From contig OY970067.1 of the NCBI GenBank assembly GCA_963705305.1, positions 4,288,001-4,352,000 of the forward strand: 64,000 bases of DNA. The letters run 5' to 3'. Under the pieces are notes generated by a model. The model saw only the letters and a list, made by a program, of their open reading frames with translations, had not been told where the DNA came from and did not search any database. The translations under genes and the position numbers were made by a program. Positions 1-64,000 of the stretch are shown here, piece after piece (within the stretch, counting starts at the first letter, position 1; each line of letters starts with the position of its first letter). This stretch comes from an uncultured Methylomirabilota bacterium. GTDB lineage: Bacteria > Methylomirabilota > Methylomirabilia > Methylomirabilales > 2-02-FULL-66-22.

Positions 1-593
1 AGCTCCAGGCCGAGATCCGGCGCCTCCCCGCGGCCGCCTGGCAGCTCGAGCGGGAGGAGCCCGAGGCGATCCGGGCCTGGGCCGAAGTCCCCTACGTCCC
101 CGAGGATGGCGATCACCGGAAGGCGCGGCCGTGCGTTCGCCGCTACCTCGCGGTGCGTATCCAGCGACGCCAGGGGAGCCTCTTCGCCGACGGGAGTAGC
201 GTGCAGTACTTCGCCGTGGTCACCAATCGGCCGGAGGATGGGCTCACGATCCTCCGGTGGCACCGGGAGAAAGCAGGGACCATCGAGCACACCCATCACG
301 TCCTCAAGACCGAGCTGGCGGCCGCCGCGCTGCCCAGTGGGAAGTTCGGGGCGAACGCCGCCTGGTTCCGGCTGAACGTGCTCACCTACAACCTGCTCAC
401 CGCGCTCAAGCGGTTGACCTTACCCGGAGATCTCCGGACCGCCCGGCCGAAGCGTCTCCGGTTCCTGCTGTTCAACACCGTCGGGAAGGTCGTCGCGCAT
501 GCCCGACGGACGCTCTTGCGGCTCTCGGGCGCCCTGCAGCACGCCTTGCTCGTCCGGGCGCGGCGCAAGATCGCCCGGCTGGCCACCGCTTAG
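1..593 (+). mobile_element. IS1380-family transposase, C-terminal part (runs off the window start)
   Basis: Frame is open from base 3 (LQAEIRRLP...). C-terminal motifs WHREKAGTIEHTHHVLK, FGANAAWFRLNVLTYNL and KRLRFLLF..VGKVVAHAR are typical of IS1380 DDE enzymes. Confidence 0.8.
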
Positions 594-620
594 CCGGAGA
601 TTAGGGGGGGCTGCCTCCGG

Positions 621-676
621 CCCGGGTTCCTCCCCGTAGGGGCTCGACCCCGGAGGGAGGGCCTACGGCCCGGAGG
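621..676 (+). repeat. REP-like palindromic repeat (GTAGGGGCTC..CCCCGGAGGG..CCTAC family)
   Basis: Near-identical copies at 10694-10750 and, reversed, at ~29178-29225, ~31667-31712 and ~46488-46533. GTAG and CTAC ends flank GC-rich stems. Confidence 0.7.
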
Positions 677-912
677 GGGGGCGGGGGCGACGGGGCGACA
701 AGGAGAGAGGGCGAGGGGGCGACCCGGAGAGCCGGAGAAGCGGAGTCTCGGAGGAAAAACGCAGGGGTGCAGGGGTGCACCGCTGCGCCCGGGAGCAGGG
801 GTAAAGGTGGAATATAGGACTACTGACCACTGACTACTGCTTACTGGCAATGGCGATCTTTGCGTGAGATCAGGTCCGAGTTCTTTCAAGCAAGGGATCT
901 GAGCTCGCCATC

Positions 913-1254
913 CTATGACGATGTCAGACGCCCGGCTGCCTCGAGGTCGCCGATCTGATCGCCCAACGCCCGCAGCCGGTTGTAGCACTCGCTGATCTCG
1001 GTGTGCGGGAGGACGGGGATCGATCTGTCCATCATGTTCAGCCGATCCCCCAGCCCTCGCGCCTCCTTCAGAATCTGGACGGCGCGCTGCCGCTCCTGGT
1101 CCGGCGGCAGCCGGTCGAAGAATGCTTCGAGACCGTCCTCGTCGCACCGATCCACCAGCTCCAGGAATGTTGCCCGCTCTTCAGCCGAGAGATTGGACGG
1201 GCCCAGGCGCGAGTACACTTTTGTGCGAAATGTTCGAAATCGCAGGTCCGCCAT
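913..1254 (-). CDS. Hypothetical protein (113 aa)
   Basis: Abuts the stop codon of the peptidase gene, has a GGAGG RBS and natural helical composition; no recognised motif. Confidence 0.7.
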   Translation of the reverse strand: MADLRFRTFRTKVYSRLGPSNLSAEERATFLELVDRCDEDGLEAFFDRLPPDQERQRAVQILKEARGLGDRLNMMDRSIPVLPHTEISECYNRLRALGDQIGDLEAAGRLTSS

Positions 1255-2397
1255 CTATACCTCCAACTCCTTTGGCAGCCGGGTCAAGTTCCGGCAACCC
1301 TCTGCCTCCACCACCACCACGTCCTCGATGCGGACTCCCCCGATGCCCGGATAGTACAGCCCGGGCTCGACGGTGACCACCTGACCCGCCTGGAGAATTG
1401 TCGGGATCTTGCCCAGGCGGGGCAGCTCGTGCACCTCCAGACCCAGCCCATGCCCCGTCCCGTGGAAGAATCCGCGCATCCGGCCGTTCACCTCGCCCGT
1501 CTTGAAGCCGCGGTCCTCCATGGCGGCCTGAACCGCCCGGTGGATCGCCTCTCCATCCTCGCCGGCCCGGATGCGCGCGAACGCCGCCTCCTGTCCTGCC
1601 AGCACCGCGCGGTACATCCGCTGCAGGTGCTCCGAGGCGCGGCCTTTCACCACCGTCCGGGTGATGTCGGCAAAGAAACGGCTGGCGGAGTCCTGCGGGA
1701 AGACATCGATGATGATCGTCTCCTCCGGCCGCAGCGGCCCGCTGCCCTCGTTATGCGGATCGCAGCCATCCTCGCCGCAGGCCACGATGGTATGCTGCGC
1801 AACCAGACCCTCCTCCAAGAGCCGTGCCGCGATGAACCGCTTGACGGTCTCGGAGGTGAGCGGTTTTTCCCGCCACCACAGGATCCCGTCGCGAATCTCG
1901 GCGGCGCGGATTACCCCGATGGCGGCCTCTAGCGCCGCCTCCGTGCGTCGCATGGCCTGAGCAATGGCCTCGACCTCCGTCTCCGTCTTGACCATCCGCT
2001 CTTCGATGAAGGGCTCGCGTTTGACCGTCAGGGCAAAGCCGCGCCCCCGCAGCCCGTCGCCGTACTCGAGAGGAAAGGTGCCGGGAACCTCCAGGCGGCG
2101 GATGCCGCGATCTTTCAGCAGCTCGGCGAGTGAATCCAAAAGCCCGGGGCGCTCGACTCCCGCCTGCTTGGCTCGCTCTTCATAGACGCGGATCGGCAGC
2201 ACCGTGCTTACGGCAGCCCGCGCGCGCGCCCGATCCAGTTCCAGGTCCGACATCAGAAGGATCTTCTCCGACCCATGCCAGAGAAAGACAAAGGCATCGG
2301 GGGCCAGGAAACGAGTGGCGTAGTACAGGTTCGCGTCTGCCTCGCTGGCGGCGATGATCAGCCGCGCGTCAGGCGCTGTTCCAGGGTCGATGTTCAT
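1255..2397 (-). CDS. M24-family Xaa-Pro peptidase
   Basis: Metal-ligand motifs IIIDVFP..FADITRT, HGTGHGLGLEVHE and VTVEPGLY..GGVRIEDVV. Confidence 0.93.
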   Translation of the reverse strand: MNIDPGTAPDARLIIAASEADANLYYATRFLAPDAFVFLWHGSEKILLMSDLELDRARARAAVSTVLPIRVYEERAKQAGVERPGLLDSLAELLKDRGIRRLEVPGTFPLEYGDGLRGRGFALTVKREPFIEERMVKTETEVEAIAQAMRRTEAALEAAIGVIRAAEIRDGILWWREKPLTSETVKRFIAARLLEEGLVAQHTIVACGEDGCDPHNEGSGPLRPEETIIIDVFPQDSASRFFADITRTVVKGRASEHLQRMYRAVLAGQEAAFARIRAGEDGEAIHRAVQAAMEDRGFKTGEVNGRMRGFFHGTGHGLGLEVHELPRLGKIPTILQAGQVVTVEPGLYYPGIGGVRIEDVVVVEAEGCRNLTRLPKELEV

Positions 2398-2791
2398 GGG
2401 TGGCAGACCACGGTTCGAGGTTCGACGTTCTAGGTTCGAGGTTTGAAAACCGCCAACTTCAAACCACAGTACTTACTGTCCCACCCTGGGTGCTTGATAT
2501 CATAATCATATATCACAGCCCTTGCGGGCGACCCGAGAGACTGGACCCGCGGCTCGGCCGGTTTCGGGACGCCGTGGCTACGGATGCATCGTACTCAGCA
2601 ATCCGGCCCCGCCCACGGCGCGTCGCGCCCTTCCGAGGGCGGCGGCGCCCGGGTACCCGGCCGGGCACCCTCTGGGTGGGCTGGGTGCAGGCCGAGCGGC
2701 TCTCGACGGGTCCCAAGGCTCGGAGGGCCGGCCGCGAGGGCGGTCGACCCAACACACAATCCTTATGGACGGGACACGAGAACCATATCCC

Positions 2792-3943
2792 CTACGCCTG
2801 ATGCATCGTCATAGGCTCGAGGAGGGGGGTCCCCGAGCGAAAGCGGCCTACGCCGAGCGGACTGATATCGATGCTCGGACATCCGGTCAAGAGCAGCTCG
2901 GCCATCATCTTGCCCGTGGCAGGGCCGTGCATGAAACCGTGTCCGCTGTAGCCCGCGGCCACATAGAATCCCTGGATCTCCGGCACCGCTCCCAGGATGG
3001 CATTGTTATCGGGGCTGATCTCGTACGAGCCGGCCCAGCCACGGTTGATCTCCGCCGATTCCAGGAGGGGAAGTCGCACCAGAGCCGTGGCCACGCTCTC
3101 GGCCAGGTGGTCCCAGTCTACATTGGTGTTGAATGTGCTCTCCACGTCCTTCGGCCCGGAGAACAGGCAGCCGCCCATGTCGCCCCGGAAGTACCAGTTG
3201 CGATGGTAGTCGATCGTGACTGGGGGCTCCGTCGCGAACGCGGGCACGGGGTGGGTGGTGAAGATCTGCCGCCGGAAGGGCTTGATTGGAATGTCCACCC
3301 CCGCCATCTCCCCCACCAGACCTGCCGCCGCTCCTGCGGCATTCACCACGACCGGCGCATGGATGGGCCCGTCGGCGGTTTCGACTCCCATCATCAGCCC
3401 GCTCGATTGGAGCACCCCGGTGACCGCCCGCCGCTCGTGAATCTTGACCCCGAGCCGGCGCGCCGCCGCCGCATAGCCCATCGTCACTTCGTACGGAGCG
3501 GCATACCCGTCGGTCGGACAATGGGCCCCGCCGATGATCCCGTCCACTTGGAGATAGGGGACAAGCCTCTTGATCTCATCCACCCAGACGATCCGCACGG
3601 CAATACCATAGCGCTTTTGCAAGGCCGCGTTCGCTTGGAACAACTCCATCTCTTGCGGGGTGGTGGCCATGAAGAGATAGCCCACCTGGTGAAAGCCTGG
3701 ATCCACTTCCAATTCTTCGGGCATCCGGCGGAACAGCTTCAGGCTCTCCAGGGAGAGGCGGATGTTTACTTCGGTGGCAAATTGCTGTCGGATCCCGCCT
3801 GCGGACTTCCCCGTAGAGCCGGAGCAGATGAGGTCCTTGTCCAGCACCACGACCTTGGGATTCCCCAGCGTGGCCAGGTGGTAGGCAATGCTGCAGCCCA
3901 CGATTCCCGCACCAATGATGACGATATCGGCTGTTTCTGCCAT
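2792..3943 (-). CDS. FAD-dependent oxidoreductase (DAO / sarcosine oxidase beta-like)
   Basis: IVIIGAGIVG Rossmann motif, GSTGKSAGGIR and GYSGHGFMHGPATG. Confidence 0.9.
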   Translation of the reverse strand: MAETADIVIIGAGIVGCSIAYHLATLGNPKVVVLDKDLICSGSTGKSAGGIRQQFATEVNIRLSLESLKLFRRMPEELEVDPGFHQVGYLFMATTPQEMELFQANAALQKRYGIAVRIVWVDEIKRLVPYLQVDGIIGGAHCPTDGYAAPYEVTMGYAAAARRLGVKIHERRAVTGVLQSSGLMMGVETADGPIHAPVVVNAAGAAAGLVGEMAGVDIPIKPFRRQIFTTHPVPAFATEPPVTIDYHRNWYFRGDMGGCLFSGPKDVESTFNTNVDWDHLAESVATALVRLPLLESAEINRGWAGSYEISPDNNAILGAVPEIQGFYVAAGYSGHGFMHGPATGKMMAELLLTGCPSIDISPLGVGRFRSGTPLLEPMTMHQA

Positions 3944-4248
3944 GCTGCACGCGAAATGTGAATCGGGATACACAAATGCCCGCGCGACGACCGCCGGGAA
4001 AAATACGGGGCGAGCACGGGCAGAGAATCGAAACGCTTAGCCGTCTCCGCCGATTACGGCGAGTAACTCTATCCTCCACGCAAGAGCGGTGTCAAGGCAA
4101 AGGTTAGCTTCGCAGTTCGAGGTTCGAAGTTCTAGGTCCGAGGTTGGAAAACCGCAGCACTTCGAACTATTTCTAACCGCCGTACTTCGCACCGTCCTGA
4201 ATCACGGTTCGACGTTCGAAAACCGCAGCACGTCGAACCGTCTTCCCC

Positions 4249-5682
4249 TTAAGGAAGACTCGTCTCCCCCATCAGGAACCGGTCCACGCCCTTGGCGGTC
4301 TCCCGGCCCTCGTGGATGGCCCACACGATCAGTGACTGGCCCCGCGCCATGTCGCCCGCCGCGAACACGCCGGGCACGCTCGTCATCTTGTTCTCGTCGA
4401 CGGCCACGTTCCCGCGTGGGGTGATCTCCACCTCGAGCTGCGCCAGGACGCCGTCCCGCTCCGGGCCCAGGAAGCCCATCGCCAGAAGCACCAGGTCGGT
4501 TTCGATCTCGAAGGCGCTGCCCGGGACCTCCCGCATCCGCTGTCCCACGTTCCCGTCGGGGACGAACTCGACGCGCATGGCGTGCAGGCGCTCCACCCTG
4601 CCGCTGCCGGAGAACCGGGTCGTGGAGATGCAAAAGTCGCGCGTCCCGCCCTCCTCGTGGGCCGAGGAGGTGCGCAGGATATTCGGCCACAGCGGCCAGG
4701 GATTGTCGAGCGCCCGCTCTGCGGGCGGGGCCGGCAGCAGTTCCAGCTGGTGCACCGAAAGCGCCCCCTGCCGGTGCGCCGTCCCCAGGCAGTCGGCCCC
4801 CGTGTCGCCGCCGCCGATGATCACCACCCGCTTCCCCTCCGCGCTGATGAATCGCTCTTCCGGAATGGGATCGCCCAGGCAGCGCCGGTTCTGCAGGGGC
4901 AGGTAGTCCATGGCGAAGTGGATCCCGTCCAGCTCGCGGCCGGGAGCCTTCAGGTCGCGCGGCAGCGTGGCGCCGCCGGCCAGCAGGATAGCGTCAAAGG
5001 TCCGACGCAGGGCCTCCACCGGAATATTCTTCCCCACGTCGGCATTGGTCCGAAACGCTATGCCCTCCTGCGACAAGAGGTGCAGGCGGCGATCCAGGAC
5101 GCGCTTCTCCATCTTGAACTCGGGGATCCCATAGCGCAGCAATCCCCCGATCCGGTCCGCCCGTTCGAACACCGTCACCCAGTGGCCGGCCCGGTTGAGC
5201 TGCTGGGCCGCCGCCAGCCCGGCCGGCCCGGACCCCACGACCGCCACGCGCTTGCCGGTGCGGACCAGCGGAGGCTCGGGCGCGATCCAGCCCTCGCGAA
5301 AGGCGTGGTCGATGATCTCCAGCTCGATCTGCTTGATCGTCACCGCCGGCTGGCCGATCCCCAGGACGCAGGATCCCTCGCACGGGGCGGGGCACAGGCG
5401 TCCCGTGAACTCGGGGAAGTTATTGGTGGCGTGCAGGCGGTCCAGCGCCTCCCGCCAGCGGTTCTTGAAGACCATGTCGTTCCAGTCCGGGATGATGTTG
5501 CCCAGCGGGCAGCCCCGGTGGCAGAACGGAACGCCGCAGTCCATGCAGCGGGCGGCTTGCAGCCGGAGCTTCTCCTTGGGGAAGTCCTGGTAGACCTCCC
5601 GCCAGTCCTTGATGCGCTCTTCGACCGGCCGGCGCTCGGCCGTCTCGCGCGTATATTCCATGAAACCGGTCGACTTACCCAT
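4249..5682 (-). CDS. gltD: Glutamate synthase small subunit
   Basis: Starts [24 protein letters not shown] Fe-S motif, [17 protein letters not shown] and [14 protein letters not shown]; overlaps the gltB stop. Confidence 0.97.
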
Positions 5683-8600
5683 TGCGCACCCCCAACAGCT
5701 CCTGCCAGGTCGCCTCCCGCCCTTCCTCCCTTGCCTTGGCCTGGGCGGCCAGCACCCGACGGTAGTCCCGCGGCATGATGCGGACGAACTTCGGCAGCAT
5801 CCGCTCCCAGTTGGCCAGCACCTTCTTGCCCCGGCTGCTGTGCGTCTGCTCCGCGTGCTTGCGGACGAGGTCCCACACCAGCTGCACATCCTCCGGGTCG
5901 TCCAGCGGCTCCAGGTCCACCATCTCCTGGTTGCAGCGTCGGTGGAAATCCCCTTCCTCGTCCAGGACGTAGGCCACGCCGCCGCTCATCCCCGCCGCGA
6001 AATTTCGCCCGGTCCGGCCCAGGACCACCACTCGGCCGCCGGTCATGTACTCGCACCCGTGATCCCCCACCCCCTCGACCACGGCGTGGGCGCCGCTGTT
6101 CCGGACGCCGAACCGCTCGCCGGCCATGCCCCGGAAGAATGCCTCGCCGGATGTGGCCCCGTACAGGACGACGTTGCCCGCCAGGATGTTCTCCTCGGCC
6201 ACGAAGGTGGCCGCGGCCGGCGGGAAGACGATGATCCGGCCGCCCGACAGGCCCTTCCCCAGGTAGTCGTTGGCGTCCCCCTCGAGGGTGAGGGTGATCC
6301 CGCGTGGGACGAAGGCGCCGAAGCTCTGGCCGGCCGACCCGCTGAATTTGACCCTGATGGTGTCGTCCGGGAGGCCCCGGCCGCCGTACCGCTTGGTCAC
6401 GTGGTAGCCCAGGATGGTCCCCACCGTCCGGTTGGTGTTCCGGATTGGCAGCTCCAGCGACACGGGCGTTCCGTGCCCCAACGCCTCCCGGCACAGCGGA
6501 ACGAGCTGATTATCCAGCGCGTTGTCCAGGCCGTGATCCTGCGGCTGGACCCTGCGGACGGCCACGTGCGGCGGCGCCTGGGGCTGCATCAGGATCTTGG
6601 AGAAGTCCAGCCCCTGGGCCTTCCAGTGGTCGACCGCCTTCCGCACGTCCAGGCGGTCCACCCGGCCGATCATTTCGTCCATCGTCCGGAAGCCCAGCTT
6701 GGCCATCAGCTCGCGCACCTCTTCCGCGATGAAGTGGAAGAAGTTCACCACGTGCTCGGGCTTGCCGGTGAAGCGCTTGCGCAGCTCGGGGTTCTGCGTG
6801 GCCACCCCCACCGGGCAGGTGTCCAGGTGGCAGACCCGCATCATCACGCAGCCCATGACCACCAGGGGCGCGGTGGCGAACCCAAACTCCTCGGCGCCCA
6901 GGAGGGCCGCCACCACCACGTCGCGGCCGGTCTTCAGCTGCCCGTCGGTCTGCACGACGATCCGCCCCCGCAGATCGTTCATGACCAGGGTCTGCTGGGT
7001 CTCGGCCAGCCCCAGCTCCCACGGAATGCCGGAGTGCTTGATGCTGGTGAGGGGCGACGCCCCCGTGCCGCCGTCGTGGCCGCTGATCAGGACCACGTCG
7101 GCGTGGGCCTTCGAGACCCCGGCGGCCACCGTCCCCACGCCCACCTCGGCCACCAGCTTGACGCTCACCCGCGCCGCGGGGTTGGAGTTCTTCAGGTCGT
7201 AGATGAGCTGGGCCAAATCCTCGATGGAGTAGATGTCGTGGTGCGGCGGCGGCGAGATCAGCTGCACGCCCGGTGTGGAGAAGCGCACCTTGGCGATCCA
7301 GGGGTAGACCTTCTGGCCGGGGAGCTGCCCGCCCTCCCCCGGCTTGGCCCCTTGGGCCATCTTGATCTGCAGCTCTTCGGCGTTGACCAGGTACTCGCTG
7401 GTCACGCCGAAGCGGCCCGACGCCACCTGCTTGACCGCGCTACGGCGCCAGTCGCCGTTCGCGTCCCGCGCGAACCGCGCCGGGTCCTCGCCGCCCTCCC
7501 CCGTGTTGCTCCTGCCCCCCAGCCGGTTCATGGCGATGGCCAGGGTCTCGTGCGCCTCCTGGCTGATGGAGCCGTAGGACATCGCGCCGGTGGCAAAGCG
7601 CTTGACGATGGCCTCCACCGGCTCGACCTCCTCGAGCGGGATCGGCTGCTCCGCGAATTGCAGCTCCAGCAGGCCGCGGAGGGTGGCCAGGCGCCGGCTC
7701 TGGTCGTTGACGAGCTGGCTGTATTCCTTGAAAACGGTGTACTGGCCGGTCCGCGTGGCGTGCTGCAGCTTGAAGATGGTGTCGGGATTGAAGAGGTGGT
7801 ACTCGCCGTCCTGCCGCCACTGGTACTCGCCGCCCCACTCCAGGTCGGGCTTCTGCACCAGGCGGGCGGGGAAGGCCCGCCGGTGCCGCCGCAGCGTCTC
7901 CTCGGCGATGACGTCCATTCCGACGCCGCCGACGCGCGAGGCGGTCCAGGTGAAGTAGGTGTCCACGAAGGCCTTGTCCAGGCCGATGGCCTCGAAGATC
8001 TGCGCGCCGCAGTAGCTCTGGATGGTGGAGATCCCCATCTTGGACATGACCTTGAGGATCCCCTTGTTCAGGGCCTTGATGTAGTTCTTGACCGCCTTGG
8101 CGTGGTCGACATCCGGCGGCAGCATCCCCTGCCGGATCATGTCGTCCAAGGTCTCGAAGGCCAGGTAGGGGTTGATGGCGCCCGCGCCGTACCCCATGAG
8201 CAGCGCCGCGTGATGGACCTCCCGCACCTCGCCGGTCTCGATGATCAGCCCCACCTTCGTCCGCGTGCCCTGCCGCACCAGGTGGTGGTGGACGCCGGCC
8301 GTGGCCAGCAGGGCCGGGATGGGGGCGTTCTCCAGGTCCACGCCGCGGTCCGACAGAATCAGCAAGGTGTAGCCGCGCTCGATGGCCTGGCTGGCCTTCC
8401 GGCATAGCTCGTCCAACGCCCGCGCCAGGCCGTCGCTCCCCTGCGCGGCCGGGAACAGCATCGGCAGCGTGGCGCAGCGGAAGCCGCCCACGGTGATGTG
8501 GCGCAGCTTGGCCAGCTCGTGGTTGTCCAGGATCGGGTAGGCAATCGTGATCTGATGACAGCTCTCCGGCTCGGCCTTCAGCAGGTTGCGCTCGGGGCCG

Positions 8601-10225
8601 ACCGTGCTCTCCATGGAGGTGACCAGCTCTTCCCGGATGGCGTCCAGCGGCGGGTTGGTGACCTGGGCGAAGAGTTGCTTGAAATAGTCGTACAGCATCC
8701 GCGGCCAGTTGGACAGGACGGCCAGCGAGGTGTCCGTGCCCATGGAGCCCACCGGCTCCTGGCCGTTGACCGCCATGGGGGCCATGAGGATCCTGAGATC
8801 CTCATGGGTGTAGCCGAAGGCCTGCTGGCGCCGCAGCACCGTCTCGTGGTCGGGCTCCGCCACGGGGGCCGCCGGCACGTCCTTCAGGGACAGCATGTGC
8901 TGGCGCAGCCACTCGGCGTACGGCTTCTCGGTGGCGATGGTGTGCTTCAGCTCGGCGTCGTCGATGATCCGCCCCTGGGCCGTGTCCACCAGGAACATCC
9001 GGCCGGGGTGCAGCCGCTCCTTCAGCAGGATGTCCTCGGCCGGGATGTCTAGGACCCCCACCTCGGACGCCATCACGACCAGACCGTCCTTGGTGACGTA
9101 ATAGCGCGACGGGCGCAGGCCGTTCCGGTCCAGGACCGCCCCGATTACCGTGCCGTCGGTGAAGGCGATGGAGGCGGGGCCGTCCCACGGCTCCATCAGG
9201 CAGGAGTGGTACTCGTAGAAGGCCCGCTTCTCCCGGCTCATGCTCTCGTGGCCGCTCCACGCCTCGGGGATCAGCATCATGACCGCGTGCGGCAGCGAGC
9301 GGCCGCACATCACCAGCATCTCCAGGGTGTTGTCCAGCATGGCCGAGTCGCTGCCACCCTCCCGGATGACGGGCAGCAGGTCCGTGATCCGGTCGCCGAA
9401 CAGCTCGGACTCGAACAGCCGCTCGCGGGCGTGCATCCAGTTGATGTTCCCGCGCAGCGTGTTGATCTCCCCGTTGTGGGCCAGGTAGCGGAACGGATGG
9501 GCCAGCGACCAGGTGGGGAACGTGTTGGTGCTGAACCGCTGGTGGACAAGGGCCAGCGCGCTCTCCACGGCCGGGTCGGTCACGTCCGGGAAGTAGGTCT
9601 CGATCTGGTCGGCCGAGAGCATCCCCTTGTAGACGATGGTGTTGCAGGACAGGCTGCCGACGTAGAAGAAGTGGCGCTGCTTGAGGCCGGAGGTCTGGAC
9701 GCCGTTCTCCACCCGCTTGCGGATGAGGAACAGGATCCGCTCGAAGTGGGCGGCGTCGCGGATGGTGCCGCCCCGGCCGATGAACACTTGGCGGAACACC
9801 GGCTCGCCCCGCTTGGCCGTCTCGCCGATGGGGCTGTTGTCGGTGCGGACATCGCGCCAGCCCAGGGGGACCTGGCCCTCCTCCCGCGCGATCCGGTCGA
9901 ACAGCGCCTGGCATGCGAAGCGCTCGGTGGGATCGGTCGGCAGGGAGACCATGCCAACGGCGTAGTGCTGGGGCGGAGGCAGCTCGATCCCGATCCGCCG
10001 GCATTCGCGGCGCAGAAACGCGTCGGGCAGCTGGAGCAGGATGCCGGCCCCGTCTCCGGTGTTCTTCTCGCAGCCGCAGGCCCCCCGGTGGAGGAGATTC
10101 TTCAGGACGGTGAGCGCCTTGGCGACGATCTCATGGGACTTCCGCCCCTTGATATCGACCACGAAGCCGACCCCGCAGCTGTCGTGCTCGTACCGCGGGT
10201 CGTAGAGTCCCTGCGCCTCCGGCAT
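5675..10225 (-). CDS. gltB: Glutamate synthase large subunit
   Basis: HDSCGVGF amidotransferase start, [38 protein letters not shown] and GXGXG C-terminal domain. Confidence 0.98.
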
Positions 10226-10869
10226 CCCGATCTCCCACTCGCCCTTTCGCGCCCTCTCTCTCCCTCGCCCCTGCTCCTCAGCGCCCCTGCTCTCCACCTT
10301 ACATCCCTCCCAAATCCGACGTCTCACGCCAAGAATGCCATTTCTCAATTTCGAATTTCGAACTTCGAAATTCGAATTCTCCTGGTCGCCCCCTCGCCTT
10401 GTCGCCCGCTCGCCCCTGCCCCCCCTCCGGGCCGTAGGCCCTCTCGGGCTGCGGGCAGCTCCCCTGCGCCCCTGCAGCTCTCTGCCCTTGAGTGGCCGCA
10501 ATTTGCCAGGAAGAGACCCGGGTGTCAAGATAAGTTACGCCAAATGTTGAATATACTTTGCATAAGTTTTACTTATTTAGTATGCTCTAGCAGATGGCCG
10601 TTCCCGTGCCGCGAGGAAAGATTGGAATCTGCTCTCACGCCAAGATCGCCATTGCCAGTGTGCAGAAGGCAGCGGTCAGTGGTCAGCCTCCAGCCCGGGT
10701 TCCTCCCCGTAGGGGCTCCACCCCGGAGGGAGGGCCTACGGCCCGGAGGGTGGTCAGTGGTCCTGCATTCCACCTGCGCCTCTGCGCCTCCTCGCCTCTT
10801 CGCTCTATGCACCATGCTCTTTGCCCCCTTTCGCCCCCTCTCCCCCTGCGCCTTGTCGCCCCCTCGCCC

Positions 10870-11037
10870 AGGCTGCTCAAAAAGGCCCAGGTGCAAGGCG
10901 CCGCGCGATCCGCGGGGTGCCCACTGGAGGTGGGTCGGAGGCGTACTTAGCACGTACGTCGCAGCACCGCGGGAACGCGCGGGTACCCGGCCGTAGGCTG
11001 GGTGTCCGCAGATGGGCCTTTTTCAGCAGACTGCTAG
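10870..11037. mobile_element. MITE-like non-coding element with terminal inverted repeats
   Basis: AGGCTGCTCAAAAAGGCCC ... GGGCCTTTTTCAGCAGACT, ending in CTAG just before the LysR RBS. Confidence 0.6.
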
Positions 11038-11046
11038 GAGGTGGCC

Positions 11047-11943
11047 ATGAACCTTGAGACCCTCAAGCTCTACTGTGACATCGTTCGGCTGCGCAGCTTC
11101 TCGCAAGGTGCAACGGCCAACAAGATCTCGCAGTCCGCCGCCACCCAGGCCATCCAGCAGCTCGAGAGCGAGCTCGACGTCCGGCTGATCGACCGCACCA
11201 AACGGCCGTTCATGCTAACATCCGAGGGCCAGACCTTCTATGACGGCGTCTTCGTGCTCCTCGAGAGCTATGAAAAGGTCCGCACGGCCATCGCCTCCAG
11301 CCGGACGCAGATGACCGGGATCGTCCGGGTCGCCGCCATCTACTCCGTCGGCATCCACATCATGAGCGACCACATGCAGCGTTTCATGTCCCTCTACCCC
11401 CAGGCCAAGGTGCGGCTGGAGTACCTCCATCCCCACCGGGTCGTCGAGGCCGTCTTGAACGACGAGGCGGACCTGGGCCTGCTCTCCTACCCCCCGGCGA
11501 ACCGCTCGCTCACCATCCTTCCCTGGCGCTCCGAGACCATGGTCTTCGTCTGCCACCCGTCCCACCGCTTGGCCCGGCGCAGGATTATCGGCGCGGCCGA
11601 TCTCAACAACCAGAACTTCGTCGCCTTCGATGCCAACCTCAGAATCCGGAAGGCCATCGACCGCGCCCTGCACCAGCACGACGCCAGGGTCACCGTCGTC
11701 ATGGAGTTCGACAACATCGAGACCATCAAGCAAGCCATCGGCGTGGGGGCCGGCGTGAGCATCCTGCCGCAACCCACCATTCTGAAAGAGGTAGCCAACC
11801 GCACCCTGGCGTCGGTCCCGATGGCTATCCCCGGCATGGTCCGCCCCCTCGGCATCATCCACCGCCGGGGCAAGATCCTGACCCCCACCATCAACCGCTT
11901 CCTGGAGCTCCTCCGCCAACCCGATCAGGCCCCCGGCGACTAG
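11047..11943 (+). CDS. LysR-family transcriptional regulator, divergent from gltBD
   Basis: N-terminal HTH SFSQGA....SQSAATQAIQQLESEL..RLIDR and substrate domain MEFDNIETIKQAI. Confidence 0.95.
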   Translation: MNLETLKLYCDIVRLRSFSQGATANKISQSAATQAIQQLESELDVRLIDRTKRPFMLTSEGQTFYDGVFVLLESYEKVRTAIASSRTQMTGIVRVAAIYSVGIHIMSDHMQRFMSLYPQAKVRLEYLHPHRVVEAVLNDEADLGLLSYPPANRSLTILPWRSETMVFVCHPSHRLARRRIIGAADLNNQNFVAFDANLRIRKAIDRALHQHDARVTVVMEFDNIETIKQAIGVGAGVSILPQPTILKEVANRTLASVPMAIPGMVRPLGIIHRRGKILTPTINRFLELLRQPDQAPGD

Positions 11944-12429
11944 CCCAGCGCTGAGCTCGCCAATCTCGCGATATTGGGAAACGGGGTGTCGGTGAACCGG
12001 TGAGGCGGGGCTGCCATGGGCCTCGAACCTGATCTCACGCAAAGATCGCCAAGAAGAACCCCTTGTTGTTCCGGACTTTAGATCCGAACCTATCCCTGCC
12101 CGACTTTGCGACCTTTGCGTGCTTAGCGTGAGAATATTCCGAGTTGCTCGCTATGATCGTCAAACTTGCGATAGTGGGAAACGGCGAACCGGAGTGTCGG
12201 GGAACCGGTGAGGCGGAGAACCGCGGAACTGAAGGCGGGGGCGAGTGGTCAGTAGCGTGAGGAAAGCCCCGATCCTGTTCTCACGCAAAGATCGCCAAGA
12301 CAAGCTTTTCATTTCGAAATTCGAACTTCGAAATTCGAATTTTCCCCCGCGCCCTTTGCGTGAGAAATCCGAGCCCTGTCCCACGCCAAGATCGGCAAGT
12401 CAGGCTTTTCAATTTCGAATTCTCTTCCA

Positions 12430-12714
12430 TCATCTTTCGTATGCCCGGCTTCGATGGTCGGCAGCAATCAGAAGTACGAGGCCTTCTTCCTCATCGATTT
12501 CGTAGAAAAATCGCCAAGCGCCAACGCGGTATCGCCAGGTGGGCGGATCCCAGTTCTTGAGCCGCTTGATGTTAGGGCCAAAGTGGGGCTCGTCTCGGAG
12601 GCGGGGATATACCGATTCCTGGAGTTTCTCATCGAGGCGGCCGAGACCGGATTGGCCGAGTTGAGCCAGATCCTCCCGGAAGGTCGCCGTCTCGAAAATC
12701 CGGTACCTAGCCAA
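12430..12714 (-). CDS. RelE/ParE-family toxin
   Basis: PHFGPNIKRLK...WRYRVGAWRFFYEID; overlaps the upstream small antitoxin. Confidence 0.85.
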   Translation of the reverse strand: MARYRIFETATFREDLAQLGQSGLGRLDEKLQESVYPRLRDEPHFGPNIKRLKNWDPPTWRYRVGAWRFFYEIDEEEGLVLLIAADHRSRAYER

Positions 12715-12967
12715 CCAGCCTGCCTTTCCTCCGCCTCGCCTCTTGGGACCCCCGCTTCAGGCGCTCCACCAGCCGGTCGTTTGCGAGGATCTCTGCCATT
12801 TCTGTGTCATCCACGAAGTTGTGTTCCTGGATGTGGGTCTTGACGGCGTTCTCGATGAAGTTGGCCACCGAGCGGTTCTCGGCCTTCGCCCGTTTAGCGA
12901 AAGCAGCGTACGTCTCATCATCCACGCGAATGCTCAAGGTTTTTGGCACGGACACCGCCTCCTTCAC
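12707..12967 (-). CDS. Ribbon-helix-helix antitoxin
   Basis: KTLSIRVDDETYAAFAKRAKAENRSVANFI RHH pattern; coupled to the RelE gene. Confidence 0.8.
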   Translation of the reverse strand: MKEAVSVPKTLSIRVDDETYAAFAKRAKAENRSVANFIENAVKTHIQEHNFVDDTEMAEILANDRLVERLKRGSQEARRRKGRLVG

Positions 12968-13187
12968 CTGCTATTCAATTTTATTCTATATGCTTCACTT
13001 TGATGCGTCAAGCATACAATAGCGCGAACCGGTGAACCGGGGCAGGGGCAGTAGTCAGTAGTCGGTGGTCAGTAGTCCTGTATCCCATCTTCGCCCCTGC
13101 GCGTCTTCGCGTCTGCGCCCTTTTCTCCGGCTCACCGGCTCACCGGTTCGCCCTGTCGCCGCCTCTCCCCCTCTCCCCTTCGCCCCC

Positions 13188-13529
13188 TCACCCCCTCACG
13201 CTCGCTTCCCGCAGCCGGCGCTCTGCGCGAGACGCGTCGCGCCAGAACAGGAACACGAGGCCCTGGAGGAGGGAGAGAACCAGCAGGGAGACGTCATTGC
13301 CGAGGTACAGTGAGATGAATTGATGCGTAACGAGGCGGCCGACCAGCCCGATCACCACTCCGGCGGCCACGTTGATCGCGAAGAATACGATCGTCATGCC
13401 GACGCACTCGAGCATCCTTCCGACAGCGTAACGGACCGTGGCCGCCGAACGCCCCAGGACTACCCTCCCAGCCAGGTACGCCGCGACCGATGTCAACACC
13501 GCCAGAACCAAGACGAAGTATTGTTCCAT
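13188..13529 (-). CDS. Small membrane protein
   Basis: 113 aa with about three hydrophobic segments; GAGG RBS. Confidence 0.65.
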   Translation of the reverse strand: MEQYFVLVLAVLTSVAAYLAGRVVLGRSAATVRYAVGRMLECVGMTIVFFAINVAAGVVIGLVGRLVTHQFISLYLGNDVSLLVLSLLQGLVFLFWRDASRAERRLREASVRG

Positions 13530-13860
13530 GCCATTCGCCTCGCGTGAGTTTGGGTCCGGAACTTCATCTGCCCCGAATCTCCCCCCGACTTCGTGCCGTC
13601 AGGTAAAAATCACTGACAAATCGAGGTCCTCGGGATTGCCCCGAGCCCGCTGGGCCCGCGGGCCAGCCGGTTTCGGGACGCCGTGGCCTCCCAGGCACCG
13701 ATGCTCGCCTGGACGCAACGTCCACGGCGCGACGCGCCCTTCCGAGGGCGGCGGCGCCGGAGCAAGGCTGGCCGGTATTCGACGAGGCCCCAGGCGGGAG
13801 AGGGGCAGTCCCGAGGACCGGTGAAATTGATCGCGGACTCCCGATACGGCCCACCTCAGC

Positions 13861-14475
13861 TCAGATATATCCGGCAATGCGGTAATAGAGCCGACCCACG
13901 ATCTCCTGGAAGATCTTCCGCGTCAGCTTCAAGCGGCCTTCGGGACCGTCCGCCGCTTCGAACTCTTCATCGGACGGCGCGGGACACACCTCGAATCCGG
14001 CCCGGGCGAACAGTGCGCGGGCGCGGAGCATATGCTCTGAGGCGGTTACCAGAAGGATCTTCTTGATTCCGCGAGGACTCAACAGCGCATAGATCCGGCT
14101 GGCCTCCTCGCGTGTCGTGAATGCGTTCGACACTTCGATGATTGCGCCGGGCGGAATCCCCATATCCTGAGCCATCCTGTCACGGACCGAGGCCTCCGAC
14201 GGTCCCCGCCGGGGGGGCGGGCCCGAGACTACCAGCAGCGGCGCATACCCCTTCCGGAAGAGCACGAGTCCGTACAGCAGTCGCCGCAGGGACTCCTCGC
14301 TCAATTGGCCGGCCTCGGCGCCCGCCCCCAGGACGATGACCGCCCCGGCCGGTTGGATCTGCGGCATCACGGCCAGCCGGTAGGCCAGGATGTTTGACAG
14401 AGGCGTGAATGCCGCCACCAGGAAGCCCGCCACCCCCACCAGCCCCAGCACCTTCACTATCCGCCTCCAAGTCAT
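13861..14475 (-). CDS. YdcF/ElyC-like DUF218 protein
   Basis: VIVLGAG, SEA, TTREEA, LLVTASEHMLRA..F and EIVGRLYY; N-terminal TM segment. Confidence 0.88.
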   Translation of the reverse strand: MTWRRIVKVLGLVGVAGFLVAAFTPLSNILAYRLAVMPQIQPAGAVIVLGAGAEAGQLSEESLRRLLYGLVLFRKGYAPLLVVSGPPPRRGPSEASVRDRMAQDMGIPPGAIIEVSNAFTTREEASRIYALLSPRGIKKILLVTASEHMLRARALFARAGFEVCPAPSDEEFEAADGPEGRLKLTRKIFQEIVGRLYYRIAGYI

Positions 14476-14705
14476 TTGCTTTTCCCTAAGTCGCCTTCCA
14501 TCCCCACCGTCACTCGCCGTCTTCCCCTCAGGCACAAATCTGACATCTCACGCCAAGACCGCCATTTCCGGTACGCAGTAGTCAGTGGTCCTGGATTCCA
14601 CCCTCGCCCCCTCACCCCCTCGCCCATGCGCCTCTGCGCTCTTTTCTTCGGTTCCCCCCTTCTCCGTCTCCCGTCTCCTCTCCGTGTCTCCCCCACAGCC
14701 CCTCG

Positions 14706-15054
14706 CTACAACCGAACCACCCGGATGCCCATCTTCCTTGCCGCGCGGGCGAGCTTCGCGTCCAGCGTCGCGAGCTCGAACCCCCTTCGCTGAGCTAGCT
14801 CCAGATAGGCTGCATCGTACGCGGAGAGGCCATGCTCTCGCGCCAGATTGTGCAATCGCCAGAACGTCATCGGGCATCAGTACGACGTCCGTTTGAATCG
14901 GCAGCATGCCGAACAACTCGGTAATCCGCCGGCCGTCCAGATCGGACAATCGCCCGCGCCGCTGGGCCATCGTCAGTCCATTGGCAAGCTCGTACCACCA
15001 CAACGCAGGAACCCAAAATGGATTCCCCACTGAGGTGCGTGCCAGCAGACGATC
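14706..15054 (-). pseudogene. vapC: vapC (PIN toxin), 3' part; split from its 5' part by the Tn7-like element and also frameshifted
   Basis: DRLLAR...WVPALWWYELANGLTMAQRRGR, then a frameshift near 14850 into AREHGLSAYDAAYLELAQRRGFELATLDAKLARAA. Confidence 0.85.
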
Positions 15055-15210
15055 TGCGACTTCCATTGAAGGGTGGCCAAGGTTTTAGGCATAAAGCGGC
15101 CACGAAAATCGCTAACGTGCTGATTTTGTTGATGGGTAATTGGGCGCTGGATTTCGGAGAAATAGGCATAACGTGGACGTGGGTCGAAATCGCAGCCATA
15201 ACGTGGCCAT
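15055..15210 (+). repeat. Left-end array of putative TnsB-binding sites
   Basis: GAAGGGTGGCCA (~15068), GGCATAAAGCGGCCA (~15088), GGCATAACGTGGACG (~15165) and GCCATAACGTGGCCA (~15195); inverted copy TGGCCACTTTATGCC at 27067-27081. Confidence 0.7.
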
Positions 15211-15436
15211 GAGTCTGCCAACATCTTTCTGGCGTGAGTGTGCGCCGCCCTGAGATCATGGGGTGAGGTGCGGCCGACGGGTGCCGGTCGACTGCGAGCA
15301 CGCCTTGGGTGTGCGATTCGGAAGCACTACTTCCTCGTCAGAAAAGGACGATCGAACTGAGTTGGAGAGACTCCGCTTGGGTCAAGGCGTAAGACATCCC
15401 CTGGAGGAACGCGACCTCCAGTCACGAGCTCAATGC

Positions 15437-16039
15437 TCAAGGGTTCCTTTGCGGGTGCGCGAGTGGCCGCAACCAGCGGGGAGCCGGCTCCCGTATCTCG
15501 ATGACCTTTCCATCTTCGAAGCGGGCAACGAGCCGGTACGGCGATCCCAGATCATCATTATCATACACCCAAACGTGGGGCAGCTCTGCGATGGCGGCCG
15601 TGAGATTGCTGAGCGTTCGGGGAAAGCGCGACTGAAGCTTCTCCGCGGGAACATCGTGACCGCCTCTGCTCACGCGCATCGCCACGCGCTCTTCCGACAC
15701 CTTGGGCCCGCTGATCCCGATGAAGATGAGCACCACGGTGTACCCGGCCTCCACGGCTTCTCGGAGGAATTTCCGCTTCTCTCCCACCGGATCCGAAAAC
15801 ACGGTCTCGAAAACAAAGCTCTCCCGCTGGGTGACCAGTTCCCGGCGGACGGCATCCGCCAATTGAACCGCGGTAGCCGGATCGACATTCAGGTCACGGG
15901 CCAGGACATCCGCATTGATCAGCCGCAACCCTGTCGGTTGGAGGTGGGCATAATAGAAGCTTGACTTACCCGCCCCGTTAGGCCCCGCCAGGGCCACGAT
16001 GCTCGGGCGCTGGTCCAGGTAGGGGGGCAGCAATTTCAC
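15437..16039 (-). CDS. Zeta-toxin-like P-loop kinase/ATPase
   Basis: LAGPNGAGKSS, INAD, SFVFETVFS, RVAMRVSRGGHDVP and VYDN. Confidence 0.85.
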   Translation of the reverse strand: MKLLPPYLDQRPSIVALAGPNGAGKSSFYYAHLQPTGLRLINADVLARDLNVDPATAVQLADAVRRELVTQRESFVFETVFSDPVGEKRKFLREAVEAGYTVVLIFIGISGPKVSEERVAMRVSRGGHDVPAEKLQSRFPRTLSNLTAAIAELPHVWVYDNDDLGSPYRLVARFEDGKVIEIREPAPRWLRPLAHPQRNP

Positions 16040-16455
16040 CGCTTCGCCGTGGCGGCGTGCGACGTTCTCCGCCCGGCGGGAGCTTTCTTCATCGGCCTGA
16101 ATTCCCGATGAACGAACCGCCCGAGGGTTCGCTGGCCGGTCGCGTCGATCCGAACCAGGAGGCCCGGTGCCCCCAGCGCGGGCTCGTAATGCGGGTCCGG
16201 CTCGCTCTCGAGGTAGGCCTGGAGTCGCTTTCGCCCCTCGGAGGTCTCGACGGCGGCGAGGCATTCCGATAAGGGCGTCCTCGCGCCTGCCCGAGCCAAC
16301 GCCATCGCGTGGACGCCTTGCAGGAGCGGCTCGATGGCGCGACCCAGCCGCGCCCAGTACTCGATCTGGCCTGCAAGCGAGCGTTCGGCCGCTTCGCTAG
16401 CGAGCCGCGCATCCAGTACCAAGCTCGTCGAAAGTTTGACTGGCTGACTCATCAA
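16036..16455 (-). CDS. ParD-like antitoxin paired with the zeta-like ATPase
   Basis: MSQPVKLS..LVLDAR......RSLAGQIEYWARLGRAIE; 4-bp overlap with the toxin gene. Confidence 0.8.
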   Translation of the reverse strand: MMSQPVKLSTSLVLDARLASEAAERSLAGQIEYWARLGRAIEPLLQGVHAMALARAGARTPLSECLAAVETSEGRKRLQAYLESEPDPHYEPALGAPGLLVRIDATGQRTLGRFVHREFRPMKKAPAGRRTSHAATAKR

Positions 16456-16708
16456 CTCTCCCTCCCTGGCTTTTCAACATGGGATATGCTCATCTCTACT
16501 GTAGAGTAGCATTTTGCTACCTCAATGTCAAAATGTCCTTTCTCCCGTCTCGTTGCCTCCGTCCTGTTCCTACCGACACACAAACTTGAGGCGGCCTAAT
16601 CTGGTTGGCCGCGATCGCGCTCTCGCCCAGTCCTACCAGCTTGATGTTCGGAAGCTTGGCGTCGATGGAAGGCGACTATGCCGAGGGGGGTCAGGGGAAG
16701 TTCGATGG

Positions 16709-16993
16709 TCAGTTGTCGCTCAGGATCTCTCTGATCCGCTCCGCAATGTCTCGCTGGACCCATCGCAGGACGGAATCAATTCCTGGCGTCGCATAGCGGT
16801 GGGCTTTCTCGTCCTCGAAGCCGATGTGCTGTTGCACGGCCTCGAGGAAAAAATAGTACCCCGCCAGGCTCTCGTCCCAAATCCCAGCCTTTCGATCGCG
16901 GTCCAGCTCCCGCCGCGCTGCCGATAGGCCATAGTAGATCGCCATCCATTTCTCGCGATCCAGCCGTATCGGTTTGTTGGCCTCGGTTGCCAT
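16709..16993 (-). CDS. Hypothetical protein (transposon cargo)
   Basis: 94 aa with a GAGG RBS and natural composition; no motif recognised. Confidence 0.55.
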   Translation of the reverse strand: MATEANKPIRLDREKWMAIYYGLSAARRELDRDRKAGIWDESLAGYYFFLEAVQQHIGFEDEKAHRYATPGIDSVLRWVQRDIAERIREILSDN

Positions 16994-17437
16994 TATTTTC
17001 CTCGTGCAGATTCCACAGCGAGTGCGCTTTCCTTCGCCCACAGCCTGCGTGGGAGCTTACCGGTCGCTCAGCTCCTTCCCATGTATGCAGCCCAACATGA
17101 CCTTGCCTACACACGGGTCGAGCTGCGGGCACATTGTCTCAAATCCTAAGCAGCGTACAGGAACATATTTCTGCTGAGCAGTGAATCCCCTCCCGGCGGG
17201 AGGTCGCCAGGCGGTCACTTGAGAGTCTCCACTTGAGTTGGCAAGTGTGGCATAGGGCCGGCGTGCCAAATCCCTCCCACTGGAGGTTCACCGCTCTGGA
17301 GCCCAAGCCCAAAGCGCTCGGAGCGTACCGGCCGATACGCTCGCAGGTTCATCTGCATACATAGAATGCCAGCCCACTGCAATCTGGCAACGAAACCCGA
17401 GCCTCTCTTGATGCCGTTTCGCAGTGAGCAATGACAT

Positions 17438-17980
17438 TCATTTCCTCTTTCGCGGCGTTGGTACTTTCAGCTGCTGCTTGGTGGTCTGTCTAGACACGTC
17501 CACGTCGATCAAAAGTAGGCCGCCACCTCTGAGCAATTGCTCAACTGTGGCCAAGGCGTTTTCGGCCGTTGCTAGGATGGCCCGAGCGATGACCCGCTGA
17601 TCGGGGGTTACCTCCTCCTCGAACGTTCGGGCTATACCCACCACCATCCGTACCGAACCAATGATGGCTGCAGCCGCCTCTGGCGTAATCATCACGTCCT
17701 CGTGCGCACGCGACTCCCGGTACCTGCGGAGGAGGGTCGCGACAGGCTCAGCATCGTCCACGTTGTCTGGGGTAGCCCGGGGATCGAGTGCGAGTAGGTA
17801 GGCTACTGGTACCTTTAGAATCTCGGCGATTTGCCGGAGATTTACTTCATCCGGCACGTTCTTTCCGGTTATCCACGTAGACACCGCATTCTTCTTCAGG
17901 CCAAGTTTTGCTGCGAGTTGGGTCTGATTCAACCTTCGTGCATCCAGCGCCCGTAGGAGTCGCTTGCCCAAGAGGTTCAT
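17438..17980 (-). CDS. XRE-family HTH regulator, divergent from tnsAB
   Basis: LNQTQLAAKLGLKKNAVSTWITGKNVP...LRQIAEILKV. Confidence 0.85.
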   Translation of the reverse strand: MNLLGKRLLRALDARRLNQTQLAAKLGLKKNAVSTWITGKNVPDEVNLRQIAEILKVPVAYLLALDPRATPDNVDDAEPVATLLRRYRESRAHEDVMITPEAAAAIIGSVRMVVGIARTFEEEVTPDQRVIARAILATAENALATVEQLLRGGGLLLIDVDVSRQTTKQQLKVPTPRKRK

Positions 17981-18009
17981 GCGTGAGCCCTCGCCTACAA
18001 AAGTTTTGC

Positions 18010-18038
18010 TTGACACGCGTAGTATCGCGCAGTATCGT
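18010..18038 (+). promoter_or_regulatory. Sigma70-like promoter facing tnsAB
   Basis: TTGACA-N17-TATCGT in the XRE/tnsAB divergent gap. Confidence 0.55.
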
Positions 18039-18415
18039 TTCGTAACAATTCCAGGCTGCACGACCCGTTACCAACAAATTACCACAACGCAATCTTCCTG
18101 GTCAAGTTGAGATCTCTGATGACTGAAGTCGTGAGGAATAAGGCAGATGGGCCTGGGTCGAGCTGCCAGCACAGCACCGGCCAGACTGACTGTGCCAAGG
18201 CCGCCACCCCAAACGAGGGGCCAGCGTCATGCAGATCAGGGAGCCTGGCTCATGCGCGAGCGGAGTCTGATGGAGGAGCAGGTTGTGAATCGGTCCGGGC
18301 GCATACCACCCTATCGAACGAGCAAGGGAGAGACGACTGCAGACGGGGCGTGTAGGAGACCAGCACTTATCCTGGCAGCGATGCGAGAAATCTCCTTTAA
18401 GGGGAGGGCAACACC

Positions 18416-21133
18416 ATGATGACCGACGAAGAATTTGCGGAGTGGTGCCGCAAGTGCAATGTCTCGGAAGAGGCTCAGAAGATGGTGGTGGAGATTCGGA
18501 ACTCTCCGCCATCCCGACGCGTGGGCGGGGGACCAGGAGGTGTCTCTGGCCGCTTCCCCTCCCGCAAAACGCGCACGGTTCTCCAGTTTTCGAGCCATCG
18601 GGTGGTATTGCCCTTCCTGCAGCAGATGGACCTCGACCCGAAGGTCAAAGAGATATGGGATCAGCCGCCACCCATCCCCCTCGAGTACCAGAAGGCGAAC
18701 GGGCGATGGGTGAGCATCCGACAGACCGCAGACTTCTTCGTGCTCTACGAAGATCGGGCCGGGTGGGTAGAGATCCGAACAGAAGAAGAGCTCGTCAGGC
18801 TGAGTCAGGTCGCGCCCAATCGGTACCGGCGCGACGAAGACATGGGCTGGAATACGCACGATGACGGGTGCTGGTGCTGCCCGCCGGCTGAGGCCTACAC
18901 CGCGCAGTATGGCCTCGTCTACTACGTCTGGTCCGCCGACGAAATCAACTGGAATTACCAGCGCAACATCCATTACCTGGACGAGTACATCGACGCCCCC
19001 GCTCCCCCCGCCGCTGTCCAAGACCACCTGTGCAAGCTCGTCGCGGACGAACCGGGGATCACCCTGGAGGCGCTTGCGGCGAAAGCGGCGCCAGAGGCCA
19101 GCCGGGACGCGATCTACTGGATGATCACCCACGGTGCCCTCTGGGTGGATCTCTGCGCTCGTCCCATTAAAGACGACGACTTGGTTCAGGTCTTTGTGGG
19201 CCAGGACACGACCGGCGCCCAGGGGCTTGCAGTGGAGCCCGCTCGGCCCGGCCGGCCGTGCGTGGTCGACTTCACCGCGGGGAGCTCATTCTGGTGGGAC
19301 GGGCGCTGCTGGACCGTCGCCATGGTTGGGGACTCGCAGTTGATGCTCCAAGGCGATGACGAGAAGCCCCTCTTCTTGCCGCTCGCCACGCTCGAAGTCC
19401 TCGTGAAAGAGGGAAAGATCACCGGCACCACCCAGACCTCTCCGAACTCGGCCATCGAGCGCCTCTTGGTCCGGGCGAGCGACGCAGACAAGGAGATCGC
19501 CAAGCGCCGCCAGCAGTTCGTGCTCCCGCATCTCGCTGACGAGTGGGTGCCCGAGGAGGAAATGCCCGGGCGGACGCTGCGCCGCTGGGTGCGCAAGTAC
19601 CTGCGCGCAAAAGAGAAGTATGGGTGGGGATTTCTCGGGCTCCTGCCGCGGATCGCCTGGCGCGGAAACCGGGAACCGCGATTTGATGATGGCATGCTGG
19701 AACTCGTCAAGGTCATCATCGATGAGGAGTACCTCAAGCCCACGCAGAAGAACAAATTCGCCGCCTGGTCATACTTGGTGCGGGCCTGCGACGGGCTGAA
19801 CGCCCATCGCAGTACCGGCGAAAAAGAGCTCAAGCCCCCCTCTTTCGCCTCGTTCTCCCTGATGCTGGACCGGATCTCGTTGCATGAGCGCGTGCGCCAA
19901 CGTCGGGGACGGAAGGCCGCCTATCCCTACGAGCCATTTTACTGGTACCTGAGTATGACCACCCCGGTTCACGGCGACCGGCCCTGGGAGATCGCCCACA
20001 TTGACCATACCCCGTTCCCCGTCGAACTGCGGTGCTCGAAGACCCACGAAAACTTGGGCTGCGCCTGGTTCACCCTCATGGTGGATGCCTTCACCCGGAG
20101 GGTCCTGGCCGTGTACCTCACGTACGACCCGCCCTCCTACCGGTCGGTCATGATGGTCCTCAGGGATTGTGTCCGACGCTGGCGGCGGCTCCCGCGGACG
20201 ATCGTGGTCGATGGCGGGGCGGAGTTCCACAGCACCTACTGCGAGACGCTCCTGGCCTTCTATGAGGTCATCCAGAAGACACGGCCGGCTGGGAAGCCGA
20301 GATTCGGGTCGGTGGTGGAGCGCCTGTTCGGCACGACGATGACCGAGTTCGCCTACCTCCTGACCGGCAATACCCAGATGGGCGACGGCAATCTCCGGCA
20401 GATCACCCCCTCGGTCGACCCCAAACGGCTTGCGGTGTGGACCCTCGGCGACTTGTACGAGCACCTCTGCCATTACCTCTTTGAGACGTATGACACCAGC
20501 ACGCATCGGACCCTGGGTCAGAGCCCACGCGGGGCCTATGAGGCGGGGATGGCGCAGGCCGGAGCCCGCTCCCACCGGCTGATCCCCTACGACCGGGAGT
20601 TCCTGATCAACACGCTCCCGACAACGCCGAAAGGCACCGCCACGGTTCAGCCCGACGGTAGCATTAAGATCAACAATCTCCATTACTCCCAGCAGGCTCT
20701 GCGCGACGCCCGGGTCGTGAAGCGACCCGTGCCGGTGAAGTATGACCCGTTCGACGCCGGGCATGCCTTCGCGTTCGTGCGTGGCGAGTGGGTTGAGTGT
20801 TTTGCCCGCAACTATGCCGAATTCCAAGGCCGCACCGAAAAGGAATTGATGCTTTACTCGAGCGAGGTCAAGAAGCGGCTCCAGTTCTCCTCCGACGACC
20901 AACTCGAGGAGGCCCGGGAGCGGGCAGAGACGCAGGGGCGGGTCAAGGACAAGGAGGAGGCATTGGCCCAGCGGTGGCGGGACCTAGAGACCTCCCAACT
21001 CCACGACGGCCTCACGCTCCCCGCAACGCGTGCCCAGGAGACGCCCGCCGAGTTGCCTGAAGCCCACCCCCTCCCCTCACCCGAACCGCCGGCCGAGACG
21101 TCCGAAGAGCCCGAATACTACGGAGAACTCTAA
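18416..21133 (+). CDS. tnsAB: TnsA-TnsB fusion transposase
   Basis: N-terminal TnsA-like segment (SGRFPSRK..WDQPP..ADFFV..WVE) fused to a Mu/TnsB DDE core (HIDHT, VVDGGAEF, VVERLF) and C-terminal VKYDPFD. Confidence 0.88.
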   Translation: MMTDEEFAEWCRKCNVSEEAQKMVVEIRNSPPSRRVGGGPGGVSGRFPSRKTRTVLQFSSHRVVLPFLQQMDLDPKVKEIWDQPPPIPLEYQKANGRWVSIRQTADFFVLYEDRAGWVEIRTEEELVRLSQVAPNRYRRDEDMGWNTHDDGCWCCPPAEAYTAQYGLVYYVWSADEINWNYQRNIHYLDEYIDAPAPPAAVQDHLCKLVADEPGITLEALAAKAAPEASRDAIYWMITHGALWVDLCARPIKDDDLVQVFVGQDTTGAQGLAVEPARPGRPCVVDFTAGSSFWWDGRCWTVAMVGDSQLMLQGDDEKPLFLPLATLEVLVKEGKITGTTQTSPNSAIERLLVRASDADKEIAKRRQQFVLPHLADEWVPEEEMPGRTLRRWVRKYLRAKEKYGWGFLGLLPRIAWRGNREPRFDDGMLELVKVIIDEEYLKPTQKNKFAAWSYLVRACDGLNAHRSTGEKELKPPSFASFSLMLDRISLHERVRQRRGRKAAYPYEPFYWYLSMTTPVHGDRPWEIAHIDHTPFPVELRCSKTHENLGCAWFTLMVDAFTRRVLAVYLTYDPPSYRSVMMVLRDCVRRWRRLPRTIVVDGGAEFHSTYCETLLAFYEVIQKTRPAGKPRFGSVVERLFGTTMTEFAYLLTGNTQMGDGNLRQITPSVDPKRLAVWTLGDLYEHLCHYLFETYDTSTHRTLGQSPRGAYEAGMAQAGARSHRLIPYDREFLINTLPTTPKGTATVQPDGSIKINNLHYSQQALRDARVVKRPVPVKYDPFDAGHAFAFVRGEWVECFARNYAEFQGRTEKELMLYSSEVKKRLQFSSDDQLEEARERAETQGRVKDKEEALAQRWRDLETSQLHDGLTLPATRAQETPAELPEAHPLPSPEPPAETSEEPEYYGEL

Positions 21134-22317
21134 TGCCATCTACCTTGCCACGCTTCCCTCCCCCTCTTCTCCAGGCGCCAAGCGCCGAGCGGATTGCGTA
21201 CCTTGTAGGGTATACGATGGCACATCCGTTGCTCAAGACGGTTCTCAAGCGACTCTCGAGCGAAATCGCCGACTCCTTTCGGAACTCCCTGATCTTCGTT
21301 CCCGGCCTCACGGGGGTGGGAAAGACGACGGTCCGCAGGCTGATCGAGGAAACTCTCACACAGGAGTTAGAAGAGGATCTCAAGACTGACCGGGAGCGAA
21401 TCCCTGTCGTCAGCGTCGAAGTCGTGGCGCCAGAATACGGCAAGCTCAATTGGACCAACCACTACTTTAAGCCGACCCTCCGGGTGATTCAGGATGTGCT
21501 GATCGGTCGCAAGCGCCGCCTGGGTCCGTCCCCCAATCCCGAAGCGGCCCCATATGACTTGCTCGGCCCACGGGCGACAGGTGCCGTCTATTATGAGGCG
21601 GTTGTCGAAGGGCTGACCCACCGGCGTCCCAGGGTTGTCCTCATCGACGAAGCGCAGCATTTTCTTCGGGTCGGCCCCGGACGCAACGCGTTGGACTACG
21701 TCGATGTGATCAAGAGCATCGCCAATCGCACGCAGACCGTTCACATCCTGTTCGGGACGTTCGAGCTCCTGGGCCTTCTTGATTTAAGCGGACAGCTCAG
21801 CCGCCGGAGCATCATCGTGCCTTTTCCGCGTTATCACTGTGACACGCCCGAAGAGCAGAAGATGTTCCGCCACGTCCTTCGAACGTTTGCACTCCAGTTG
21901 CCGCTCGAAGAGCCGCCCGATCTCGCCGGAGACTGGCAATTCCTGTATGAATGCACCCTGGGCAGCTTGGGTCTCCTGAAGCAATTGCTGGTCAAAGCAA
22001 TCGCCTCGGCCTACCGGGAGAATCGCCTGGTCCTCACGCGGGCCGACTTGGAAAAGGGGGCCCTCCTCCCCGCACAACGAAACCGGATCCTCCTGGAGGC
22101 TGCTATCGGGGAGAAGCGATTGGCAGGAGGAGGAGATCTTCTGCCAGAAGAGTGCGCGATCCTGGGCCTGGTTCCCCGGGTTCCCCCTCCTCGCCCGCCA
22201 GCGCCTAAGACTCCGACACAGGACCGGAAGCTCCACCCCGGTCGACGCAAGCCAAAACGGGACCCAACGGGAGGTTCCGGCAATGGGTCTAGCAATGGGT
22301 CCGGATCACCCAGTTGA
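21133..22317 (+). CDS. tnsC: TnsC AAA+ ATPase
   Basis: Walker A GLTGVGKTT, Walker B VLIDEAQH, LFGTFEL and QLSRRS; coupled to tnsAB. Confidence 0.9.
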   Translation: MPSTLPRFPPPLLQAPSAERIAYLVGYTMAHPLLKTVLKRLSSEIADSFRNSLIFVPGLTGVGKTTVRRLIEETLTQELEEDLKTDRERIPVVSVEVVAPEYGKLNWTNHYFKPTLRVIQDVLIGRKRRLGPSPNPEAAPYDLLGPRATGAVYYEAVVEGLTHRRPRVVLIDEAQHFLRVGPGRNALDYVDVIKSIANRTQTVHILFGTFELLGLLDLSGQLSRRSIIVPFPRYHCDTPEEQKMFRHVLRTFALQLPLEEPPDLAGDWQFLYECTLGSLGLLKQLLVKAIASAYRENRLVLTRADLEKGALLPAQRNRILLEAAIGEKRLAGGGDLLPEECAILGLVPRVPPPRPPAPKTPTQDRKLHPGRRKPKRDPTGGSGNGSSNGSGSPS

Positions 22318-22536
22318 CACGTGGTCTGATCGTGTGGCTGGGTCGTCAGGATGCGGCGTCTATCCCGTGGCAGCGCGCGGCGAGGCAAGGCAGCAATGTC
22401 GCGCGAGCGGGATCTCGATACCTGAGCTCCCCGCAAGGGTGGGACGACTGACAGGCATAACCATCACGGATGTTTCAGCTGGGACCCGGAGGAGACCGTC
22501 CGGTGCATGAGGCGATGGGACAAGGGGGGATCGAGG

Positions 22537-24396
22537 ATGCCGAATCTCTTTGATTCGTGGGACCTGACGCCCACGCCCTTTCCGCCACGGAGTCGCCTGT
22601 ATTCGTTAGGGCCAATGGGTGTGGGGACTCCCATGGTTGAGAGCTTGACCGGTTACCTGATGCGCTTGGCCATGGCGCATTCTGTTGGGGTTGGGGACCT
22701 GCTGCGTGCAGAAGTGCAAGATTGGATGTCTCCAGGGAAGCCTATTGTGCCTACGGCCATATGGAACGGAGTCAACGGGGTGGTTCGCACAACCCGGGAT
22801 CTAGTGCAGACCCTTGAACGTTTGACGCACCGGACGGATCTGGTTTACCTCACATTGCTGCCCCTTGAGTCACTCCTCCCGACTACCCGACTTATACGGA
22901 AGAAGCGGGCGTGGTGCCCGTACTGTTATGAGGAGATGGCCGCCGCCAGCGCGATTGTATATGAGCCACTCCTATGGTGCCTGCAAGCGGTCGAGGTGTG
23001 CCATCGGCATAAGGTCTGGCTGTACACGACGTGCCCCCATTGTTCCCAAATGCTCCCACCGTTGGCGGCGATGGTGAAACCAGGCCATTGTTCGCGATGC
23101 GAGGCGTGGCTTGGGACACACACGTCCCCCCTCGAGGACCCGAGCCACCGGAGAGCCACGGTCGATCAGTGTTGGATGGCAGAGGCTGCAGGAGAGCTGG
23201 TGGCATGTTGCCCTCGGATTGATCCTGCCGTACTGAAAGCCAACCTCCGGACCGCCTTATCAGCGCGTGTGGACAAGCTGGCCGGCGGCAACCGGAATGT
23301 GCTCGCGCAGGCGTTTCAGGGCTCTCGAGTATCCTTCCATGGGTGGGTTGCCGGCACGCAGATGCCTCAGCTCGGCACCCTGCTCCGTCTATTGCGTTAC
23401 CTAGGATTGCCGGTACGTTGTCTGCTCGATCCGCAGCAATTCGTGGGTGAAGCGGGGAATAGGGGCGAGCAAGCGCTTCTGACCCATCGCGCAGTGGTTC
23501 CGCATCGGAGCCCCTCCCAGATCCGCGCTGTCCTGAAGGCTGTGCAGGGGGAGCATCCTGCTCCAAGCCTTTCAGAGGTGGCACAACGTCTCGAATACAC
23601 TTCACCGAGGCGCCTCCGTGCGGTCGATCGTGCAGGTTGTCAGAAGGTCGATGAGAGGCATCGTAACGGATCCAGCGCGGCCCGAGGTAATGATCTACGC
23701 CCCCCATCTGAGATCCAGCAGGCGCTTGAGGATTCTCTGGCGTGCCCGCAGCCAATATCGGTCAACCGAATGGCCTACCTGTTTGGATACTCGAATCCCG
23801 CCTCACTCCATTGTCGGTTTCCGGAGCTGTGCCAGGCGATTGTGGTGAAGCTCGCCACATGGAAGGAAGAAAGACGCAGGGCGATCAGGCGGAGGCTGAA
23901 GGCGGCGGCCAGGGAGAAGCCGCCGCCCACTTTGGAAACGCTCACGAAGGAGTTTGGCCTCCACTCACAAAAGCCGCTCCGAAGGCTCGAGCCGGCGTTA
24001 TGTGACCAAATCATCGCACAGCGCAGGGCGTGGATCAAACGGAAGCGAGCAGAGCTTGCACGACGATTGAAGGCGGTTCTGCGAGAGGAGCCGCCTCCTT
24101 CTGCGACGGCGGTCCGGCAACGCCTCGGCATTTCGCCACGAGCAGTCTGGTACCGCGAAACCTTCAAAGCCATCGCACGGAGATACGCGATCCACAGGAG
24201 GCAACTTAAACAGGCGCGAATGAACACATCTCGCAACGAAATGCGCGAGATCGTGAACCGACTGCACCGCCAAGGTGTCTACCCGTCAAGAGGTCGGGTG
24301 ATGAAGTTGCTGAGCCCACGATGTGTCAAAAGCAAGGCATGGATTCAGAATGCAATCAGGCAGGCTCGGAAGGACATAGAGAGGCGCCAGAAATGA
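22537..24396 (+). CDS. tnsD: TniQ/TnsD target selector, paralog 1
   Basis: ESLTGYLMRLAMAH; zinc motifs WCPYC, C.RH, CPHC and HCSRC; long C-terminal repeated HTH-like region. Confidence 0.85.
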   Translation: MPNLFDSWDLTPTPFPPRSRLYSLGPMGVGTPMVESLTGYLMRLAMAHSVGVGDLLRAEVQDWMSPGKPIVPTAIWNGVNGVVRTTRDLVQTLERLTHRTDLVYLTLLPLESLLPTTRLIRKKRAWCPYCYEEMAAASAIVYEPLLWCLQAVEVCHRHKVWLYTTCPHCSQMLPPLAAMVKPGHCSRCEAWLGTHTSPLEDPSHRRATVDQCWMAEAAGELVACCPRIDPAVLKANLRTALSARVDKLAGGNRNVLAQAFQGSRVSFHGWVAGTQMPQLGTLLRLLRYLGLPVRCLLDPQQFVGEAGNRGEQALLTHRAVVPHRSPSQIRAVLKAVQGEHPAPSLSEVAQRLEYTSPRRLRAVDRAGCQKVDERHRNGSSAARGNDLRPPSEIQQALEDSLACPQPISVNRMAYLFGYSNPASLHCRFPELCQAIVVKLATWKEERRRAIRRRLKAAAREKPPPTLETLTKEFGLHSQKPLRRLEPALCDQIIAQRRAWIKRKRAELARRLKAVLREEPPPSATAVRQRLGISPRAVWYRETFKAIARRYAIHRRQLKQARMNTSRNEMREIVNRLHRQGVYPSRGRVMKLLSPRCVKSKAWIQNAIRQARKDIERRQK

Positions 24397-24621
24397 AAGC
24401 CCTCGGAGAGGGGCGGCTCGAAGATCTCTTCATGGATGGGGTTGAGGTGCGGGGCGATGGCGGGCACGAGATTGCGCCAGCTCGTTTTCATTTGCCGGAC
24501 GCTGACTGTCTGGCCATCAGCTCGTATGGCAATCGACGGGAAACGGCAGTCGGTCCGTCCGGCAGGCACATGGACATTGTCTGTCGTGGCCGGGATGCAA
24601 TCAGGCAGGGAGGAGTGGAGG

Positions 24622-25545
24622 ATGCCGAATCTCTTTGATTCGTGGGACCTGACACCCACGCCTCTTCCGCCGCGGAGCCGCCTGTATTCGTTGACGCCAA
24701 TGGGCGTGGGGACTCCCATGGTTGAAAGCTTGACCGGTTACCTGATGCGCTTGGCCATGGCGCATTCTGTTGCGGTGGGCGACCTGCTCCGGACAGAAGT
24801 CAGAGGCTGGGGGTCAGCGAAGCGGCCTACGGGGATACGGAACGCTGTTAACGGGGTGGCTCGCCAAACCCGTAACCTGGTAGACACTGTTCAACACTTG
24901 ACATTCCGGACGGACGTAGCCTGCCTCTCCTTGTTACCCTTTGCGTCATTCCTCCCGAGTACGCGGCTTGTTCGGGGGAGCCGGGCTTGGTGCGGACATT
25001 GTTATGAGGCAATGGTCGCAGACTGCGGCGTCGTCTATGAGCCCCTGCTCTGGTGCCTGCAGGCGGTCGAGGTGTGCGCCCGGCACAAGGTCTGGCTCCG
25101 CACGATCTGTCCAAAGTGCGCTCGGGCGCTCCCGCCATTGGCGACGACTTCAAGCCCTGGCCATTGTTCGCGGTGTGGGGTTTGGCTTGGGGCAACCGCG
25201 TCTTCGCAGGTCGACCCAGGACAACGGGAGCCCACGGCCGATCTGTGTTGGACGGCAGAAGCCGCGGGGGAGTTGCTGGCATGGGGTCCTCGAGTTGACC
25301 CGGCCGGGCTGAGAGCCAATCTTCGAACGGTCCTGTCATCGTGCGTGGAAGAGTTGGCCGGCGGCAACCGTTTCGCGCTCAGTCGGGTACTCCAGTTTCC
25401 CCAGACAACCTTCCATAGTTGGGTTGCTGGCAGACAAATGCCTCAGCTTGGCAGTCTCCTGACGCTATTGCGCCAACTCGACCTGCCGGTCCGCTGCCTG
25501 GTAATGCCCCAGACGTTCCGTGGGTTGCGGGAAGATTCAGTGTGA
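24622..25545 (+). CDS. tnsD: TniQ/TnsD paralog 2, N-terminal TniQ part (frameshift near 25519)
   Basis: N-terminus nearly identical to paralog 1; ttc c gtg ggt here versus ttc gtg ggt in paralog 1 indicates one extra C. Confidence 0.8.
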   Translation: MPNLFDSWDLTPTPLPPRSRLYSLTPMGVGTPMVESLTGYLMRLAMAHSVAVGDLLRTEVRGWGSAKRPTGIRNAVNGVARQTRNLVDTVQHLTFRTDVACLSLLPFASFLPSTRLVRGSRAWCGHCYEAMVADCGVVYEPLLWCLQAVEVCARHKVWLRTICPKCARALPPLATTSSPGHCSRCGVWLGATASSQVDPGQREPTADLCWTAEAAGELLAWGPRVDPAGLRANLRTVLSSCVEELAGGNRFALSRVLQFPQTTFHSWVAGRQMPQLGSLLTLLRQLDLPVRCLVMPQTFRGLREDSV

Positions 25546-26482
25546 GCGAGCCTTGGCGAGCGAATTCGGAGTACATGCGTATCGGAGCCAAAGTCAACTC
25601 CGCGATGCGATGCAACCCTTTTTGCTAAAGAATCCAGCTCCAAGCCTTATGGAAGTCGCCCGGGATCTTGGTTACACCTCGCCGGACCGCCTCTATGAGG
25701 CTGATCGTGCGACTTGCGAAAAGATCGTCGCGAGGCGTCGGGAGGAATTTCGCGCTGCACGAGTCTATAGACTGTGTTCCTCGGCCGAGATCCAGCGGGC
25801 GCTCGAGGATTCTCTGGCGGAGGCCCGGCCGATACCGATCAGTCAGGTCGCACGCCTCCTTGGGTATTCATATTGTACCCCGCTCATCAGTCGGTTTCCG
25901 GAACTATGTCGAGCTATTGTGGCGAAGATTGCGGCGTGGAAAAAAGAATTATGCAGGGCGATCCGGAGGAGACTGAAGGCTGCCGCGAGAGAGAAGCCGC
26001 CGCCGCCCCTGAGGGCTCTTGCAAGGGAGTTTGAGCTGCCGACCGCTGATTTGCTCCGGGACCTCGAGCCGGAGCTGTGTCGCCAAATCGTTGCGCGGCG
26101 TTTTGCATGCATAAAGGAAGAGCGGGGAGTGCTTGCTTGCCAATTGGAGAAGGTTCTACTGGAGGATCCGCCTCCTTCCGCGAGCGCGATCCACAAACGG
26201 TTCGGCATTACGCGGTCAGTTGCCATGAAGTGGTATCACAAGACTTTTAGGGCAATTGCGCGCAGACACGCACTTTACAGGAGGCAAGTCAAACAAATGT
26301 GGTTAAACGCGTGCCGGAACGAAATCCGGGAAATCGTGAACCGACTGCACGGTGATGGCGTCTACCCGTCCGATGGACAGGTGCTGAAGTTGCTGAGCCC
26401 ACGGTTTACTAGAACAGACCGAGTGTGGGTCAATAATGAAATCAGCGAAGCTCGGAAGGGCATAGGGCGGCCGCATAAATGA
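25520..26482 (+). CDS. TnsD paralog 2, C-terminal DNA-binding part (separate frame)
   Basis: Collinear with the paralog 1 C-terminus (PAPSL.EVA, EIQ.ALEDSLA, AIRRRLKAAAREKPPP, EIVNRLH..GVYPS). Confidence 0.75.
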   Translation: MGCGKIQCERALASEFGVHAYRSQSQLRDAMQPFLLKNPAPSLMEVARDLGYTSPDRLYEADRATCEKIVARRREEFRAARVYRLCSSAEIQRALEDSLAEARPIPISQVARLLGYSYCTPLISRFPELCRAIVAKIAAWKKELCRAIRRRLKAAAREKPPPPLRALAREFELPTADLLRDLEPELCRQIVARRFACIKEERGVLACQLEKVLLEDPPPSASAIHKRFGITRSVAMKWYHKTFRAIARRHALYRRQVKQMWLNACRNEIREIVNRLHGDGVYPSDGQVLKLLSPRFTRTDRVWVNNEISEARKGIGRPHK

Positions 26483-27102
26483 GCAGTCTCGAAGTAGGGC
26501 TGATGTAGGATCTCTCAGCGGATGGCGAAAGTCACGAGCTCGCCCCAGTTCGTCTTCAGCTCGCGAACGCCGAGGGTCTGGGCTCCACCCCAATTGGCAA
26601 CGACGAGAAACCGCAGTCCTGCCCCGTCCCCGAGGCAGGACGTCATGACCTGTGGCCGAAATGGGGCGGTGCTAGCTCGCACGGAGGGACTGCCTCAGCA
26701 GAGTAACTAGGCCTCCGAGTAAGCAAGTTGTCTGGGCCGGTGCAATCGGGCCGTGCGGAAATGCGTCAGGGTTGGTCCACTTTCCTCTTTGTGGTCTCCA
26801 CAGATGCCGGGGGATCATCGAAATGTCGCCGAGTCAAGGGCTCGGTCTGTAAATTGGATGAGTTCATCCTTCGCACAGTAGCGGAAAGCCTCCCCGCCGA
26901 CTTATTCTGCAGGCCGTCTTGGTGGATCCTATACGCGGGTAGGTTACCACAACCAAGAATCCTGTCGCCGCTGGATGGCTATGACATCTTGGAACCTGCG
27001 GAAACGTACGAGATCCAAGTGGCACCGGACCGATCCCGATATTCCAGGTTGGTTGGATTGGCCATTTGGCCACTTTATGCCAGAAGTCGCAGTCGCACAC
27101 AC

Positions 27103-27174
27103 CGCCTGTCTGGACCGCTCATCTGGAAGGGCCCACGCCAATGCGACTGAACAGTCCAGCACGCATTCGCTCAT
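27103..27174 (-). pseudogene. vapC: vapC 5' part (MSECVLDCSVALAWALPDERSRQA)
   Basis: PIN N-terminal VLD.S..LAW..PDE; overlaps the antitoxin stop; joins 15054 in frame (QA|DRLL). Confidence 0.85.
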
Positions 27175-27425
27175 CGGCGTCGGCCCTGCGCGATTAGCTC
27201 TCGGACATTCACCTTTCCGGGGATCCGTTGTCGAATCTCCCGGAAAGCCTGCAGAGCCTCCCTGGGCGTGAGGCATCGCTCTCCCGCCCCGACGGGTGTC
27301 AAGCGGGCCACGGCCTTGCCTCGACGCTTTATCACAAAGGTGGCTCCTTGCTCGGTCGCGCGCAGCAGCTCCGACAGGCGCGTTTTCGCCTCGAAGGCGC
27401 CGACAGTGATCGTCTTACCCCTCAT
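27171..27425 (-). CDS. Phd/YefM antitoxin
   Basis: TVGAFEAKTRLSELL....GATFVIKRRGKAVARL. Confidence 0.9.
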   Translation of the reverse strand: MRGKTITVGAFEAKTRLSELLRATEQGATFVIKRRGKAVARLTPVGAGERCLTPREALQAFREIRQRIPGKVNVRELIAQGRRR

Positions 27426-27667
27426 CGGTCTCCTCCACTGGCAGTTGACTGAAACTAGTTTAACAAACCGGTCTGTTCTCGTCAACGGCCCGATTCCAGT
27501 ATGCAGCAGACAGGGGTTAAAAGTCAGTGGTCGGTGGTCGGCGGTCACGTGAGATATGAGTTCTTCAATTTCGAACTTCGAATTTCGCGTTTCGAATTTC
27601 CCGTTTGCCTCTTTCCTCCTGGTCATGATAACTTTCCGACGTTAGACGATCCAATCCGCGACCGGCC

Positions 27668-28159
27668 ATGATCGACCTCTATACTGAATTCAAGACGGCA
27701 CTGCAGGCCCTCGAAGCGGCTGAGGTTCCCTACGCCGTGTGCGGTGGCCTTGCCTTGATGGTGTACCAGCTACCCAGGGCAACCGTTGACATCGATCTGG
27801 TCCTACCGGCCGACGCGACTGATGCTTGCGCTGCGGTGCTGGTGCCGCTCGGCTATCGGCCCCATCCTCGGCGGATGCGCTTCGCATCCAGCGGCGTCCA
27901 GATCCTTCGGTTCTACAAAGTGGAACCGGGGGGGCCGGACGCGCTGACCCTGGACTGCCTCTTGACCACTCACCCGACGATCCTCGAGACGTGGCGCAGC
28001 CGCGTTCGCGTTCCCTTCGAGGACCGGACGATCTGGGTCGTCTCTCTCGAAGGGCTGATCGCATTGAAGCAGCTGAGGGGATCGCCCCTGGACTTGCTCG
28101 ACATCCAGGCCCTGCGAGAGTCCGGCCCGAGAACACACCCGGGAGAAGACGATGCCTGA
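27668..28159 (+). CDS. Nucleotidyltransferase (AbiEii/DUF6036-like)
   Basis: YAVCGGLAL....RATVDIDL and C-terminal VVSLEGLIALK..RG..LD..DI..L. Confidence 0.8.
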   Translation: MIDLYTEFKTALQALEAAEVPYAVCGGLALMVYQLPRATVDIDLVLPADATDACAAVLVPLGYRPHPRRMRFASSGVQILRFYKVEPGGPDALTLDCLLTTHPTILETWRSRVRVPFEDRTIWVVSLEGLIALKQLRGSPLDLLDIQALRESGPRTHPGEDDA

Positions 28160-28487
28160 GGCGGATCAGCGACTGCGCCAAGTCGCCCAGCTACGAAGAA
28201 TCTGGCGGGCCCTTCGGGATGCGCAGGAACGACGAGAGGACGAGGAGATTGCGCGCCCCTACTACGAGAAGTTGCCGGGACCCTCTGATGTCCGGGAACC
28301 GCACCCCGCCTATAGCCGCCGTACGATTCGCGCCTTGGTCCGTCGCTGGTGGTGCGCCGGCGACTATGCAGCCATCATCCAACTCGGCCAGGGCCTCGAC
28401 CCCGTCCTCCTGGACGAAGAGCCGCTGGTCCGGGTATATCTCGACGAAGCAACGGCGGCTCTTTCCCTCGACCATCTCCATCCTTAG
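28152..28487 (+). CDS. Hypothetical protein coupled to the nucleotidyltransferase
   Basis: 8-bp overlap with the upstream gene; 111 aa. Confidence 0.55.
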   Translation: MPEADQRLRQVAQLRRIWRALRDAQERREDEEIARPYYEKLPGPSDVREPHPAYSRRTIRALVRRWWCAGDYAAIIQLGQGLDPVLLDEEPLVRVYLDEATAALSLDHLHP

Positions 28488-29273
28488 TGCTTAGCGGCCT
28501 AAATTCCACGACGTATCCATTGACCGCTTAACCTCCCGGTCCCCTGGGCCGACCCGAGACGCCGCGCCACACCCATCCTCCGGATGGGTACCCGGCGAGC
28601 CGGTCCGGCGGGCACCCGTTGCGCTCTCCCCATGCAACGGGTCGGGCCACCGTTCTGTGGTGGCCGACCCCGGGTACCCGGCCGGGTAGGCTGGGTGCAG
28701 GGCGAGCCGGCATCGGGTACCCGCCCGCAGGGTGGGTGCAGGCGCCAAGCGTCCGAGGGGCGGCCCGGGGGACCGGGATACGTCGCCGCAATTACGGCCA
28801 GGAGTACTTAGGTCCTCTGCCGGAAAAACTAAACGGCACGTCGATCCCTCGGCCCGGCGCCGTTGTGCGGCGAACGACCTCAATCTCTCACGCCGAAATC
28901 GCCGTCGGATGAAACAGTGAACCGGGCTATCGGTGTCCGTTCTCTCTCCGGGACTCCGTTTCCCCGATACTCCGTTTCTCCGTCTCTCCGTTTCTCCGTC
29001 TCTCCGGTTCGCCCCCTCACCCTCTCTCCTTGTCGCCCGCTCTCCCCTTCGCCCCTTCGTTCCGCCCTGCGCCCTTTGGGTGCTTTGCGTGAGGCGCCTG
29101 TTCTTGCCTTCTCGTACGCTCGTACGGTCTTGCACTTTCGCCTCAGCACCCCTGCACTCGAGCGCAGCGGTGCTCCCCCTCCCTCCGGGGTGGAGCCCCT
29201 ACGGGGTGGAACCCGGGCCGTAGGCTTGACTCCTGCCCCCTTGCCCTCTGCCCTATGCGCCATGCTCTTTGCG

Positions 29274-30083
29274 CTACTCGAGTACCTTCTTCTTCCTTTC
29301 GTTCTGCACGCATTCGAGCTGCGAGACTTGGCTATACCCGTTGAACTTCAGCGAGGCCCGCACCCGCCGCAGCAACTCCGCCCGATCCACGCTCCCCTTC
29401 GCGTCCCGCAGGTGTTTGCAGAAGTAGTACGAGAAAGCCCCGTTGAAGCTGCGGTTGATGTACGCGTCCGCTGACGTTCGGTTGTCCCGGCAGCCGGCAA
29501 ACAGCACGTGATTCATCGGGTTGGTGCCTCGAAGCAGCTTCGTCACCTCCATGTCATCATCCGCCCGGCACGCAATGTCCACAGGCGGTGGGAGAAACCG
29601 GGGCTTGAACGAGAGCTCCTGCGGAAGCCCGGCGATGACCGTCAGCTCACGCGTGCCCGTCCCCGAATGGCAGGCGTCCAGCAAGATCTCCAGGTTCACC
29701 CCCTTGGGCAGCGACCCGAAGGCCTGGCGCAGCTCGTCATCCACGATGTAGGTCCCGTATCAGTCCATGTCGTGCGGGCACAGGATCTCGTCCATCTTGT
29801 CCTTCGGCTCGTCCCCGTCCTGGTCCACGATCTGCGAGCCATGGCCCGAGAAATGGAACAAGAGCCTGTCCCCTGCCTTGGCCTTGGCCGTCAGCCAGCC
29901 GATCTTGGCCATGATGTTCTTCTTGGTGGCCCGGCCGTCCGTGAGAACCTGGATTTCCGTGGCGATGAAGCCGAAGTACTTGAGCAAAATGTCCCGCACG
30001 TTCGTCACATCGTTGACGCACCCGTTGAGATCCGCCCCCTCCATCTTGTACTTGTTCACCCCGACCAGCACCGCCTTGTTCAT
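29274..30083 (-). pseudogene. Metacaspase / peptidase C14 with an in-frame TGA
   Basis: ALVGVNKY..LNGCVND, HFSGHGSQ and LDACHSG; TGA at 29760-29762 (CPHDMD*YGTYIVDD), same frame on both sides. Confidence 0.85.
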
Positions 30084-30661
30084 TCCCTCCTCCTTTCCTT
30101 TGCCCTTGCCCTTTCCTCTTGGCTCCATGCCCTATGGTCTTCGCCTCTGCGCTTTTCCCCGACTCTCCGTCTCCCCGGTTCCCCGTCACTCCGTTTCTCC
30201 GGCTCTCCGATTCGCCCCCTCGCCCCCTCTCCTTGTCTCTCCCTCGCTCGTGCTCCTCCCTCCGCACCGCAGGCTGACCCCTGACCCCTGACCTCTGACT
30301 ACTAATCTTTGCTCCATGCCCTTGGCCCCTTGCCCCATGCCTCTTGCCTCTTTATCTTTTCTTTACACTATCTGAAATACCACATTCCTCACGCCCCGTC
30401 CAGCCGCACGGGGAGCCGTTCCATTCCGGACCATGTGCACCATCACAGGATGAAATCAGCTCAACTGGGTCCGATGCCAGGACGGGGATAGCTTTGATCA
30501 GGTGAGGGGATAGGGAAGGAAACTAAGAGGGGTGGGTCGATCCGATCTCGGCAGGTGCCCTGACCGCGCATTCGGCGGGATGGCAAGGCGGTATCGGAAT
30601 CAGGAGGGGCCGCGCTTGGCGCTCTGCTCTATGCTCTTCGCCCTGTGCGCCTCAACGCGAG

Positions 30662-30884
30662 CCGATCAGGTCCAGGATCCTGCGGGTCACGGCCTCTTCG
30701 AGCAGCACTTCGTCCGTCAGCAGATCCACGAGGACCGGTACCTGCTCCACAATGGTCACTTTCCCGCGGACGGTGAGGGAGATCGTTCGAACATCGCACC
30801 GCAGCTCGCTCATCTCCGCGGCCTCCTTCCACGAAAATCTGCGCTCCAGCGTTCCGGGTGAAGATCTGGCCGGTAGGTTGTCAC
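30662..30884 (-). pseudogene. DUF4258-like toxin tail plus truncated YgiT-like partner
   Basis: VTTYRPD..ERWSADFR.RR* overlapping MSELRCD..TIVEQVPVLV..TDEVLL; a full-length partner copy is at 45434-45634. Confidence 0.55.
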
Positions 30885-31003
30885 CAACTTCACTCGCTCA
30901 CGAACAATCCCGAACGCCATATGCCATGGTCGCCCCCCGTTTCTCGCTTTCGCCGACTCTCCGGCTCTCCGCACCAAAACACGGAACCCAGCGCGCCGGT
31001 CCC

Positions 31004-31252
31004 CTATTCCTGTGTGTAGAATTCTCTTCGAAGATCATCCTGGGGAACGAAACGGCTCGCCTGCCGAATGATCGCCTAGAGGGTGCCCACATCCAATTCT
31101 CTGTGCTGCGGGAGAGTCAATGTCTGCACGCTCCCCGAAGGTGCCACTCGTCTCAGCTTTACGTGACTCCCTCGTTGAGCGTGGACCCGAAAGCCAAACC
31201 GGGCGAGAATGGTGATCACGTCGTCGCCGGACAGCCGTCTAAGCTTGGGCAC
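31004..31252 (-). pseudogene. hicA: HicA toxin with an internal TAG
   Basis: MPKLRRLSGDDVITILARFGF....RGSHVKL...LP.HRELDVGTL*AIIRQA; stop at 31076-31078. Confidence 0.85.
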
Positions 31253-31475
31253 CGGCCGGCTCCAGCTCCATGGTCACCAAGATCGTGGGGTGCGGGACGA
31301 GGCCGAAGTCAGCGGCGTTTTCCCCTTCGAGGTGGAGGGCGACGGCCTCCTGCAGGTTTGCAAGGGTTTCGTCTACCGTCCTTCCCTGGGTTACGACAGC
31401 CAGCTCCATGCATTCGGCGACATACCAGTCGTCGCCCCGGCGAAGCAAGGCCTTCACGGTGTGCTGCAGCGTCAT
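31239..31475 (-). CDS. hicB: HicB antitoxin (short form)
   Basis: YVAEC.EL.VVTQGRTVDETLANLQEAVALHLE. Confidence 0.9.
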   Translation of the reverse strand: MTLQHTVKALLRRGDDWYVAECMELAVVTQGRTVDETLANLQEAVALHLEGENAADFGLVPHPTILVTMELEPAGAQA

Positions 31476-31577
31476 AGCTTTCTCCGCTCTCCTCTCAAGT
31501 GCTCTTGCCGTGCCCCCGCTCGCGACCGACCAACGGAACTGTCATCGCTTCTTACGCGTGCCATCGGAGTCTTCAGC

Positions 31578-31605
31578 ATTATAAGCCATCCCGGCCCAGT
31601 CGCAA
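31578..31605 (-). promoter_or_regulatory. Sigma70-like promoter TTGCGA-N16-TATAAT for hicBA
   Basis: Read directly on the minus strand; related copies at 37066-37093 and 46399-46426. Confidence 0.6.
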
Positions 31606-31943
31606 GGTTCTTCCTCCAGCCGCTCCTCTTCCTCAGCACCCCTGCTCCCGAGCGCAGCGGTGCGCCCCCTCCCTCCGGGGTGGAGCCCCTACGGGGTGGA
31701 ACCCGGACCGCAGGCTGACCCCTGACCTCTGACCTCTGACTACTAGTTTTTGCGCCATGCCCCCTGCTCTCTGCCCTCTGCTCTTTGCCCCGTGCCCCGC
31801 GCCCTATGCGCTTCGCAATCTGGTCAAAAACGTCGAATGTCCCCTAAATTCACAGGTTGGGGACGGTCTTGAAGTCCACCTGGATGGAGCGTGGTCCCAG
31901 CATGGATGCCCTTGACCTGTGATAAGAGGGCTGGTACTGTCTT

Positions 31944-31959
31944 GACCGTCTAGACGGTC
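31944..31959. promoter_or_regulatory. Perfect palindrome GACCGTCTAGACGGTC, probable TA autoregulatory operator
   Basis: 16-bp palindrome just upstream of the antitoxin gene; duplicated at 46765-46780. Confidence 0.55.
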
Positions 31960-31992
31960 TAGGCAGCCTTAGTCGTCTTGGGGGGCGTTCAG

Positions 31993-32223
31993 ATGAAACC
32001 GGAAAGGAAGATGGTCTACATCTCTGAAGAGGCTCATGGACGGCTCAAGCTCTTGGCCGCCCGCCGCAATCGGCCAATGGGGGAGCTCGTCGACGAGCTG
32101 GTCGCGCAAGAGCTGGCCGACCTCGTCAACCCCTGGACCGGTCCCGAGGGCCTGATGCTCCAGCAGAGCATCTTGGCGCGGATCTGGGATGATCCCGCCT
32201 TGGATGTGTATGACCATGATTGA
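31993..32223 (+). CDS. RHH-type antitoxin
   Basis: KMVYISEEAHGRLKLLAA; C-terminal RIWDDPALDVYD typical of MazF partners. Confidence 0.75.
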   Translation: MKPERKMVYISEEAHGRLKLLAARRNRPMGELVDELVAQELADLVNPWTGPEGLMLQQSILARIWDDPALDVYDHD

Positions 32224-32587
32224 GCTCCGGCGGGGTGACGTCGTCCTCGTAAGCTTTCCATTCGTCATCCCCAACCATACCCAGCGGAAGCGACGGCCGG
32301 CCGTGGTCGTTCAGTCCGATCGGTACAACCGCCGGCGAGCGGCCGTTATCGTCGCCGCCATCACCAGTACCCAGGGCTACGCCCACCTTCCCTGCAAGCT
32401 CCTGGTGGCGAAAGACACGCCTGAGGGCCGCGAGGCCGGTCTCCGCCTGGATAGCGTGGTAGACTGCCAGACCCTGGCCACGATCCCCCGAGGGGAGATC
32501 GTCCGCCGTCTCGGCAGATTTCCCCAGGACGTGATGCGTCGTCTGGACCAAGCCCTCCAGGACGCGCTGGGCTTGCCAGTGGTCTGA
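32216..32587 (+). CDS. MazF/PemK toxin
   Basis: RRGDVVLVSFPF....KRRPAVVVQ...VIVAAITS...GLRLDSVV. Confidence 0.92.
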   Translation: MIELRRGDVVLVSFPFVIPNHTQRKRRPAVVVQSDRYNRRRAAVIVAAITSTQGYAHLPCKLLVAKDTPEGREAGLRLDSVVDCQTLATIPRGEIVRRLGRFPQDVMRRLDQALQDALGLPVV

Positions 32588-33207
32588 AATGCTGGCGAGG
32601 AGTGTACGATTGGACGCCTGGGCGAACCTACCGTCCGCTGGCAGATTGGAAGCCGACAGGGACGCGTTGGAGTATGCACGGATGGGATGGGGAGGGGCGG
32701 CGTCAGATTTGGGACTGGCGGAGAGAGGAAGACAAGCAGCAAATAAGGTAATTACGGTTACAACGTCCCCCCGACGCTAGTTGGGGTCAGAGCTGTGCGG
32801 ATAAATATGCTGTACATTGTTGACCGAACCCTGATGGAGCATTTCTTTGCGACCTTTGCGTCTTGGCGTGAGAATATTCCGGGTCTCTCTCCATTTCGCA
32901 TTTCGAACTTCAAATTTCGAATTTTCCTTTGCGCCTCTGCCCCCCCCACTCGCCCCTGCGCCTCTTCGCCTCAGCGCCTCTACGGCCCCCTTCCCTTTAC
33001 CCTTTGCCCTTTGCCCTACGCCACAGGATACGGTCAATAATGTCGCAACGTCCCCTAGACCGAGTGGCGGAGAGTACCTCCCGGAGAGCGATCCATGTCC
33101 GGGCGATCGGCCGCTTCCCGCGGCGTTCGGAGAGGGTCCCGGGATGCAGTTTCCCCTTGCTGGCACGTCGGGATGGCGCTACACTATGGGCACCCTGGAG
33201 GTGCTAC

Positions 33208-33531
33208 ATGAGTGTAACCACGCACAGAACCCGGACCAAGGCAACGTCGCAGCGGGAGGCGGCGCCCATGGCCTCCCGGATTGTCCGCCGGAGCTTTGCG
33301 CTTCCCCGGCACATCGTCATGGAGGCCACGGCAGTGGCCCCGGCTGAGCTGCAGACCAACCTCAACCGGCTCGTCACGACCGCGCTAGAAGAGTACACGG
33401 CCACCCGCAAACAGCAGGCCTTTGCAGCCGCCATGGCCGCCATGGCGGCGGACCCTGCGGTCACCCGCGTCTCCAGCGACCTCCTGGCGGTCTTTCGCAC
33501 GACCGAGGTGGACGGCCTCCCCGATGATTAG
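33208..33531 (+). CDS. Antitoxin of the second MazF module
   Basis: RRSFALP...NLNRLVTTALEEY...AMAADP...DGL; overlaps the toxin start. Confidence 0.75.
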   Translation: MSVTTHRTRTKATSQREAAPMASRIVRRSFALPRHIVMEATAVAPAELQTNLNRLVTTALEEYTATRKQQAFAAAMAAMAADPAVTRVSSDLLAVFRTTEVDGLPDD

Positions 33532-33886
33532 CCGCGGCCAGATCTACCGCGTCAACCTCAATCCCGTCCATGGCCGCGAGCAGAAGGGGATGCGCCCCGT
33601 CCTGGTCGTCTCCGCCGATGCCATCAACCGTCAGCCGCTCGTCGTGACCGTCGTGGCAGGCACGGACGCGACCACCGTGCCCCGCGACTACCCGACGAAC
33701 GTCCGGGTGCCGGCCCGCGAGAGCGGCTTGCCGAAGGACACGGTCTTCCTGTGCTTCCAGCTCCGAACCCTCGATCCGACGCGCTTCCAGGATCCTCGCA
33801 CCGGCCAGGTGACGCCGGTGGGCCAGCTCCCGGCGGCGCGCATGGCCGAGGTCGATACAGCGCTCCGCGCCGTGCTGAGCTTCTAG
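33524..33886 (+). CDS. MazF/PemK toxin
   Basis: RGQIYRVNLNPVHGREQKGMRPVLVVS...GLPKDTV.LCFQLRTLD. Confidence 0.92.
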   Translation: MISRGQIYRVNLNPVHGREQKGMRPVLVVSADAINRQPLVVTVVAGTDATTVPRDYPTNVRVPARESGLPKDTVFLCFQLRTLDPTRFQDPRTGQVTPVGQLPAARMAEVDTALRAVLSF

Positions 33887-34290
33887 GAGCCTGGAGAGCG
33901 CCAACAAGTCTGTGGTCGCCGAATCATGCCGGCGGGACCGTTCCGCGAATAGCCCCTCCTCTTGCGTTTCAGCGCCTGATCCTACGTCCGTGCGCGATGG
34001 CACGGAGCTGGCCGACCTGACCGGCCAGGCATTGTGCCCCAAGACGGCTTGTGAAACGAGGCCCTATCGGCAATCCCACGTCTCCCCCGTGCCGGCGGAT
34101 CGCCCTCGACCGCGAGAACCGCCTCGACGCTCATCTAGCCGCTTTCTCCCGAGCGTCGCGGGAGCGGAGAAGGGCATGCGGACGGCGGTCGTCAGGAGCG
34201 GCAGGCGGGAAGGGGGGGGATCGGACTCAGGGACTTGAGGGAGGCCCGGAAGGGTGGCGGCAACAAGGTAATTAAGGTTACAACGTCCCC

Positions 34291-34902
34291 TCGGCCTTGT
34301 TCCCCTCCATCAGGGGCACGTGTTTGTGGGCCGCCGCGTGGAAGAGGACCTCGGGCAGGTGCTCCTCCAGGACAGCCGTCATCCGCGCCTCGTCGGTGAC
34401 ATCGGCGATCACGGGGTGGAGGACGAGCTTCGGGACCTTGTCCCGCAGCTCCAGCTCCACGAAGAAGAGGCCGTTCTCGGACCGGTCCAAAAGGACCAGC
34501 TCGGCCGGCTCGAACCGGGCGATCTGGCGGCACAGCTCCGACCCGATGGAGCCGCCCGCCCCCGTCACCAGGACCCGCTTCCCGGACACGAACTGCTCCA
34601 CCTCGGCCTGGTCGATGCGGACCGGCTCGCGCCGCAGGAGGTCCGCGATGTTCAGCCGGCGGGGCCTCACCGCCAGGGCCGGGCTGTCCGTCAGCTCGCG
34701 CAGGTTGGGGATCGTCTTGAACTCCACCTGGGCGGACCGGCAGGCCCCGATGATCCGGCGCATCTGCTCGCCGGTGGCCGAGGGGATGGCGATCAAGAGC
34801 TCGTGGATCGCATGCGTGTGGCACAACCCGGGCAGCTCGTCGATCGTCCCCAGCACCTTCTTGCCGTGGATGCGCCGGCCCTGCCTGGCCGGATCGTCGT
34901 CC
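34291..34902 (-). pseudogene. 612-bp internal fragment of a CapD/PglF-like dehydratase gene
   Basis: Collinear with 54270-54881 but with many substitutions; begins immediately after site A at 34261-34290. Confidence 0.9.
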
Positions 34903-35008
34903 GCGGGCCCCACCGTACCGTCCGTCCCTCTCCTCGGAAGGTCTTGACATGTGTTGTCAGATCTGCCAACATCGCAATTACCGGCGGCCCAAGGGAAGGC
35001 AAGATACG

Positions 35009-35355
35009 ATGACTCGGAAGACACGACCAATTTCGTGGGTCAGCGCGGCGCTCAGGGAATTCCAGGCGTTCCCGGAGGGGGCCAAGGCGATTTGTCTTGC
35101 CGCTCTCACGGTGGCCGCTGAAAACGAGAAAGCTGACATTGCGAGCCGATGCACGGCATGGGCGCGGGTGTATTTGAGATCGCTCTGCGGTTTCGGAGCA
35201 ATGCGTTTCGAGTCGTCTATCCCGTGCAGCTTGGAGACGACATCTGGGTGCTCCATGCGTTCGAGAAGAAATCGAAGCGGGGCGCCAAAACTCCGGGGGG
35301 CGAAATCGATTTGATTAAGAACCGCCTGAAGAGATTGAGGGAGATGTTGCCATGA
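35009..35355 (+). pseudogene. RelE/Gp49-like toxin, frameshifted
   Basis: MTRKTRPISW..AALREFQAFP...KADIA / (K)PMHGMGAGVFEIAL....FRVVY....IWVLHAFEKKS; one base missing near 35143. Confidence 0.85.
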
Positions 35356-35672
35356 AAACAAAGGGGGAAGTTATGCGCGGCAGCGGGAATGTTTTCCGCG
35401 ACTTGGGCCGTGAGACCGCGGATATTGAGCAGTTCAAGGCAATCCTGGCCGCGGAAATCATTAAGACCCTCAACCGGGAGCGCTTGACCGTGCGGGCCGC
35501 GCAGGCGCGCACGGGCATTGCTGCGGCCGATTTCTCGCGCATTCGGAACACGGACCTCGGCCGGTTCACCGCCGACCGCCTCATGGCGACCCTCAACCGA
35601 CTCGGGGCGCGGGTGGAGGTCAAGGTCAGGGTGCGGCGCGCCGAACCTGTCGCGCACCGCGCCACAGCCTAG
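35352..35672 (+). CDS. XRE-family HTH antitoxin
   Basis: GSGNVFRDLG...KAILAAEI...TGIAAADFSRIR..DLGRFT.DRL. Confidence 0.88.
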   Translation: MKTKGEVMRGSGNVFRDLGRETADIEQFKAILAAEIIKTLNRERLTVRAAQARTGIAAADFSRIRNTDLGRFTADRLMATLNRLGARVEVKVRVRRAEPVAHRATA

Positions 35673-35896
35673 CTGTCACGTTGGCTCGTTCACTGCGCAG
35701 CGCAAAGGCTGAAGACGGCGGTGGGCTGGCAGGGGCAGCGGAGTCAGGGGTGAGCAGAGGCTGGAAGGAGGGGAGTTGGAAAATAAAGTCAATAATGTCG
35801 CAACGTCCCCTAAACGTTCTGCCGTTCGACGTTCCACGTGCTCCGCTCGATGTTCCTAACCGCCGCACGTCGAACCGCAGCACGTCGAACCGTCTC

Positions 35897-36280
35897 CTAC
35901 CGCAGCACCCCGGAGGCCCAGCCGAGGATCCCGAGGCCCGCACCGGCAGTATCCAGCAGCACGTCCCACGGGGTGCCGTGGCGGCCAGGCACGAAGGTCT
36001 GGTGCCACTCGTCCAGTCCCCCCACCGCCATTGCCGTCGCCAAGGCGCAGGCGATGACCAGCGTTCGCTGCCGGCCGTTGCCATTCGTCGCAGATCGGGA
36101 CAGCAGCCAGCCGAGGACCGCGTACTCCGCCAGGTGGATGCTTTTTCGAAGAAGCAGGCGCAGCACGTCCCCGTCCCGCATGGGGAGCGCGTGGGACGAG
36201 CCAATCAGAAAAATAACGCCAACCCAGATGAGCGTGAGCATCCAGAGTCGGCGGCGATCGGTTACCGTCGCAATCTGCAT
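35897..36280 (-). CDS. VanZ-like membrane protein
   Basis: LRKSIHLAEYAVLG..L and DEWHQTFVPGRHGTPWDVLLDTAG. Confidence 0.85.
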   Translation of the reverse strand: MQIATVTDRRRLWMLTLIWVGVIFLIGSSHALPMRDGDVLRLLLRKSIHLAEYAVLGWLLSRSATNGNGRQRTLVIACALATAMAVGGLDEWHQTFVPGRHGTPWDVLLDTAGAGLGILGWASGVLR

Positions 36281-36416
36281 TTGGCAATCTGACCTTCGCC
36301 TGGAGATGCAGTCAAAAAGCGTATACTGGGGCCTGCTCCAGGCGAGATAATCTCCGTCCCGCTATCCTGCACGGCCTGAAGGAGTTCCTCAACAGAGACC
36401 TCCCCCTCGCTCAGCC

Positions 36417-36764
36417 TTAGATGTAGAGAAGTTGGTCCGCCACCTCGGAGGCTGCCAACCGCGTGAGGAGGCGGCCCACTCTCGCCACTATCTCCGTCGG
36501 TAGACGCCGGCGGGCAATGATGATGCCTGTATGGTGCCTGCCCACCCCCAGCCACTCGCTGTGAAGGCGTTCGAAGTCGGCACGGTTGTGCGTCAGCAGG
36601 GCCCGCCGCATCCTCGTGGCATGCGCCAGCTGCTCGTTGTCGGAGAGACCCAGTTGTCCAAGGTCGCGGGTGGTCACCGCATCAAAACCGCGGCCCCGCA
36701 GGATAGCGGCGACGACGACCGAGACATCTTCGTCGAGGTAGAGGGCGGCAGGGGGATCAGGCAT
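36417..36764 (-). CDS. DUF5615 PIN-like toxin
   Basis: LYLDEDV....A..LR.RGFD...SDNEQL..A....RALLTHNRADF...HTGII. Confidence 0.88.
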   Translation of the reverse strand: MPDPPAALYLDEDVSVVVAAILRGRGFDAVTTRDLGQLGLSDNEQLAHATRMRRALLTHNRADFERLHSEWLGVGRHHTGIIIARRRLPTEIVARVGRLLTRLAASEVADQLLYI

Positions 36765-37041
36765 CGGGGCGGGATGCCGGGTGGGCTAGCTCGTCCGGAA
36801 CCTCATTGCGCTCGGTGTGCAGATCGATTTCCCCCTGGTGATCCGCATAGTAACTGAGCGCATCAAAGACCTGCGCTAGGGTCAGGTAGGGAAAGTGCAC
36901 GGGAATCTCTTCGGGCGTCACGCCCCCCCGCCAGAGACCCACCACGGCTCGCACGGGAACGCGGGTGCCCTGGATGACCGGCTCGCCCCCGAGGATACTG
37001 TCGTCCCGGATGATGTACCGATGTTCCGTGGCAACGACCAT
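36757..37041 (-). CDS. DUF433 antitoxin
   Basis: ILGGEPVIQGTRVPV...TPEEI...FPYLTLAQVFDALSYY. Confidence 0.9.
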   Translation of the reverse strand: MVVATEHRYIIRDDSILGGEPVIQGTRVPVRAVVGLWRGGVTPEEIPVHFPYLTLAQVFDALSYYADHQGEIDLHTERNEVPDELAHPASRPDA

Positions 37042-37512
37042 ACGCCTTCCCTCCGGCTGCTCCGCATTATAGGCCATCCTGGCCCATTGGCAAGTCTCTT
37101 CCTACCGCGGCCCCTCTCGCTCGCTGAAGCCTGGCGGCTCTCTGCGTCCGTCGCCGCCTTGACCGGGTGGCGCCCGGGTTGCGCACGTAGGCGAGATCCA
37201 CCGCAGGCGTAGGGCTTGCCGCGCAGCTTTCCGACCCGATCGTGCGGCGACAGCGGACGAGCGGAGAAAGGCATGCGGACGGCGGTCGTCAGGAGCGGCG
37301 GCAGGCAGGGCGGTGACAATAAGGTAATTAAGGTTACAACGTCCCGTCGATGCTTTGGTGGGGAGAGGAGACGGGGAAGTCGGAAGGAGAGAGGGTCGAT
37401 CGGCTTTCGGCGTGTGCGGTGGGGGTGCGTACGGTGGGACGGCAAGGCGCGATCGGAATCAGAGGCGGCTTTGCCCTTTGCCCTGTGCGCTATGCGCTTC
37501 GCCCTTTGCGTT

Positions 37513-37830
37513 TCAAGGCGAGCCAATGAGAAAAATAACGCCGACCCAGGCGAGCGTGCGCGTCCAGAGCCGGCGAGGGTCAGTCAGATTGGAGATCCGC
37601 ATTCGGAGGACCGACGAAAGATATATCCACTACCCTCCAGCTAGAGCCGCTTGGTGCGCCCCAACCTCAAAAATGAGTTGCCACCACGAGCCCGATAGAC
37701 GCACCGGTCAGCGCGACCGCGAAGACTCTGAGCAGTGTATGCCCATGCCGGCCTGGAAACGCTCCTTCGCCCCCGCTTTTCCGATTCTTCCCTACTCGCC
37801 GGCGCCTTCGTCCTCCACACCCTGGTTGAT
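37513..37830 (-). pseudogene. Diverged remnants of the vanZ 5' end and the upstream small ORF
   Basis: 37513-37605 resembles ~52580-52665; 37670-37775 resembles 52728-52830. Confidence 0.65.
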
Positions 37831-37833
37831 TAC

Positions 37834-38187
37834 CTACGAGGGTGGCGTCGAGATCCGTATCCGTCCGCCGCGGACCGTGATGATCATTCCACCCGTGAGG
37901 GCGTCTTCATGTCGTTCCAGAACCTGCGCCATCAGCTCAATGCGTTGCTTCGCCGGAACATCGGGCAAGCGGACGATGCCGCGGTGTGGCGCTGCCTCGA
38001 GAAAGACCAGTTCGCCGAAGTCTGTGTCGATCGTGACGAGAATGCGCTCTTCGCTCGCGGCCCACTGGAGCAGCACCCGATCCCCAGGATCGTGTCCGCG
38101 CACCCGGGACTCGAGGACGTCATGCCCCTGCCCACGGAGCCAGTCGGCGAGTCGCCGGCCGGCACACCGGTCCACCAGGAATCTCAC
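37834..38187 (-). CDS. DUF5615 PIN-like toxin
   Basis: RFLVDRC.G..LA.WLR.QGHDV...D..LLQWA..E.RILVTIDTDFGEL. Confidence 0.88.
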   Translation of the reverse strand: MRFLVDRCAGRRLADWLRGQGHDVLESRVRGHDPGDRVLLQWAASEERILVTIDTDFGELVFLEAAPHRGIVRLPDVPAKQRIELMAQVLERHEDALTGGMIITVRGGRIRISTPPS

Positions 38188-38432
38188 TGCCCGGCCACCC
38201 GGACCGCATCGAGGGTATCGTTGGCGATCACGGCGCGCGCGTACGAGAGGCACGCGCGGATGTCGTCGGGTTCCAGATCGGGATACTCAGCGAGAATATC
38301 CTGCACCGACTCACCCTGAGCGAGCAGGCTCAGAATGAGTTCCACAGAAATTCGCATCCCGCGGATAATCGGTTTCCCGCCGAAGATTTCCGGGTTCGCA
38401 ACGATTCGCCTGAGAAGCTCTGGATCTGTCAT
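38184..38432 (-). CDS. DUF433 antitoxin
   Basis: RIVANPEIFGGKPIIRGMRISVELIL..L..G....IL.EYPDLEPDDIRACL. Confidence 0.92.
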   Translation of the reverse strand: MTDPELLRRIVANPEIFGGKPIIRGMRISVELILSLLAQGESVQDILAEYPDLEPDDIRACLSYARAVIANDTLDAVRVAGQ

Positions 38433-38974
38433 GGTCTCACCACCCCTCCACGGAGCATTCCGGCAGAGTGTCACAGCGCCCATAGTATACCATCAATCCG
38501 CCGGTTTTCCTGGTTTTTGCCCTGAGCGCGGAAACCCTAACCCGCAACGGTCCGACCCTCGACGCTTCGGATGGAACGCGGTAAGAGGAGAGGGGTCGGA
38601 ATATCTGGGTGGCGGGACGGCAGGGCGCGATCGAGGTCAGGGGTGAACGGAGGCTGGAAGGAGGGGAGCTGGAAAATAAAGTCAATAATGTCGCAACGTC
38701 CCCTCGACGCATTGGTGGGGAGAGGAGACGGGGAAGTCGGAAGGAGAGGGGGTCGATCGGCTTTCGGCGTGTGCGGTGGCGGTGCGTACGATGGCACGGC
38801 AGGGCGCGATCGGAATCAGAAGCGGCTTTGCCCTTTGCCCTGTGCGCTATGCCTTTTGCGCTACGCTCTTCGCTTTTCGCACTGTGTCCCTTGCCGCAGA
38901 GCCCCCCTCGTGGTAGGCTCACGCCAGCATCCCGGGCAAACGATCAGCCGTGCAACTGCCTGGAGGAGTTGGCC

Positions 38975-39226
38975 ATGAAACCAAAGAGGCCCGCACCTGT
39001 CGAGATCGCGCCTCGCATCGCGGTGAATTCGCGGGTACGATTCGGGCAGCCCGTGATCAAGGGAACGCGGGTCCCCGTGGCCGTGGTCTTGGATGAAATG
39101 GCGGCGGGGACCGCCATCGAAGATATCACACGGGAATACGGCATCACGCGTGATGATGTGCGTGCGGTGTTTCGCTACGCCGCCAAGGTACTGGGTACCG
39201 AGGAAGTCAGGGCAGCGAGCCGGTGA
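38975..39226 (+). CDS. DUF433 antitoxin
   Basis: RIAVN..VRFGQPVIKGTRVPV..V...AAG..IEDI..EYGITRDDVRA..RYA. Confidence 0.9.
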   Translation: MKPKRPAPVEIAPRIAVNSRVRFGQPVIKGTRVPVAVVLDEMAAGTAIEDITREYGITRDDVRAVFRYAAKVLGTEEVRAASR

Positions 39227-39591
39227 TCCGCTTTCTGATTGACGCGGACCTCCCCCGGTCCGTTTCCGCCGCCCTGCGGGAGCGTGGTTTCCTGGCTGAT
39301 GATGTGCGGGATCTGGACCTCGGCACAGCGACCGACAACGTCATACTTCACTATGCACGGACCCACGCCTACACTCTGGTATCGGCTGATAAAGGGTTTA
39401 CAAACCTCGTGCGATACCCTCTGGGCTCCCATTGCGGGATCGTTGTCGCACGATTTTCCCCGCATACTTCCGCGCGGATGAAAACCCGCCTCCTGGTCCG
39501 GTGGCTTCCCACTCTGCAGGATGAGGACGTGGCGGGAAGCCTCTTGATCGTCCAGCCAAAAGGCATCCGGATCCGGCGTGCAAAACAATAA
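39223..39591 (+). CDS. DUF5615 PIN-like toxin
   Basis: RFLIDADLP......LR..G..A.DVR...L..ATD..I..YA.....LVSADKGF...HCGIVV. Confidence 0.88.
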   Translation: MIRFLIDADLPRSVSAALRERGFLADDVRDLDLGTATDNVILHYARTHAYTLVSADKGFTNLVRYPLGSHCGIVVARFSPHTSARMKTRLLVRWLPTLQDEDVAGSLLIVQPKGIRIRRAKQ

Positions 39592-39958
39592 CGCCGGCCG
39601 GGCGATAGTAAGCAGCCCGAGCCGGCGCAGATCAGTCAGCCGTCAGAGCGGTATTCCCGCAGCAATAGAGCAATGAAAATACCCGAGAAACTCTTTTGCG
39701 GCTGAGGCATCCCGGCCCAGTCGCAAGGTTCTTCCTGCGGCCGCTCCTCTTCCTCAGCACCCCTGCTCCCTTGCGCCCTTGCGCCTCCGCCCCATGCCAT
39801 ATGCTCTGTGCCCTCTGCCCTTTGCTATCCGGACCGCAGGCTGACCCCTGACCGCTGGCTACTAGTCTTTGCGCCATGCTCTTTGCTCTTCGCCCTGTGC
39901 GCTTCACAATATGGACCATGGCTGCTTGACGTCATGGCGGTTCCGAACGTTTCGCAAT

Positions 39959-40399
39959 TCAACGCGAGGAGGTCCGACGAACAGGTCCCGGCGCGAGTGT
40001 AAATCCGGCCGCCGCAAAGTGTGAATCAAATGCAAAGGCCTGCGTGATGTGTTCCTGGCGCATCAGCGCAAAGCTCGTCCCATCCACAAAGCTGAAAGCG
40101 TGGTCCGCATACTTCTGAAGCAGGTCATAGGCTTGCCGCTCCAGCGGCTCCGTGATGACCATCCGCTCAAGTCGGCGGCCCTGTCCCAGGGCGTCTATGA
40201 ACCGCCAGGCAGGGTCATAACCCGCAGCATACCGAAGGAGCGTGTAGGTCTCGCCGATCACCAGGTTCGACGTGACCAGTGTGCAATCCTCCCTGGTCAG
40301 TGCCATCAGCGTGCGTGCCGCTCGCTGGTGGTGCGCGTCATCGGTCGCCTGGATCGCGAACCACGCCCCCGTGTCGACAAAGATCCGACGGATCGTCAC
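39959..40399 (-). CDS. vapC: VapC PIN toxin
   Basis: IFVDTGAW, VIGETYTLL, FSFVDGTSF.LM and AFAFDSHF..AGF. Confidence 0.92.
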   Translation of the reverse strand: MTIRRIFVDTGAWFAIQATDDAHHQRAARTLMALTREDCTLVTSNLVIGETYTLLRYAAGYDPAWRFIDALGQGRRLERMVITEPLERQAYDLLQKYADHAFSFVDGTSFALMRQEHITQAFAFDSHFAAAGFTLAPGPVRRTSSR

Positions 40400-40644
40400 T
40401 GCCTCCTCCCCCGCCGAACGCCCAGGAGGCAGGCGTCATGAAGCCGGGACACATCTCTCCGGCCGACCCGGCCTGCCTGACCCGCCAAGCTGGCAATCGG
40501 ATTGTCGGACTGTTCCGCGGCCGTACGGAGGACGATATCGACACCACGGCGAACCAGGCTCGTCTTGGAGACGCGCATACGGCGCGCAGCCTCCTCCAGT
40601 TTTCGGTCCTGCTCTTCGGTTAAAAGAACCTGCACACGGGTCAT
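40396..40644 (-). CDS. CopG/RHH antitoxin (VapB-like)
   Basis: MTRVQVLLTEEQ..KL...A......KTSLVRRGVD; upstream inverted repeat TGTGTAA..TTACACA at 40735-40761. Confidence 0.85.
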   Translation of the reverse strand: MTRVQVLLTEEQDRKLEEAARRMRVSKTSLVRRGVDIVLRTAAEQSDNPIASLAGQAGRVGRRDVSRLHDACLLGVRRGRRQ

Positions 40645-41154
40645 TGCCTCCTCCGTCCTATTTGTCCTTGAACCGAATCCAGCCGGGCCCTTCTTGGCGC
40701 ATCGGCGGCAAGAGGCTTCCGGGATAGAGCTAATTGTGTAACTATTGTCTAGTATTACACATCCAATGAACACAGTCAACCCGCAACTCGGCGCGCCATC
40801 TGACCGCAGATGAGGATTCGGAGAAACTGAGGCGGGTCGTGAAGGGGGACGGCTGAAGCGGGATCGGAATCAGGAGGGGCCGCGCTTGGCGCTCTGCTCT
40901 ATGCTCTTCGCCCTTTGCGCTGTGCGTTTCACAATAAGGTAATTAAGGTTACAACGTCCCCTCGACGTGACCGACCTGACCAGCTCCGGCCGCTGGGCGG
41001 TGATCGCCGCCTGCGGAGTCCCCTCCGCAACCGCACCCGCCCCCACCGCGGCCGATTCCGCGAGCACCGCCTGGGCCGGTGAAGATGGCAACGGAACTTT
41101 CAGAACTGAAAAATCCGGATGGATTTTGTCGGTAAGGCCGGCATGATCGATGAC

Positions 41155-41445
41155 TCAAAAGATCTTCAGATGCGCGCGGAACACATCGTAGTTTCGCCGC
41201 ATCTCCCCCAGGCTGTCACCCCCGAACTTCTGGATCAACGCCCGGGCCGTCTCGAAGGCCACCACCGCCTCTCCCACCACCCCGGCGGCGGGGACCGCGG
41301 TGATGTCCGTCCGCTCCACGCCCGCCTTGCTGGCCTCCTTGATGACCACGTCCACCGATGCCAGCGGCTTGAGCTGGGTGGAAATAGGCTTCATGGCGCG
41401 TCAGGCCTGCGTGCGCAGGGGTATGAGATCATACCGCGCCAGCAT
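41155..41445 (-). pseudogene. aroC: Chorismate synthase C-terminal remnant
   Basis: MKPIST..KPL.SVD....A....[18 protein letters not shown]......L.KFGGDSL.E. Confidence 0.85.
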
Positions 41446-41457
41446 GCCTCCCAGAAA

Positions 41458-41489
41458 GCAAAAACGCACCCTGGTGGGTGCGTTTTTGC
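41458..41489. terminator. Rho-independent terminator hairpin
   Basis: GCAAAAACGCACCC-TGGT-GGGTGCGTTTTTGC. Confidence 0.7.
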
Positions 41490-41518
41490 CTCAGTGAAGC
41501 CCTGGTTTTCTCCGGTGG

Positions 41519-41725
41519 TCAGCTCAATTTCGTCTCTTCCAGGATCGTCGGCGTGATGAAGATGAGCAGTTCGATCTTATCCTGGGGACCGATCGTGTGC
41601 TCTTGAAGAGAGCCCCCAGCAGCGGCACCTGGCTCAGCTAGGGGACCCGGGACTCCGGCCAGCTGTCGTCGGTTTGCAGGAGGCCGCGATGACAACCGTG
41701 GAGGCGTTGGATACCAGGAACTCAT
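41519..41725 (-). pseudogene. pilQ: Secretin (PilQ-like) C-terminal remnant
   Basis: Across frameshifts reads LVSNASTVVI(G)GLL.....ESRVP*LSQVPLLGALFK / KIELLIFITPTIL. Confidence 0.75.
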
Positions 41726-42030
41726 GATGGAAGCGATGGCGAGCGCTGGGTGACGTTACACTCAAAGTCGGTGCCTTCTCACCGTGTCACCAGCCGGGGG
41801 AAGCGCGGTGCGCGTCAATGCGCGTTCCCGAAAGTTCAACGTCTTTCCTCCGGTCCGGAGACTCCCCCGGATTCAGCCTCCTCGCCGGGGATCTACAGAT
41901 CCGCCCGCTCCTTTCCCGGCTCCTGTGATAGGATTATCCGCAGGTTGACGTGGCGGACGGCACTCCTACCAGCCCACGTCGTCTCGGGCGCCCAAACGTA
42001 TCTGGTCCATGGTACAGGGACCAACGAACG

Positions 42031-44541
42031 ATGGCTGACGCCGACACGAACGCTCCGCAGGATGAACTGGCCCGTGCGGAAGCCGCACTCGCAGAGCTGG
42101 AGCAAAAGACCCGCGAGGCCCGCGCCCGCGTGCAAGCCCTGCGAGCGCGGAAGACGGCTGTCCACGAATCACCGCCGTTGTATGTCGCGCTGCCATCTCC
42201 CCCGACAGCATGCGACAGTCTGACCCCGGAGCGAATCCAGCTCTTCCGTCAACTCTTCCGCGGTCGGGAGGATGTCTTCGCCCGTTTGTGGACCAATCCG
42301 AAGAAACAGACCAAGGGTTATGCGCCCGCCTGCGCCAACGAGTGGGCACGGGGCGTCTGCGAGAAGCCGCGGGTCAAGTGCGGGGAATGCCCGAACCAAG
42401 CATTTCTCCCGGTTGACGACAAAGCCATTCGGGGACATCTCCAGGGCCAGCACGTTATGGGGGTCTACCCCCTCCTGCGCGATGAGACCTGCTGGTTCCT
42501 TGCGGTTGACTTCGACGGGGCGGGGTGGCGCGACGATGTGGCGACCTTCGTTGAGACGTGTGCTAGCGTGCGGTGTCCGGCCGCCGTAGAGCGGTCTCGG
42601 TCTGGGAATGGGGCGCACGCTTGGTTCTTCTTCGCGACACCCGTGGTCGCCAGCCTGGCCCGGAATCTCGGCTCTTTCCTGCTCACCGAAACCATGGCCC
42701 GGCGGCACCAGCTCAGTATGCGCTCCTATGACCGCCTCTTTCCTAACCAGGACACCCTGCCCCGCGGCGGGTTCGGGAACCTGATCGCGCTTCCACTCCA
42801 GCACGCGGCCACGCTAAAGGGCAACGCGCTCTTCGTCAATACGACCTGGACACCATACTCCGACCAGTGGGCCATGCTGGCCTCGGTGCCCCGTCTGGAC
42901 CCAGCCCACGTGGAGTCCCTGGTCAAGGACGCCGCGCGACGGGGACAGATCATCGGCGTCCGGTCCGCCGGACTCGACGACGAGGCCGACCACGCCACGC
43001 CGTGGACCCGACCGCCATCCGGGACGCGCCAGGCCCCGGTGATCCCTGGGCCGCTCCCCCCGGAGGTCCGGGCCGTCCTGGCCCAGCGCCTCTTCGTCGC
43101 GAAGGCCGGCCTCCCCTCCCCGCTGCTCAACCAGATTAAGCGCCTGGCGGCCTTCCAGAACCCGGAGTTCTACAAGAAACAGCGAATGCGACTGTCCACG
43201 GCCGGCACGCCCCGCGTGATCGCCTGCACCGAGGAGTTCCCCGAGCACCTCGCCCTGCCCCGGGGGTGTTGCCCCGATCTCCAGGCCCTCCTCCACCAGC
43301 ATGGGGTGCGTCTCGTCATCGACGATCAGCGCACGGAAGGCGACCCTCTGGACGTCCGCTTCCACGGGGAACTGACCCCCCTCCAGGAAGACGCCGCACG
43401 CGCCCTCCTCCGGCACGAGACCGGCGTGTTCGTCGGACCCCCCGGCGTGGGGAAGACCGTACTCGGTGTCTACCTCGCGTCCCAGCGGCGGCGCAGCACC
43501 CTGGTGCTCGTTCATCGGCGGCCACTCCTGGATCAATGGAGGGTGCAGCTCGCCCTGTTCCTCGGGATCGAGGATGCGGCCATCGGGGAGATCGGCCGGG
43601 GGAAGCAGAAGGCGACCGGACGCCTGGATGTGGCCATGCTCCAGAGTGTCACGCGCAAAGACCGCGTGGATGATCGCGTGGCCGCCTACGGCCAGGTGAT
43701 CGTAGACGAGTGCCACCACATGCCCGCGGTCTCGTTCGAGCGGGTGCTCTCCGAGGTGCGCGCCCGCTACGTCGTCGGCCTCACGGCCACCCCCCAGCGG
43801 CGTGATGGGCACCAACCGATCACCGAGATGCAGCTCGGCCCGGTCCGGTACACAGCGGGCCCTCCTGGACCACGGTCCGGGAGACCGTTTGACACCCAGC
43901 TCATCACCCGAGAGACGCGGTTCCGCCTCGTCTCGGAACAGGCGACCCTCCCCATCCAGGCCCTCTATCGAGAGCTGGCAGCCGATCCCGCACGGAACGA
44001 TTTGATCCTCACCAACGTCATCCAGGCCATTGACGAGGGTCACTCCCCGATCCTCCTTACCGAGCGGAAGGATCACCTCACCTTCTTCGCGGAGCACCTC
44101 CGCGGATTCGTGCAGCACCTGGTCGTCCTGCAGGGCGGGATGACCGAGAAGGAACGGCGAGCGAGCGGGGCGGCCCTCGCGGCGATCCCGGACGATGAGG
44201 AGCGTCTGGTCCTCGCCACCGGGCGTTACATCGGCGAGGGCTTTGATGACGCCCGCCTGGATACGCTCTTCCTCGCGCTACCCATCTCGTGGAAGGGAAC
44301 GCTGGTGCAGTACACTGGCCGCCTGCACCGATCCCATCCCCGGAAGACGGTCGTCCGAATCTTCGACTACGTCGACCGTGCGGTCCCGATGCTCCAGAAG
44401 ATGTTCGAGCAACGTCTCCGCGCGTACCGCGCCATCGGCTATGTCGAGGACCAGGGGGCGGGCGGGTCTCTCTTGTCGCCGCGCAGCGAACGGTTCGAGG
44501 CGGAGCCGGAATTGCGGAGCAAGCCGGAGAAGCCCCGATGA
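42031..44541 (+). CDS. AEP primase-like domain fused to an SF2 (DExH) helicase
   Basis: LFRGREDV, Cys cluster, LAVDFD and ERSRSGNGAHAW (AEP motifs); GPPGVGKT, VDECHH, GLTAT, EGFD..RLDTL and QYTGRL.R. Confidence 0.88.
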   Translation: MADADTNAPQDELARAEAALAELEQKTREARARVQALRARKTAVHESPPLYVALPSPPTACDSLTPERIQLFRQLFRGREDVFARLWTNPKKQTKGYAPACANEWARGVCEKPRVKCGECPNQAFLPVDDKAIRGHLQGQHVMGVYPLLRDETCWFLAVDFDGAGWRDDVATFVETCASVRCPAAVERSRSGNGAHAWFFFATPVVASLARNLGSFLLTETMARRHQLSMRSYDRLFPNQDTLPRGGFGNLIALPLQHAATLKGNALFVNTTWTPYSDQWAMLASVPRLDPAHVESLVKDAARRGQIIGVRSAGLDDEADHATPWTRPPSGTRQAPVIPGPLPPEVRAVLAQRLFVAKAGLPSPLLNQIKRLAAFQNPEFYKKQRMRLSTAGTPRVIACTEEFPEHLALPRGCCPDLQALLHQHGVRLVIDDQRTEGDPLDVRFHGELTPLQEDAARALLRHETGVFVGPPGVGKTVLGVYLASQRRRSTLVLVHRRPLLDQWRVQLALFLGIEDAAIGEIGRGKQKATGRLDVAMLQSVTRKDRVDDRVAAYGQVIVDECHHMPAVSFERVLSEVRARYVVGLTATPQRRDGHQPITEMQLGPVRYTAGPPGPRSGRPFDTQLITRETRFRLVSEQATLPIQALYRELAADPARNDLILTNVIQAIDEGHSPILLTERKDHLTFFAEHLRGFVQHLVVLQGGMTEKERRASGAALAAIPDDEERLVLATGRYIGEGFDDARLDTLFLALPISWKGTLVQYTGRLHRSHPRKTVVRIFDYVDRAVPMLQKMFEQRLRAYRAIGYVEDQGAGGSLLSPRSERFEAEPELRSKPEKPR

Positions 44542-44900
44542 GATCCGGCATCTCGCGCAAGGGTAGAAGGGCGGGAATGGGATCGAAGCCCTCGGTGGCA
44601 AGGCTCGACGCCCTCATTGCGGAGGCCTTGGTGGACGCGTACGGCGACTCTGAGCAACGCACGGCATTCTACACCGTCTTGGAGGACTCGTTGGCTTTGC
44701 CCTTCACCACCCAAATCCTGGGCGTGGAAGTGATCGTGGAGCGTCTCGACCTCACCACCGACGAGCAGATCGTGGCCGTCTGTCGGCACGGGCGGGCGCG
44801 GCAGCGCATTCCGATCCTGGACCTGCCGCTTCCCGACCCCGTACCGCAGGGAGCGGAATGGATCGAGGCGTACCGACGCTGGGCGAATGCCGCGAGGTAG
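44538..44900 (+). CDS. Conserved hypothetical protein (CcbP-like)
   Basis: LIAEALVDAYG..EQ..AFY..LED.L.LPF...LGVEV.V and WIEAYRRW; ATGA overlap with the helicase. Confidence 0.65.
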   Translation: MRSGISRKGRRAGMGSKPSVARLDALIAEALVDAYGDSEQRTAFYTVLEDSLALPFTTQILGVEVIVERLDLTTDEQIVAVCRHGRARQRIPILDLPLPDPVPQGAEWIEAYRRWANAAR

Positions 44901-45433
44901 ACCGCACCGATCCTCACCCTCACTGCCGCAGCCAGTTGCGCCCCACTGAACGTCTCCGAGGCGAATCCCCCGTCAAGTTTCTACCACAGCGCCCTGGAAC
45001 ATCGCCGATCTCGGCCCATATCGTAGGGACTATAGAGGCAACGATAAGGCCCGCAACCAACACAGGCCTCGACATATCGCGTTAGCCCTCCTTGACCCGC
45101 GAGCTGCGGTCGCGCGTAGCGCACCCATCGGTGTCACGCAGCGAACGACATGGACGTCATCATTAGTTCCTCTTCCCCGCTCCTCTTGGGGCCCTTTGCG
45201 AGGCGGTGATTTCGTCGGAATGGAGCTAGCGAAAGGCGGGAGGAAGGGAGGCGGCAACAAGACAACTTATGCTACAACGTTCCATCGTACACGAAATTCG
45301 GCAACAGCAATAACCAGATCGCGTCCCCTTTCTTGTGCCTGCGCGGAGAACCGACCCTACGCCTCGACGAGAATGACGGAAGTGCCTCGCTGTTTAGTGT
45401 GCGACGCTTTCCGAGGTTCGGCAGGAGATGCAG

Positions 45434-45705
45434 TCAAAAAGCATATACCGGGGTCTGCTCCAGGCGAACGGGAGGCGTGGACCCGATCAGGTCCAGGATC
45501 CTGCGGGTCACGGCCTCTTCGAGCAGCACTTCGTCCGTCAGCAGATCCACGAGGACCGGTACCTGCTCCACAATGGTCACTTTCCCGCGGACGGTGAGGG
45601 AGATCGTTCGAACATCGCACCGCAGCTCGCTCATCTCCGCGGCCTCCTTCCACGAAAATCTGCGCTCCAGCGTTCCGGGTGAAGATCTGGCCGGTAGGTT
45701 GTCAC
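45434..45705 (-). CDS. YgiT-like protein (45434-45634) preceded by a DUF4258-like tail
   Basis: TIVEQVPVLV...DEVLL..AVTRRI.D.I......R....PVYAF; CxxC zinc ligands are not evident. Confidence 0.55.
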
Positions 45706-45824
45706 CAACTTCACTCGCTCACGAACAATCCCGAACGCCATATGCCATGGTCGCCCCCCGTTTCTCGCTTTCGCCGACTCTCCGGCTCTCCGCACCAAAA
45801 CACGGAACCCAGCGCGCCGGTCCC

Positions 45825-46073
45825 CTATTCCTGTGTGTAGAATTCTCTTCGAAGATCATCCTGGGGAACGAAACGGCTCGCCTGCCGAATGATCGCCTAG
45901 AGGGTGCCCACATCCAATTCTCTGTGCTGCGGGAGAGTCAATGTCTGCACGCTCCCCGAAGGTGCCACTCGTCTCAGCTTTACGTGACTCCCTCGTTGAG
46001 CGTGGACCCGAAAGCCAAACCGGGCGAGAATGGTGATCACGTCGTCGCCGGACAGCCGTCTAAGCTTGGGCAC
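45825..46073 (-). pseudogene. hicA: HicA toxin with an internal TAG (copy 2)
   Basis: Same sequence as 31004-31252. Confidence 0.85.
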
Positions 46074-46296
46074 CGGCCGGCTCCAGCTCCATGGTCACCA
46101 AGATCGTGGGGTGCGGGACGAGGCCGAAGTCAGCGGCGTTTTCCCCTTCGAGGTGGAGGGCGACGGCCTCCTGCAGGTTTGCAAGGGTTTCGTCTACCGT
46201 CCTTCCCTGGGTTACGACAGCCAGCTCCATGCATTCGGCGACATACCAGTCGTCGCCCCGGCGAAGCAAGGCCTTCACGGTGTGCTGCAGCGTCAT
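46060..46296 (-). CDS. hicB: HicB antitoxin (copy 2)
   Basis: Protein identical to 31239-31475. Confidence 0.9.
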   Translation of the reverse strand: MTLQHTVKALLRRGDDWYVAECMELAVVTQGRTVDETLANLQEAVALHLEGENAADFGLVPHPTILVTMELEPAGAQA

Positions 46297-46813
46297 AGCT
46301 TTCTCCGCTCTCCTCTCAAGTGCTCTTGCCGTGCCCCCGCTCGCGACCGACCAACGGAACTGTCATCGCTTCTTACGCGTGCCATCGGAGTCTTCAGCAT
46401 TATAAGCCATCCCGGCCCAGTCGCAAGGTTCTTCCTCCAGCCGCTCCTCTTCCTCAGCACCCCTGCTCCCGAGCGCAGCGGTGCGCCCCCTCCCTCCGGG
46501 GTGGAGCCCCTACGGGGTGGAACCCGGACCGCAGGCTGACCCCTGACCTCTGACCTCTGACTACTAGTTTTTGCGCCATGCCCCCTGCTCTCTGCCCTCT
46601 GCTCTTTGCCCCGTGCCCCGCGCCCTATGCGCTTCGCAATCTGGTCAAAAACGTCGAATGTCCCCTAAATTCACAGGTTGGGGACGGTCTTGAAGTCCAC
46701 CTGGATGGAGCGTGGTCCCAGCATGGATGCCCTTGACCTGTGATAAGAGGGCTGGTACTGTCTTGACCGTCTAGACGGTCTAGGCAGCCTTAGTCGTCTT
46801 GGGGGGCGTTCAG

Positions 46814-47044
46814 ATGAAACCGGAAAGGAAGATGGTCTACATCTCTGAAGAGGCTCATGGACGGCTCAAGCTCTTGGCCGCCCGCCGCAATCGGCCAATG
46901 GGGGAGCTCGTCGACGAGCTGGTCGCGCAAGAGCTGGCCGACCTCGTCAACCCCTGGACCGGTCCCGAGGGCCTGATGCTCCAGCAGAGCATCTTGGCGC
47001 GGATCTGGGATGATCCCGCCTTGGATGTGTATGACCATGATTGA
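46814..47044 (+). CDS. RHH-type antitoxin (copy 2)
   Basis: Identical to 31993-32223. Confidence 0.75.
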   Translation: MKPERKMVYISEEAHGRLKLLAARRNRPMGELVDELVAQELADLVNPWTGPEGLMLQQSILARIWDDPALDVYDHD

Positions 47045-47408
47045 GCTCCGGCGGGGTGACGTCGTCCTCGTAAGCTTTCCATTCGTCATCCCCAACCATA
47101 CCCAGCGGAAGCGACGGCCGGCCGTGGTCGTTCAGTCCGATCGGTACAACCGCCGGCGAGCGGCCGTTATCGTCGCCGCCATCACCAGTACCCAGGGCTA
47201 CGCCCACCTTCCCTGCAAGCTCCTGGTGGCGAAAGACACGCCTGAGGGCCGCGAGGCCGGTCTCCGCCTGGATAGCGTGGTAGACTGCCAGACCCTGGCC
47301 ACGATCCCCCGAGGGGAGATCGTCCGCCGTCTCGGCAGATTTCCCCAGGACGTGATGCGTCGTCTGGACCAAGCCCTCCAGGACGCGCTGGGCTTGCCAG
47401 TGGTCTGA
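47037..47408 (+). CDS. MazF/PemK toxin (copy 2)
   Basis: Identical to 32216-32587. Confidence 0.92.
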   Translation: MIELRRGDVVLVSFPFVIPNHTQRKRRPAVVVQSDRYNRRRAAVIVAAITSTQGYAHLPCKLLVAKDTPEGREAGLRLDSVVDCQTLATIPRGEIVRRLGRFPQDVMRRLDQALQDALGLPVV

Positions 47409-47599
47409 AATGCTGGCGAGGAGTGTACGATTGGACGCCTGGGCGAACCTACCGTCCGCTGGCAGATTGGAAGCCGACAGGGACGCGTTGGAGTATGCAC
47501 GGATGGGATGGGGAGGGGCGGCGTCAGATTTGGGACTGGCGGAGAGAGGAAGGCAAGCGGCAAATAAGGTAATTACGGTTACAACGTCCCCCCGATGGC

Positions 47600-47827
47600 T
47601 CAGGTGGGCGGACCGTAGAGGCACTGGTCGTGCCGGATGGAGATATCGGTTTCGGTCGATTCCCCGTTCCCGATGAGCGCCTCCAGTCCTCGTCGCTGCC
47701 CCTCTGCGATTCGGGCAGGCTCATCTGGAAGCAAGAGCACATAGATGTGCTCCTTCTCCCTCAGGTCCACCGACTCCAGAGGCCGAAGGATGCCACACTC
47801 ATAAACGGCCTGAACGACTTTTGTCAC
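47600..47827 (-). CDS. DUF104/AF2212-like antitoxin (orphan)
   Basis: VQAVYE.GILRPLE.VDL.E.E.I; lies between site A (47562) and site B (48002). Confidence 0.78.
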   Translation of the reverse strand: MTKVVQAVYECGILRPLESVDLREKEHIYVLLLPDEPARIAEGQRRGLEALIGNGESTETDISIRHDQCLYGPPT

Positions 47828-48216
47828 CGTATCTCCTTCCCAAGCCAGGAGGTAGATTCCCTTGAACCTGAGAGTAGCTATGTGCGCTTAGGAAGTCAAG
47901 GCTTGTTCACCCGCTGCCCCCCGCGCCCCCTCTCGCCCCTGCGCCTCTTCGCCTCAGCGCCTCTACGGCCCCCTTCCCTTTGCCCTTTGCCCTACGCCAC
48001 AGGATACGGTCAATAATGTCGCAACCTCCCCTAGCTTTTTCTCGGGCGGGTGCCGGTGAAGGTGACGGGGATGAGCTTGCCGGGCGACCACCGCTTGGAG
48101 GCAAGTGCGTGTTTCGTCTCCCGCTTCCCCTCAAGTCGTGATATGCTATGCTCTAAAATAGAGCAAGCCAGGGGGTGCTGTCGACGGCACCGGTGGACTG
48201 AACGGTCAGGACGGCA

Positions 48217-48498
48217 ATGGATATCGTAACCGCCAACCGACATGACATCTTGCGGATCGCACGCCGCCACGGGGTGGCTCAGGTCCGCCTGTTTGGCTCC
48301 CAAGCACGAGGCGTTGCGGGTGAAAGCAGCGACGTCGATCTCCTGATCGAGGTGGAGGGGCCCACCACACCGTGGTTCCCGGGCGGGCTGGTGGCTGACC
48401 TCGAGGCATTGTTGGGGTGCCGCGTGGACGTCGTGGAGGCGGACGCGCTGCACCCGGATGTCCGGGCACAGGCGCTGGCGGAGGCGCGGACGTTGTGA
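48217..48498 (+). CDS. MNT nucleotidyltransferase antitoxin
   Basis: VRLFGSQARG...ESSDVDLL....L...LE.LLG.RVDVV. Confidence 0.92.
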   Translation: MDIVTANRHDILRIARRHGVAQVRLFGSQARGVAGESSDVDLLIEVEGPTTPWFPGGLVADLEALLGCRVDVVEADALHPDVRAQALAEARTL

Positions 48499-48848
48499 AG
48501 GATGACCGGGTCTACCTCCGGCATATCCTCCAATGCATCGAGGCCATCGGCGGCTATATCACGTCGGGACGCCCGCAGTTCTTCGCAGATCGCAAGACCC
48601 ACAAGGCCGTCCTTCGCGAGCTCCAAGAACTCTCTGAGTCCGTCCAGCGGCTTTCGCCGGAACTACGAGCGCATCACCCTGAAGTCCCTTGGGCCGCCAT
48701 CGGCGGATTCAGGAACGTGCTGGTCCATGACTACCTGGGAATCAGCCTTTCCCGTGTGTGGGACGTGATCGAGCGGGATCTTCCCGCCCTTCGGACAACA
48801 GTGCTGCATATGCTCCGAGATCTCGGCGAGCGCCCTCCCGCGCCCTAA
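48495..48848 (+). CDS. HEPN (DUF86) toxin
   Basis: DRVYL.HI..CI, PEVPW..I.GFRNVLVHDY (RX4H motif) and VWDVI..DLP.L. Confidence 0.92.
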   Translation: MKDDRVYLRHILQCIEAIGGYITSGRPQFFADRKTHKAVLRELQELSESVQRLSPELRAHHPEVPWAAIGGFRNVLVHDYLGISLSRVWDVIERDLPALRTTVLHMLRDLGERPPAP

Positions 48849-49041
48849 CTCCCTGCTCTATACTTCAGCCCCCAGTGTCTTCTTCTCGACGTACGCTCGC
48901 ACCCTCATACCTCCTCGTCTTTTCTGCCCGCCTCCCCTGCTCCTCGCTTCTCCGCGCGGTTCTCAATTTCGAATGTCGCATTTCGAACTTCGAATTCCCC
49001 CCGTCGCCCGCTCCCCCCTCCGCCCCATGCCCTACGCTCTG

Positions 49042-50195
49042 TGCCCTTTGCCCTACGCCACAGGATACGGTCAATAATGTCGCAACGTCCCCTAGACCGA
49101 GTGGCGGAGAGTACCTCCCGGAGAGCGATCCATGTCCGGGCGATCGGCCGCTTCCCGCGGCGTTCGGAGAGGGTCCCGGGATGCAGTTTCCCCTTGCTGG
49201 CACGTCGGGATGGCGCTACACTATGGGCACCCTGGAGGTGCTACATGAGTGTAACCACGCACAGAACCCGGACCAAGGCAACGTCGCAGCGGGAGGCGGC
49301 GCCCATGGCCTCCCGGATTGTCCGCCGGAGCTTTGCGCTTCCCCGGCACATCGTCATGGAGGCCACGGCAGTGGCCCCGGCTGAGCTGCAGACCAACCTC
49401 AACCGGCTCGTCACGACCGCGCTAGAAGAGTACACGGCCACCCGCAAACAGCAGGCCTTTGCAGCCGCCATGGCCGCCATGGCGGCGGACCCTGCGGTCA
49501 CCCGCGTCTCCAGCGACCTCCTGGCGGTCTTTCGCACGACCGAGGTGGACGGCCTCCCCGATGATTAGCCGCGGCCAGATCTACCGCGTCAACCTCAATC
49601 CCGTCCATGGCCGCGAGCAGAAGGGGATGCGCCCCGTCCTGGTCGTCTCCGCCGATGCCATCAACCGTCAGCCGCTCGTCGTGACCGTCGTGGCAGGCAC
49701 GGACGCGACCACCGTGCCCCGCGACTACCCGACGAACGTCCGGGTGCCGGCCCGCGAGAGCGGCTTGCCGAAGGACACGGTCTTCCTGTGCTTCCAGCTC
49801 CGAACCCTCGATCCGACGCGCTTCCAGGATCCTCGCACCGGCCAGGTGACGCCGGTGGGCCAGCTCCCGGCGGCGCGCATGGCCGAGGTCGATACAGCGC
49901 TCCGCGCCGTGCTGAGCTTCTAGGAGCCTGGAGAGCGCCAACAAGTCTGTGGTCGCCGAATCATGCCGGCGGGACCGTTCCGCGAATAGCCCCTCCTCTT
50001 GCGTTTCAGCGCCTGATCCTACGTCCGTGCGCGATGGCACGGAGCTGGCCGACCTGACCGGCCAGGCATTGTGCCCCAAGACGGCTTGTGAAACGAGGCC
50101 CTATCGGCAATCCCACGTCTCCCCCGTGCCGGCGGATCGCCCTCGACCGCGAGAACCGCCTCGACGCTCATCTAGCCGCTTTCTCCCGAGCGTCG
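49042..50195 (+). repeat. Direct duplicate of 33005-34158 (antitoxin 49245-49568 and MazF 49561-49923)
   Basis: Offset 16037; starts at the site-B block. Confidence 0.93.
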
Positions 50196-50449
50196 GAGGA
50201 CTGGTTTGTCCGTCGCGCCTCATTGCCCATGTCGATCGTGGCACGGGCGATGTCCTTCCCGCCGAAACCTGGCGAGATCGATGGTGGCGCCTCCACCGCG
50301 GCCCCTCTCTCTCGCTGAAGCCTGGCGGCTCTCTGCGTCCGTCGCCGCCTTGACCGGGTGGCGCCCGGGTTGAGCACGTGGGCGAGATCCACCGCAGGCG
50401 TAGGGCTTGCCGCGCAGCTTTCCGACCCGATCGTGCGGCGACAGCGGAC

Positions 50450-52166
50450 GAGCGGAGAAGGGCATGCGGACGGCGGTCGTCAGGAGCGGCAGGCGGGAAG
50501 GGGGGGGATCGGACTCAGGGACTTGAGGGAGGCCCGGAAGGGTGGCGGCAACAAGGTAATTAAGGTTACAACGTCCCCTCGGCCTTGTTCCCCTCCATCA
50601 GGGGCACGTGTTTGTGGGCCGCCGCGTGGAAGAGGACCTCGGGCAGGTGCTCCTCCAGGACAGCCGTCATCCGCGCCTCGTCGGTGACATCGGCGATCAC
50701 GGGGTGGAGGACGAGCTTCGGGACCTTGTCCCGCAGCTCCAGCTCCACGAAGAAGAGGCCGTTCTCGGACCGGTCCAAAAGGACCAGCTCGGCCGGCTCG
50801 AACCGGGCGATCTGGCGGCACAGCTCCGACCCGATGGAGCCGCCCGCCCCCGTCACCAGGACCCGCTTCCCGGACACGAACTGCTCCACCTCGGCCTGGT
50901 CGATGCGGACCGGCTCGCGCCGCAGGAGGTCCGCGATGTTCAGCCGGCGGGGCCTCACCGCCAGGGCCGGGCTGTCCGTCAGCTCGCGCAGGTTGGGGAT
51001 CGTCTTGAACTCCACCTGGGCGGACCGGCAGGCCCCGATGATCCGGCGCATCTGCTCGCCGGTGGCCGAGGGGATGGCGATCAAGAGCTCGTGGATCGCA
51101 TGCGTGTGGCACAACCCGGGCAGCTCGTCGATCGTCCCCAGCACCTTCTTGCCGTGGATGCGCCGGCCCTGCCTGGCCGGATCGTCGTCCGCGGGCCCCA
51201 CCGTACCGTCCGTCCCTCTCCTCGGAAGGTCTTGACATGTGTTGTCAGATCTGCCAACATCGCAATTACCGGCGGCCCAAGGGAAGGCAAGATACGATGA
51301 CTCGGAAGACACGACCAATTTCGTGGGTCAGCGCGGCGCTCAGGGAATTCCAGGCGTTCCCGGAGGGGGCCAAGGCGATTTGTCTTGCCGCTCTCACGGT
51401 GGCCGCTGAAAACGAGAAAGCTGACATTGCGAGCCGATGCACGGCATGGGCGCGGGTGTATTTGAGATCGCTCTGCGGTTTCGGAGCAATGCGTTTCGAG
51501 TCGTCTATCCCGTGCAGCTTGGAGACGACATCTGGGTGCTCCATGCGTTCGAGAAGAAATCGAAGCGGGGCGCCAAAACTCCGGGGGGCGAAATCGATTT
51601 GATTAAGAACCGCCTGAAGAGATTGAGGGAGATGTTGCCATGAAAACAAAGGGGGAAGTTATGCGCGGCAGCGGGAATGTTTTCCGCGACTTGGGCCGTG
51701 AGACCGCGGATATTGAGCAGTTCAAGGCAATCCTGGCCGCGGAAATCATTAAGACCCTCAACCGGGAGCGCTTGACCGTGCGGGCCGCGCAGGCGCGCAC
51801 GGGCATTGCTGCGGCCGATTTCTCGCGCATTCGGAACACGGACCTCGGCCGGTTCACCGCCGACCGCCTCATGGCGACCCTCAACCGACTCGGGGCGCGG
51901 GTGGAGGTCAAGGTCAGGGTGCGGCGCGCCGAACCTGTCGCGCACCGCGCCACAGCCTAGCTGTCACGTTGGCTCGTTCACTGCGCAGCGCAAAGGCTGA
52001 AGACGGCGGTGGGCTGGCAGGGGCAGCGGAGTCAGGGGTGAGCAGAGGCTGGAAGGAGGGGAGTTGGAAAATAAAGTCAATAATGTCGCAACGTCCCCTA
52101 AACGTTCTGCCGTTCGACGTTCCACGTGCTCCGCTCGATGTTCCTAACCGCCGCACGTCGAACCGC
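50450..52166 (+). repeat. Direct duplicate of ~34162-35878 (capD fragment 50579-51190, frameshifted Gp49-like toxin 51297-51643, XRE antitoxin 51640-51960)
   Basis: Offset 16288; identical translations. Confidence 0.93.
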
Positions 52167-52231
52167 CGCACCTAGAACCGTCTTTCCCCCCACCTCGCAC
52201 CGTTCTCAACCGCAGCACGTCGAACCGTCTC

Positions 52232-52676
52232 CTACCGCAGCACCCCGGAGGCCCAGCCGAGGATCCCGAGGCCCGCACCGGCAGTGTGTAGCAAAATTCG
52301 AAATGTACTTTCCGAGAGGACATCCAGGGGTTCGTCACAATTCGAAATCCGAAATTCGCAATCCGCAATGTCCTTCATGCTGCCACTCGTCCAGCCCCGC
52401 CACCGCCATTGCCGTCGCCAAGGCGCAGGCGATGACCAGCGTTCGCTGCCGGCCGTTGCCATTCGTCGCAGATCGGGACAGCAGCCAGCCGAGGACCGCG
52501 TACGCCGCCAGGTGGATGCTTTTCCGAAGAAGCAGGCGCAGCACGTCCCCGTCCCGCATGGGCAGCGCATGGGAGGTTCCAATCAGAAAAATCACGCCGA
52601 CCCAGGCGAGAGTCAGCAGCCAGAGTCGGCGGGGATCAATCAGATTGGAGATTCGCATTCGGGAGACCGAGAACAA
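52232..52676 (-). pseudogene. VanZ-like gene disrupted by short TTCGAAA-type repeat sequence
   Basis: Homologous to 35897-36280, but 52293-52377 is expanded or replaced by heptamer-repeat DNA. Confidence 0.8.
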
Positions 52677-52722
52677 ATAACCGCACTATCATCCAACCTG
52701 GTGCACGTGACCTGCCCCCTCC

Positions 52723-52944
52723 TCAGAAATGAGTTGCCACTAGGAGTCCTATGGACGCACCGGTCAGCCTCACCGCGAGAACCCTAAGCAGTATGCGCCG
52801 ATGGTGGCCTGGAAGCGACTCTTCACCCCCACCTTTAACCAACATTACGAGGCCCACGACGAGGCCTAAAAATGGCAAAACGCGCAGAGCCAAATTCATC
52901 AACCCAGAAAGTTGATCCATGACTATACCCTTGTCGAATAGCAA
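52723..52944 (-). CDS. Small membrane protein
   Basis: Two hydrophobic segments; a diverged copy lies near 37670. Confidence 0.5.
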   Translation of the reverse strand: MLFDKGIVMDQLSGLMNLALRVLPFLGLVVGLVMLVKGGGEESLPGHHRRILLRVLAVRLTGASIGLLVATHF

Positions 52945-53152
52945 CGAATCAGTCGGCTTACCACCAGATCCGTTTCCTCAAGGAGGATAAACTCGAACCT
53001 CCCCAGGCGAGAGTTAGCAGCGATAACCTACGACGCTCGGTCAGCTTCGAGATTCGCATTCCGAACTACATCCGTCCGACTGTTCTCCTTTGCGCCCTTT
53101 GCGTCTTGGCGTGAAATGCGAGTGTTTTCCGTGTCGAATTTCGAATTGTCTT

Positions 53153-55444
53153 TCAGTCATCCGCCGTGCCGGCGCTGGTTTCGGCGGCCGATGGCGAGCG
53201 CCTGAGCAGCTCCTGCACCCGCTTCTCCACGATGCTGACCGGGAGGGGCTTGTAGATCCGGTCGGCGGCCCCCAGGGCCGCGACTTGGTCCATGCTGAGC
53301 ACCTCGGCCGAGTCGGCCAGCAGGAGGATGGGCACCCCCTGATGCCTGAGCTTCTCGCAGAGCCGCTTGATGTTCGTCCGGGGCAGATGGTGGTGCAGGA
53401 TGACGAGGTGGAGGGGTGCATCTTTCAGGTGCTGGAGGGCCTCCCGCTCGGTCTCGGCCTCCAGGACGAGGTAGCGGGCCTGGAGGATCCGTTTCAGGGT
53501 CTTCCGGGTGTAGGGGTCCGCCTCTACTACCAGGATCCGCTCGGTGCGCCGGGGGCGACGGGTCGGGGGCGGGGCCCCATCCACGTAGCCCGGGACCAGC
53601 GCGGCCAGCATGGCCGAGAGCGCTCGCTGATCCTCGGTGTCGGCATGTTTGAGCAGATCCTGGATCCCGGCCTCCAGCTTACCGAGGTCGTTCGGCTCCG
53701 CCTCCACGACCATGATCTTCTCGTGAAGGGTGGGCAGGACGCGGGTCTCGGAGTTCAACAGCTCCTCGAACAGCTTCTCCCCCGGCCGGACCCCCGTGAA
53801 GGTGATCTCGATGTCCCGCTCGGGATCCAGGCCCGAGAGGGCGATGAGGTCCTTGGCCAGGTCCAGAATCCGCACCGGATCGCCCATGTCGAGGACGAAG
53901 ATTTCCCCGCCCTCTCCTTGCGTTGCCGCCTGGAGGACGAGCTGGCTGGCTTCCGGGATGGTCATGAAGTAGCGCAGCATGTCGGGGTGGGTGACCGTGA
54001 CGGGCCCCCCGGCCTCGATCTGGCGCTGGAAGACCTGGAGGACGCTCCCCTCGCTGGCCAGGACGTTGCCGAAGCGCACCGTCATGAAGCGGGTGGCGCT
54101 CTTGACGTTCAGCGCCTGGACGTACATCTCGGCCAGGCGCTTGGTGGCGCCCATGATGCTGGAGGGACGGACGGCCTTGTCGGTGGAGATCATCACGAAG
54201 TGCTCCACCCCGACCCGCTCGGCCGTCCGGGCCGCCACCATCGTCCCCCGGACGTTGTTCTTGACCGCCTCGGCCTTGTTCCCCTCCATCAAGGGCACGT
54301 GCTTGTGGGCCGCCGCGTGGAAAAGCACCTGGGGCAGGTGCTCCTCCAGGACAGCCGTCATCCGCGCCTCATCGGTGACATCGGCGATCACAGGGTGGAG
54401 GACGAGCTTCGGGAATTTGTCCCGCAGCTCCAGCTCCACGAAGAAGAGGCCGTTCTCGGACCGGTCCAGCAGAACGAGCTCGGCCGGGTCGAACCGGGCG
54501 ATCTGCCTACACAGCTCCGACCCGACGGAGCCGCCCGCCCCCGTTACCAGGACCCGCTTCCCCGAGACGAACTGCTCGACCTCGGCCTGGTCGATCCGGA
54601 CCGGCTCGCGCCGCAGGAGGTCGGCGATGTTCAGCCGCCGCGGCTTGACGGCCATCGCCGGACTGTCGGCCAGCTCGCGCAGGTTGGGAATCGTCTTGAA
54701 CTCCACCTGGGCGGACCGGCAGGCCCCGATGATCCGGCGCATCTGCTCGCCTGTGGCCGAGGGGATGGCGATCAAGAGCTCGTGGATCGCATGCGTGTGG
54801 CACAGGTCGGGCAGTTCGTCGATCGTCCCCAGGACTTTCTTGCCGTGGATGCGCCGGCCCTGCCTGGCCGGATCGTCGTCCACATATCCGACGACGTTGT
54901 ACGGCAGCCCGACGTTCCGCTCGATTTCCCGGACGAGCATCTCCGCCGCATCGCCCGCCCCCACCACCAGGGCGCGCTTCTCGCGGCGCTGGCCGTTCAT
55001 GGCTGACTCGCGCAGAGCCCGGATAGCCAGGCGGCCGCCGCCGGCGAACAGCAGGCAGATCCCCCAGTCGATCGGAAAGATCGGCCAGGGAAAGTCTTGG
55101 TTTATCAGTCCCAGCACGATGGCGGCAAAGAGCACGGAGCTGAGGGTTACCGCCTTCACAATCTTGAGAATGTCCCGCATGCTGACGTATCGCCAAACCT
55201 CCTCGTACATGTGGAACCAGGCGAACGCCAGCAGGCGCAGGGCCAGGATCAGCGGCAGCGTGTGGACGAGCTGCCGCCAGTCGTCCCGGTCCACCGGGTA
55301 CTCGAACCGCAAGACAAATGCAAGACAGTACCCGCCCCCGACCAGGCCGGCGTGCAAGAGGACGATGATCACCCGCCGCAGCGGCGCGATAGCCTCCACG
55401 AGACGCCCCATCCGATTCTTGACACCCACCGCAGAAGCGCTCAT
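53153..55444 (-). CDS. CapD/PglF-like UDP-sugar 4,6-dehydratase with a C-terminal receiver-like domain
   Basis: N-terminal TM segments, VVGAGDA, VTGAGGSVGSELCRQ, HAAAHKHVP, STDKAV.P.S.MGATK, VRFGNVL and RPGEKL.EEL; REC-like tail. Confidence 0.93.
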   Translation of the reverse strand: MSASAVGVKNRMGRLVEAIAPLRRVIIVLLHAGLVGGGYCLAFVLRFEYPVDRDDWRQLVHTLPLILALRLLAFAWFHMYEEVWRYVSMRDILKIVKAVTLSSVLFAAIVLGLINQDFPWPIFPIDWGICLLFAGGGRLAIRALRESAMNGQRREKRALVVGAGDAAEMLVREIERNVGLPYNVVGYVDDDPARQGRRIHGKKVLGTIDELPDLCHTHAIHELLIAIPSATGEQMRRIIGACRSAQVEFKTIPNLRELADSPAMAVKPRRLNIADLLRREPVRIDQAEVEQFVSGKRVLVTGAGGSVGSELCRQIARFDPAELVLLDRSENGLFFVELELRDKFPKLVLHPVIADVTDEARMTAVLEEHLPQVLFHAAAHKHVPLMEGNKAEAVKNNVRGTMVAARTAERVGVEHFVMISTDKAVRPSSIMGATKRLAEMYVQALNVKSATRFMTVRFGNVLASEGSVLQVFQRQIEAGGPVTVTHPDMLRYFMTIPEASQLVLQAATQGEGGEIFVLDMGDPVRILDLAKDLIALSGLDPERDIEITFTGVRPGEKLFEELLNSETRVLPTLHEKIMVVEAEPNDLGKLEAGIQDLLKHADTEDQRALSAMLAALVPGYVDGAPPPTRRPRRTERILVVEADPYTRKTLKRILQARYLVLEAETEREALQHLKDAPLHLVILHHHLPRTNIKRLCEKLRHQGVPILLLADSAEVLSMDQVAALGAADRIYKPLPVSIVEKRVQELLRRSPSAAETSAGTADD

Positions 55445-55579
55445 TTCGTTTCTAACGTAAACATTTCACCGACAAGATGGCGAAGGGGGGTGAATCGGCG
55501 AGCCGGAGAGTCGGTGAACCGGCGTAAGAAACGCTTCCAAATTGAACCCTTGCGGGAGGAGGCGCATGGGATATGCCGC

Positions 55580-56239
55580 TCAGACTTCCCATCTGCAACG
55601 AATTGTGGCCCAGACAGAGCGGAAGATCAGACCGAGGTCGTACAGCAGCATCTCAACGTCCCCCGCCCACCCCCGCTCGTTCATTCGCCTGACCCGGCGG
55701 ATATAGATCAAGTCGTACCGGAACTTCTGGCGGTGCGGCACCTCCCGTGGGGCGAAGAGCTGGGTGATCCCCGTGAGGCCCGGCCTGACGATCTGCCGCT
55801 GGGCGAAGCCCGGGACGTCCCGGATGTACAGTTCCTGTGAGGTATCCTTGACCCGCACGATCTCTTTCTCGGGTTGCGAGCGGGGGCCCACGAAGCTCAT
55901 GTCCCCCTTAAAGATGTTCCATACCTGCGGAAGCTCGTCCAGCGCCGTCATGCGCAGCAGCCGGCCTGCGCGCGTGATGCGAGGGTCGTTGCGGCTGGCC
56001 TGCACCTCCACCCGGCCGGGCTCCTTGCGCATCGAGCGGAACTTCAACGCCCGGAACATCCTGCCGTGCCGCCCGATCCGGTCCTGGCGGAAGAAGATTG
56101 GCAGCCCATCCTCCCACCAGATGCTCACCGTGATCAGCAGCCATAACGGAAGGCTGATCAGCAGGCCGAGGGAGGACAGAGCGAGATCGAGCGGCCGCTT
56201 GAATCGCGGCTCGCGGAGAGTTCCCTGGACTGCATTCAT
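55580..56239 (-). CDS. Phosphoglycosyl (bacterial sugar) transferase
   Basis: KRPLD, FFRQDRIG..G..F...KFRSM, LDELPQ.WNI.KGDMSFVGPR and RPGLTG. Confidence 0.93.
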   Translation of the reverse strand: MNAVQGTLREPRFKRPLDLALSSLGLLISLPLWLLITVSIWWEDGLPIFFRQDRIGRHGRMFRALKFRSMRKEPGRVEVQASRNDPRITRAGRLLRMTALDELPQVWNIFKGDMSFVGPRSQPEKEIVRVKDTSQELYIRDVPGFAQRQIVRPGLTGITQLFAPREVPHRQKFRYDLIYIRRVRRMNERGWAGDVEMLLYDLGLIFRSVWATIRCRWEV

Positions 56240-56291
56240 CTCCTGCACTGTCTGACGCGGCACACCCCCCTGCCCCGCTGAACCGAGAAAC

Positions 56292-57281
56292 TCAGAGGTC
56301 GCCCGCATGTCGCATCTCGGCAATGGTTTCCCGCCACCCCGTCATGAGATCATACTGCGGGCGGAATCCCAGCTCGTCCTGGATCCGCTGTCCGGACACC
56401 GCAATGTCTTCCAGGTACTTCTCGATCGTCGCCCGCCCTATGGGAAGGGCTAGTCGGAATAGACCCGCTGTATCTTCCAGTATCCCCGCCACCGCACGGA
56501 CAGGTCCCGCAGGAAGAGCGATCCGCGGCGGTCTTCTCCCCATGGCAGAGCAGATGGCACCAACGATCTCGGAAATCGCGTGGAACCGGCCGTCCGTCAC
56601 GTTGTAGACCCGGCCGGCCGCCATGGGATGCTCGAGGGCCAGGACCGCTGCCCGCCCGACGTCCCGGTCATAAACCAGCGTTCGGCGGTTCCGCCCGTCG
56701 CCTATCGGCACGAAACGGCGCCGCGCCAGAAGCTCCACCAGCCGCCGGTAGTTGCCTTTGATGCGGGCGCCGTAGATCGCCCCCATGCGCAGCACCGTCC
56801 CGATCCGCTCTCCGCTCGAAGATGTCGCCCCCAGCACGATCCGCTCCGCCGCCAGCTTCGTCTCCGCGTAGAACGTTTTCGGGGCCGCCGGGCCGTCCTC
56901 GGTCAGGATGGCGCCGTTCGAGTCGTCGTATACGTTGATCGTGCTGAAAAAGACCAGCCGTCGGACGCCGGCCCGCACGGCCGCCTCGACCACTGTGGCG
57001 GTTCCCCCCACATTGACCCGCTCGAACGACGCCCGCGCCTCGGGCGGTGGATTCAGGATGTGCAGCAGAGCCGCCAAGTGGATGACGCCATCGACGCCCT
57101 CCACGGCAGCACGCACCGCCTCCGGATCCGTGATGTCTCCCTGGCACACCTCAACACCATCTGGTAACGACCCGGGTACAGGACGATCTATGGATGTTAT
57201 CCGAACTTGAAATCCGGCCTCACATAACCCCCCCACCACTCGGGGCCCAACGGAACCGGTCGCACCCGTCACCAAAACCAT
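56292..57281 (-). CDS. NAD-dependent epimerase/dehydratase
   Basis: LVTGATGSVG, VIHLAA, VFFST and YAETK. Confidence 0.9.
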   Translation of the reverse strand: MVLVTGATGSVGPRVVGGLCEAGFQVRITSIDRPVPGSLPDGVEVCQGDITDPEAVRAAVEGVDGVIHLAALLHILNPPPEARASFERVNVGGTATVVEAAVRAGVRRLVFFSTINVYDDSNGAILTEDGPAAPKTFYAETKLAAERIVLGATSSSGERIGTVLRMGAIYGARIKGNYRRLVELLARRRFVPIGDGRNRRTLVYDRDVGRAAVLALEHPMAAGRVYNVTDGRFHAISEIVGAICSAMGRRPPRIALPAGPVRAVAGILEDTAGLFRLALPIGRATIEKYLEDIAVSGQRIQDELGFRPQYDLMTGWRETIAEMRHAGDL

Positions 57282-57297
57282 ATCCCGTCTTTTACTT

Positions 57298-58545
57298 TTA
57301 TGCTGCGCCGCAACACACCCTTCGGAGGACCTCGTCATACTCACCGATGACGGCATCTTTGCTGTAGTGGTCGAGGATCCACTGACGACCATTCTTGCCC
57401 ATTTCCCGGCCGAGTTCTGGTGATCGATAGAGTAGGCAGATTGCCTGGGCCATCTCACTCGCGGATTCCGGCACGACCACTATTCCGGCCTTCGACATGC
57501 TCAGCAACTGCGCAGACTCAGTGTCAGGCTCCGAGGCCGAGACCACGGGCCGTCCTGCGGCCATTGCCGTGTAAATCTTGGAAGGAACGGTATCATAAGA
57601 AAACCCGAAGCGCATCGGCGAGAGACAGACGTCAGCGGTGGCATAGACATCGGGGACCCGTTCCTCCGGCTCAAAGGGCAGCAGCCGCATGTTCTTCGCT
57701 CCGGAGGCTGCAATTGCCTCTTCCAGCTTGGTCCGGCCCGCCCCATCCCCGATCAAGACGAGAAGGATATCCTGCTCCTTTTCGAGTTCCTTGGCCACCT
57801 CGATCAGCACCTCCAACCCTTGGGTTAGGCCTATATTTCCCCCGTAGAACGCCACGTACCTGTCGACGAACCCGTGCTGTCGGCTGAAAGGGTTCTGCTT
57901 ATCTCGTGGTTGGATCCGGTCGACGTCGACAAAGTTGGGCGTGAAAAACAGCTTCTCCCGAGGGACACCCCGCTTCAGCAGGCTGGCGATGAAGCACTCG
58001 GCGATCGAGGTGATGCACGCCGACCGACGGTAGACGAAGGTCTCGAGGGCAGTAACCAGCCGCACGAGAAATGGATTCCGAATCAAGCCCAAACGGATCG
58101 GGACGTCAGGCCAGAGCTCCCGCACATCATAGACGAGCTGGCCCCGCTTCAGCCTAGCAAGCAGGTAGCCCTCCAAACCCAAAGTGATGGGGGGAGAGGG
58201 CACGAAGATGACATCCTGGCGAGGTATCCTGATAGCTGCGACAATCAACGTTGCGAGATGAAACCAGAGATAATCGAGTGCGCGGCTCCGCACTCTTTTC
58301 CGTTTAAGTGGCATGTAGACCCTGAATACCCGAACCCCGGATTCCTTCGACTCGGTGAAAAGGCGCCGCGCCCTGTAGATTGGATTATTCAGAATCTTTT
58401 CCGAGGGATTGTAGTGCAGCATGGAGGTGAGGACGGTTACCTCATGCCCCCTGGCTCGCAAGCCGTGGGCGAGCTCCTCCATCATCTTCGCGGTCGAAAC
58501 ATTGTCCGGGCCAAAGACCAAGGACAGCATCAGAACTCTGGCCAA
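57298..58545 (-). CDS. GT4 glycosyltransferase (WbuB-like)
   Basis: SPP, YDVRELWPD, YGGNIG..QGL and PSKIY..MAAGRPVV. Confidence 0.9.
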   Translation of the reverse strand: MARVLMLSLVFGPDNVSTAKMMEELAHGLRARGHEVTVLTSMLHYNPSEKILNNPIYRARRLFTESKESGVRVFRVYMPLKRKRVRSRALDYLWFHLATLIVAAIRIPRQDVIFVPSPPITLGLEGYLLARLKRGQLVYDVRELWPDVPIRLGLIRNPFLVRLVTALETFVYRRSACITSIAECFIASLLKRGVPREKLFFTPNFVDVDRIQPRDKQNPFSRQHGFVDRYVAFYGGNIGLTQGLEVLIEVAKELEKEQDILLVLIGDGAGRTKLEEAIAASGAKNMRLLPFEPEERVPDVYATADVCLSPMRFGFSYDTVPSKIYTAMAAGRPVVSASEPDTESAQLLSMSKAGIVVVPESASEMAQAICLLYRSPELGREMGKNGRQWILDHYSKDAVIGEYDEVLRRVCCGAA

Positions 58546-58579
58546 CGGAAAGGGACCCTTTCTTTTGGTACCCGACGGT

Positions 58580-59572
58580 CTAAGCTTTCTGCCGCGTTCC
58601 GATCATCTTTCTTTGAACCTGATCTTCAATCCAGTCATACGTCCGCTTAAGGCCGTCTTCCAGGGAGACCTGGGGCTCCCATTTCAGGACCTCGCGCAGG
58701 CGAGTATTGTCAGAATTCCGCCCGCGTACTCCTTGCGGACCAGGAACATGCTTCTTTTTGATCTCGATTCCAGCGATAGATGCGACCAGGTCCGCAAGCT
58801 CGTTTATGTTGATCAGCCGGTCTTGGCCCAGGTTCAGGGGCTCGTGGTGATCGGAGCGCATCAGTTTGTAGATGCCCTGCACGCAATCATCAATGTAGCA
58901 AAAGGACCGAGTCTGCTCGCCGTCTCCCCAGATTTCGATCTCCGGATTCCCCGTGAGCTTAGCGACCGCCACCTTTCGGCACATCGCCGCCGGCGCCTTC
59001 TCGCGCCCGCCCTCCCAGGTGCCGAGAGGGCCAAAAATGTTGTGAAACCGAACGACCCGCGTCTCCAGACCGTAGTCTTCCCGGTAATGTGCACAGAGCC
59101 GCTCCGTAACCAGCTTTTCCCAACCGTAGGCATCCTGCGGCTGTGCCGGATAGGCGTCGTCCTCTTTCAAGGGCACAACGTTCACGTCTGTTTGCTTGTA
59201 CTCGGGATATATGCAGGCTGAAGAGGTATAAAAGTGGCGCTTCACGCCGTTGACTCGACCCGCTTCCAGCGTATGGATGTTAATAAGAGAATTATTGTGA
59301 AGGATCTCGCTATGGTGACAAGAGATGAACCCCATGCCCCCCATGTCGGCGGCCAGAGCGTACACCTCATCGATGCCTCGTGTCGCCTGAAGGCAGTTGT
59401 CCCAGCGCCGGAGGTCCAAGATCTCGAACTCGTCGGCATCCGCATTGCTGAATTCCGGATGCTTGATGTCAACGCCACGCACCCAGTAGCCTTCCTTCTT
59501 GAGGAAAGTTACCAGATGGTGGCCAATGAATCCGCCAGCGCCAGTGACGAGCGCTCTTGCCTTTATCGACAT
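58580..59572 (-). CDS. NAD-dependent epimerase, GDP-mannose 3,5-epimerase-like
   Basis: VTGAGGFIG, ALAADMGGMGFI, SSACIYP, YGWEK, GGREKAPAA.CRK and GVRGRNSDN. Confidence 0.9.
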   Translation of the reverse strand: MSIKARALVTGAGGFIGHHLVTFLKKEGYWVRGVDIKHPEFSNADADEFEILDLRRWDNCLQATRGIDEVYALAADMGGMGFISCHHSEILHNNSLINIHTLEAGRVNGVKRHFYTSSACIYPEYKQTDVNVVPLKEDDAYPAQPQDAYGWEKLVTERLCAHYREDYGLETRVVRFHNIFGPLGTWEGGREKAPAAMCRKVAVAKLTGNPEIEIWGDGEQTRSFCYIDDCVQGIYKLMRSDHHEPLNLGQDRLININELADLVASIAGIEIKKKHVPGPQGVRGRNSDNTRLREVLKWEPQVSLEDGLKRTYDWIEDQVQRKMIGTRQKA

Positions 59573-59664
59573 CTTTTGCCTCCTATCAGAGTGGTCCCAC
59601 AAGCCAATGCGTCGGTTTCAGAGCCATTTGGAACCCCGGCCGAGTTCACCCGCATTCCGTCGAA

Positions 59665-60669
59665 TCAAAAGGGGGGTTTTCGTGCCAGGCGAACCAAGTG
59701 ATTCTTCAGGTTGGCCAGTGGCGACAGGTACACGAGACGGGTCAAGGCTCGGCTATGGAAGATGATCTGTGCGACGTGCTGCAGCAGATCACCCTTGGCT
59801 TGAAAGCGCCGGCAGGCCACCGCGGGCGCTTGCACCTCTCGATGGCCTCCAAACATCGGGGTCCCATGGACCCTCAGCGCGTACTGCAAGTACGGAACCG
59901 AACGCTCGTCGATTCCCATGAAGCGACTGCCAAGAATGTCCCCTACGAGGAGCGGGGCGCTGAGCAGAAGTAGGTTGAGCGGAAACACATCCCCATGGAT
60001 TGGTCCAAAACCATCCATCGCCCAGGTGCCGTCGATCAAGGACCACCCCGGACCCCAGAGGGCCAGCATCCCGGATAGGACTTCGGGAAGTCTCGCATGG
60101 TGCAGGAGACGCTTGGAGCTCGGGATGCACCCCCAGAGATTCTTGAGGCCGAGGGTTACCGTCGTGAAGGCGTGAGTCTTGAGGACTGGCACACTGAAAA
60201 GGATCCCCGGTTTCTCCATGAGCCGCCGGGGCAATTCGACGGGGATCTCATCCTCTCGCCGCCCCGGCAACAGGGTGCGAACGGACGGCTCCCGGCTCAG
60301 GTTGACGGCAGGAACCCCGAACTGCTGCTCCAAACGTCTGACGCCGTGCCCTTCGAAGGCCTGATCGGCAGTCCAGGAATCCAAGCTCCCATCGGATTCG
60401 ATGATGATGGGCCAGGCCCCGAGCCGGCACAGGGCCTCTATGATAGCCGCCAGGACTTCGGGCGACGTCGTAACACCCGGGCGATACGCCGGCGCCGTGA
60501 AATTCGGCTTGACATACACGATCTGCCCCGCCCAGGAATCGGCCCCCCGCAGGCAGGACGTCAACTGGTCCGCAAGTGGCGGACCACCCGCAGGCTCAAT
60601 CTTGAGCCATTGCACGAAGATATCGCGCGGCTCACTCTTGCCCGAGGTCTCCCTCGGCGGCCCCGTCAT
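59665..60669 (-). CDS. DUF362 family protein
   Basis: VKPNF...GVTT.P.V, SVPVLKTH..T.VTLGLKNLWG and IDG..AM.G.GP. Confidence 0.85.
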   Translation of the reverse strand: MTGPPRETSGKSEPRDIFVQWLKIEPAGGPPLADQLTSCLRGADSWAGQIVYVKPNFTAPAYRPGVTTSPEVLAAIIEALCRLGAWPIIIESDGSLDSWTADQAFEGHGVRRLEQQFGVPAVNLSREPSVRTLLPGRREDEIPVELPRRLMEKPGILFSVPVLKTHAFTTVTLGLKNLWGCIPSSKRLLHHARLPEVLSGMLALWGPGWSLIDGTWAMDGFGPIHGDVFPLNLLLLSAPLLVGDILGSRFMGIDERSVPYLQYALRVHGTPMFGGHREVQAPAVACRRFQAKGDLLQHVAQIIFHSRALTRLVYLSPLANLKNHLVRLARKPPF

Positions 60670-60776
60670 TGTCGTCTGGCCCCATTAGTCTCCACCTCAG
60701 GGATGGTGGAAACCCCTCAGCTTCAGCTGAGGCCCACTGGGCGATAGGGGCGCCACAAACTCCCACATTCCTTCGT

Positions 60777-62093
60777 TTATACGCCCAGCGTAGTGGCGCC
60801 CCTGAGCCCGCTGGGAGTTGTTGACGAGAGCGGTGTCGACTTCGAATCGACCCTGCCATTCGATGGCAATGGCCGAGCCGAGGAAGGACTCGGCAACGAC
60901 CGGATGTGATCAACCCCTCGGCTTACAGCCGAGGGTCGTTGAGTTCGCTCAAGGAGATCCGCATACAGCTCGGCATGTCGGAGCGCGCTGGCCGATGCAG
61001 AGTGCCGCTCTTGAACCCGCCGCCTGGCGGCCTCGCCGTACTCCCTGGCCCTGATCGGATCGGCCAGCATGCTCATGATTGCCTCGGCGAGGCTACTGGC
61101 GTCGCCTGCGGGCACCAGCAAACCCGTCACACCATCCTCGATCAGGTCCCGGATCCCGCTCACGTTCGTTCCAACCACCGGGATGCCGGCGGCCATGGCC
61201 TCCATCATTGCTCTCGGCATCCCCTCCCACAACGAAGGGAGGGCGAACACATCCATCGCCGCAAGGTACGGTCTCACGTCTACCTGCTGGCCGACGCAGA
61301 CGAACGCAGATTCCAGGCCTCGATCTGCAATCTGCCGGTGGATCTCCAGTGCCTTCGGCCCGGAGCCCACAATGAGGAAGTAGACATCGGGTCGCGTCCG
61401 ACGAATGCAACCAGCGGCCTCGATCAGGTACGGGTACCCTTTCTGTTCCTTGAATACCGCAACTGTGCCGACCACGGTGGCCGATTCGGGAACGTTCAGG
61501 AGTTGCTGCTTCGTACGCGGATCCCTCTCGATCTCCCGGAGACCATCTAGATCCACGCTGTTGGGAATCAGCACGATCTGTTGAACGGGAAATCCTTCTG
61601 AGAGGAGACGGTCCTTGACATCCTCCGAGAGAGCAATGAGCACATCTGCCCATCGTCCGGTCCATCGGTCAAGACGGGAAGCGAGAACGGCTACCGCACC
61701 CCCGTACTCCCCCCGATACATCTCCCGGTGCAGGTTTCGGATGCTCGAGACGATCACCGGAGTGCCGGCGAGGCGACCTGCCAGGCGGCCAACCCAGTCG
61801 GCCCGGCTCAGGTTCGTGTGCAGCACCTCGATCCGCCCTTGCTTGAGAATTCGAGCCAGGCGGTACACAGTGCGCACATCCCACAACCCCCGCATGCCGA
61901 GGCACACGTGCGGGACGCCATGCTTCAGCAGCAGCGCCTCCATCGTCGGATCGGCGGCCGAGAGGCTGCACGCCAGGGATTGGACTCGGTCCGCTGGCAG
62001 ATATCGCATCAGAGCAAGCATGCCGCGGCCAGGCCCGTCCAGCCTAAAGGCGGGATTCAGATGAAGTACCCGGATGGGTAGGCGATCAGCCAT
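60777..62093 (-). CDS. GT4 glycosyltransferase
   Basis: IPNSVD, KGYPYLIEA, DVFALPSLWEGMP...MEAMAAG.PVV.T.V.G and TGLLVP. Confidence 0.92.
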   Translation of the reverse strand: MADRLPIRVLHLNPAFRLDGPGRGMLALMRYLPADRVQSLACSLSAADPTMEALLLKHGVPHVCLGMRGLWDVRTVYRLARILKQGRIEVLHTNLSRADWVGRLAGRLAGTPVIVSSIRNLHREMYRGEYGGAVAVLASRLDRWTGRWADVLIALSEDVKDRLLSEGFPVQQIVLIPNSVDLDGLREIERDPRTKQQLLNVPESATVVGTVAVFKEQKGYPYLIEAAGCIRRTRPDVYFLIVGSGPKALEIHRQIADRGLESAFVCVGQQVDVRPYLAAMDVFALPSLWEGMPRAMMEAMAAGIPVVGTNVSGIRDLIEDGVTGLLVPAGDASSLAEAIMSMLADPIRAREYGEAARRRVQERHSASASALRHAELYADLLERTQRPSAVSRGVDHIRSLPSPSSARPLPSNGRVDSKSTPLSSTTPSGLRGATTLGV

Positions 62094-62156
62094 GCGCTCC
62101 CGCAGGGATAGCTTCGAGGCGGATGGGAGAGGGGTCTGGCCTACCGATGCACTCAG

Positions 62157-63588
62157 CCCGAACATTGCAGTTGAGTTCAGGAATTCTCCTCCGCCAGAGC
62201 AACTGCATTGCAGTTGGGAACCCACGTCAAGAGGCGATGGAGGTGGTTGAGGAACCGCTGCTGCCATGCGGGCGCCCGGGAAAGCCGGAGGACAGCCTGG
62301 CGGCCCACGCGGCCGAGGATGGCGCCGCAGGCGAACACCGTGACCCGAAGCGTGCTGAGCGTCCGACGGACAGACGCAGCCAACGCCCCCTGGAAGGCCT
62401 CGACGAGGTTGTAGAGCAGGCAGATCGCCCGAAGGGCCGCTTCGGTCGCCCAGAACCGCCGGGAGCAGAAGCCGTCCGCGCCGAAGCTGTACTTCAGTTC
62501 CTTCAGCCGGTTCTCGGTATCGGCCCGGCCGTTGTAGGTGCGCCAGACATCCTCGGGCGCGGCCGTGAGGGTCGTCACCACCGCGTGAAAGCGGTAGCCG
62601 GGCGCGTGGAAGAGTTCTCGCCCCCGGGCCGTGGGGCGCCGGGCGAGCTCCTCGCGGACGACGACCAGGCCCCGGGCCGTGGTCCAGCGCAGGGCTCGGT
62701 AGGCGATCTCCCCCACCTCCAAGCCCGGGGCGAAGGGGCGGAAGGCCAGCCGGTAGGTGGCCGCTTGCAGCGGGTTCGTGAACCGCGCGGCGACAATGTA
62801 GGGCAGGTGCGCGGCTTCCACCGCCAGGAGGAACGCCTCATCAAAGAAGCCGCTGTCGGCGCGGACGAGGCTGATGGCCACGTGGGCGGGGAGGAGCGCG
62901 CGGACCTCGGTGAGGAAGGCGGTCGCGCCGCGGGCGGCCCCGGTGTTCCCGCTCCGCAGCCAGACGTGGGCGAGGCCGCGAGCCTCCGCCAGGACCGCGA
63001 AGAGCGGGTGGTGGGAGGGCCGGCCGCGCTTCTTGGGGTTGTAGCCCTTCAGCGCGCCCTCCTGGGTGCCGTACCGCTCGAAGACGCTCGAGTCCAGATC
63101 GCGCAGGGTCCCCGTGGCCCGGTGCGGCAGGCGGGCCAGGCAGCCGGCGAACAGCGGGGCGAAGGTCTCCGTCACCGTCTTCGCGGTGAACCGCCGGAAG
63201 AACCGGGTGAAGGTCGCCGTGCTCGAGAAGCGCCGCAGGGCGAAGAGCTGGCGGATCGGTTCATCAGCGCGGAGCACCGCGAGGTGCGCGAAGCGCCGGG
63301 CGCCGGCGAGGACCCCGGCGAAGAAGGCCAGGAGGATCTGGTGGGGCGGCGTGGCGTTGGGGGACGTCACCGTGAACGGGAGGGCAGCCTGGAGCGTCTC
63401 TGCCAGCCCGATCCGCTGGGCGAAGGCGATGAAGAGCGCGAGCCCCCCGAACGCGGTCACCGGCTTGTCCGTGAAGGTAATCCCGATTGCCTTTTGCCCG
63501 TCCATCGGCGTAAGCTCGGCCTGCATCGTTTTGTCCTCCCTTCGCTAGGGTGTGAGGTATGGCAACCCCACGTTAGCAAAGGTTCAGG
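62157..63588 (-). mobile_element. IS1380-family element (transposase 62177-63526)
   Basis: VTAFGGL, DLDSSV, GYNP.K.G.PS.HP, RADSGF and YNGRA..EN..KELK; imperfect ends CCCGAACATTGC and CCTGAACCTTTGC. Confidence 0.88.
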
Positions 63589-63695
63589 GCAAAACGATGC
63601 GCTTTTTTGACTGCAACGTTTGGGCTCAGTCATGATCGCTGCTCCCACAAGAAAAGGTAGCAAGAAGTCATTCGGAAGCCCCCCGTAGTGAGTTG

Positions 63696-64000
63696 TCACC
63701 GGGTTCCCGGCGTCGTGGTGCCACACCGGCCCTTCTTTAGCGGGAGGCCGGGTTCCGTGCAATCGAGGGCCTGGATCTGGCTCTTCTCATCGACCCACAT
63801 CACCAAGGGATTATCCGGCGGTTTCAGGTACAGCCCCACCACGACGGAACACATCCGCCGCGACGTGTTCCAGAGCGTCCCGGACCTCACCGCTGCTATC
63901 GGGTCCTTCATCGCGCACCGCACTTGGCACCAGCCGTCGTTCACGTGTAGGGTCAAGGTCGAGGACATTCTGGTGAGAGTGGCACGCGCTCAGGCGGTTC
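63696..64000. pseudogene. IS630-family transposase remnants
   Basis: Minus strand [29 protein letters not shown]; plus strand [17 protein letters not shown].....F......EDIL..VARA. Confidence 0.75.

Follow-up and report, generated by a model that had tools for sequence, protein, structure and literature searches.

A Tn7-like element of the TnsA-TnsB fusion clade inside a vapC toxin gene, with an irregular junction at one end

Introduction

Transposons of the TnsA-TnsB fusion clade are reported to use mostly tRNA sites and to make 5-bp target duplications (PMC9881144). The locus described in this study raises the question of how an element of this clade came to lie inside a toxin gene, with no such duplication at its borders. 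The window, that is, the whole 64-kb stretch of DNA that was analysed, has no tRNA genes, and the usual attachment site of the clade, downstream of a tRNA gene, is not the setting here. The original prediction offered two answers, namely that toxin-antitoxin (TA) genes form a new class of target, or that an off-target insertion was followed by erosion of the ends of the element.

Gene content of the element

Judged from its sequence, the insert is a Tn7-like transposon of the TnsA-TnsB fusion clade, approximately 12 kb in length and located inside a vapC toxin gene; its core genes, its termini and the restored target all bear out the original prediction on this point. The element is present as a single copy in the 5.6-Mb genome, no stray element ends occur elsewhere there, and the two TniQ domains of the whole genome are both inside it. 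The best solved-structure matches for TnsAB, TnsC and TnsD are in each case proteins of PmcCAST, the type I-B2 system of the Peltigera membranacea cyanobiont 210A (PDB 9bw1, 8v32, 8fcu). No Cas families were found among the frames of the element, and no CRISPR array, CRISPR-like repeats or Rfam match inside it. This core of TnsAB, TnsC and TnsD corresponds, without the CRISPR part, to type I-B2 and I-D CRISPR-associated transposons.

The tnsAB gene (18416..21133, plus strand) encodes a natural TnsA-TnsB fusion transposase of 905 aa, matching PDB 9bw1_M over residues 5-862 (E 7.2e-224). Its TnsB part carries the rve core (PF00665) and Mu-transpos_C (PF09299) in Pfam, and the TnsA part appears to be fused N-terminally to it, as the 9bw1 alignment begins at residue 5. 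The TnsA-like match is itself weak (residues 42-127, under the curated cut-off); the TnsAB orthologue of the nearest relative, G026, is 44% identical and matches PF08722. Downstream lie tnsC (21133..22317, plus strand), an AAA+ regulator of 394 aa with AAA_22 and TniB matches (PDB 8fcu_Q TnsC, E 7.9e-74), and tnsD1 (22507..24396, plus strand), a full-length TniQ-domain target selector of 629 aa (PF06527, E 7e-16; PDB 8v32_J TnsD, E 5.1e-61). TnsD1 is a four-module TnsD, around 170 aa longer than the solved TnsD, and is collinear with the TnsD of G026 at 37-39% identity.

A tandem paralogue, tnsD2, follows tnsD1 and is split by a frameshift into an N-terminal (TniQ) part (24436..25545, plus strand; PF06527; 67% identical to TnsD1 residues 10-314) and a C-terminal (HTH-repeat) part in another frame (25520..26482, plus strand; 54% identical to TnsD1 residues 321-629), with a gap of 19 nt, or 6 codons plus 1, between the homologous frames. 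The first of these frames, of 369 aa, resembles a short TniQ without the DNA-binding C-terminus solely through the frameshift in a TnsD paralogue. The non-coding tail beyond (26483..27066) exceeds that of relatives by about 480 nt, and no Rfam family, tandem or CRISPR-like repeat or protein remnant was found in it; the remaining gaps of the element were likewise without Rfam families, repeats or protein remnants. At the other side of the core, a gene for an XRE-type HTH regulator is divergent from tnsAB (17438..18061, minus strand; PF01381, E 7.6e-10); it occupies the same position in G026, with a likeness confined to the HTH (31% over 87 aa). The cargo includes a zeta toxin or AAA_33-like P-loop kinase (15437..16264, minus strand; PF06414, E 4.6e-11; PF13671, E 2.8e-8), and a search of the cargo for a known defence system gave weak P-loop and HTH matches alone, none of note.

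Termini and junctions

Because both termini read TGCGACTT, fitting the consensus TG(T/C)NACTT-N4-CATAA that 20 related elements of the clade share, 15055-27091 (12,037 bp) is taken as the element proper; the bounds first drawn, 15055-27102, include junction filler. The tnsAB-side terminus, End B (15055..15079, plus strand), was assigned from sequence, clade consensus and flanks and consists of TGCGACTT and a degenerate terminal TnsB-type site. It is followed by three spaced repeats, predicted by motif search to be TnsB-type binding sites (15088-15102, 15165-15179 and 15195-15209, plus strand). The tnsD-side terminus, End A (27067..27091, minus strand), assigned from sequence and clade consensus, has TGCGACTT and one perfect TnsB-type site, this being the only good site at that end, where relatives have three. 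Four matches to GGCATAANGTGGCCA with no more than two mismatches occur in the window, at 15088, 15165 and 15195 (plus strand) and 27067 (minus strand), all within 155 bp of the ends of the insert and pointing inward. The other five matches have three mismatches and are at chance level (nine found vs 4.6 expected, with 5/100 shuffles reaching nine). Alongside these sites, the imperfect 25-bp inverted repeat that had been predicted was recovered, with 17/25 positions identical and the outermost 9 bp (TGCGACTTC) fully so.

The original prediction had also noted a TGT ahead of the repeat at the right end and none at the left, with erosion of the ends as one of its two possible explanations. The TGT is present in the sequence, as part of TGTGCGAC, which precedes the repeat at the right end alone. 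As a true terminus TGTGCGAC was rejected, since it would depart from the clade consensus and is unmatched at the opposite end. The left end has not been eroded: the two termini read alike and align position by position with 20 related termini, for example TGTGACTT, TGTAACTT, TGTCACTT and TGTTACTT. TGC...GCA is the version of TGT...ACA used by this lineage, with both termini intact; according to a published survey, approximately 20% of Tn7-like elements are without TGT/ACA (PMC9881144).

The 5-bp target duplication is truly absent, as originally observed, with CGATC to the left of 15055 and CACAC at the right boundary. To the right of 27091 stands an 11-nt filler, GTCGCACACAC (27092..27102), made up of reiterated terminal sequence (GTCGCA, CA, CA, C) and followed by CGCCTG. 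The filler occupies the place expected for the second copy of CGATC, and the anomaly is confined to the right junction, where there are 11 extra nt and the second duplication copy is missing. Recombination between two copies was rejected as the cause of the missing duplication, the element being single copy and its flanks the halves of one gene. Relatives as a rule have a 5-bp duplication: among nine cyanobacterial elements for which both ends were available, it is perfect in five, and three more show small defects (a single added nucleotide, or a repeat of 4 nt or 3 nt), which are consistent with changes beside the tnsD-side terminus. It is the left (tnsD-side) end that is described as adjoining the target in this clade (PMC9881144), and loci L013 and L023 agree with the tnsD-side end as the target-proximal one.

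The interrupted phd-vapC module

The target is recognisable from its coding sequence as a Phd-VapC type II toxin-antitoxin module, in which the PIN toxin stands directly behind a Phd/YefM antitoxin. The C-terminal part of vapC (14706..15054, minus strand; PF01850 PIN match on 14706-14870) opens at 15054 with DRLLAR... and has a frameshift at the C-run 14872-14874. The N-terminal part, of 24 codons (27103..27174, minus strand; ATG at 27174-27172), ends in ...SRQA. The phd antitoxin gene is intact (27171..27425, minus strand; PF02604, E 4e-8) and its stop overlaps the vapC start (ATGA). The insertion point falls at codon 24/25 of vapC, and excision of 15055-27102 rejoins the gene codon for codon behind phd, a claim of the original prediction that homologue alignment confirmed.

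For this alignment, the two vapC halves were aligned as separate fragments to eight homologues from other genomes, in which they abut with zero gap and zero overlap. The motif PDExSxxADR(F/L) runs unbroken across the junction in six of the eight homologue rows, the other two diverging at the N-terminus. At the insertion point GATCG is conserved in 4/5 homologue DNAs, with GACCG in the fifth, and the 5' region of vapC encodes the conserved first PIN motif. An orthologous empty allele was not found, as none of 20 same-genus genomes matches the DUF218-vapC flank; the matches returned by the flank search were a dispersed repeat and a non-syntenic homologue in G020.

Related elements and their landing sites

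A scan of genome contigs gave 18 loci of relatives (best-segment identity 28-45%), a metagenome scan gave four (31-40%), and plasmid tblastn returned 33 records, all <60%, with the best at 31%. Within the phylum, 2/251 genomes matched, the one containing the window included. These pattern-based scans miss relatives of 40-60% identity, G026 having been missed, and an empty scan does not equal absence. The ends of locus L025 were looked for and not found. More distant relatives adjoin tRNA-Val and tRNA-SeC, or sit elsewhere. A tRNA-like pseudo-site in vapC was rejected as not significant against the 54 tRNA genes of the genome (best score 26, reached by 14/200 shuffles).

The nearest relative, G026, is from the same order as the genome studied and is the only one found with TnsD identity >35%. 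Its element occupies an unrelated intergenic site upstream of a methyltransferase gene, where it is bordered by a perfect 5-bp duplication (TCTCT), and the vapC homologue of G026 is intact and empty of the element. The flank in the window and that in G026 share no motif (score 14, reached by 737/1000 shuffles), and nothing in G000 matches the G026 flanks. A further 14 genomes of the phylum carry vapC homologues, and 0/8 of those aligned are interrupted at the insertion point. Judged by the refuting condition that the original prediction set, the mapped relatives favour a one-off event, yet with a single close relative (n=1) they do not refute the idea of a target class.

Discussion

Apart from the odd scar at one junction, the element is an ordinary representative of a transposon clade already known. 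CRISPR-less relatives of I-B2 CRISPR-associated transposons with tandem TnsD selectors are a kind already surveyed, and as an annotation the result is routine. PmcCAST has the fused TnsAB, TnsC and TnsD in the same order and likewise a second TniQ-family gene after tnsD, but the element in the window is without Cascade genes or a CRISPR array, is not beside a tRNA gene and is not in a cyanobacterium. In place of a short Cas-binding TniQ, it has as second selector a paralogue of full TnsD length, though split, and TnsD1 has 629 aa vs the 462 aa of the PmcCAST TnsD. The Cas-less dual tnsD-tnsD elements described by Faure et al. (2023, PMC10293859), who counted 1,048 such loci, have a tandem pair formed by in-place duplication, as here, although a break in the present tnsD2 has left a TniQ-core frame and a separate HTH-repeat frame. 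The G026 element has XRE, tnsAB, tnsC and tnsD genes in the same layout, the same end consensus and the same site spacing, with cargo on the tnsAB side in both; it differs in having one tnsD, TGT termini and its perfect duplication, and in carrying as cargo a type I restriction system and a reverse transcriptase. Tn5469, likened here by its description, is a spontaneous insertion mutagen of the same TnsAB clade that interrupts genes and has no fixed attachment site (PMC9881144), but it has no cargo and a single TniQ.

We consider it reasonably probable that a single-copy element of the TnsAB clade made a one-off, gene-disrupting insertion into vapC, outside any regular attachment site, and that the junction was remodelled by repair. 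The element, its TnsD-type selector duplicated in tandem, would have transposed once into codon 24/25 of the chromosomal vapC, with the target-proximal tnsD-side end facing the phd-vapC 5' region. The event was most likely outside any regular attachment site, and would be tolerated because a cell pays no price for losing the toxin of a toxin-antitoxin pair. The second copy of CGATC at the tnsD-side junction may then have been lost and replaced by 10-11 nt reiterating terminal GTCGCA and CA, through error-prone repair of a break exactly at this junction, arising either as the element integrated or in an abortive excision afterwards. The off-target half of the second answer originally offered is favoured, and its erosion half is not. 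Tn5469 counts in favour of a one-off event; counting against it are the orientation, which is as expected of a TnsD-directed event with the target-proximal end toward a conserved coding stretch, and the TnsD of G026, which at 37-39% identity could well have another specificity. The repair scenario is weakened by the lack of a Ku gene, none being found in the genome, and by the mild coincidence that the loss was limited to the 5-bp copy. The vapC and tnsD2 frameshifts, at C and G runs, could be assembly errors, leaving the assembly open to some doubt.

The same orientation would suit phd-vapC as a genuine attachment site, with a TnsD paralogue binding the vapC 5' region or the phd 3' end and inserting ~20-80 bp away, at a point inside the toxin frame that is safe because only the toxin is lost. 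The conserved first PIN motif is encoded in the region that the target-proximal end faces, the presence of two TnsD genes implies two specific targets, and in-gene sites are known for other Tn7-like elements, such as comM for Tn6022 (PMC10293859), although Tn6022 has TniQ plus TnsF, belongs to another clade and makes target duplications. We nevertheless regard an attachment site as unlikely. As a new target class, TA genes are unsupported beyond this one insertion (n=1): the G026 element lies elsewhere with its vapC homologue empty, the aligned homologues of the phylum are all uninterrupted here, the duplication that would mark a clean targeted event is missing, and a literature search found no paper in which vapC or TA genes were connected with the attachment sites of Tn7-like elements. 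A bolder version, in which one TnsD reads the conserved phd-vapC 5' region, TA toxin genes are harmless landing sites and the split tnsD2 is a snapshot of TnsD becoming TniQ, seems decidedly unlikely.

The missing duplication and the 10-11 nt filler of reiterated terminal sequence at one junction could also have arisen without transposition, if an excised linear element was captured by end joining at a chance double-strand break in vapC, and the cut-and-paste movement of the clade means that linear intermediates exist (PMC9881144, on McCAST). The opposite junction, however, is flush and without donor nucleotides, the genome has no Ku gene that could be found in support of end joining, and the target lost zero bases, which is unusual for break repair, making capture very unlikely. 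We give equally little credence to the odd junction and both frameshifts being errors in the assembly of a metagenome-derived genome whose real junction is canonical. Genome contamination is 6.5%, both frameshifts are at short C or G runs, and in a public run with identical contigs, 2-7x deep, 0/8 contigs listed (of 20) bridge 27091-27103. Against this, an 11-nt non-homopolymer substitution would be an atypical consensus error, and 18/20 contigs from the run match the window at 99% or more, though the run may be the source sample and is thus not independent. No contig in this run skips the element to reveal an empty site; one starts at 27107 and is uninformative.

Targeting of vapC by TnsD, if shown, would represent a new class of attachment site. 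Should the bolder version above be true, TA toxin genes, abundant on chromosomes and plasmids, would serve as a landing site where insertion disarms the toxin, and the split tnsD2, with its TniQ core and separate HTH-repeat protein, would show TnsD becoming TniQ with an in-trans partner. For the question of how TnsD reads DNA, the long four-module TnsD offers useful material for comparison. The irregular bases at the tnsD-side junction here, together with the small irregularities in 3/9 relatives, hint at target-proximal integration or re-cleavage that is less clean than in textbook Tn7, and this matters for the use of fused-transposase elements as insertion tools. The elements in the window and in G026 extend the TnsAB-fusion clade to another phylum, outside the cyanobacteria.

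Disruption of vapC

The disruption of vapC by the Tn7-like element is exact and real. The phd antitoxin gene (27425–27171, minus strand; PF02604) overlaps the start of vapC (27174, minus strand) in an ATGA, from which the vapC frame runs for 24 codons (…PDERSRQA) before foreign sequence begins at 27102, and the remainder of VapC (DRLLARTSVGNPFWVPALWWYE...) picks up again at 15054. When the two pieces were aligned as separate fragments against eight homologues from the phylum they adjoined exactly, with neither gap nor overlap, the motif PDExSxxADR(F/L) being uninterrupted over the junction in six of the eight rows, and GATCG at the junction was kept in four of five homologue DNAs. As the pieces abut in this alignment and GATCG is conserved at the DNA level, the insert is exactly 15055–27102 (12,048 bp, with no vapC base lost or duplicated), with a one-base ambiguity in its boundary in that the C at 27102 equals the C at 15054. 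This bears out the original prediction that removal of 15055–27102 restores vapC, here behind a phd gene that reads intact. The gene also shows a frameshift at the C-run 14872–14874.

Homologues of the C-terminal part of this VapC were found in 15 of 251 genomes of the phylum, the window's own counted; this tally includes an unpublished genome, G216, which enters no other result. The closest phd-vapC homologue (69% at the DNA level, non-syntenic) lies in the same-genus genome G020 (contig L003, 1734–2150), where vapC is itself broken by an in-frame TAG stop and adjoins an IS3-type transposase gene.

To the left, the element is flanked by core genes (gltB, a LysR regulator and DUF218). The right flank holds an AbiEii-like gene (27668–28159), DUF433/DUF5615 pairs and an 863-aa protein (41950–44541) in which a TOTE-system archaeo-eukaryotic primase domain is fused to a helicase, indicating an island of toxin-antitoxin and conflict genes. 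A dispersed repeat of ∼170–250 nt at 13594–13850 may represent either a miniature mobile element or a gene for a small RNA; it has at least 12 more copies in the same genome, and among 20 same-genus genomes 7 hold copies of 70–84% identity. A second repeat, short and intergenic (27560–27606), contains tandem units with a TTCGAA core; near-identical stretches (35–45 nt, ∼90%) recur many times in other members of the genus and order; a read-contig joint from 13776 to 28714 arises from short repeats of this kind and not from excision of the element.

Gene content of the element

The element is a real Tn7-like transposon of the TnsAB-fusion clade, without CRISPR and with a duplicated TnsD; the clade is already known, and this is a further member. 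Its proteins were identified by Pfam, NCBIfam and PDB sequence searches. A TnsA-TnsB fusion of 905 aa (18416–21133) matches chain M of 9bw1 (E 7e-224, residues 5–862), the transpososome of the type I-B2 PmcCAST (bioRxiv 10.64898/2026.05.29.728539; PMC12585508, conference abstract), TnsC (21133–22317) matches 8fcu (E 8e-74), and the 629-aa TnsD1 (22507–24396) matches 8v32 over its TniQ part (E 5e-61). The next two frames, 24436–25545 and 25520–26482, might be taken for a separate TniQ and an HTH protein, a reading rejected as they match the N- and C-halves of TnsD1 (67% identity to residues 10–314 and 54% to residues 321–629). They are the halves of a second paralogue, TnsD2, split by one frameshift; the homologous FRG and ERAL lie 19 nt apart. 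Tandem tnsD-tnsD arrangements from in-place duplication have been described, with 1,048 dual loci counted in one survey (PMC10293859).

On the tnsAB side the cargo comprises a P-loop kinase resembling zeta toxin, together with an XRE regulator divergent from tnsAB. No cas genes, CRISPR-like repeats or Rfam families were detected within the element. It is present once in the 5.6 Mb single-contig genome, where no stray element ends were found elsewhere and where the only two TniQ domains lie inside the element.

Element termini

The repeated sites reported at the element ends are confirmed: a window-wide search for GGCATAANGTGGCCA (≤2 mismatches) finds only four, all facing inward and none more than 155 bp from an end of the insert. 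The termini themselves were set from relatives, using a genome-contig scan with TnsD1 and a search of the phylum. The scan yielded 18 loci, most of them Nostocales (28–45% identity over the best segment), along with one record each from Chloroflexia and Pyrinomonadaceae, and the phylum search added one more element, in genome G026, which belongs to the same order as the window's genome. A relaxed end pattern located termini in 20 of 23 scanned loci; three pairs among these represent the same record or region, leaving 17 distinct. Examples are TGTGACTTTACCCATAACTTTGCC (Nostocales), TGTTACTTGAAGCATAATGTTGCC (locus L023) and TGTCACTTAAACCATAACATGGCC (G026).

Aligned position by position with these, the right end of the window element (reverse complement, ending at 27091) is TGCGACTTCTGGCATAAAGTGGCC and the left end (from 15055) is TGCGACTTCCATTGAAGGGTGGCC, so that both termini are TGCGACTT; each has C as its third base and keeps the terminal CA-3'. 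The TGT said to mark the right end only is indeed present before the repeat, as TGTGCGAC, but this is not the terminus. Around 20% of Tn7-like elements lack TGT/ACA, and McCAST is functional with TAC/GTA ends, according to a published survey (PMC9881144). Contrary to the end erosion previously proposed, the left end is therefore not eroded: both termini fit those of relatives, and published elements can lack TGT/ACA. The seemingly atypical ends are a lineage-specific TGC terminus and one scarred junction.

Insertion sites and the scarred junction

Insertion into vapC had raised the idea that toxin-antitoxin genes may form a new target class, which nothing but this one insertion suggests. A tRNA gene is present in just 2 of 15 scanned loci, the tnsD-side end lying ∼30 nt downstream of tRNA-Val in L013 and ∼25 nt downstream of tRNA-SeC in L023, which agrees with the rule that the end with sites in both orientations (termed "left") faces the target (PMC9881144); several Nostoc elements share a non-tRNA site. 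The window contains no tRNA gene, nor does its flank resemble one (14 of 200 shuffles attain its best score of 26). The G026 element occupies an intergenic region, rich in repeats, that lies upstream of a methyltransferase gene. Its flank bears no likeness to the window flank (score 14, matched by 737 of 1000 shuffles), and it has not entered that genome's VapC homologue, which is intact and 61% identical to the window's. No published vapC or toxin-antitoxin attachment site of Tn7-like elements was found in a literature search. We consider such a target class for this element unlikely, and put it no lower because the sole informative relative is distant.

The G026 element, the nearest relative, is split over two contigs (L038, 1–12155, and L041); its cargo, a type I restriction system plus a reverse-transcriptase gene, lies between the tnsAB-side end and an XRE gene. 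Elements of the TnsAB-fusion clade as a rule carry a 5-bp duplication, according to published work (PMC9881144) and among the loci studied here, and in G026 it is perfect, TCTCT following the tnsD-side end and preceding the other end on the second contig, whereas the window element has none. Its reported absence is confirmed: a canonical insertion would place CGATC right of 27091, where instead 11 nt (GTCGCACACAC) are followed by vapC resuming with CGCCTG.

Duplications usually go missing through recombination between copies, which is inapplicable here, as the element is single-copy and is flanked on both sides by parts of the same interrupted gene. Error-prone repair is the preferred reading: the element's own transposase would have cut at the junction, and faulty mending of the break would have left the scar. 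The 11 nt can be parsed as one further copy of the terminal GTCGCA followed by CA, CA and C. No Ku gene was found in the genome.

Besides G026, duplications were surveyed in nine cyanobacterial elements whose loci include both ends, and in five (L017, L018, L021, L022 and L027) the 5-bp duplication is perfect. In L016 it is accompanied by one additional A at the tnsD-side junction, as comparison with the same site in L021 indicates. L014 and L013 have a mere 4-nt and 3-nt repeat, respectively, which fits a loss of 1–2 nt at one junction, on either side, and L020 has none. A clean duplication is thus missing in four of the nine, which may mean that the target-proximal end in the fused-TnsAB clade is joined or re-cleaved imprecisely.

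Follow-up and report, generated by a model that had tools for sequence, protein, structure and literature searches.

Orphan TIRtron ends stand in a co-oriented array between toxin-antitoxin modules of a Methylomirabilota genome

The 30-bp sites that recur between toxin-antitoxin (TA) modules in the 64,000-nt window, the whole stretch of DNA analysed here, are terminal inverted repeats (TIRs) of TIRtron elements, because four inverted pairs of such sites flank an intact Y1/HUH gene in the same genome. A TIRtron is an IS-like element of ~1.1 kb with one gene only, for TIRYT, a single-strand DNA transposase of the RAYT-like Y1/HUH type that ends in a DnaA-domain-IV-like DNA-binding domain. The window sites are orphans, single ends with neither a partner end nor a transposase gene. 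The array is probably no dedicated integron-like machine, and it is no dif/Xer site and no promoter. It probably represents ends left by repeated end-directed events and decay.

A sequence-only reading had placed about 15 sites on one strand, and the search finds them at those coordinates, all on +. We scored all array sites with a position matrix made from the genome-wide site copies, and 12 of the 15 reach 34–49 bits. The one at 45255..45284 (+) is a weak, decayed TIR-like site of 26.4 bits, while those at 31822 and 46643, which are copies of each other, score below 8 bits and do not stand. The window has 20 matches to the outer tip motif CAACGTCCCC at up to one mismatch, against 7.2 ± 2.6 in shuffles, and none of 100 shuffles reaches 20.

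Type A orphan TIRs (45–49 bits), all on the + strand, lie at 32741..32770 (45.5 bits, with the outer tip ...CAACGTCCCC at 32770), 34261..34290 (47.0 bits), 37317..37346 (44.9 bits, tip CCCG) and 40932..40961 (49.1 bits). Those at 47562..47591 and 50549..50578 are duplicates of the sites at 32741 and 34261. Type B orphan TIRs (34–48 bits), also on +, lie at 33026..33055 (39.7 bits, with TTCGAA repeats and then a C-rich heptamer tract ahead of it), 35781..35810 (48.1 bits), 38674..38703 (48.1 bits, between divergent DUF433/DUF5615 operons) and 48002..48031 (34.1 bits, tip CAACCTCCCC). Those at 49063..49092 and 52069..52098, the latter being the final site ahead of a polysaccharide gene cluster, are duplicates of 33026 and 35781. 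The proposed alternation of A and B holds for six steps from 32741 to 40932 and fails in the duplicate, where B follows B, and in a second array.

Genome-wide, the matrix finds about 75 sites of at least six flavours on both strands, well beyond the array. Each TIR consists of an 11-bp tip, GGGGACGTTGC (...GCAACGTCCCC on the opposite strand), common to nearly all copies, and of two tandem 9-bp AT-rich boxes inside it. These boxes and the tip are what had been read as three AANGT iterations. Comparison of the TIRs shows that the boxes vary among element copies and the tip stays constant, with an AAnGT box core common to the A and B flavours. The array site cores are 97–98% identical to the consensus (by hand count, type A has 4 mismatches over 208 nt and type B 6 over 182 nt), and the sequences around them either are unrelated or agree at about 90%.

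A mini-hairpin had been proposed as a site property, but in single-stranded DNA none of eight sites folds better than its shuffles (z −1.24 to +1.32). The ACGTC/GACGT stem is part of the minimum-energy fold at 40932 only and of the centroid at 38674.

The four inverted (−/+) site pairs from the genome scan are 1.04–1.1 kb apart and flank ORFs of 330–344 aa. An intact Y1 gene at genome 1466802–1467877 has identical B-type sites as its inverted ends, and the 26-bp core of the window site at 35781 is identical to one end of this autonomous B-type element at genome 1467848. The full-length copies number 12 distinct ones and one further near-duplicate. A GGGGACG...-type end is present on at least one side in all 12, both ends were recovered by automatic extraction in 11, and all 12 ORFs are open with the HUH and Y..NP motifs kept. 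No autonomous A-type element or enzyme gene was found in the genome, and the sole A-like full element that we found is on the metagenome contig L015.

Sequence and predicted structure both mark the enzyme as a Y1/HUH transposase whose tail resembles DnaA domain IV. The Y1 ORF matches PF01797 (Y1_Tnp) with 27.7 bits (cut-off 23) and the NCBIfam RAYT model with 50.8 bits, under the cut-off of 80. The best PDB match of its AF2 model is TnpA-REP, 4er8 (TMt 0.72), followed by the IS608, ISDra2 and IS200 TnpA proteins. Its C-terminal domain matches the DnaA DNA-binding domain 3pvp (TMt 0.74), and all five PDB matches of a profile of the 12 proteins are DnaA domain IV (best E 4e-4). Pairs of these proteins share on average 70% identity over the HUH part and 32% over the C-terminal part. 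This divergence in parallel with that of the boxes suggests that the DnaA-like domain may read them.

The enzyme family and the action in trans from an end of a Y1 HUH, RAYT-like element had been anticipated as one of two models, and the identical B sites at the ends of the intact gene agree with it. The site itself turned out to be the TIR of a TIRtron and not, judging from the single-strand folds, a subterminal hairpin as at the 3′ end of IS200/IS605-type elements. Y1 genes lie between the four inverted pairs, whereas the window sites have none. No inverted partner of at least 8 bits was found by the matrix between 20 and 114 kb in window coordinates, nor any Y1 fragment by tblastn between genome 4,274,720 and 4,483,000. 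No tyrosine recombinase is among the 116 ORFs scanned, which upholds that part of the earlier statement that the window has no integrase, but an rve/Mu-type transposase is at 18416–21130.

A segmental duplication lowers the number of independent sites. Its first copy spans 30659..35895 and the second 45480–52183, in blocks of 99.8–99.9% identity, and its right edge extends about 85–190 nt beyond the site. Two to four array sites (49063, 50549, 52069 and perhaps 47562) are within the second copy, and the site at 48002 is in that copy only. Hence, given the 99.8% duplication, the array has about 9–10 independent sites, not 15. The copies differ in two places: an A and a B site are 227 nt apart in one copy and 1443 nt in the other, and there is a 254-nt indel.

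The array belongs to an accessory island, rich in TA genes and pseudogenes, that lies some 150 kb from the replication terminus and borders the polysaccharide cluster. TA modules had been noticed in most intervals, and by our own count of Pfam matches at least one TA pair is in 10 of the 13 intervals that the earlier sites define. On the + strand are a MazE-like ORF with a PemK/MazF toxin at 31978..32584 (PF02452, E 5e-24), another PemK/MazF toxin at 33422..33883 (PF02452, E 1.5e-25; the ORF is called long and its upstream antitoxin has no assignment), an N-terminally cut HigB-like Gp49 with a HigA-like HTH_37 protein at 35149..35669 (PF05973, PF13744) and an MNT nucleotidyltransferase with a HepT toxin at 48217..48845 (PF01909, PF01934). 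A DUF433 antitoxin-like and DUF5615 PIN-like pair occurs three times by Pfam, at 36420..37077 (−; PF04255, PF18480), 37837..38483 (−) and 38990..39588 (+, start approximate). An RHH antitoxin and a PIN toxin are at 39962..40779 (−; PF01850, PF12651), and HicA-containing modules are also among the TA content (Pfam). One interval holds a conflict-system gene, a fusion of a TOTE-type AEP primase with a ResIII helicase at 41950..44538 (+; PF22548, E 1e-95).

The intact Polysacc_synt_2 gene at 53156..55444 (−; PF02719, E 1e-114) is the first of the polysaccharide cluster, which is flanked by two arrays. The second array is 43 kb away, beyond the polysaccharide locus and in the opposite orientation, with eight sites in the order B A A b B A A B, while the window array has 13 sites. 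The units of this second array are compact, running from a tip through 18–175 nt, MNT-HepT and 140–170 nt to the next TIR. 'Empty' units are present as B, 10 nt, A and as A, 125 nt, B.

Neighbouring sites are co-oriented in 32 of 34 pairs, in at least eight clusters, counting neighbours that are no more than 6 kb from each other and are not separated by a Y1 gene. If symmetric elements simply decayed, the surviving ends should be randomly oriented, so an extra polar process is needed. The co-orientation is not general across the family. By hand count, genome G035 has about 24 −/+ doublets, while 12 pairs share one orientation and 6 are +/−; this is the 2:1 ratio of random orientation, without any co-orientation excess.

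Paralogous homology breaks at tip +0 to +5 (32774/47595, 34289 and 40967). The homology of the 32741 site region with its duplicate copy stops at 32774. The tip of the site at 34261 adjoins a truncated Polysacc_synt_2 fragment at 34281..35030 (−; PF02719, profile positions 1–100 of 293 only), whose part at 34289–34902 is 93% identical to 54268–54881 of the intact gene. A patchwork copy of genome 4642135–4646029, the chorismate synthase region, starts five nt past the tip of the site at 40932, and the 150 nt downstream of the site at 37317 are paralogous to the stretch after 38703. The junctions from tip to gene fragment have no uniform precision, as their offsets are 0, 5 and 24 nt. Breakpoints away from any TIR also occur in the island, for example near 34902–35148, where the Polysacc_synt_2 fragment joins the truncated HigB. 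A tip-like CATCGTCCCC-CGGACGTTG motif, one of only seven of its type in the genome, is in the intact Polysacc_synt_2 gene, 20 nt from the point where the paralogous fragment meets TIR A.

These breaks and orientations bear on active or recent cassette accretion, an integron-like process working on single-stranded DNA, which we regard as unlikely. In it, TIRYT would cut a single strand 3′ of the CCCC tip at each of two co-oriented TIRs, and the freed segment, ending in the second TIR, would be pasted 3′ of another resident tip, so that arrays of mixed TA cassettes would grow one-way from a founder end. The co-orientation, the breaks at or near the outer tip, the unrelated TA families as contents, the compact and the empty units and the tip-like motif near the paralogous junction all speak for it, as do site cores much better conserved than their flanks the co-occurrence of A and B with a shared box core, and the presence of an intact B-type enzyme gene in the genome. 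However, no cassette is at two places except in the one ordinary segmental duplication, the offsets reach 5 and 24 nt, breakpoints without TIRs are inside cassettes, no A-type enzyme gene is found, and G035 lacks the orientation bias. Moreover, homologues of the TA pairs in nine related loci end at the coding region, and only one of these loci has TIRs nearby, in a full element that is differently arranged. Integron-like gene capture as a new system, as originally read from the array, is not proven. Less probable still is that the TIR is a passenger of a longer intergenic module of TTCGAA 7-mers, C-rich heptamer tract and TIR, whose homologous recombination and duplication around TA operons would build arrays with no role for the transposase. 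At least 10 sites do have the heptamer tract directly inside the TIR, often with TTCGAA repeats, and TTCGAA repeats are genome-wide, the two-unit TTCGAANTTCGAA having 115 overlapping positions at an estimated 70 or so loci. The two differences between the duplication copies lie between shared heptamer-plus-B stretches (57–116 nt, 92–96% identity) and are therefore explained by plain homologous exchange. Yet the module is absent or inverted at many sites, such as those with G-rich flanks at 32741, 34261, 35781, 37317 and 38674, and most TTCGAA repeats have no TIR close by, with a site no more than 400 nt away at only 4 of the 115 positions. Where the same heptamer tract ends, a TIR follows at 40931 but not at 30652 and 37510, so the 30-bp unit is separable from the module.

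Operators or promoters common to TA operons are a very improbable identity for the sites. AT-rich 9-bp direct repeats amid GC-rich DNA would suit that role, and a co-oriented antitoxin gene begins 18–63 nt downstream of the tip in array 2 as well as at a site of the cluster at 1.89 Mb. In array 1, though, gene orientation varies while site orientation is constant, none of four sigma-70-like promoter matches in 32000–42000 overlaps a site, a DUF433 operon has its own match at 37093–37066, and the same sequence forms the ends of transposase genes elsewhere in the genome. The other early model, dif/pdif-like XerC/XerD sites delimiting mobile modules, has in its favour an AT-rich ATAA motif resembling a Xer arm and the nearness of the array to the terminus, and its chance is negligible. 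It is refuted at the sequence level; ATAA-N6-TTAT is in none of the 75 sites, and the only dif-like match in the genome (up to two mismatches), at 4,193,945 at the GC-skew maximum, is unlike them.

The site family had been taken as undescribed, wrongly so because TIRtrons and TIR repeat families were described in 2013. In the consulted parts of these papers, TIRtrons with TIRYT and repeat families as singles, dimers and groups are reported (Di Nocera, De Gregorio and Rocco 2013, PMC3733652), TIRYT is equated with TnpA-Y1 subclass 2.1 with Bac_DnaA_C-like tails (Quentin et al. 2018, PMC6006769), and RAYT Group 1 (Bertels et al. 2017, PMC5581495) is assigned to the same subclass. The elements here share with TIRtrons a RAYT-like Y1/HUH gene between ~30-bp inverted repeats opening with GGGG, a C-terminal DnaA_C-like helix-turn-helix domain and additional copies scattered as singles, pairs and groups. 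They differ in the tip, GGGGACGT versus the GGGGWSAS given in those parts (7 of 8 positions fit), and in the long head-to-tail arrays of orphan ends (13 and 8 sites) between TA operons. Such arrays were not found in the portions of the TIRtron, TnpA-Y1 and RAYT literature searched. The consulted parts of the three papers hold no discussion of two 9-bp boxes inside the tip, and in those of Quentin et al. only the GGGG motif is compared with the DnaA box.

The REP/REPIN-RAYT systems (E. coli TnpA-REP, PDB 4er8; Pseudomonas REPINs) have the closest enzyme fold, one enzyme flavour per repeat flavour and non-autonomous repeats far more numerous than the gene. In contrast, the repeats here are no hairpins, lack a GTAG tag and are mostly head-to-tail, where REPs are head-to-head or tail-to-tail dimers (PMC3733652, consulted part), and the enzyme gene is in 12–13 intact copies versus one. 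Integron arrays and CALINs, attC clusters without integrase, likewise place co-oriented short sites between compact units that mostly look promoterless and often encode TAs, and no recombinase gene adjoins the array. Unlike them, the sites here are HUH transposon ends without an attC-type imperfect palindrome, cassettes begin within broken genes, and no IntI is among the ORFs scanned. IS200/IS605 elements (IS608, ISDra2) of the peel-and-paste type share the Y1 HUH catalytic fold and have left and right recognition structures co-oriented on one strand, a geometry as in the arrays, but with subterminal hairpins, no inverted repeats and enzymes without a DnaA-like domain. In the one-ended rolling-circle elements IS91/ISCR, HUH enzymes mobilise neighbouring DNA starting at one defined end. 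Mobilisation of this kind would produce units fixed at one boundary and arbitrary at the other, like those in the array here. Those elements differ by their Y2 enzymes and end structure, and TIRYT is not known to have such one-ended activity.

For the array as orphan TIRtron ends, we envisage that the fast-diverging DnaA-like domain reads the 9-bp boxes, with cleavage at the tip or close to it by the conserved HUH core. The B-flavour enzyme, encoded at genome 1466831–1467832, would act in trans from 1.4668 Mb, with the A flavour having no cognate gene here. Repeated insertion, one-ended joining and deletion of adjacent DNA, at a resident tip or close to it, probably let the array grow, and decay would then have followed with loss of the ends able to pair in inverted orientation. 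What would remain are co-oriented single ends at the module seams.

The 30-bp repeats of the window are read here as orphan terminal inverted repeats (TIRs) of TIRtrons, whose transposase, TIRYT, is a RAYT-like Y1/HUH enzyme. With at most one mismatch allowed, the window has 20 occurrences of the 10-mer CAACGTCCCC, against 7.2 ± 2.6 in shuffled sequences, and none of 100 shuffles reaches 20. On a position matrix made from the genome-wide site copies, the six type A sites (32741 and others) score 45–49 bits, the six type B sites (33026 and others) 34–48 bits and site 45255 26 bits; neither 31822 nor 46643 reaches 8 bits. Apart from these two, the 30-mers listed by the sequence-only reading were found at their positions, all on the plus strand, and its observation as a whole was largely right.

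The genome is a single 5.65-Mb contig of 66% GC. Across both of its strands, 75 sites exceed 22 bits, and these make up at least six flavours, which have the tip CAACGTCCCC in common and vary in the 19 nt before it. The orphan ends in the genome number 67 and are strongly co-oriented inside clusters.

Full-length elements reveal what the sites belong to. Four −/+ site pairs of flavours B, C, D and E, with 1.04–1.09 kb between the sites, each surround a single ORF, 330–344 aa long, that begins MPRxPRLDAPGxLHHV. By tblastn, the genome has 13 full-length transposase copies, with fragments in about equal number. Each of the 12 distinct full-length copies has a GGGGACG(T/C)T-type end, 11 of them on both sides and one on one side, and most are flanked on both sides by a TA dinucleotide just outside the ends.

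A B-type element is intact at genome 1466802–1467877, and its TIRYT gene occupies 1466831–1467832. The A flavour has no full element and no cognate gene in this genome, and an A-like full element is present on the metagenome locus L015, flanked by homologues of genome 2471273–2474478. No empty site informative of target duplication was found, and the intergenic DNA of L015 is too diverged to show where the element inserted or whether TA was duplicated.

The enclosed protein scores 27.7 bits on Pfam PF01797 (Y1_Tnp; cut-off 23) and 50.8 bits on NCBIfam NF047646 (REP-associated tyrosine transposase), under the curated cut-off of 80. It is a relative and no equivalog. All 12 ORFs are open with invariant HUH (HxH) and Y..NP motifs. 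The Y1 (RAYT-like) end proposed by the sequence-only reading was right in kind, with inverted pairs around a RAYT-like Y1 gene.

An AlphaFold model built from the 12-protein alignment has a mean pLDDT of 70, with 84–96 in the HUH part and 78–90 in the C-terminal part. Its top Foldseek match is 4er8, the E. coli TnpA-REP on a REP hairpin (TMt 0.72), followed by the IS608, ISDra2 and IS200 transposases. The last ~90 residues of the model match 3pvp, a DnaA DNA-binding domain (TMt 0.74). A 12-protein profile against the PDB returns DnaA domain IV in all five hits and nothing else (best E 4e-4), a single-sequence PDB search of the enzyme gave nothing significant, and a Pfam search with one sequence reports no C-terminal Bac_DnaA_C-type domain.

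This architecture is that of the published TIRYT within TIRtrons. Published work describes TIRtrons with a TIRYT gene (PMC3733652) and places TIRYT as TnpA-Y1 subclass 2.1, with Bac_DnaA_C-like tails and the second largest membership among Y1 transposase subclasses (PMC6006769). Although already known, this family of sites and its enzyme have barely been studied. In the literature searched, which took in passages of the key papers, we found no experimental study of TIRYT and no head-to-tail array of its ends between toxin–antitoxin (TA) genes.

Every end reads, from the outside in, as the common tip GGGGACGTTGC followed by two tandem 9-bp boxes that start with TTAT, TTAA or TAAT and continue with 4–5 copy-specific bases. 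The AANGT iterations noticed earlier are these boxes seen on the opposite strand. The tip GGGGACGT fits the TIRtron motif GGGGWSAS at seven of eight positions, a motif said in PMC3733652 to describe only 'some' TIRs.

Among the 12 proteins, mean identity is 70% in the HUH part (residues 1–135) against 32% in the DnaA-like part (residues 236–329). DnaA domain IV binds 9-bp boxes, according to PMC6006769. As a constant core goes with a constant tip, and a fast-changing DNA-binding domain with fast-changing boxes, we infer that the DnaA-like tail reads the boxes while the HUH core probably cuts at or near the tip, an assignment that rests on parallel divergence. The AAnGT box core is common to A and B and to no other flavours, and this may explain their co-occurrence.

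The ends carry further marks. At full-element ends at genome 481051, 502081, 738538 and 2525704, a stretch made up of the outermost 7–8 nt of the tip and 4–6 nt of flank is present as a tandem duplication (for example, two copies of ..ATTAGGGGACGT), and the related-tip genome G035 has four whole ends spaced 29–30 bp apart. Both are hints of repeated cutting and rejoining around ACGT. Separately, an IS110-family element of ~1.67 kb sits in a B-type TIR between CAACGT and CCCC at genome 4385400–4387071, which belongs to the second array described below, and at 2413900–2415811. The two copies are just 82% alike and have the same insertion point. It looks like another mobile element targets the TIR tip sequence-specifically, and the insertion point is a further hint at a cut around ACGT.

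Several known kinds of site were compared. Single-strand folding of eight sites was in no case better than shuffles (z −1.24 to +1.32), and the sites, being without a hairpin, are neither REPs nor IS200/IS605-type ends. REPs and REPINs are palindrome hairpins of 20–40 nt with a GTAG or CGTC tag, whereas the sites here have no GTAG, and a CGTC inside the tip but no stem. IS200/IS605 elements have subterminal hairpins, no inverted repeats and no target duplication, unlike the present elements with 30-bp inverted repeats and no hairpins.

The attC sites of integrons and CALINs are imperfect inverted repeats (R″-L″...L′-R′) folded into a hairpin, with an IntI tyrosine recombinase in the genome, whereas our sites are two direct 9-bp boxes plus a tip. 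They were rejected as attC for having no palindrome or hairpin, and no tyrosine recombinase is among the 116 window ORFs scanned. The dif/pdif alternative of the sequence-only reading, which requires two 11-bp arms in inverted orientation on either side of a 6-bp spacer (ATAA-N6-TTAT), fits none of the 75 sites and is abandoned. The sole dif-like sequence in the genome lies at 4193945 on the minus strand (ATAA, 6 nt, TTATGTAAACT), at the GC-skew maximum, and is probably the chromosome dimer resolution site. A promoter or operator role was rejected as well, as site orientation is constant while gene orientation varies in the window array, and no sigma-70-like match overlaps any site.

The pattern occurs in 10 of 21 genus genomes including this one (nine of the 20 others), with different flavours and, for the most part, complete elements. 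The genus scan, in which most genomes are fragmented MAGs, showed no A/B array, and a metagenome scan for A/B sites gave five short loci only and no array. The array as a whole is unconserved in relatives' DNA, where only single genes match. The unpublished genome G026 counts in this comparison alone, and no conclusion draws on it.

Among species-representative genomes, the pattern is in at least 116 stretches, and the record titles among the matches listed include Desulfobacterales, Nitrospirae, Terriglobia, Planctomycetales, Elusimicrobia, Binatia, Methylomirabilota and others. In five other genomes (G033–G037, the records behind loci L044, L046, L060, L053 and L084) the same tip with a box TAATTCAA is very abundant, with 86 exact matches of tip plus box in G035. 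Their ends are mostly inverted (−/+) doublets ~98 bp apart, which are a REPIN-like miniature form of the TIRYT-end family.

The window array (array 1, plus strand) parts TA modules identified by Pfam as two MazF/PemK kinds, a HigB/HigA-like one, three DUF433/DUF5615 pairs, RHH-PIN, MNT-HepT and HicA. The modules are interspersed with broken genes, such as a fragment of Polysacc_synt_2, the tail of a chorismate synthase gene, a VanZ-like ORF that matches its profile in part and, at 52338–52676, a piece resembling an acyltransferase. A caspase-domain (Peptidase_C14) gene at 29277–30128, split into two adjacent ORFs, is one of several pseudogenes in the island. One interval holds an 863-aa fusion of a TOTE-type archaeo-eukaryotic primase with a ResIII/DEAD helicase (41950–44538; PF22548, E 1e-95), with homologues of 82–85% DNA identity in the related genomes G013 and G014. 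Upstream of the array, 18416–21130 encodes a 905-aa rve plus Mu-transposase-C protein (Tn7/Tn552-like transposase), and DDE_Tnp_1_4 transposase genes lie at both window ends (153–590 and 62180–63526), one of them cut.

No inverted partner of at least 8 bits exists within 20–114 kb of window coordinates, and tblastn finds no transposase fragment in genome 4.2747–4.4830 Mb. The array sites are therefore orphan single ends. Not all of them are independent events, since 30659–35895 recurs at 45480–52183 with 99.8–99.9% identity, so sites 49063, 50549, 52069 and arguably 47562 are copies. We compared 30000–45400 with a public read run, X1, possibly of the source sample (Logan contigs, 0.38 of sampled words, most contigs being a few hundred nt in length). 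At 32732 and 32738 it shows variants with the bases of the second duplicate copy, weak support for the existence of both copies; two apparent joints, 31664>32958 and 35776>38670, both fall in repeats common to the site flanks.

A second array of eight sites, all on the minus strand, lies at genome 4383165–4392718. Its sites part five or six TA operons of MNT/HepT or HEPN type, oriented like the sites themselves, with the tip 18–175 nt ahead of the antitoxin start and the next site 140–170 nt past the toxin stop. Both arrays turn their outer tips towards the polysaccharide gene cluster of 43 kb that separates them, and both hold broken or extra copies of its genes. The Polysacc_synt_2 fragment is 93% identical to the intact gene, and a gmd C-terminal piece adjoins the innermost B site, with a full gmd, 87% identical to the piece, 5 kb further out. 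Other site clusters, at 1.885–1.902, 2.326–2.331 and 2.412–2.419 Mb, likewise mix TA pairs (BrnTA, Fic, ParE/Phd, HigB and PIN) with ordinary genes.

The intact Polysacc_synt_2 has at 54239–54262 CATCGTCCCC followed directly by CGGACGTTG, like two TIR tips end to end, 20 nt from where the fragment joins a type A TIR (34290). Motifs of this type number seven in the genome, and no tip-like pseudo-site is present at the other two junctions of a tip with a gene fragment.

Other repeats crowd the region. Tandem 7-bp (A/T)TTCGAA repeats at 27563–27606, 32893–32924 and 48982–49010 belong to about 70 loci genome-wide (115 overlapping positions of the two-unit motif), are elsewhere often bracketed by CGCCAAGG...CCTTGGCG, and include stretches of 33 nt with 91% conservation across many related genomes. 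At 30274–30352, 31715–31804, 32951–33017, 37469–37510, 38826–38863, 39760–39825, 46536–46625 and 47910–47993, the spacers next to TA operons are taken up by degenerate C-rich heptamer tracts (CTTTGCC, TGCCCTC and similar) or the G-rich complements of these. The tracts often stop exactly at the TIR inner edge. A short repeat with CCCTACGGGGTGGAAC doubled is at 29177–29251, 31667–31744 and 46488–46565, and its further copies, at least eight, are almost all within genome 4.29–4.42 Mb, a sign that the region as a whole is rich in repeats.

How the sites came to be arrayed can be viewed in more than one way. An integron-like capture had been proposed, and in its fullest form TIRYTs would drive a second such route of single-stranded DNA gene accretion. 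Any TIR-ended segment would be excised 3′ of two CCCC tips that point the same way and inserted 3′ of a tip already in place, yielding one-directional arrays of TA and defence cassettes that border variable loci, in this case flanking the polysaccharide cluster on either side. The DnaA-domain-IV-like tail would read the two 9-bp boxes to set which ends an enzyme can use, and the A and B ends, both AAnGT, would be served by one enzyme. We judge this whole scheme unlikely. What does appear is the sign of an end-directed process. Genome-wide, 32 of 34 neighbouring pairs within 6 kb and without a Y1 gene between are co-oriented, or 30 of 32 without two duplication-copy pairs (binomial ~1e-7, overstated as sites of one cluster are non-independent). 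Replication strand was rejected as the cause, since the GC skew puts the terminus at ~4.1–4.2 Mb and the oppositely oriented arrays 1 and 2 in the same replichore. Homology is also lost at the outer tip: paralogous stretches at 32774 and 47595 diverge at tip +4, the Polysacc_synt_2 fragment begins at tip +0 and a copy of genome 4642135... at tip +5. Moreover, the 26-bp cores of the array sites are near-uniform (mismatches in 4 of 208 nt for A and 6 of 182 nt for B by hand count), whereas their flanks are unrelated or ~90% alike.

Other signs speak against a precise capture machine, and the proposal of a new integron-like system is not established. At the gmd junction the offset from the tip is 24 nt, and site-less breakpoints exist in the island. 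The right edge of the duplication passes its B site, with identity dropping to 93% only 140–190 nt beyond. Differences between the duplicate copies lie between heptamer-plus-B stretches of 57–116 nt that both have, so ordinary homologous exchange can explain them. No cassette was found again elsewhere in the genome; at nine related-genome loci checked, TA homologues match in the coding region alone, and the one locus with TIRs has a full element in a different arrangement. In G035, non-doublet neighbours are 12 in the same orientation against six +/− (hand count among the matches listed), as expected by chance. Some sites may instead be passengers in a longer intergenic module, given that the TTCGAA repeats and heptamer tracts often lie directly inside the TIR, although this module is also found without a TIR and in either orientation, and many sites do without it.

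In summary, TIRYT has in this genome a clear natural study case, with 12–13 intact enzyme genes, each with its own box flavour, and a common tip. Two questions are now testable: the reading of 9-bp boxes by a DnaA-like domain, and the joining of DNA at single ends by a Y1 enzyme that would so shape accessory islands. Single-end joining, if true, would explain many integrase-less 'cassette arrays' in environmental genomes; if false, the sites would still serve as seam markers in variable islands.

Follow-up and report, generated by a model that had tools for sequence, protein, structure and literature searches.

The two capD stubs that lie in a toxin-antitoxin (TA) cassette array beside a polysaccharide locus are probably the relic of a second capD allele, left behind by turnover of DNA between related lineages at the edges of that locus and joined there at repeats. 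The array was analyzed in a window of 64,000 nucleotides, the whole stretch considered here, taken from the complete 5.65-Mb genome of an uncultured Methylomirabilota bacterium; positions are those of the window unless given as genome positions. On this reading, the stub would be a non-functional internal piece of another capD-receiver allele, which was functional while it evolved in a lineage about 7% diverged (dS ~0.24) from that of the resident gene. An earlier sequence-only reading had proposed that an orthologous capD fragment was imported together with the neighbouring TA module by one-ended rolling-circle or peel-and-paste capture, an interpretation that our results partly support.

The resident, intact capD-receiver gene (53153..55444, − strand; 763 aa for the longest ORF) encodes CoA_binding_3, Polysacc_synt_2 and Response_reg domains and is the first gene of the polysaccharide locus. 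Window self-BLAST and base-by-base alignment matched resident positions 54268–54881, ungapped over 614 bp, to stub copy I (34289..34902, − strand) and likewise to copy II (50577..51190, − strand), each of which is 93.16% identical to the resident (42 mismatches, 0 gaps) and spans its codons 189–392. This interval covers the end of CoA_binding_3 and the first ~100 positions of Polysacc_synt_2, and the GAGGSIGS NAD-binding motif is contained in copy I; an N-terminal Rossmann NAD(P)-binding glycine motif is a feature of CapD/FlaA1/EpsC-type NDP-sugar dehydratase/epimerases. The stub ORF (34278–35030) matched positions 1–100 of the 293 of PF02719 in Pfam (E 2e-28), and the resident matched PF02719 (Polysacc_synt_2) at positions 1–292 (E 1e-114). 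Judged from its domains, the stub is a fragment of a CapD/FlaA1/EpsC-type member, predicted to be non-functional, with the full Polysacc_synt_2 domain absent. Searching the complete genome by tblastn and at the DNA level revealed no second capD besides the resident and the stubs.

The 42 differences between stub and resident were distributed 9/2/31 over the three codon positions, with 31 at third positions, and they change eight residues, conservatively, over 204 codons. The silent changes and conservative substitutions described in the sequence-only reading were thereby confirmed, and all of the peptide differences that it quoted were present. Nei–Gojobori analysis of the 204 codons gave dS 0.242, dN 0.021 and dN/dS 0.088 (approximate 95% range, 0.05–0.23), far from 1 (dN/dS = 1 rejected at p ~1e-11), and the stub contained neither stop codons nor indels across 614 bp at 7% divergence. 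In the glycine motif, which reads TGAGGSIGS in the stub and TGAGGSVGS in the resident, Ile occupies the NAD-binding motif column in 30/30 homologues; the stub has the ancestral Ile and it is the resident that has changed. The residue changes fall on both branches, that of the stub and that of the resident. A mosaic origin would be expected to cluster the mismatches, and no clustering was found along the stub (longest identical run, 62 bp; p = 0.38). The low dN/dS, the lack of stops and the changes on both branches bear out the proposal that the fragment diverged under selection as a working gene; the sequence relations and this signature of selection were observed directly. Of the two outcomes that the sequence-only reading had named as refuting it, an identical full-length paralogue elsewhere in the genome and a dN/dS near 1, neither was seen.

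The sequence-only reading had the capD piece in two copies. Both are indeed present, and they are letter-identical over 34240–34960, but they count as one event and not two, because both lie inside a recent segmental duplication of 99.8–99.9% identity. Self-BLAST delimited copy I of this duplication at 30659..35950 and copy II at 45480–52285, the latter with two extra cassettes at 47596–49038, and resolved three pairs of blocks: 30659–32774 and 45480–47595 (99.86%), 33002–34158 and 49039–50195 (99.91%), and 34162–35895 and 50450–52183 (99.83%). These kilobase-scale duplicates carry seven scattered differences, with the stub in the same context in both. To the right of the stub lies a higBA-like module (35010..35672, + strand; duplicate at 51298–51960), whose Gp49/HigB-type toxin gene is split over two frames by a frameshift near 35140 and whose HTH_37 antitoxin gene (35352–35672) is intact. 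It is followed by a VanZ-like gene, V (35897..36280, − strand), with a homologue, V′, that adjoins the resident capD. V and V′ are 93% identical over 260 bp (36000–36259 versus 52378–52637), and the identity of copies I and II drops from ~100% to 93% just before V; a VanZ-like gene thus follows the higBA–B block in both places, and the 93% stretch begins exactly at the end of the near-identical duplication. Rfam and tRNA scans of the window gave no matches.

The array adjoins the polysaccharide locus at the 3′ end of the resident capD, and consists of short cassettes, many of them TA modules, punctuated by 11 sites that all lie on the + strand. Site A2 (34265..34290), a solo terminal inverted repeat of family A (AAGGTAATTAAGGTTACAACGTCCCC), touches the stub with its outer face and has a duplicate in A6 (50553..50578). 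Site A1 (32745..32770) has its duplicate in A5 (47566–47591), where the near-identical duplication stops 4 bases beyond the site and the later cassettes differ, and at A4 (40936..40961) a second set of core-gene stubs follows the letters TCGAC. The solo family B repeat B2 (35783..35810; ATAAAGTCAATAATGTCGCAACGTCCCC) matches letter for letter the end of the intact element that occupies genome 1466802–1467877. Further solo B repeats lie at 33029–33055, 38676–38703 and 49066–49092, a variant of the family at 48005–48033, and the last site of the array, B5 (52071..52098), at a distance of ~1 kb from the resident capD's stop codon. Site A3 (37321..37346) ends in ...GTCCCG, and its right flank is 91% identical to that of B3 despite the different site families; site B1 is a hybrid of the B′ and B4 units, with one cassette missing there. 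We read these flanks and this hybrid as recombination between sites, and ordinary homologous recombination from one repeated site to another can account for much of the shuffling of cassettes.

A RAYT-like family of Y1 (HUH) transposons ("TIRtrons") has site A as its terminal inverted repeat, and the A and B sites of the array are solo ends rather than elements. Inverted GGGGACGTTG... termini were present in 7/7 inspected elements (1054–1079 bp), which are located outside the window; intact elements measure 1.05–1.08 kb, carry no cargo and have inverted termini of 27–30 bp. The genome holds 29 transposase-like loci, 13 of them full-length, and none lies inside the window; neither a transposase gene nor a remnant of one was found in the array. 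The transposase of intact elements matched NCBIfam REP_Tyr_transpos at E 1e-12 with 48 bits, under the 80-bit cut-off, and had no Pfam hit at E ≤1e-5; H-x-H (HAHLL/HCHLL) and NRY are visible in the translations. An intact B-family transposase is present, encoded on the − strand at genome 1466834–1467832 within the element at 1466802–1467877. For family A, no transposase gene was found in this genome, and none of the 14 A-type matches (6 forward, 8 reverse) forms an inverted pair, the one that was checked in context, in the array, being solo. A GTDB-wide exact scan for the A repeat returned one locus only (L117), in another genome, where the repeat follows the stop codon of a Y1 transposase gene of the same class. 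The termini read GGGGACGT and depart at one or two of eight positions from GGGGWSAS, the published TIRtron/TIRYT repeat motif (PMC3733652). No inverted partner end was detected in the window (0/5 minus-strand 7-mer hits with repeat context), and DNA folding of 120 nt at 10 sites on both strands gave no significant hairpin (z-scores −1.5 to +2.1).

A mirror-image array, with its sites on the minus strand, occupies the far side of the polysaccharide locus (genome 4383165–4392717). There, a truncated gmd lies directly upstream of an fcl-like epimerase gene, with 24 bp separating it from a B site's outer face, and an intact gmd is found 5 kb inside the array. The two gmd sequences are 86.8% identical (dS 0.54, dN/dS 0.10), and the GC3 of the gmd stub (0.72) is near that of the locus (fcl, 0.67), the intact gmd having 0.86. 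Since the depth of the capD pair (dS 0.24) differs from that of the gmd pair (dS 0.54; p = 0.003), the two pairs do not stem from one event. Stub and intact gene are nevertheless paired in the same pattern at opposite edges, and we count this in favour of turnover at the locus edges; like the identity of the sites, these second stub pairs are observations. The GC content over the polysaccharide locus (genome 4352–4372 kb) is 50–58% versus 63.4% for the window, which is typical of exchanged clusters. The stubs next to A4 form a three-part mosaic (40967..41719, − strand) collinear with genome 4642135–4646029: an internal piece of a wza-like gene (79%), the 3′ end of aroC with its spacer (93.0%, 316 bp), and a pilQ-like 3′ end with its spacer (86.7%, with frameshifts and a stop). 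With eight synonymous and eight non-synonymous differences over 80 codons (dN/dS 0.32), the aroC-region piece is compatible with either an old decaying self-copy or an import. The source locus of this mosaic is 300 kb away, and a model confined to the local edge leaves it unexplained. A tblastn search of both arrays with 36 proteins revealed no relics of the polysaccharide locus beyond the capD, gmd and wza/aroC/pilQ pieces. Weak paralogue hits on the intact gmd were also seen in that search.

A closer donor of the stub was sought in three collections. Among 60 relatives, the best DNA match had 71% identity (G020) and the next 68% (G006), with 19 of 61 genomes, the window's own included, giving any match; G020, the nearest relative having capD, shares no flanks with the window, and its gene lies near a contig end. 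In metagenome contigs, where 577 of 594 candidate stretches encode relatives, the best protein identity among the best 80 of the 577 was 52%, in a set from which records very near this genome may be missing. In a collection of 5.8 billion proteins, the best identity among the matches listed was 74%. The resident capD protein itself was absent from the matches listed. The higBA block was found at 75–78% identity in five of 20 same-genus genomes, none of them a donor. No relative was near enough to show either capD allele in place, and we infer transfer between lineages from the divergence alone. The proposal that the fragment was imported with the neighbouring TA module was not sustained, since no donor was found and an arrival of the resident capD and its locus as newcomers fits equally.

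In gene sense, the stub is joined with its 3′ side to the A repeat, at the outer face of the latter, and with its 5′ side to the promoter region of the decaying higBA module. The sequence-only reading had 612 bp of capD begin at the base after site A; its coordinates agree with ours within 2 bp, but the letters CCTCG at the left junction fit both the site consensus (...AACGTCCCCTCGAC) and capD (...GCCTCGGCC), so that the stub is cut at the site only to within ~5 bases. The chance that a given fragment end falls ≤5 bp from one of 11 site edges in the 19.4-kb array is ~0.006. A repeat-core 9-mer, GGACGTTGT, which occurs 88 times in the genome on both strands, is present in capD 10 bp from the break and, together with a CGTCC-CCC-GGACG palindrome in capD, occupies the region 10–25 bp from it. 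The far end of the stub, ...CGTCGTCC, resembles the repeat terminus ...AACGTCCCC, a likeness of only 5–6 letters in GC-rich DNA. Unrelated DNA is joined 3–5 bases after ...GTCCCC at three independent sites, namely at capD, at the wza-like piece and at an IS fragment (genome 2299741). An enzyme-made junction would fit the exact outer-face join and the capD 9-mer better than plain homologous recombination.

Junctions of this kind are what would be seen if an A-family element in or next to the capD of a related lineage had taken 0.6 kb of capD in a one-ended or read-through Y1/HUH event, the unit then being delivered with higBA into the array. The stub does start at the outer face of a genuine Y1-transposon end, foreign fragments start 4–5 bases after GTCCCC at two more sites, the genome has an intact B-family transposase, and a dN/dS of 0.09 makes the stub's parent a working gene; the resemblance of the far end to a terminus and the 9-mer with its palindrome point the same way, the former weakened by its shortness. 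We nevertheless consider such a capture unlikely, even though it is the most serious competitor. The left-end (inverted) partner is absent from the window, the array is without transposase or remnant, the genome is without an A-family transposase gene and its 14 A-type matches are not inverted pairs, and the intact elements are free of cargo. A Y2 HUH (IS91-type) transposase next to the stub was not found either, with 0 hits among the 125 window ORFs passing a composition filter, and no donor turned up in relatives, metagenome contigs or the protein collection. Moreover, the stub adjoins its own resident homologue, which random capture does not predict. Of the one-ended rolling-circle or peel-and-paste mechanism put forward earlier, the part that stands is that the site is a Y1/HUH transposon end, Y1/HUH being the enzyme class of peel-and-paste elements; capture driven by a transposase is unsupported.

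It is very unlikely that the single-contig genome is a composite and the stub a mis-joined capD of a co-occurring strain, although the estimated contamination of the genome is 6.49%. The junction between A site and stub is bridged without difference by contigs of two public runs from one study (X1 record 4, 34275–34619; X2 record 10, 34252–34402); contigs of the public runs did not cover the right junction (34902/34903) or higBA. Run X1, which may be the source sample, alone has most of the stub's words (0.76), and runs X3 and X21 yielded only 40–60-nt conserved pieces of 90–95% identity. One X1 short-read contig has 0 differences from the stub over 34632–34772, where the resident differs at 12 places, and then switches to seven resident letters and the resident's continuation, as a composite might. 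This switch crosses the 62-bp identical stretch, however, which exceeds the 31-letter words from which the contigs were built. In addition, the stub occurs twice in the same context within kilobase-scale duplicates that carry scattered differences, and nothing would lead an assembler to insert 614 bp from another strain where a repeat meets a TA module.

A decaying copy of the resident gene itself is scarcely credible. In this scenario, the array would have received a piece of the resident capD by duplication; one possible route is a tandem duplication ending at 54881 and 51191, followed by deletion to the A site. Duplicating higBA-B-V-capD (3′ part) and deleting to the A site would give the order of copy II in two steps with capD unbroken, and the tandem-duplication model was rejected because it accounts for the right junction but not for the divergence, and because the same geometry fails for the gmd pair. 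A neutral copy compared with a constrained gene is expected to show dN/dS of ~0.5 or more, and values of at least 0.5 were rejected at p ~4e-6; likewise, 614 bp at 7% divergence without stops or indels, and an ancestral residue kept by the stub at a 30/30-invariant column where the resident has changed, speak against decay in place. The sequence-only reading was right, then, in holding that the fragment was not self-copied. A self-copy survives only if a later allelic replacement is added, and it then becomes part of the preferred explanation. The least probable account, practically discounted, is that the sites are of attC type, the array an attC cluster without integrase and the stub a cassette placed by an integrase at a secondary site: the short cassettes, many of them TA modules, between same-strand sites and one integron-integrase-like gene above the TIGR02249 cut-off would suit it, but we rejected it because that sole match (genome 853432–854377) is 3.47 Mb from the window and broken into two frames with one in-frame TGA, and because the sites are not attC-like, showing no imperfect palindrome (folding z-scores as above), no GTTRRRY/RYYYAAC consensus boxes by reading, and identity to Y1 transposon ends.

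We therefore return to turnover of a second capD allele at the locus edges; how the events followed one another, which way the DNA moved and how it was joined are inferred as follows. The array and the polysaccharide locus would form a recombination hot spot, in which DNA of related lineages replaced or joined resident DNA; the solo repeats would have served both as points of breaking and joining and as portable homology; turnover would have left edge-gene stubs on either side, of capD to the left of the locus and of gmd to its right; and the stub-bearing block would very recently have been duplicated or gene-converted within the array. A local origin of the stub is likely, given that it lies on the same strand as the resident capD and that copy II is close, ~2 kb from the 3′ end of the resident and 3.1 kb from the homologous segment. 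The data would fit an immigrant stub and an immigrant resident capD with its locus equally well; we lean slightly towards the resident capD and the low-GC polysaccharide locus as the newcomer and the stub as the older allele. The GC3 of the resident (0.90) equals that of the stub and is native-like, giving no mark of an immigrant.

Read in this way, the capD stub would be a dated trace of close lineages of a Methylomirabilia-type bacterium exchanging DNA at a locus for cell-surface polysaccharide, in a group for which close genome pairs are not available, with joins that fall at solo end-repeats of a little-studied transposon class. A bolder idea, which we hold to be improbable, is that the solo Y1/HUH TIRtron ends (two tandem 9-mers + CAACGTCCCC + TCGAC) might serve for recombination in a cassette system that resembles integrons but lacks an integrase. 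A RAYT-like transposase acting in trans would then cut a site at its outer face, join it to similar-looking sequences in other DNA, build same-strand TA/defence cassette arrays on both flanks of the locus and take up parts or entire alleles of the adjacent chromosomal genes from related lineages. If the repeats are sites used by an enzyme, the arrays would represent a second, HUH-based route of cassette accumulation beside integrons. If they are passive homology, the stub would be an ordinary gene relic in a recombination hot spot, with the practical caution that such stubs should not be annotated as genes or taken for paralogues.

In the pneumococcal cps and enterobacterial O/K loci, serotype or locus switching proceeds through recombination within conserved flanking genes, and mosaics or remnants of those genes are left behind. 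The locus studied here resembles them in its low-GC variable polysaccharide cluster between conserved flank genes and in its diverged second copies or stubs of flank genes (capD, gmd) under purifying selection. Unlike in capsule or O-antigen switching, no hybrid is formed within the flank gene; the stubs stand apart as pieces attached to transposon-end repeats, in the TA arrays that flank the locus on either side. Capture of flanking DNA by HUH elements is known from the one-ended rolling-circle transposition of IS91/ISCR and from the 3′ read-through of Helitrons. As in those systems, the outer face of one element end is exactly where the gene fragment starts, and the fragment's far end is weakly terminus-like; by contrast, they use Y2 enzymes and distinct ori/ter ends, whereas here the class is Y1 with inverted ends and the captured piece has no adjoining complete element. 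The peel-and-paste elements of IS200/IS605 have different left and right subterminal hairpins and no inverted repeats, whereas the complete elements of this genome have 27–30-bp inverted termini and the sites are without a significant hairpin.

Integron cassette arrays gain, lose and swap DNA at the level of the cassette, as happens here. The same-strand sites 0.3–4 kb apart and the TA-rich cassettes are also reminiscent of integron arrays and of attC clusters lacking integrase (PMC7923331). Unlike integrons, the array has no integrase nearby, its sites are not attC-like and come from transposon ends, and its genes lie on either strand. REPINs and REP sequences with their RAYTs, and BIME clusters, are likewise short, non-autonomous multicopy repeats that depend on an IS200-superfamily enzyme of the Y1/HUH class (PMC3337134, PMC3333891). 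REPs are hairpins, usually extragenic and in inverted pairs, whereas the sites of the array are not significantly structured and, unlike REPs, are direct repeats marking junctions with foreign DNA. The nearest relatives are the TIRtrons or TIRYTs, which the passages covered of Di Nocera, De Gregorio and Rocco (2013; PMC3733652) describe as genes for RAYT-like Y1 tyrosine transposases that lie between terminal inverted repeats. The elements of this genome agree with that description in length (~1.07 kb), in their single RAYT-like gene and in inverted ends of ~27–30 bp starting with GGGG, and there are, as in the TIRtrons, several families of ends per genome and gene-less repeats that are single, paired or grouped (PMC3733652). 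Those passages describe dimers and clusters and no cassette arrays, whereas the repeats of the window are all solo and on one strand, bear TCGAC as an additional conserved element and regularly mark off TA cassettes and gene stubs from one another.

The capD stub, a non-functional gene fragment in the toxin-antitoxin (TA) cassette array, occurs twice (34289-34902 and 50577-51190), and self-BLAST of the window aligned each copy with 54268-54881 of the resident gene over 614 bp at 93.16% identity, with 42 mismatches and no gaps. The stub corresponds to codons 189-392 and lies on the same strand as the resident gene, a minus-strand fusion of a capD-type gene with a receiver domain (53153-55444; Pfam CoA_binding_3, Polysacc_synt_2 at E 1e-114, and Response_reg). 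Differences at codon positions 1, 2 and 3 numbered 9, 2 and 31 and altered 8 residues over 204 codons, including every peptide difference quoted in the sequence-only reading. Over these 204 codons dS was 0.242, dN 0.021 and dN/dS 0.088 (approximate 95% range 0.05-0.23, conditioned on the 42 differences). A neutral copy compared with a constrained gene is expected to give at least 0.5, which was rejected at p ~4e-6, as was a ratio of 1 at p ~1e-11, upholding the earlier proposal that the fragment diverged under selection. The mismatches were not clustered (p = 0.38). When the 8 residue differences were polarised against 30 homologues, the stub was found to retain an Ile common to all 30 where the resident gene has Val, and the resident gene was found to agree with most homologues at three further columns; conservative change therefore occurred on both branches. 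The parent allele of the stub was thus shown to have been a working gene during most of the 7% divergence.

DNA searches and tblastn of the whole genome revealed no second capD, the next best match to the dehydratase domain being 28% identical. The fragment had been attributed to a related lineage; no closer relative was found among 60 relatives (best, 71% DNA identity), in metagenome contigs (52% protein identity at most in the 80 loci retained) or in the protein collection (best, 74%). Among sequencing runs, the stub was present only in X1 and, in part, in X2, two public runs from one study. Contigs of both runs bridged the site/stub junction with 0 differences, and none bridged the right junction. 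One X1 contig resembled the stub over 34632-34772 and the resident gene from 34773; because its path runs through a 62-bp stretch identical in stub and resident gene, it could represent either an artefact of the graph or a recombinant.

Each stub copy follows a site A (A2, 34265-34290; A6, 50553-50578), one of two families of solo terminal repeats of RAYT-like Y1 (HUH) transposons. The site A 22-mer occurs six times in the window at no more than three mismatches, against 0.00 expected. The 7-mer ACGTCCC or its complement occurs 24 times in the window, and at 11 of these the whole site structure is present, two 9-mers in tandem and then CAACGTCCCC. All 11 are on the plus strand, six of family A (TAAGGTAAT TAAGGTTAC) and five of family B (TAAAGTCAA TAATGTCGC), and span 32745-52098 mostly in the order A, B, A, B; none of the five minus-strand 7-mer matches in the window has this structure, and the B copy at 48005-48033 is mutated. 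Many sites, in this array and in a second one, are preceded by tracts of 7-8-nt repeats (YTTTGCSC / TGTGCGC type; in the window, at 30590-30650, 32980-33025, 37450-37515 and 40870-40930, among others). Elsewhere in the genome, elements of 1054-1079 bp, each with a gene of ~330 codons, are bounded by the same terminus with other 9-mers, inverted in 7/7 inspected. The element protein matched the NCBIfam 'REP-associated tyrosine transposase' at E 1e-12, under the cut-off, and had no Pfam match at E ≤1e-5. Family B is the end of an intact element (genome 1466802-1467877), and the genome holds no A-family element with a gene. In a GTDB-wide exact scan, only one other genome carried the A repeat, directly 3' of the stop codon of a transposase-like gene whose C-terminal 54 residues share 61% identity with the B-family protein (E 1e-14). 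The parent elements of the array sites agree with the 'TIRtrons/TIRYT' as outlined by Di Nocera et al. 2013 (PMC3733652).

At the left junction the array reads TTACAACGTCC followed by CCTCGGCC, and the resident gene CTTGACCG followed by CCTCGGCC. Since other A sites continue from CCCC into TCGAC, CCGAC or TCGAT, the CCTCG at this junction is common to site and gene. The stub is shown to be joined to a solo transposon end. The right junction, GGATCGTCGTCC followed by GCGGGCCCC, leads into the promoter region of a higBA-like module, in which the Gp49/HigB-type toxin gene (35010-35355; also 51298-51643) is split over two frames by a frameshift near 35140 and the HTH_37 antitoxin gene is intact. 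Unrelated DNA begins 4-5 bases after GTCCCC at two further sites, A4 (40936-40961) and genome 2299741. Directly after A4 lies a stub mosaic (40967-41719) made up of a wza-like internal piece (79%) and the 3' ends of aroC (93.0%) and of a pilQ-like gene (86.7%, with frameshifts), collinear with genome 4642135-4646029, 300 kb away, with deletions between the pieces. The aroC piece, with 8 synonymous and 8 non-synonymous differences (dN/dS 0.32), would fit import as well as an old self-copy in decay. At genome 2299741-2300088, a solo repeat of another end family precedes an IS fragment that is 81% identical to the start region of the DDE transposase element at window 63304-63624. Window 62177-63526 holds a copy related to, but distinct from, a 1.52-kb insertion sequence (DDE_Tnp_1_4) at window 1-606 (genome 4287086-4288606); the near-identity of the ~30 genomic copies of the latter (99.7-100%) suggests very recent expansion.

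The fragment had been reported at site A in two copies; both are present, but they are letter-identical with their flanks and lie inside one segmental duplication, so that they are one event. By self-BLAST, the duplication joins 30659-32774 with 45480-47595 (99.86%), 33002-34158 with 49039-50195 (99.91%), 34162-35895 with 50450-52183 (99.83%) and 35873-35950 with 52208-52285 (100%). Starting exactly where an A site ends on its outer side, entire cassettes distinguish the duplicates (32775-33001 vs 47596-49038): 227 bp follow A1 (32745-32770), and 1443 bp follow A5 (47566-47591), with two cassettes, an AF2212-like gene and an MNT/HepT pair, both of which end in a B unit. Site B1, in copy I, is a B'/B4 hybrid, and the right flanks of A3 (37321-37346) and B3 are 91% identical by self-BLAST behind different site families. 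The copies are ~100% identical until shortly ahead of a VanZ-like gene, where identity drops to 93%; in both places this gene comes after the higBA-B block, and in copy II it adjoins the resident capD. These comparisons show that the sites serve ordinary recombination or gene conversion both as homology and as boundaries.

The genome is complete in a single contig of 5,645,311 bp, of which the window (GC 63.4%) is 4288001-4352000. Window positions ~12.4-53.1 kb form a patchwork of gene stubs, TA modules (ParE/RHH, PIN, zeta, Phd, AbiEii, HicAB, MazEF, Gp49/HigB-HTH_37, DUF433/DUF5615 and MNT/HepT), a Tn7-like tnsB/tniB/tniQ set (Mu-type transposase, TniB, two TniQ) and a TOTE-type primase-helicase gene (18416-25545 and 41950-44541). 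A caspase-like (Peptidase_C14) gene at 29274-30128 is split into two neighbouring ORFs, which match profile positions 2-100 and 108-230. The polysaccharide locus starts at 53153, with capD as its first gene; genome 4352-4372 kb, carrying glycosyltransferases, Wzy-like and flippase-like genes, aminotransferases and similar genes, has a GC content of 50-58%, an atypical composition. A second TA array (genome 4383165 to ~4392717) contains HEPN/MNT and HepT/MNT pairs, and all of its A and B sites lie on the minus strand, opposite to the window array, so their outer faces again point toward the polysaccharide locus. Outside the window, a truncated gmd (last ~120 codons; genome 4382777-4383140) immediately precedes an fcl-like epimerase gene, and the outer face of a minus-strand B site is 24 bp away; an intact gmd (4388385-4389455) is found 5 kb deeper in the array. 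The truncated and intact genes share 86.8% identity over 116 codons (dS 0.54, dN/dS 0.10), and GC3 of the gmd stub (0.72) is like that of fcl (0.67), against 0.86 for the intact gene. The same kind of stub is thus shown at the other edge of the locus, and both edge genes therefore exist as one intact copy and one stub. Both stubs diverged under purifying selection, and the depths of synonymous divergence differ (p = 0.003), indicating separate events.

DNA of related lineages would thus have been turned over at the locus edges and joined at solo repeats, with recent duplication or conversion within the array probably following. We lean slightly toward the polysaccharide locus as the incomer, leaving stubs of the old edge genes, given the gmd case and the low GC of the locus, although the composition of the resident capD is native-like. 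That composition and the exact join at a transposon end make the converse, that the stub came in, nearly as probable. The interpretation put forward in the sequence-only reading is borne out in part, its observation itself being confirmed. A transposase may have made the junction: at 54242-54258, 10-25 bp from the stub break, the resident capD contains CGTCCCCCGGACGTTGT, which codes for a conserved N-N-V-R-G-T stretch and is a small palindrome with, 10 bp from the break and inverted, a 9-mer of the transposon-end core that has 88 genome occurrences on both strands. Transposase-driven capture, by one-ended rolling-circle or peel-and-paste transfer, is nevertheless unlikely, and an integron-like 'HUH cassette system' built on these sites somewhat more doubtful still, because the array has no partner end, complete element or transposase (29 transposase-like loci by tblastn of the genome, 13 full length, none in the window). 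The sites do not fold like attC, and that identity was rejected. A single integron-integrase-like gene exceeds the TIGR02249 cut-off (genome 853432-854377); it lies 3.47 Mb from the window and is broken, being split over two frames with one in-frame TGA. A diverged repeat belonging to the superfamily of the sites lies at 859212-859249. The stub is a gene relic at the edge of a polysaccharide locus, in an array built on TIRtron ends.

Follow-up and report, generated by a model that had tools for sequence, protein, structure and literature searches.

A predicted toxin-antitoxin (TA) pair in an uncultured Methylomirabilota bacterium stands between two direct copies of a 54-bp block whose 3' part is the end of a multi-copy transposon, and the same genome carries a second version of the site with a single block and no pair. 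Our best explanation, in which we place evenly divided confidence, is that DNA came from a related strain in which the enzyme of a TIRtron had joined the tip of a terminal inverted repeat (TIR) to the toxin pair, and that this DNA recombined into one of two copies of the surrounding array. What the block is made of, the presence of a cognate HUH/Y1 element, where the tip and heptamer boundaries lie, and how the differences between the alleles cluster are all directly established. The window, the whole stretch of DNA analysed, comprises 64,000 nucleotides (positions 4288001-4352000) of a 5.65-Mb genome assembled as one contig, and coordinates refer to it unless they are assigned to the genome.

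A block built from a transposon end

At the 3' end of a polysaccharide cluster on the minus strand, the locus forms an array rich in TA genes. It exists in two patchy copies: copy 1 (30659-36259) is duplicated patchwise within copy 2 (45480-52637). A search of 30000-54000 against Rfam gave no structured RNA match. The 54-bp block occurs once in copy 1 (33005-33058, + strand, 0 mismatches) and twice in copy 2, at 47981-48034 (+, one mismatch, G>C at 48026) and 49042-49095 (+, 0 mismatches), exactly as the preliminary description had reported; recomputing the period likewise returned its 1061-bp unit at this position (site B), with 1007 bp between the blocks. The window holds no further match at up to 18 mismatches, and a diagnostic 23-mer of the block occurs three times in the 5.65-Mb genome, all at these sites. 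The 3' 32 bp of the block consist of a 29-bp TIR followed by the target bases TAG (TIR at 33027-33055 in the single block, 48003-48031 in the left and 49064-49092 in the right block of copy 2), and the 5' 22 bp consist of heptamer (period-7) repeats related to the tails that precede other ends at window-equivalent positions 95193 and 104717. The tip of the left block is joined to CTAG, and the right block is identical to that of copy 1 and continuous with copy 1 into the MazF module.

The block is not a unique recombinase site, its 3' part belonging to a multi-copy repeat family. Two 25-base cores gave 40 matches in the genome, with none in 2 Mb of Markov background, and a TIR weight matrix at a score of at least 16 found 81 genome sites against 2 in the reversed genome, the matrix having been trained on the same sites that it scored; a looser tip detector was discarded (278 hits versus 194 in the control). 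The tip is followed by T in 67 of the 81 ends. The substitution at 48026 falls in the core of the left TIR, where 30 of 31 distinct ends have G. A dif-like site for a tyrosine recombinase, suggested by an imperfect 10-7-10 inverted pair in the block, was rejected, the left arm not being conserved across ends and the TIR family explaining the conserved part. An attC site combines the core consensus RYYYAAC/GTTRRRY with a bottom-strand hairpin; no such core lies on either strand of 32961-33100, and none of six folds is significant. The genome's one match to an integron integrase over cut-off is split, has an internal stop and lies 3.5 Mb away, at genome 853-854 kb.

Inverted pairs of the same TIR delimit 1.05-1.2-kb elements that encode a Y1/HUH transposase. 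A tblastn search of the genome with the transposase gave 21 matches, 13 of which cover at least 237 aa, and TIR pairs (at least 22 of 30 matches) flank 14 of the 20 transposase loci examined. The cognate intact element, at genome 1466802-1467877, encodes a 334-aa Y1 transposase (ORF at genome 1466828-1467832) whose HCH, FQNRY and YIHLNP motifs correspond to the HUH and catalytic-tyrosine motifs of subclass 2.1 in the motif table for TnpA-Y1 subclasses (Table 1 of PMC6006769). The site-B TIR agrees with the left end of this element in all 23 bases counted from the tip and in 26 of 29 overall. Profile matches, obtained for three full elements, are weak: 48-55 bits against NF047646 (E 1e-12 to 7e-15), under the cut-off of 80, and a score at or under cut-off against Y1_Tnp. 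A C-terminal Bac_DnaA_C/HTH match appeared in one of the three proteins scanned (E 3e-6, under cut-off); the cognate copy lacks it, and has no Pfam match and no PDB relative by sequence.

These features place the elements beside the TIRtrons, with their TIRYT transposases (Di Nocera et al. 2013, PMC3733652), which correspond, by the available text of both papers, to TnpA-Y1 subclass 2.1.2 (Quentin et al. 2018, PMC6006769). The tip here, GGGGACGT, does not match the motif GGGGWSAS, found in the majority of published TIRs, the others being unrelated according to the available part of PMC3733652. The exact TIR pattern occurs in 6 of 236 genomes of the phylum and, with one mismatch allowed, in 13 of 21 in the genus. 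Among 14 full elements examined for long duplications beside them, one adjacent case (413 bp) was seen. The 1061-bp unit is itself not a TIRtron, being bounded by direct repeats and not by inverted ends; no Y1 gene was found in the window and no minus-strand TIR in the left array.

Two diverged alleles and their junctions

The interval between the blocks (48035-49041, + strand, 1007 bp; 63.1% GC versus 63.4% for the window) holds no mobility gene. It carries an MntA-like MNT antitoxin gene (48217-48498, +, 93 aa; NTP_transf_2, E 7e-13; GSX10DXD present) and a HepT-like HEPN RNase toxin gene (48495-48848, +, 117 aa; E 2e-22; RX4HXY present, RX4H being the spacing of the HEPN motif). Both frames are open and overlap by 4 bases, the HEPN frame starting with GTG at 48495 and stopping at 48848, so that the intact bracketed pair of the preliminary description holds up. 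Both scores lie under the NCBIfam equivalog cut-offs. An MNT gene with GSX10DXD thus stands upstream of a HEPN gene with RX4H and an adjacent tyrosine, as in type VII HepT/MntA, for which the available part of PMC7641770 (2020) gives GSX10DXD and the tyrosine, and we predict a type VII module in which MNT would adenylylate and silence the HEPN RNase. The unit ends in a heptamer tail of its own (48960-49054, +), which follows the register of the unrelated tail at 39789-39821 into the start of the block, matching 12 of the opening 13 block bases, and then switches to the block.

On the downstream side the copies are identical over 1154 bp, and the MazF/PemK ORF (49459-49923, +) has its counterpart at 33422-33886, which bears out the shared MazF module that had been described. 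The shared upstream flank stands for about 60 bp, where a heptamer/octamer-repeat tail at 32943-33004 (+) in copy 1 corresponds to one at 47926-47980 (+) in copy 2 that is one 7-bp unit shorter; farther upstream it fails. There, up to the TIR tips at 32770 and 47591, the copies are non-homologous: 168 bp specific to copy 1 (32775-32942) are replaced by 330 bp specific to copy 2 (47596-47925). The latter segment carries an AF2212-like antitoxin ORF (47600-47827, - strand) whose end lies 8 bp from the TIR tip; past it there is no gene for a partner toxin, and the partner has apparently been lost. The solo TIR that bounds this patch, of a second subtype, lies at 32742-32770 (+) in copy 1, with identity to copy 2 ending 4 bp beyond its tip, and at 47563-47591 (+) in copy 2.

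How far apart are the two alleles? Besides the 168/330-bp replacement, copy 2 differs from copy 1 by two substitutions immediately inside the upstream TIR (47553 and 47559), the loss of the 7-bp unit in the tail, and G>C at 48026. All four small differences (three substitutions and one indel) fall within 152 homologous bp, and none within the other 4931 bp, once mismatches at alignment edges and a non-homologous patch (50196-50449) are excluded; the probability of such clustering is about 8e-7, for a window chosen post hoc. As the differences cluster beside the left block, we read the empty and filled sites as diverged alleles, not separated by one excision or insertion step, and one array copy as holding a tract from a diverged allele. 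Excision from the present filled allele would have retained the left flank of copy 2, and the flank of copy 1 differs; insertion into the present copy 1 would have retained the flank of copy 1, and that of copy 2 differs. Simple homologous deletion from the present filled allele does not suffice either, as the preliminary description had implied, copy 1 having an extra 7-bp unit, two differing bases and a different 168 bp. A capD stub cut at the next TIR tip is 93% identical to the intact gene, a value that likewise points to foreign alleles.

The repeat boundary does mark a recombination point, as had been claimed: the outer boundary lies 3 bp beyond the TIR tip, and the inner one within the heptamers. 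Among 19 pairs of ends with flank homology, 13 share the inner side only, three share both sides (a syntenic duplicate) and three the outer side only. In all 13 inner-only pairs exact identity ends 0-6 bp beyond the tip, the site-B pair ending at 3, and the probability that a random boundary in the array would fall this near to a tip is about 0.004. Since identity stops at the tips and most tips are followed by T, the left junction resembles an ordinary junction of a transposon end into CTAG. In the same array the mirror pair at 37318 and 38675 has 149 bp in common, from the TIR core outward to the heptamer tract. A second MNT-HEPN pair lies between TIRs of the same subtype, with a period of 1107, in an array of eight ends within the cluster, and in a genome of the same genus Fic and AAA-ATPase genes lie between 58-bp, 93% identical direct repeats (period 3778), each made of inner flank, TIR and nine outer bases; an empty allele of this last arrangement was not found in 21 genomes.

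Within each of two arrays the solo ends run in one direction. All 13 in the left array are on the + strand, and the second array, at a distance of 43 kb, has eight that likewise all point one way; genome-wide, 32 of 39 neighbouring pairs agree (p=7e-5, the pairs not being independent), and outside the two arrays the balance is 13 to 7, which is not significant (p=0.26). Replichore bias was considered as a cause and rejected, the +/- counts of 12/20 and 28/21 showing no clear bias. The units share a layout of tip, TA genes, tail and TIR.

Origin of the filled allele

We propose that TIRYT cuts at the tip of a solo TIR and joins the tip to a new CTAG target; such joining would give one ancestral end two outer neighbours, MazF in one lineage and MNT-HEPN in another. 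The incoming tract (about 47553-49041) would have comprised the upstream TIR, the AF2212 stub, the tail, the block, the MNT-HEPN pair and the pair's own tail, and would have entered by homologous recombination on its left side; on its right side the join would have used 13 bp of heptamer microhomology, with the tract stopping directly in front of the resident block. On this model the two blocks are the donor and resident copies of one end, in direct repeat, and a free circle would be unnecessary. We infer all the enzymatic steps of this model. In its favour are the identity of the TIR to the cognate element, the tip rule, the right boundary within the heptamers, the diverged tract, the mirror pair, the capD stub and the Fic/AAA-ATPase case in the same genus. 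Against it, no donor allele was found in 61 genomes or in a metagenome scan, whose two short contigs lack the unit, the transposase matches are weak, repeats other than TIRs flank homologous pairs, co-orientation is not significant outside the two arrays, and an older insertion that duplicated its target, after which the alleles diverged, would account equally for the differences.

That last possibility, which we consider somewhat unlikely, holds that the 1061-bp unit truly entered an ancestral empty allele, duplicating a 54-bp target, and that the alleles had diverged by the time a duplication or gene conversion brought them together again; the unit would have come in by break repair or by uptake through a single crossover, and a nick at the TIR tip may have set this off. 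The two changes seen in the left block and its flank are most simply read as derived, as this history would have it, and short tip-spanning duplications occur at 3 of the 81 ends. The homologous pairs also speak for it. In 84 other MNT-HEPN loci (76 plus 8 from the same genus), direct repeats of some kind span the pair in 10, and tight, long direct repeats other than TIRs, sought in 500-bp flanks, were found at 6 of the 73 loci that could be tested and at 1 of 134 control cores (Fisher p=0.008), with 1 of 300 random cores of this genome as a further reference. Examples measure 141 bp (98% identity), 78 bp (97%) and 65 bp (86%), and of five loci checked, two sit where a long upstream ORF has its 3' end. 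None of the 84 loci has a nearby TIRYT gene or an adjoining TIR by the matrix of this genome, which would miss other TIR subtypes in loci that are at most about 70% identical; since long repeats flank homologous pairs without a TIR, a TIR is not required for the footprint. The footprint of insertion with long target duplication was published for restriction-modification genes (Furuta, Abe and Kobayashi 2010, PMC2853133, in the part available), as a repeat of more than 30 bp that is low-copy as a whole, with an empty site that shows similarity to both sides and an insert under 20 kb that carries R and M genes, no other mobile element being involved. Site B has a 54-bp repeat in three whole copies, a 1007-bp insert without a mobility gene, and an empty site identical over 1154 bp on the right and similar over only about 60 bp on the left; it departs from the published case in its MNT-HEPN cargo and in the transposon end within its repeat. 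Against such an insertion, the left block differs from that of copy 1 and the right one is identical to it, the adjacent 168/330-bp swap would require a separate second event, and one boundary falls at a TIR tip, which an element-free mode does not predict.

The preliminary description had favoured a circular cassette, and its most plausible form, a 1061-nt circle with one site that is excised and integrated by an HUH transposase acting on two co-oriented TIRs, as in an integron-like array, now seems very unlikely. The co-orientation of the ends, the common layout of the units, the second MNT-HEPN pair, the intact cognate enzyme and three pairs in which an identical outer sequence starts after different TIRs all suit it. 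No single step in either direction, however, turns one allele into the other; the repeat exceeds the TIR by 22 bp on its inner side, starting in the heptamer repeats; the left TIR core is mutated; and no hairpin was found (z -0.9 to 1.3 in six folds). Of 34 tip-to-tip units in the genome, not one was found again complete among other neighbours, if the syntenic duplicate, IS copies and a 76-bp piece are set aside. The boundaries of related pairs elsewhere do not coincide with the site, a comparison confined to relatives at about 70% identity or less; the best relatives of the unit are the genes alone, at 68-71%, in seven genomes of the same genus, with no TIR nearby. No circle joint stands among the three joints listed from three low-depth contig sets, a check of little power, the sets having a depth of 1-4 over the unit and contigs dropping rare variants; two of the runs, X2 and X3, share only 0.07 and 0.05 of words and are uninformative. 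Quite unlikely, too, is a cassette system in which TIRYT would act as a single-strand 'integrase' on co-oriented solo TIRs, with tip-to-tip cuts, circles of TA genes plus one repeat, re-insertion at other tips and, as the outcome, integron-like TA arrays in polysaccharide loci.

Two further readings start from the present arrangement or from the assembly. Repeats of 54 bp about 1 kb apart are good deletion substrates, and the G of copy 1 at 33050 fits a crossover to the left of the mismatch; an ancestral filled allele from which a deletion between the repeats produced the empty one is nevertheless highly improbable, a recent deletion being excluded by the flank differences and an ancient one leaving the origin of the repeat to the other models. 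Least probable of all is an artefact in which two strain haplotypes were placed in tandem. The genome bin has 6.5% contamination and the copies are near-identical with patchy differences, as such an artefact would give; contig depth in run X1, which is low and possibly from the source sample, is 6.0-8.0 over the duplicated parts against 3.6 (copy-2-specific) and 4.9 (shared capD) over single-copy parts, which favours a real duplication.

Relation to known systems

The ingredients of the locus are already known: type VII TA modules, TIRtron ends and the footprints of long target duplication. For a TA pair flanked by TIRtron ends in direct orientation, in a genome that carries both alleles, we found no precedent in the open-access literature; subscription papers and supplements could hold TIR-cluster contexts. 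That literature yielded no paper joining TA, HEPN and MNT with flanking repeats and no HUH cassette array, and the available part of PMC2654758 says nothing on flanking repeats. How chromosomal TA pairs without mobility genes arrive is a still-open question according to the available text of PMC13617665. TIRYT transposases have so far been described by sequence only, and the available parts of PMC3733652 and PMC6006769 give no demonstration of cutting activity; the present locus supplies an intact cognate transposase, a solo end with two outer neighbours and, in the copy with the mutated core, a natural negative control. Should tip joining be shown, solo TIRs would be active gene-capture points; should circles be shown, this would be a new cassette system, and with TIRYT as its integrase the empty and filled sites would capture an HUH-driven system for the first time. 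If neither is, the site is another long-target-duplication footprint in mobile-element debris.

With the TIRtrons, as the available portions of PMC3733652 and PMC6006769 present them, the elements have in common a Y1/HUH transposase between TIRs that start with GGGG, and TIRs that also occur as singles, dimers and groups, as PMC3733652 describes; the published Bac_DnaA_C-like tail has its counterpart here in the match, under cut-off, of one of the three proteins scanned. Here, by contrast, solo TIRs are co-oriented, bound TA genes and have alternative neighbours, with the tip GGGGACGT in place of GGGGWSAS, and cargo between direct TIRs is not described in those portions. Integron cassette arrays (IntI/attC) are alike in layout, with small units rich in TA genes and, after each, a repeated site that always points the same way, and differ in that the array here has no attC core or hairpin, a broken IntI and mosaic units in place of discrete cassettes. 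The predicted module resembles type VII HepT/MntA (PMC7641770, in the part available) in its MNT-HEPN gene order, GSX10DXD, and RX4H with an adjacent tyrosine, with scores under the NCBIfam equivalog cut-offs here and an activity predicted from these features.

A parallel in arrangement is ParE/RelE 26 of Photorhabdus laumondii (Belot et al. 2026, PMC13617665), where, in the text available, a TA pair lies between duplicated transposon-derived sites and the empty allele has a single site; that site is a 24-bp palindromic resolvase site like Tn3 res-I, whereas ours is the end of an HUH element, and no heptamer extension is reported there. Homology-facilitated illegitimate recombination, as summarised in the available part of PMC6382021, shares with our preferred model of donor DNA entering one array copy the combination of one homologous anchor with one microhomology junction, which we infer here and which was shown there for natural transformation in other phyla. 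Long target duplication (PMC2853133, in the part available) is alike in its addiction-type module, absence of a mobility gene, direct repeats of more than 30 bp (45-47 bp in its Table 2) and empty site. Its cargo is an R and an M gene; at site B the cargo is a predicted type VII TA pair, half of the repeat consists of a transposon end found in many copies, and one genome carries the filled and the empty site.

A second array of solo TIRs

A second array of solo TIRs, the 29-bp terminal inverted repeats of TIRtrons standing without a full element, lies within the polysaccharide cluster at G000:C1 4383165-4392717 (95165-104717 in window numbering; loci L005 and L006). All eight of its solo TIRs are on the minus strand, two of them spaced just 11 bp apart, and their tips, the outer ends, face those of the window array. 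Among them are at least six MNT-HEPN-type modules, together with DUF4160/DUF2442, and an intact gmd is accompanied by a gmd 3' stub that begins at a TIR tip. Two of the genome's TIRs are interrupted at an identical point by IS110-family copies (G000:C1 4387070 and 2415810).

TTCGAA- and TGCCCT-type heptamer tracts are plentiful genome-wide, adjoining accessory genes, and occur in the window at 27560, 32893 and 48960. Such tracts may be linked with four-helix-bundle (23S_rRNA_IVP) genes; a gene of this type adjoins the second array.

Duplications at TIR tips and around MNT-HEPN pairs

Short tandem duplications span the TIR tip at G000:C1 482048, 503078 and 769299, and also at 770502 and in locus L060. 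Each repeats 9-16 bp of the inner end along with a few bases of the target, the copies lying 0-4 bp apart; a strict script returned 3 of 81 ends, the rest being spotted by eye. These duplications could be the footprint of nicking at the tip. An intact TIRtron has its left tip about 7 bp from where the left copy of a 413-bp perfect direct repeat stops; this repeat (G000:C1 5452109-5452521 and 5455024-5455436; period 2915) holds the 5' part of a gene. At L002:3626-5878 (G000 1465625-1467877), an adenosine deaminase gene is bracketed by two direct copies, alike at 30 of 31 bp, of the right end of the cognate element, the intact TIRtron whose left end matches the block TIR.

MNT-HEPN homologues are also bracketed by repeats of ordinary host DNA. 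At loci L093, L101, L105, L129 and L069, from Anaerolineae, a methanogen, Nitrospirae, Acidobacteriaceae and a same-genus genome, direct repeats of 36-141 bp recur with periods of 732-1116 bp, and L093 has a third repeat copy.

In and around the window array

At 33015-33072, the distinctive inner bases of the 54-bp block show complementarity, in two short stretches, to the start of the MazF-side flank. This is probably due to chance, because the folding energy there does not fall outside that of shuffles (z -0.89 and 0.09).

Where array copy 1 has 3 bp, copy 2 has 254 bp (50196-50449); this is a mosaic patch, similar to 37104-37316 (96%), and its edges are without a TIR. An 863-aa AEP-TOTE primase-helicase (41950-44541) is encoded between the two copies, and upstream of the array lie a split caspase-domain gene (29274-30128) and a 2-kb tandem gene pair of 69% (22523-26618). 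Further, more diverged end-like sequences occur in the array at 31822-31844, from 32781 onward and at 45256-45284. One diverged end-like sequence begins GGGGTCAG, like the GGGGWSAS motif described for TIRtrons (PMC3733652).
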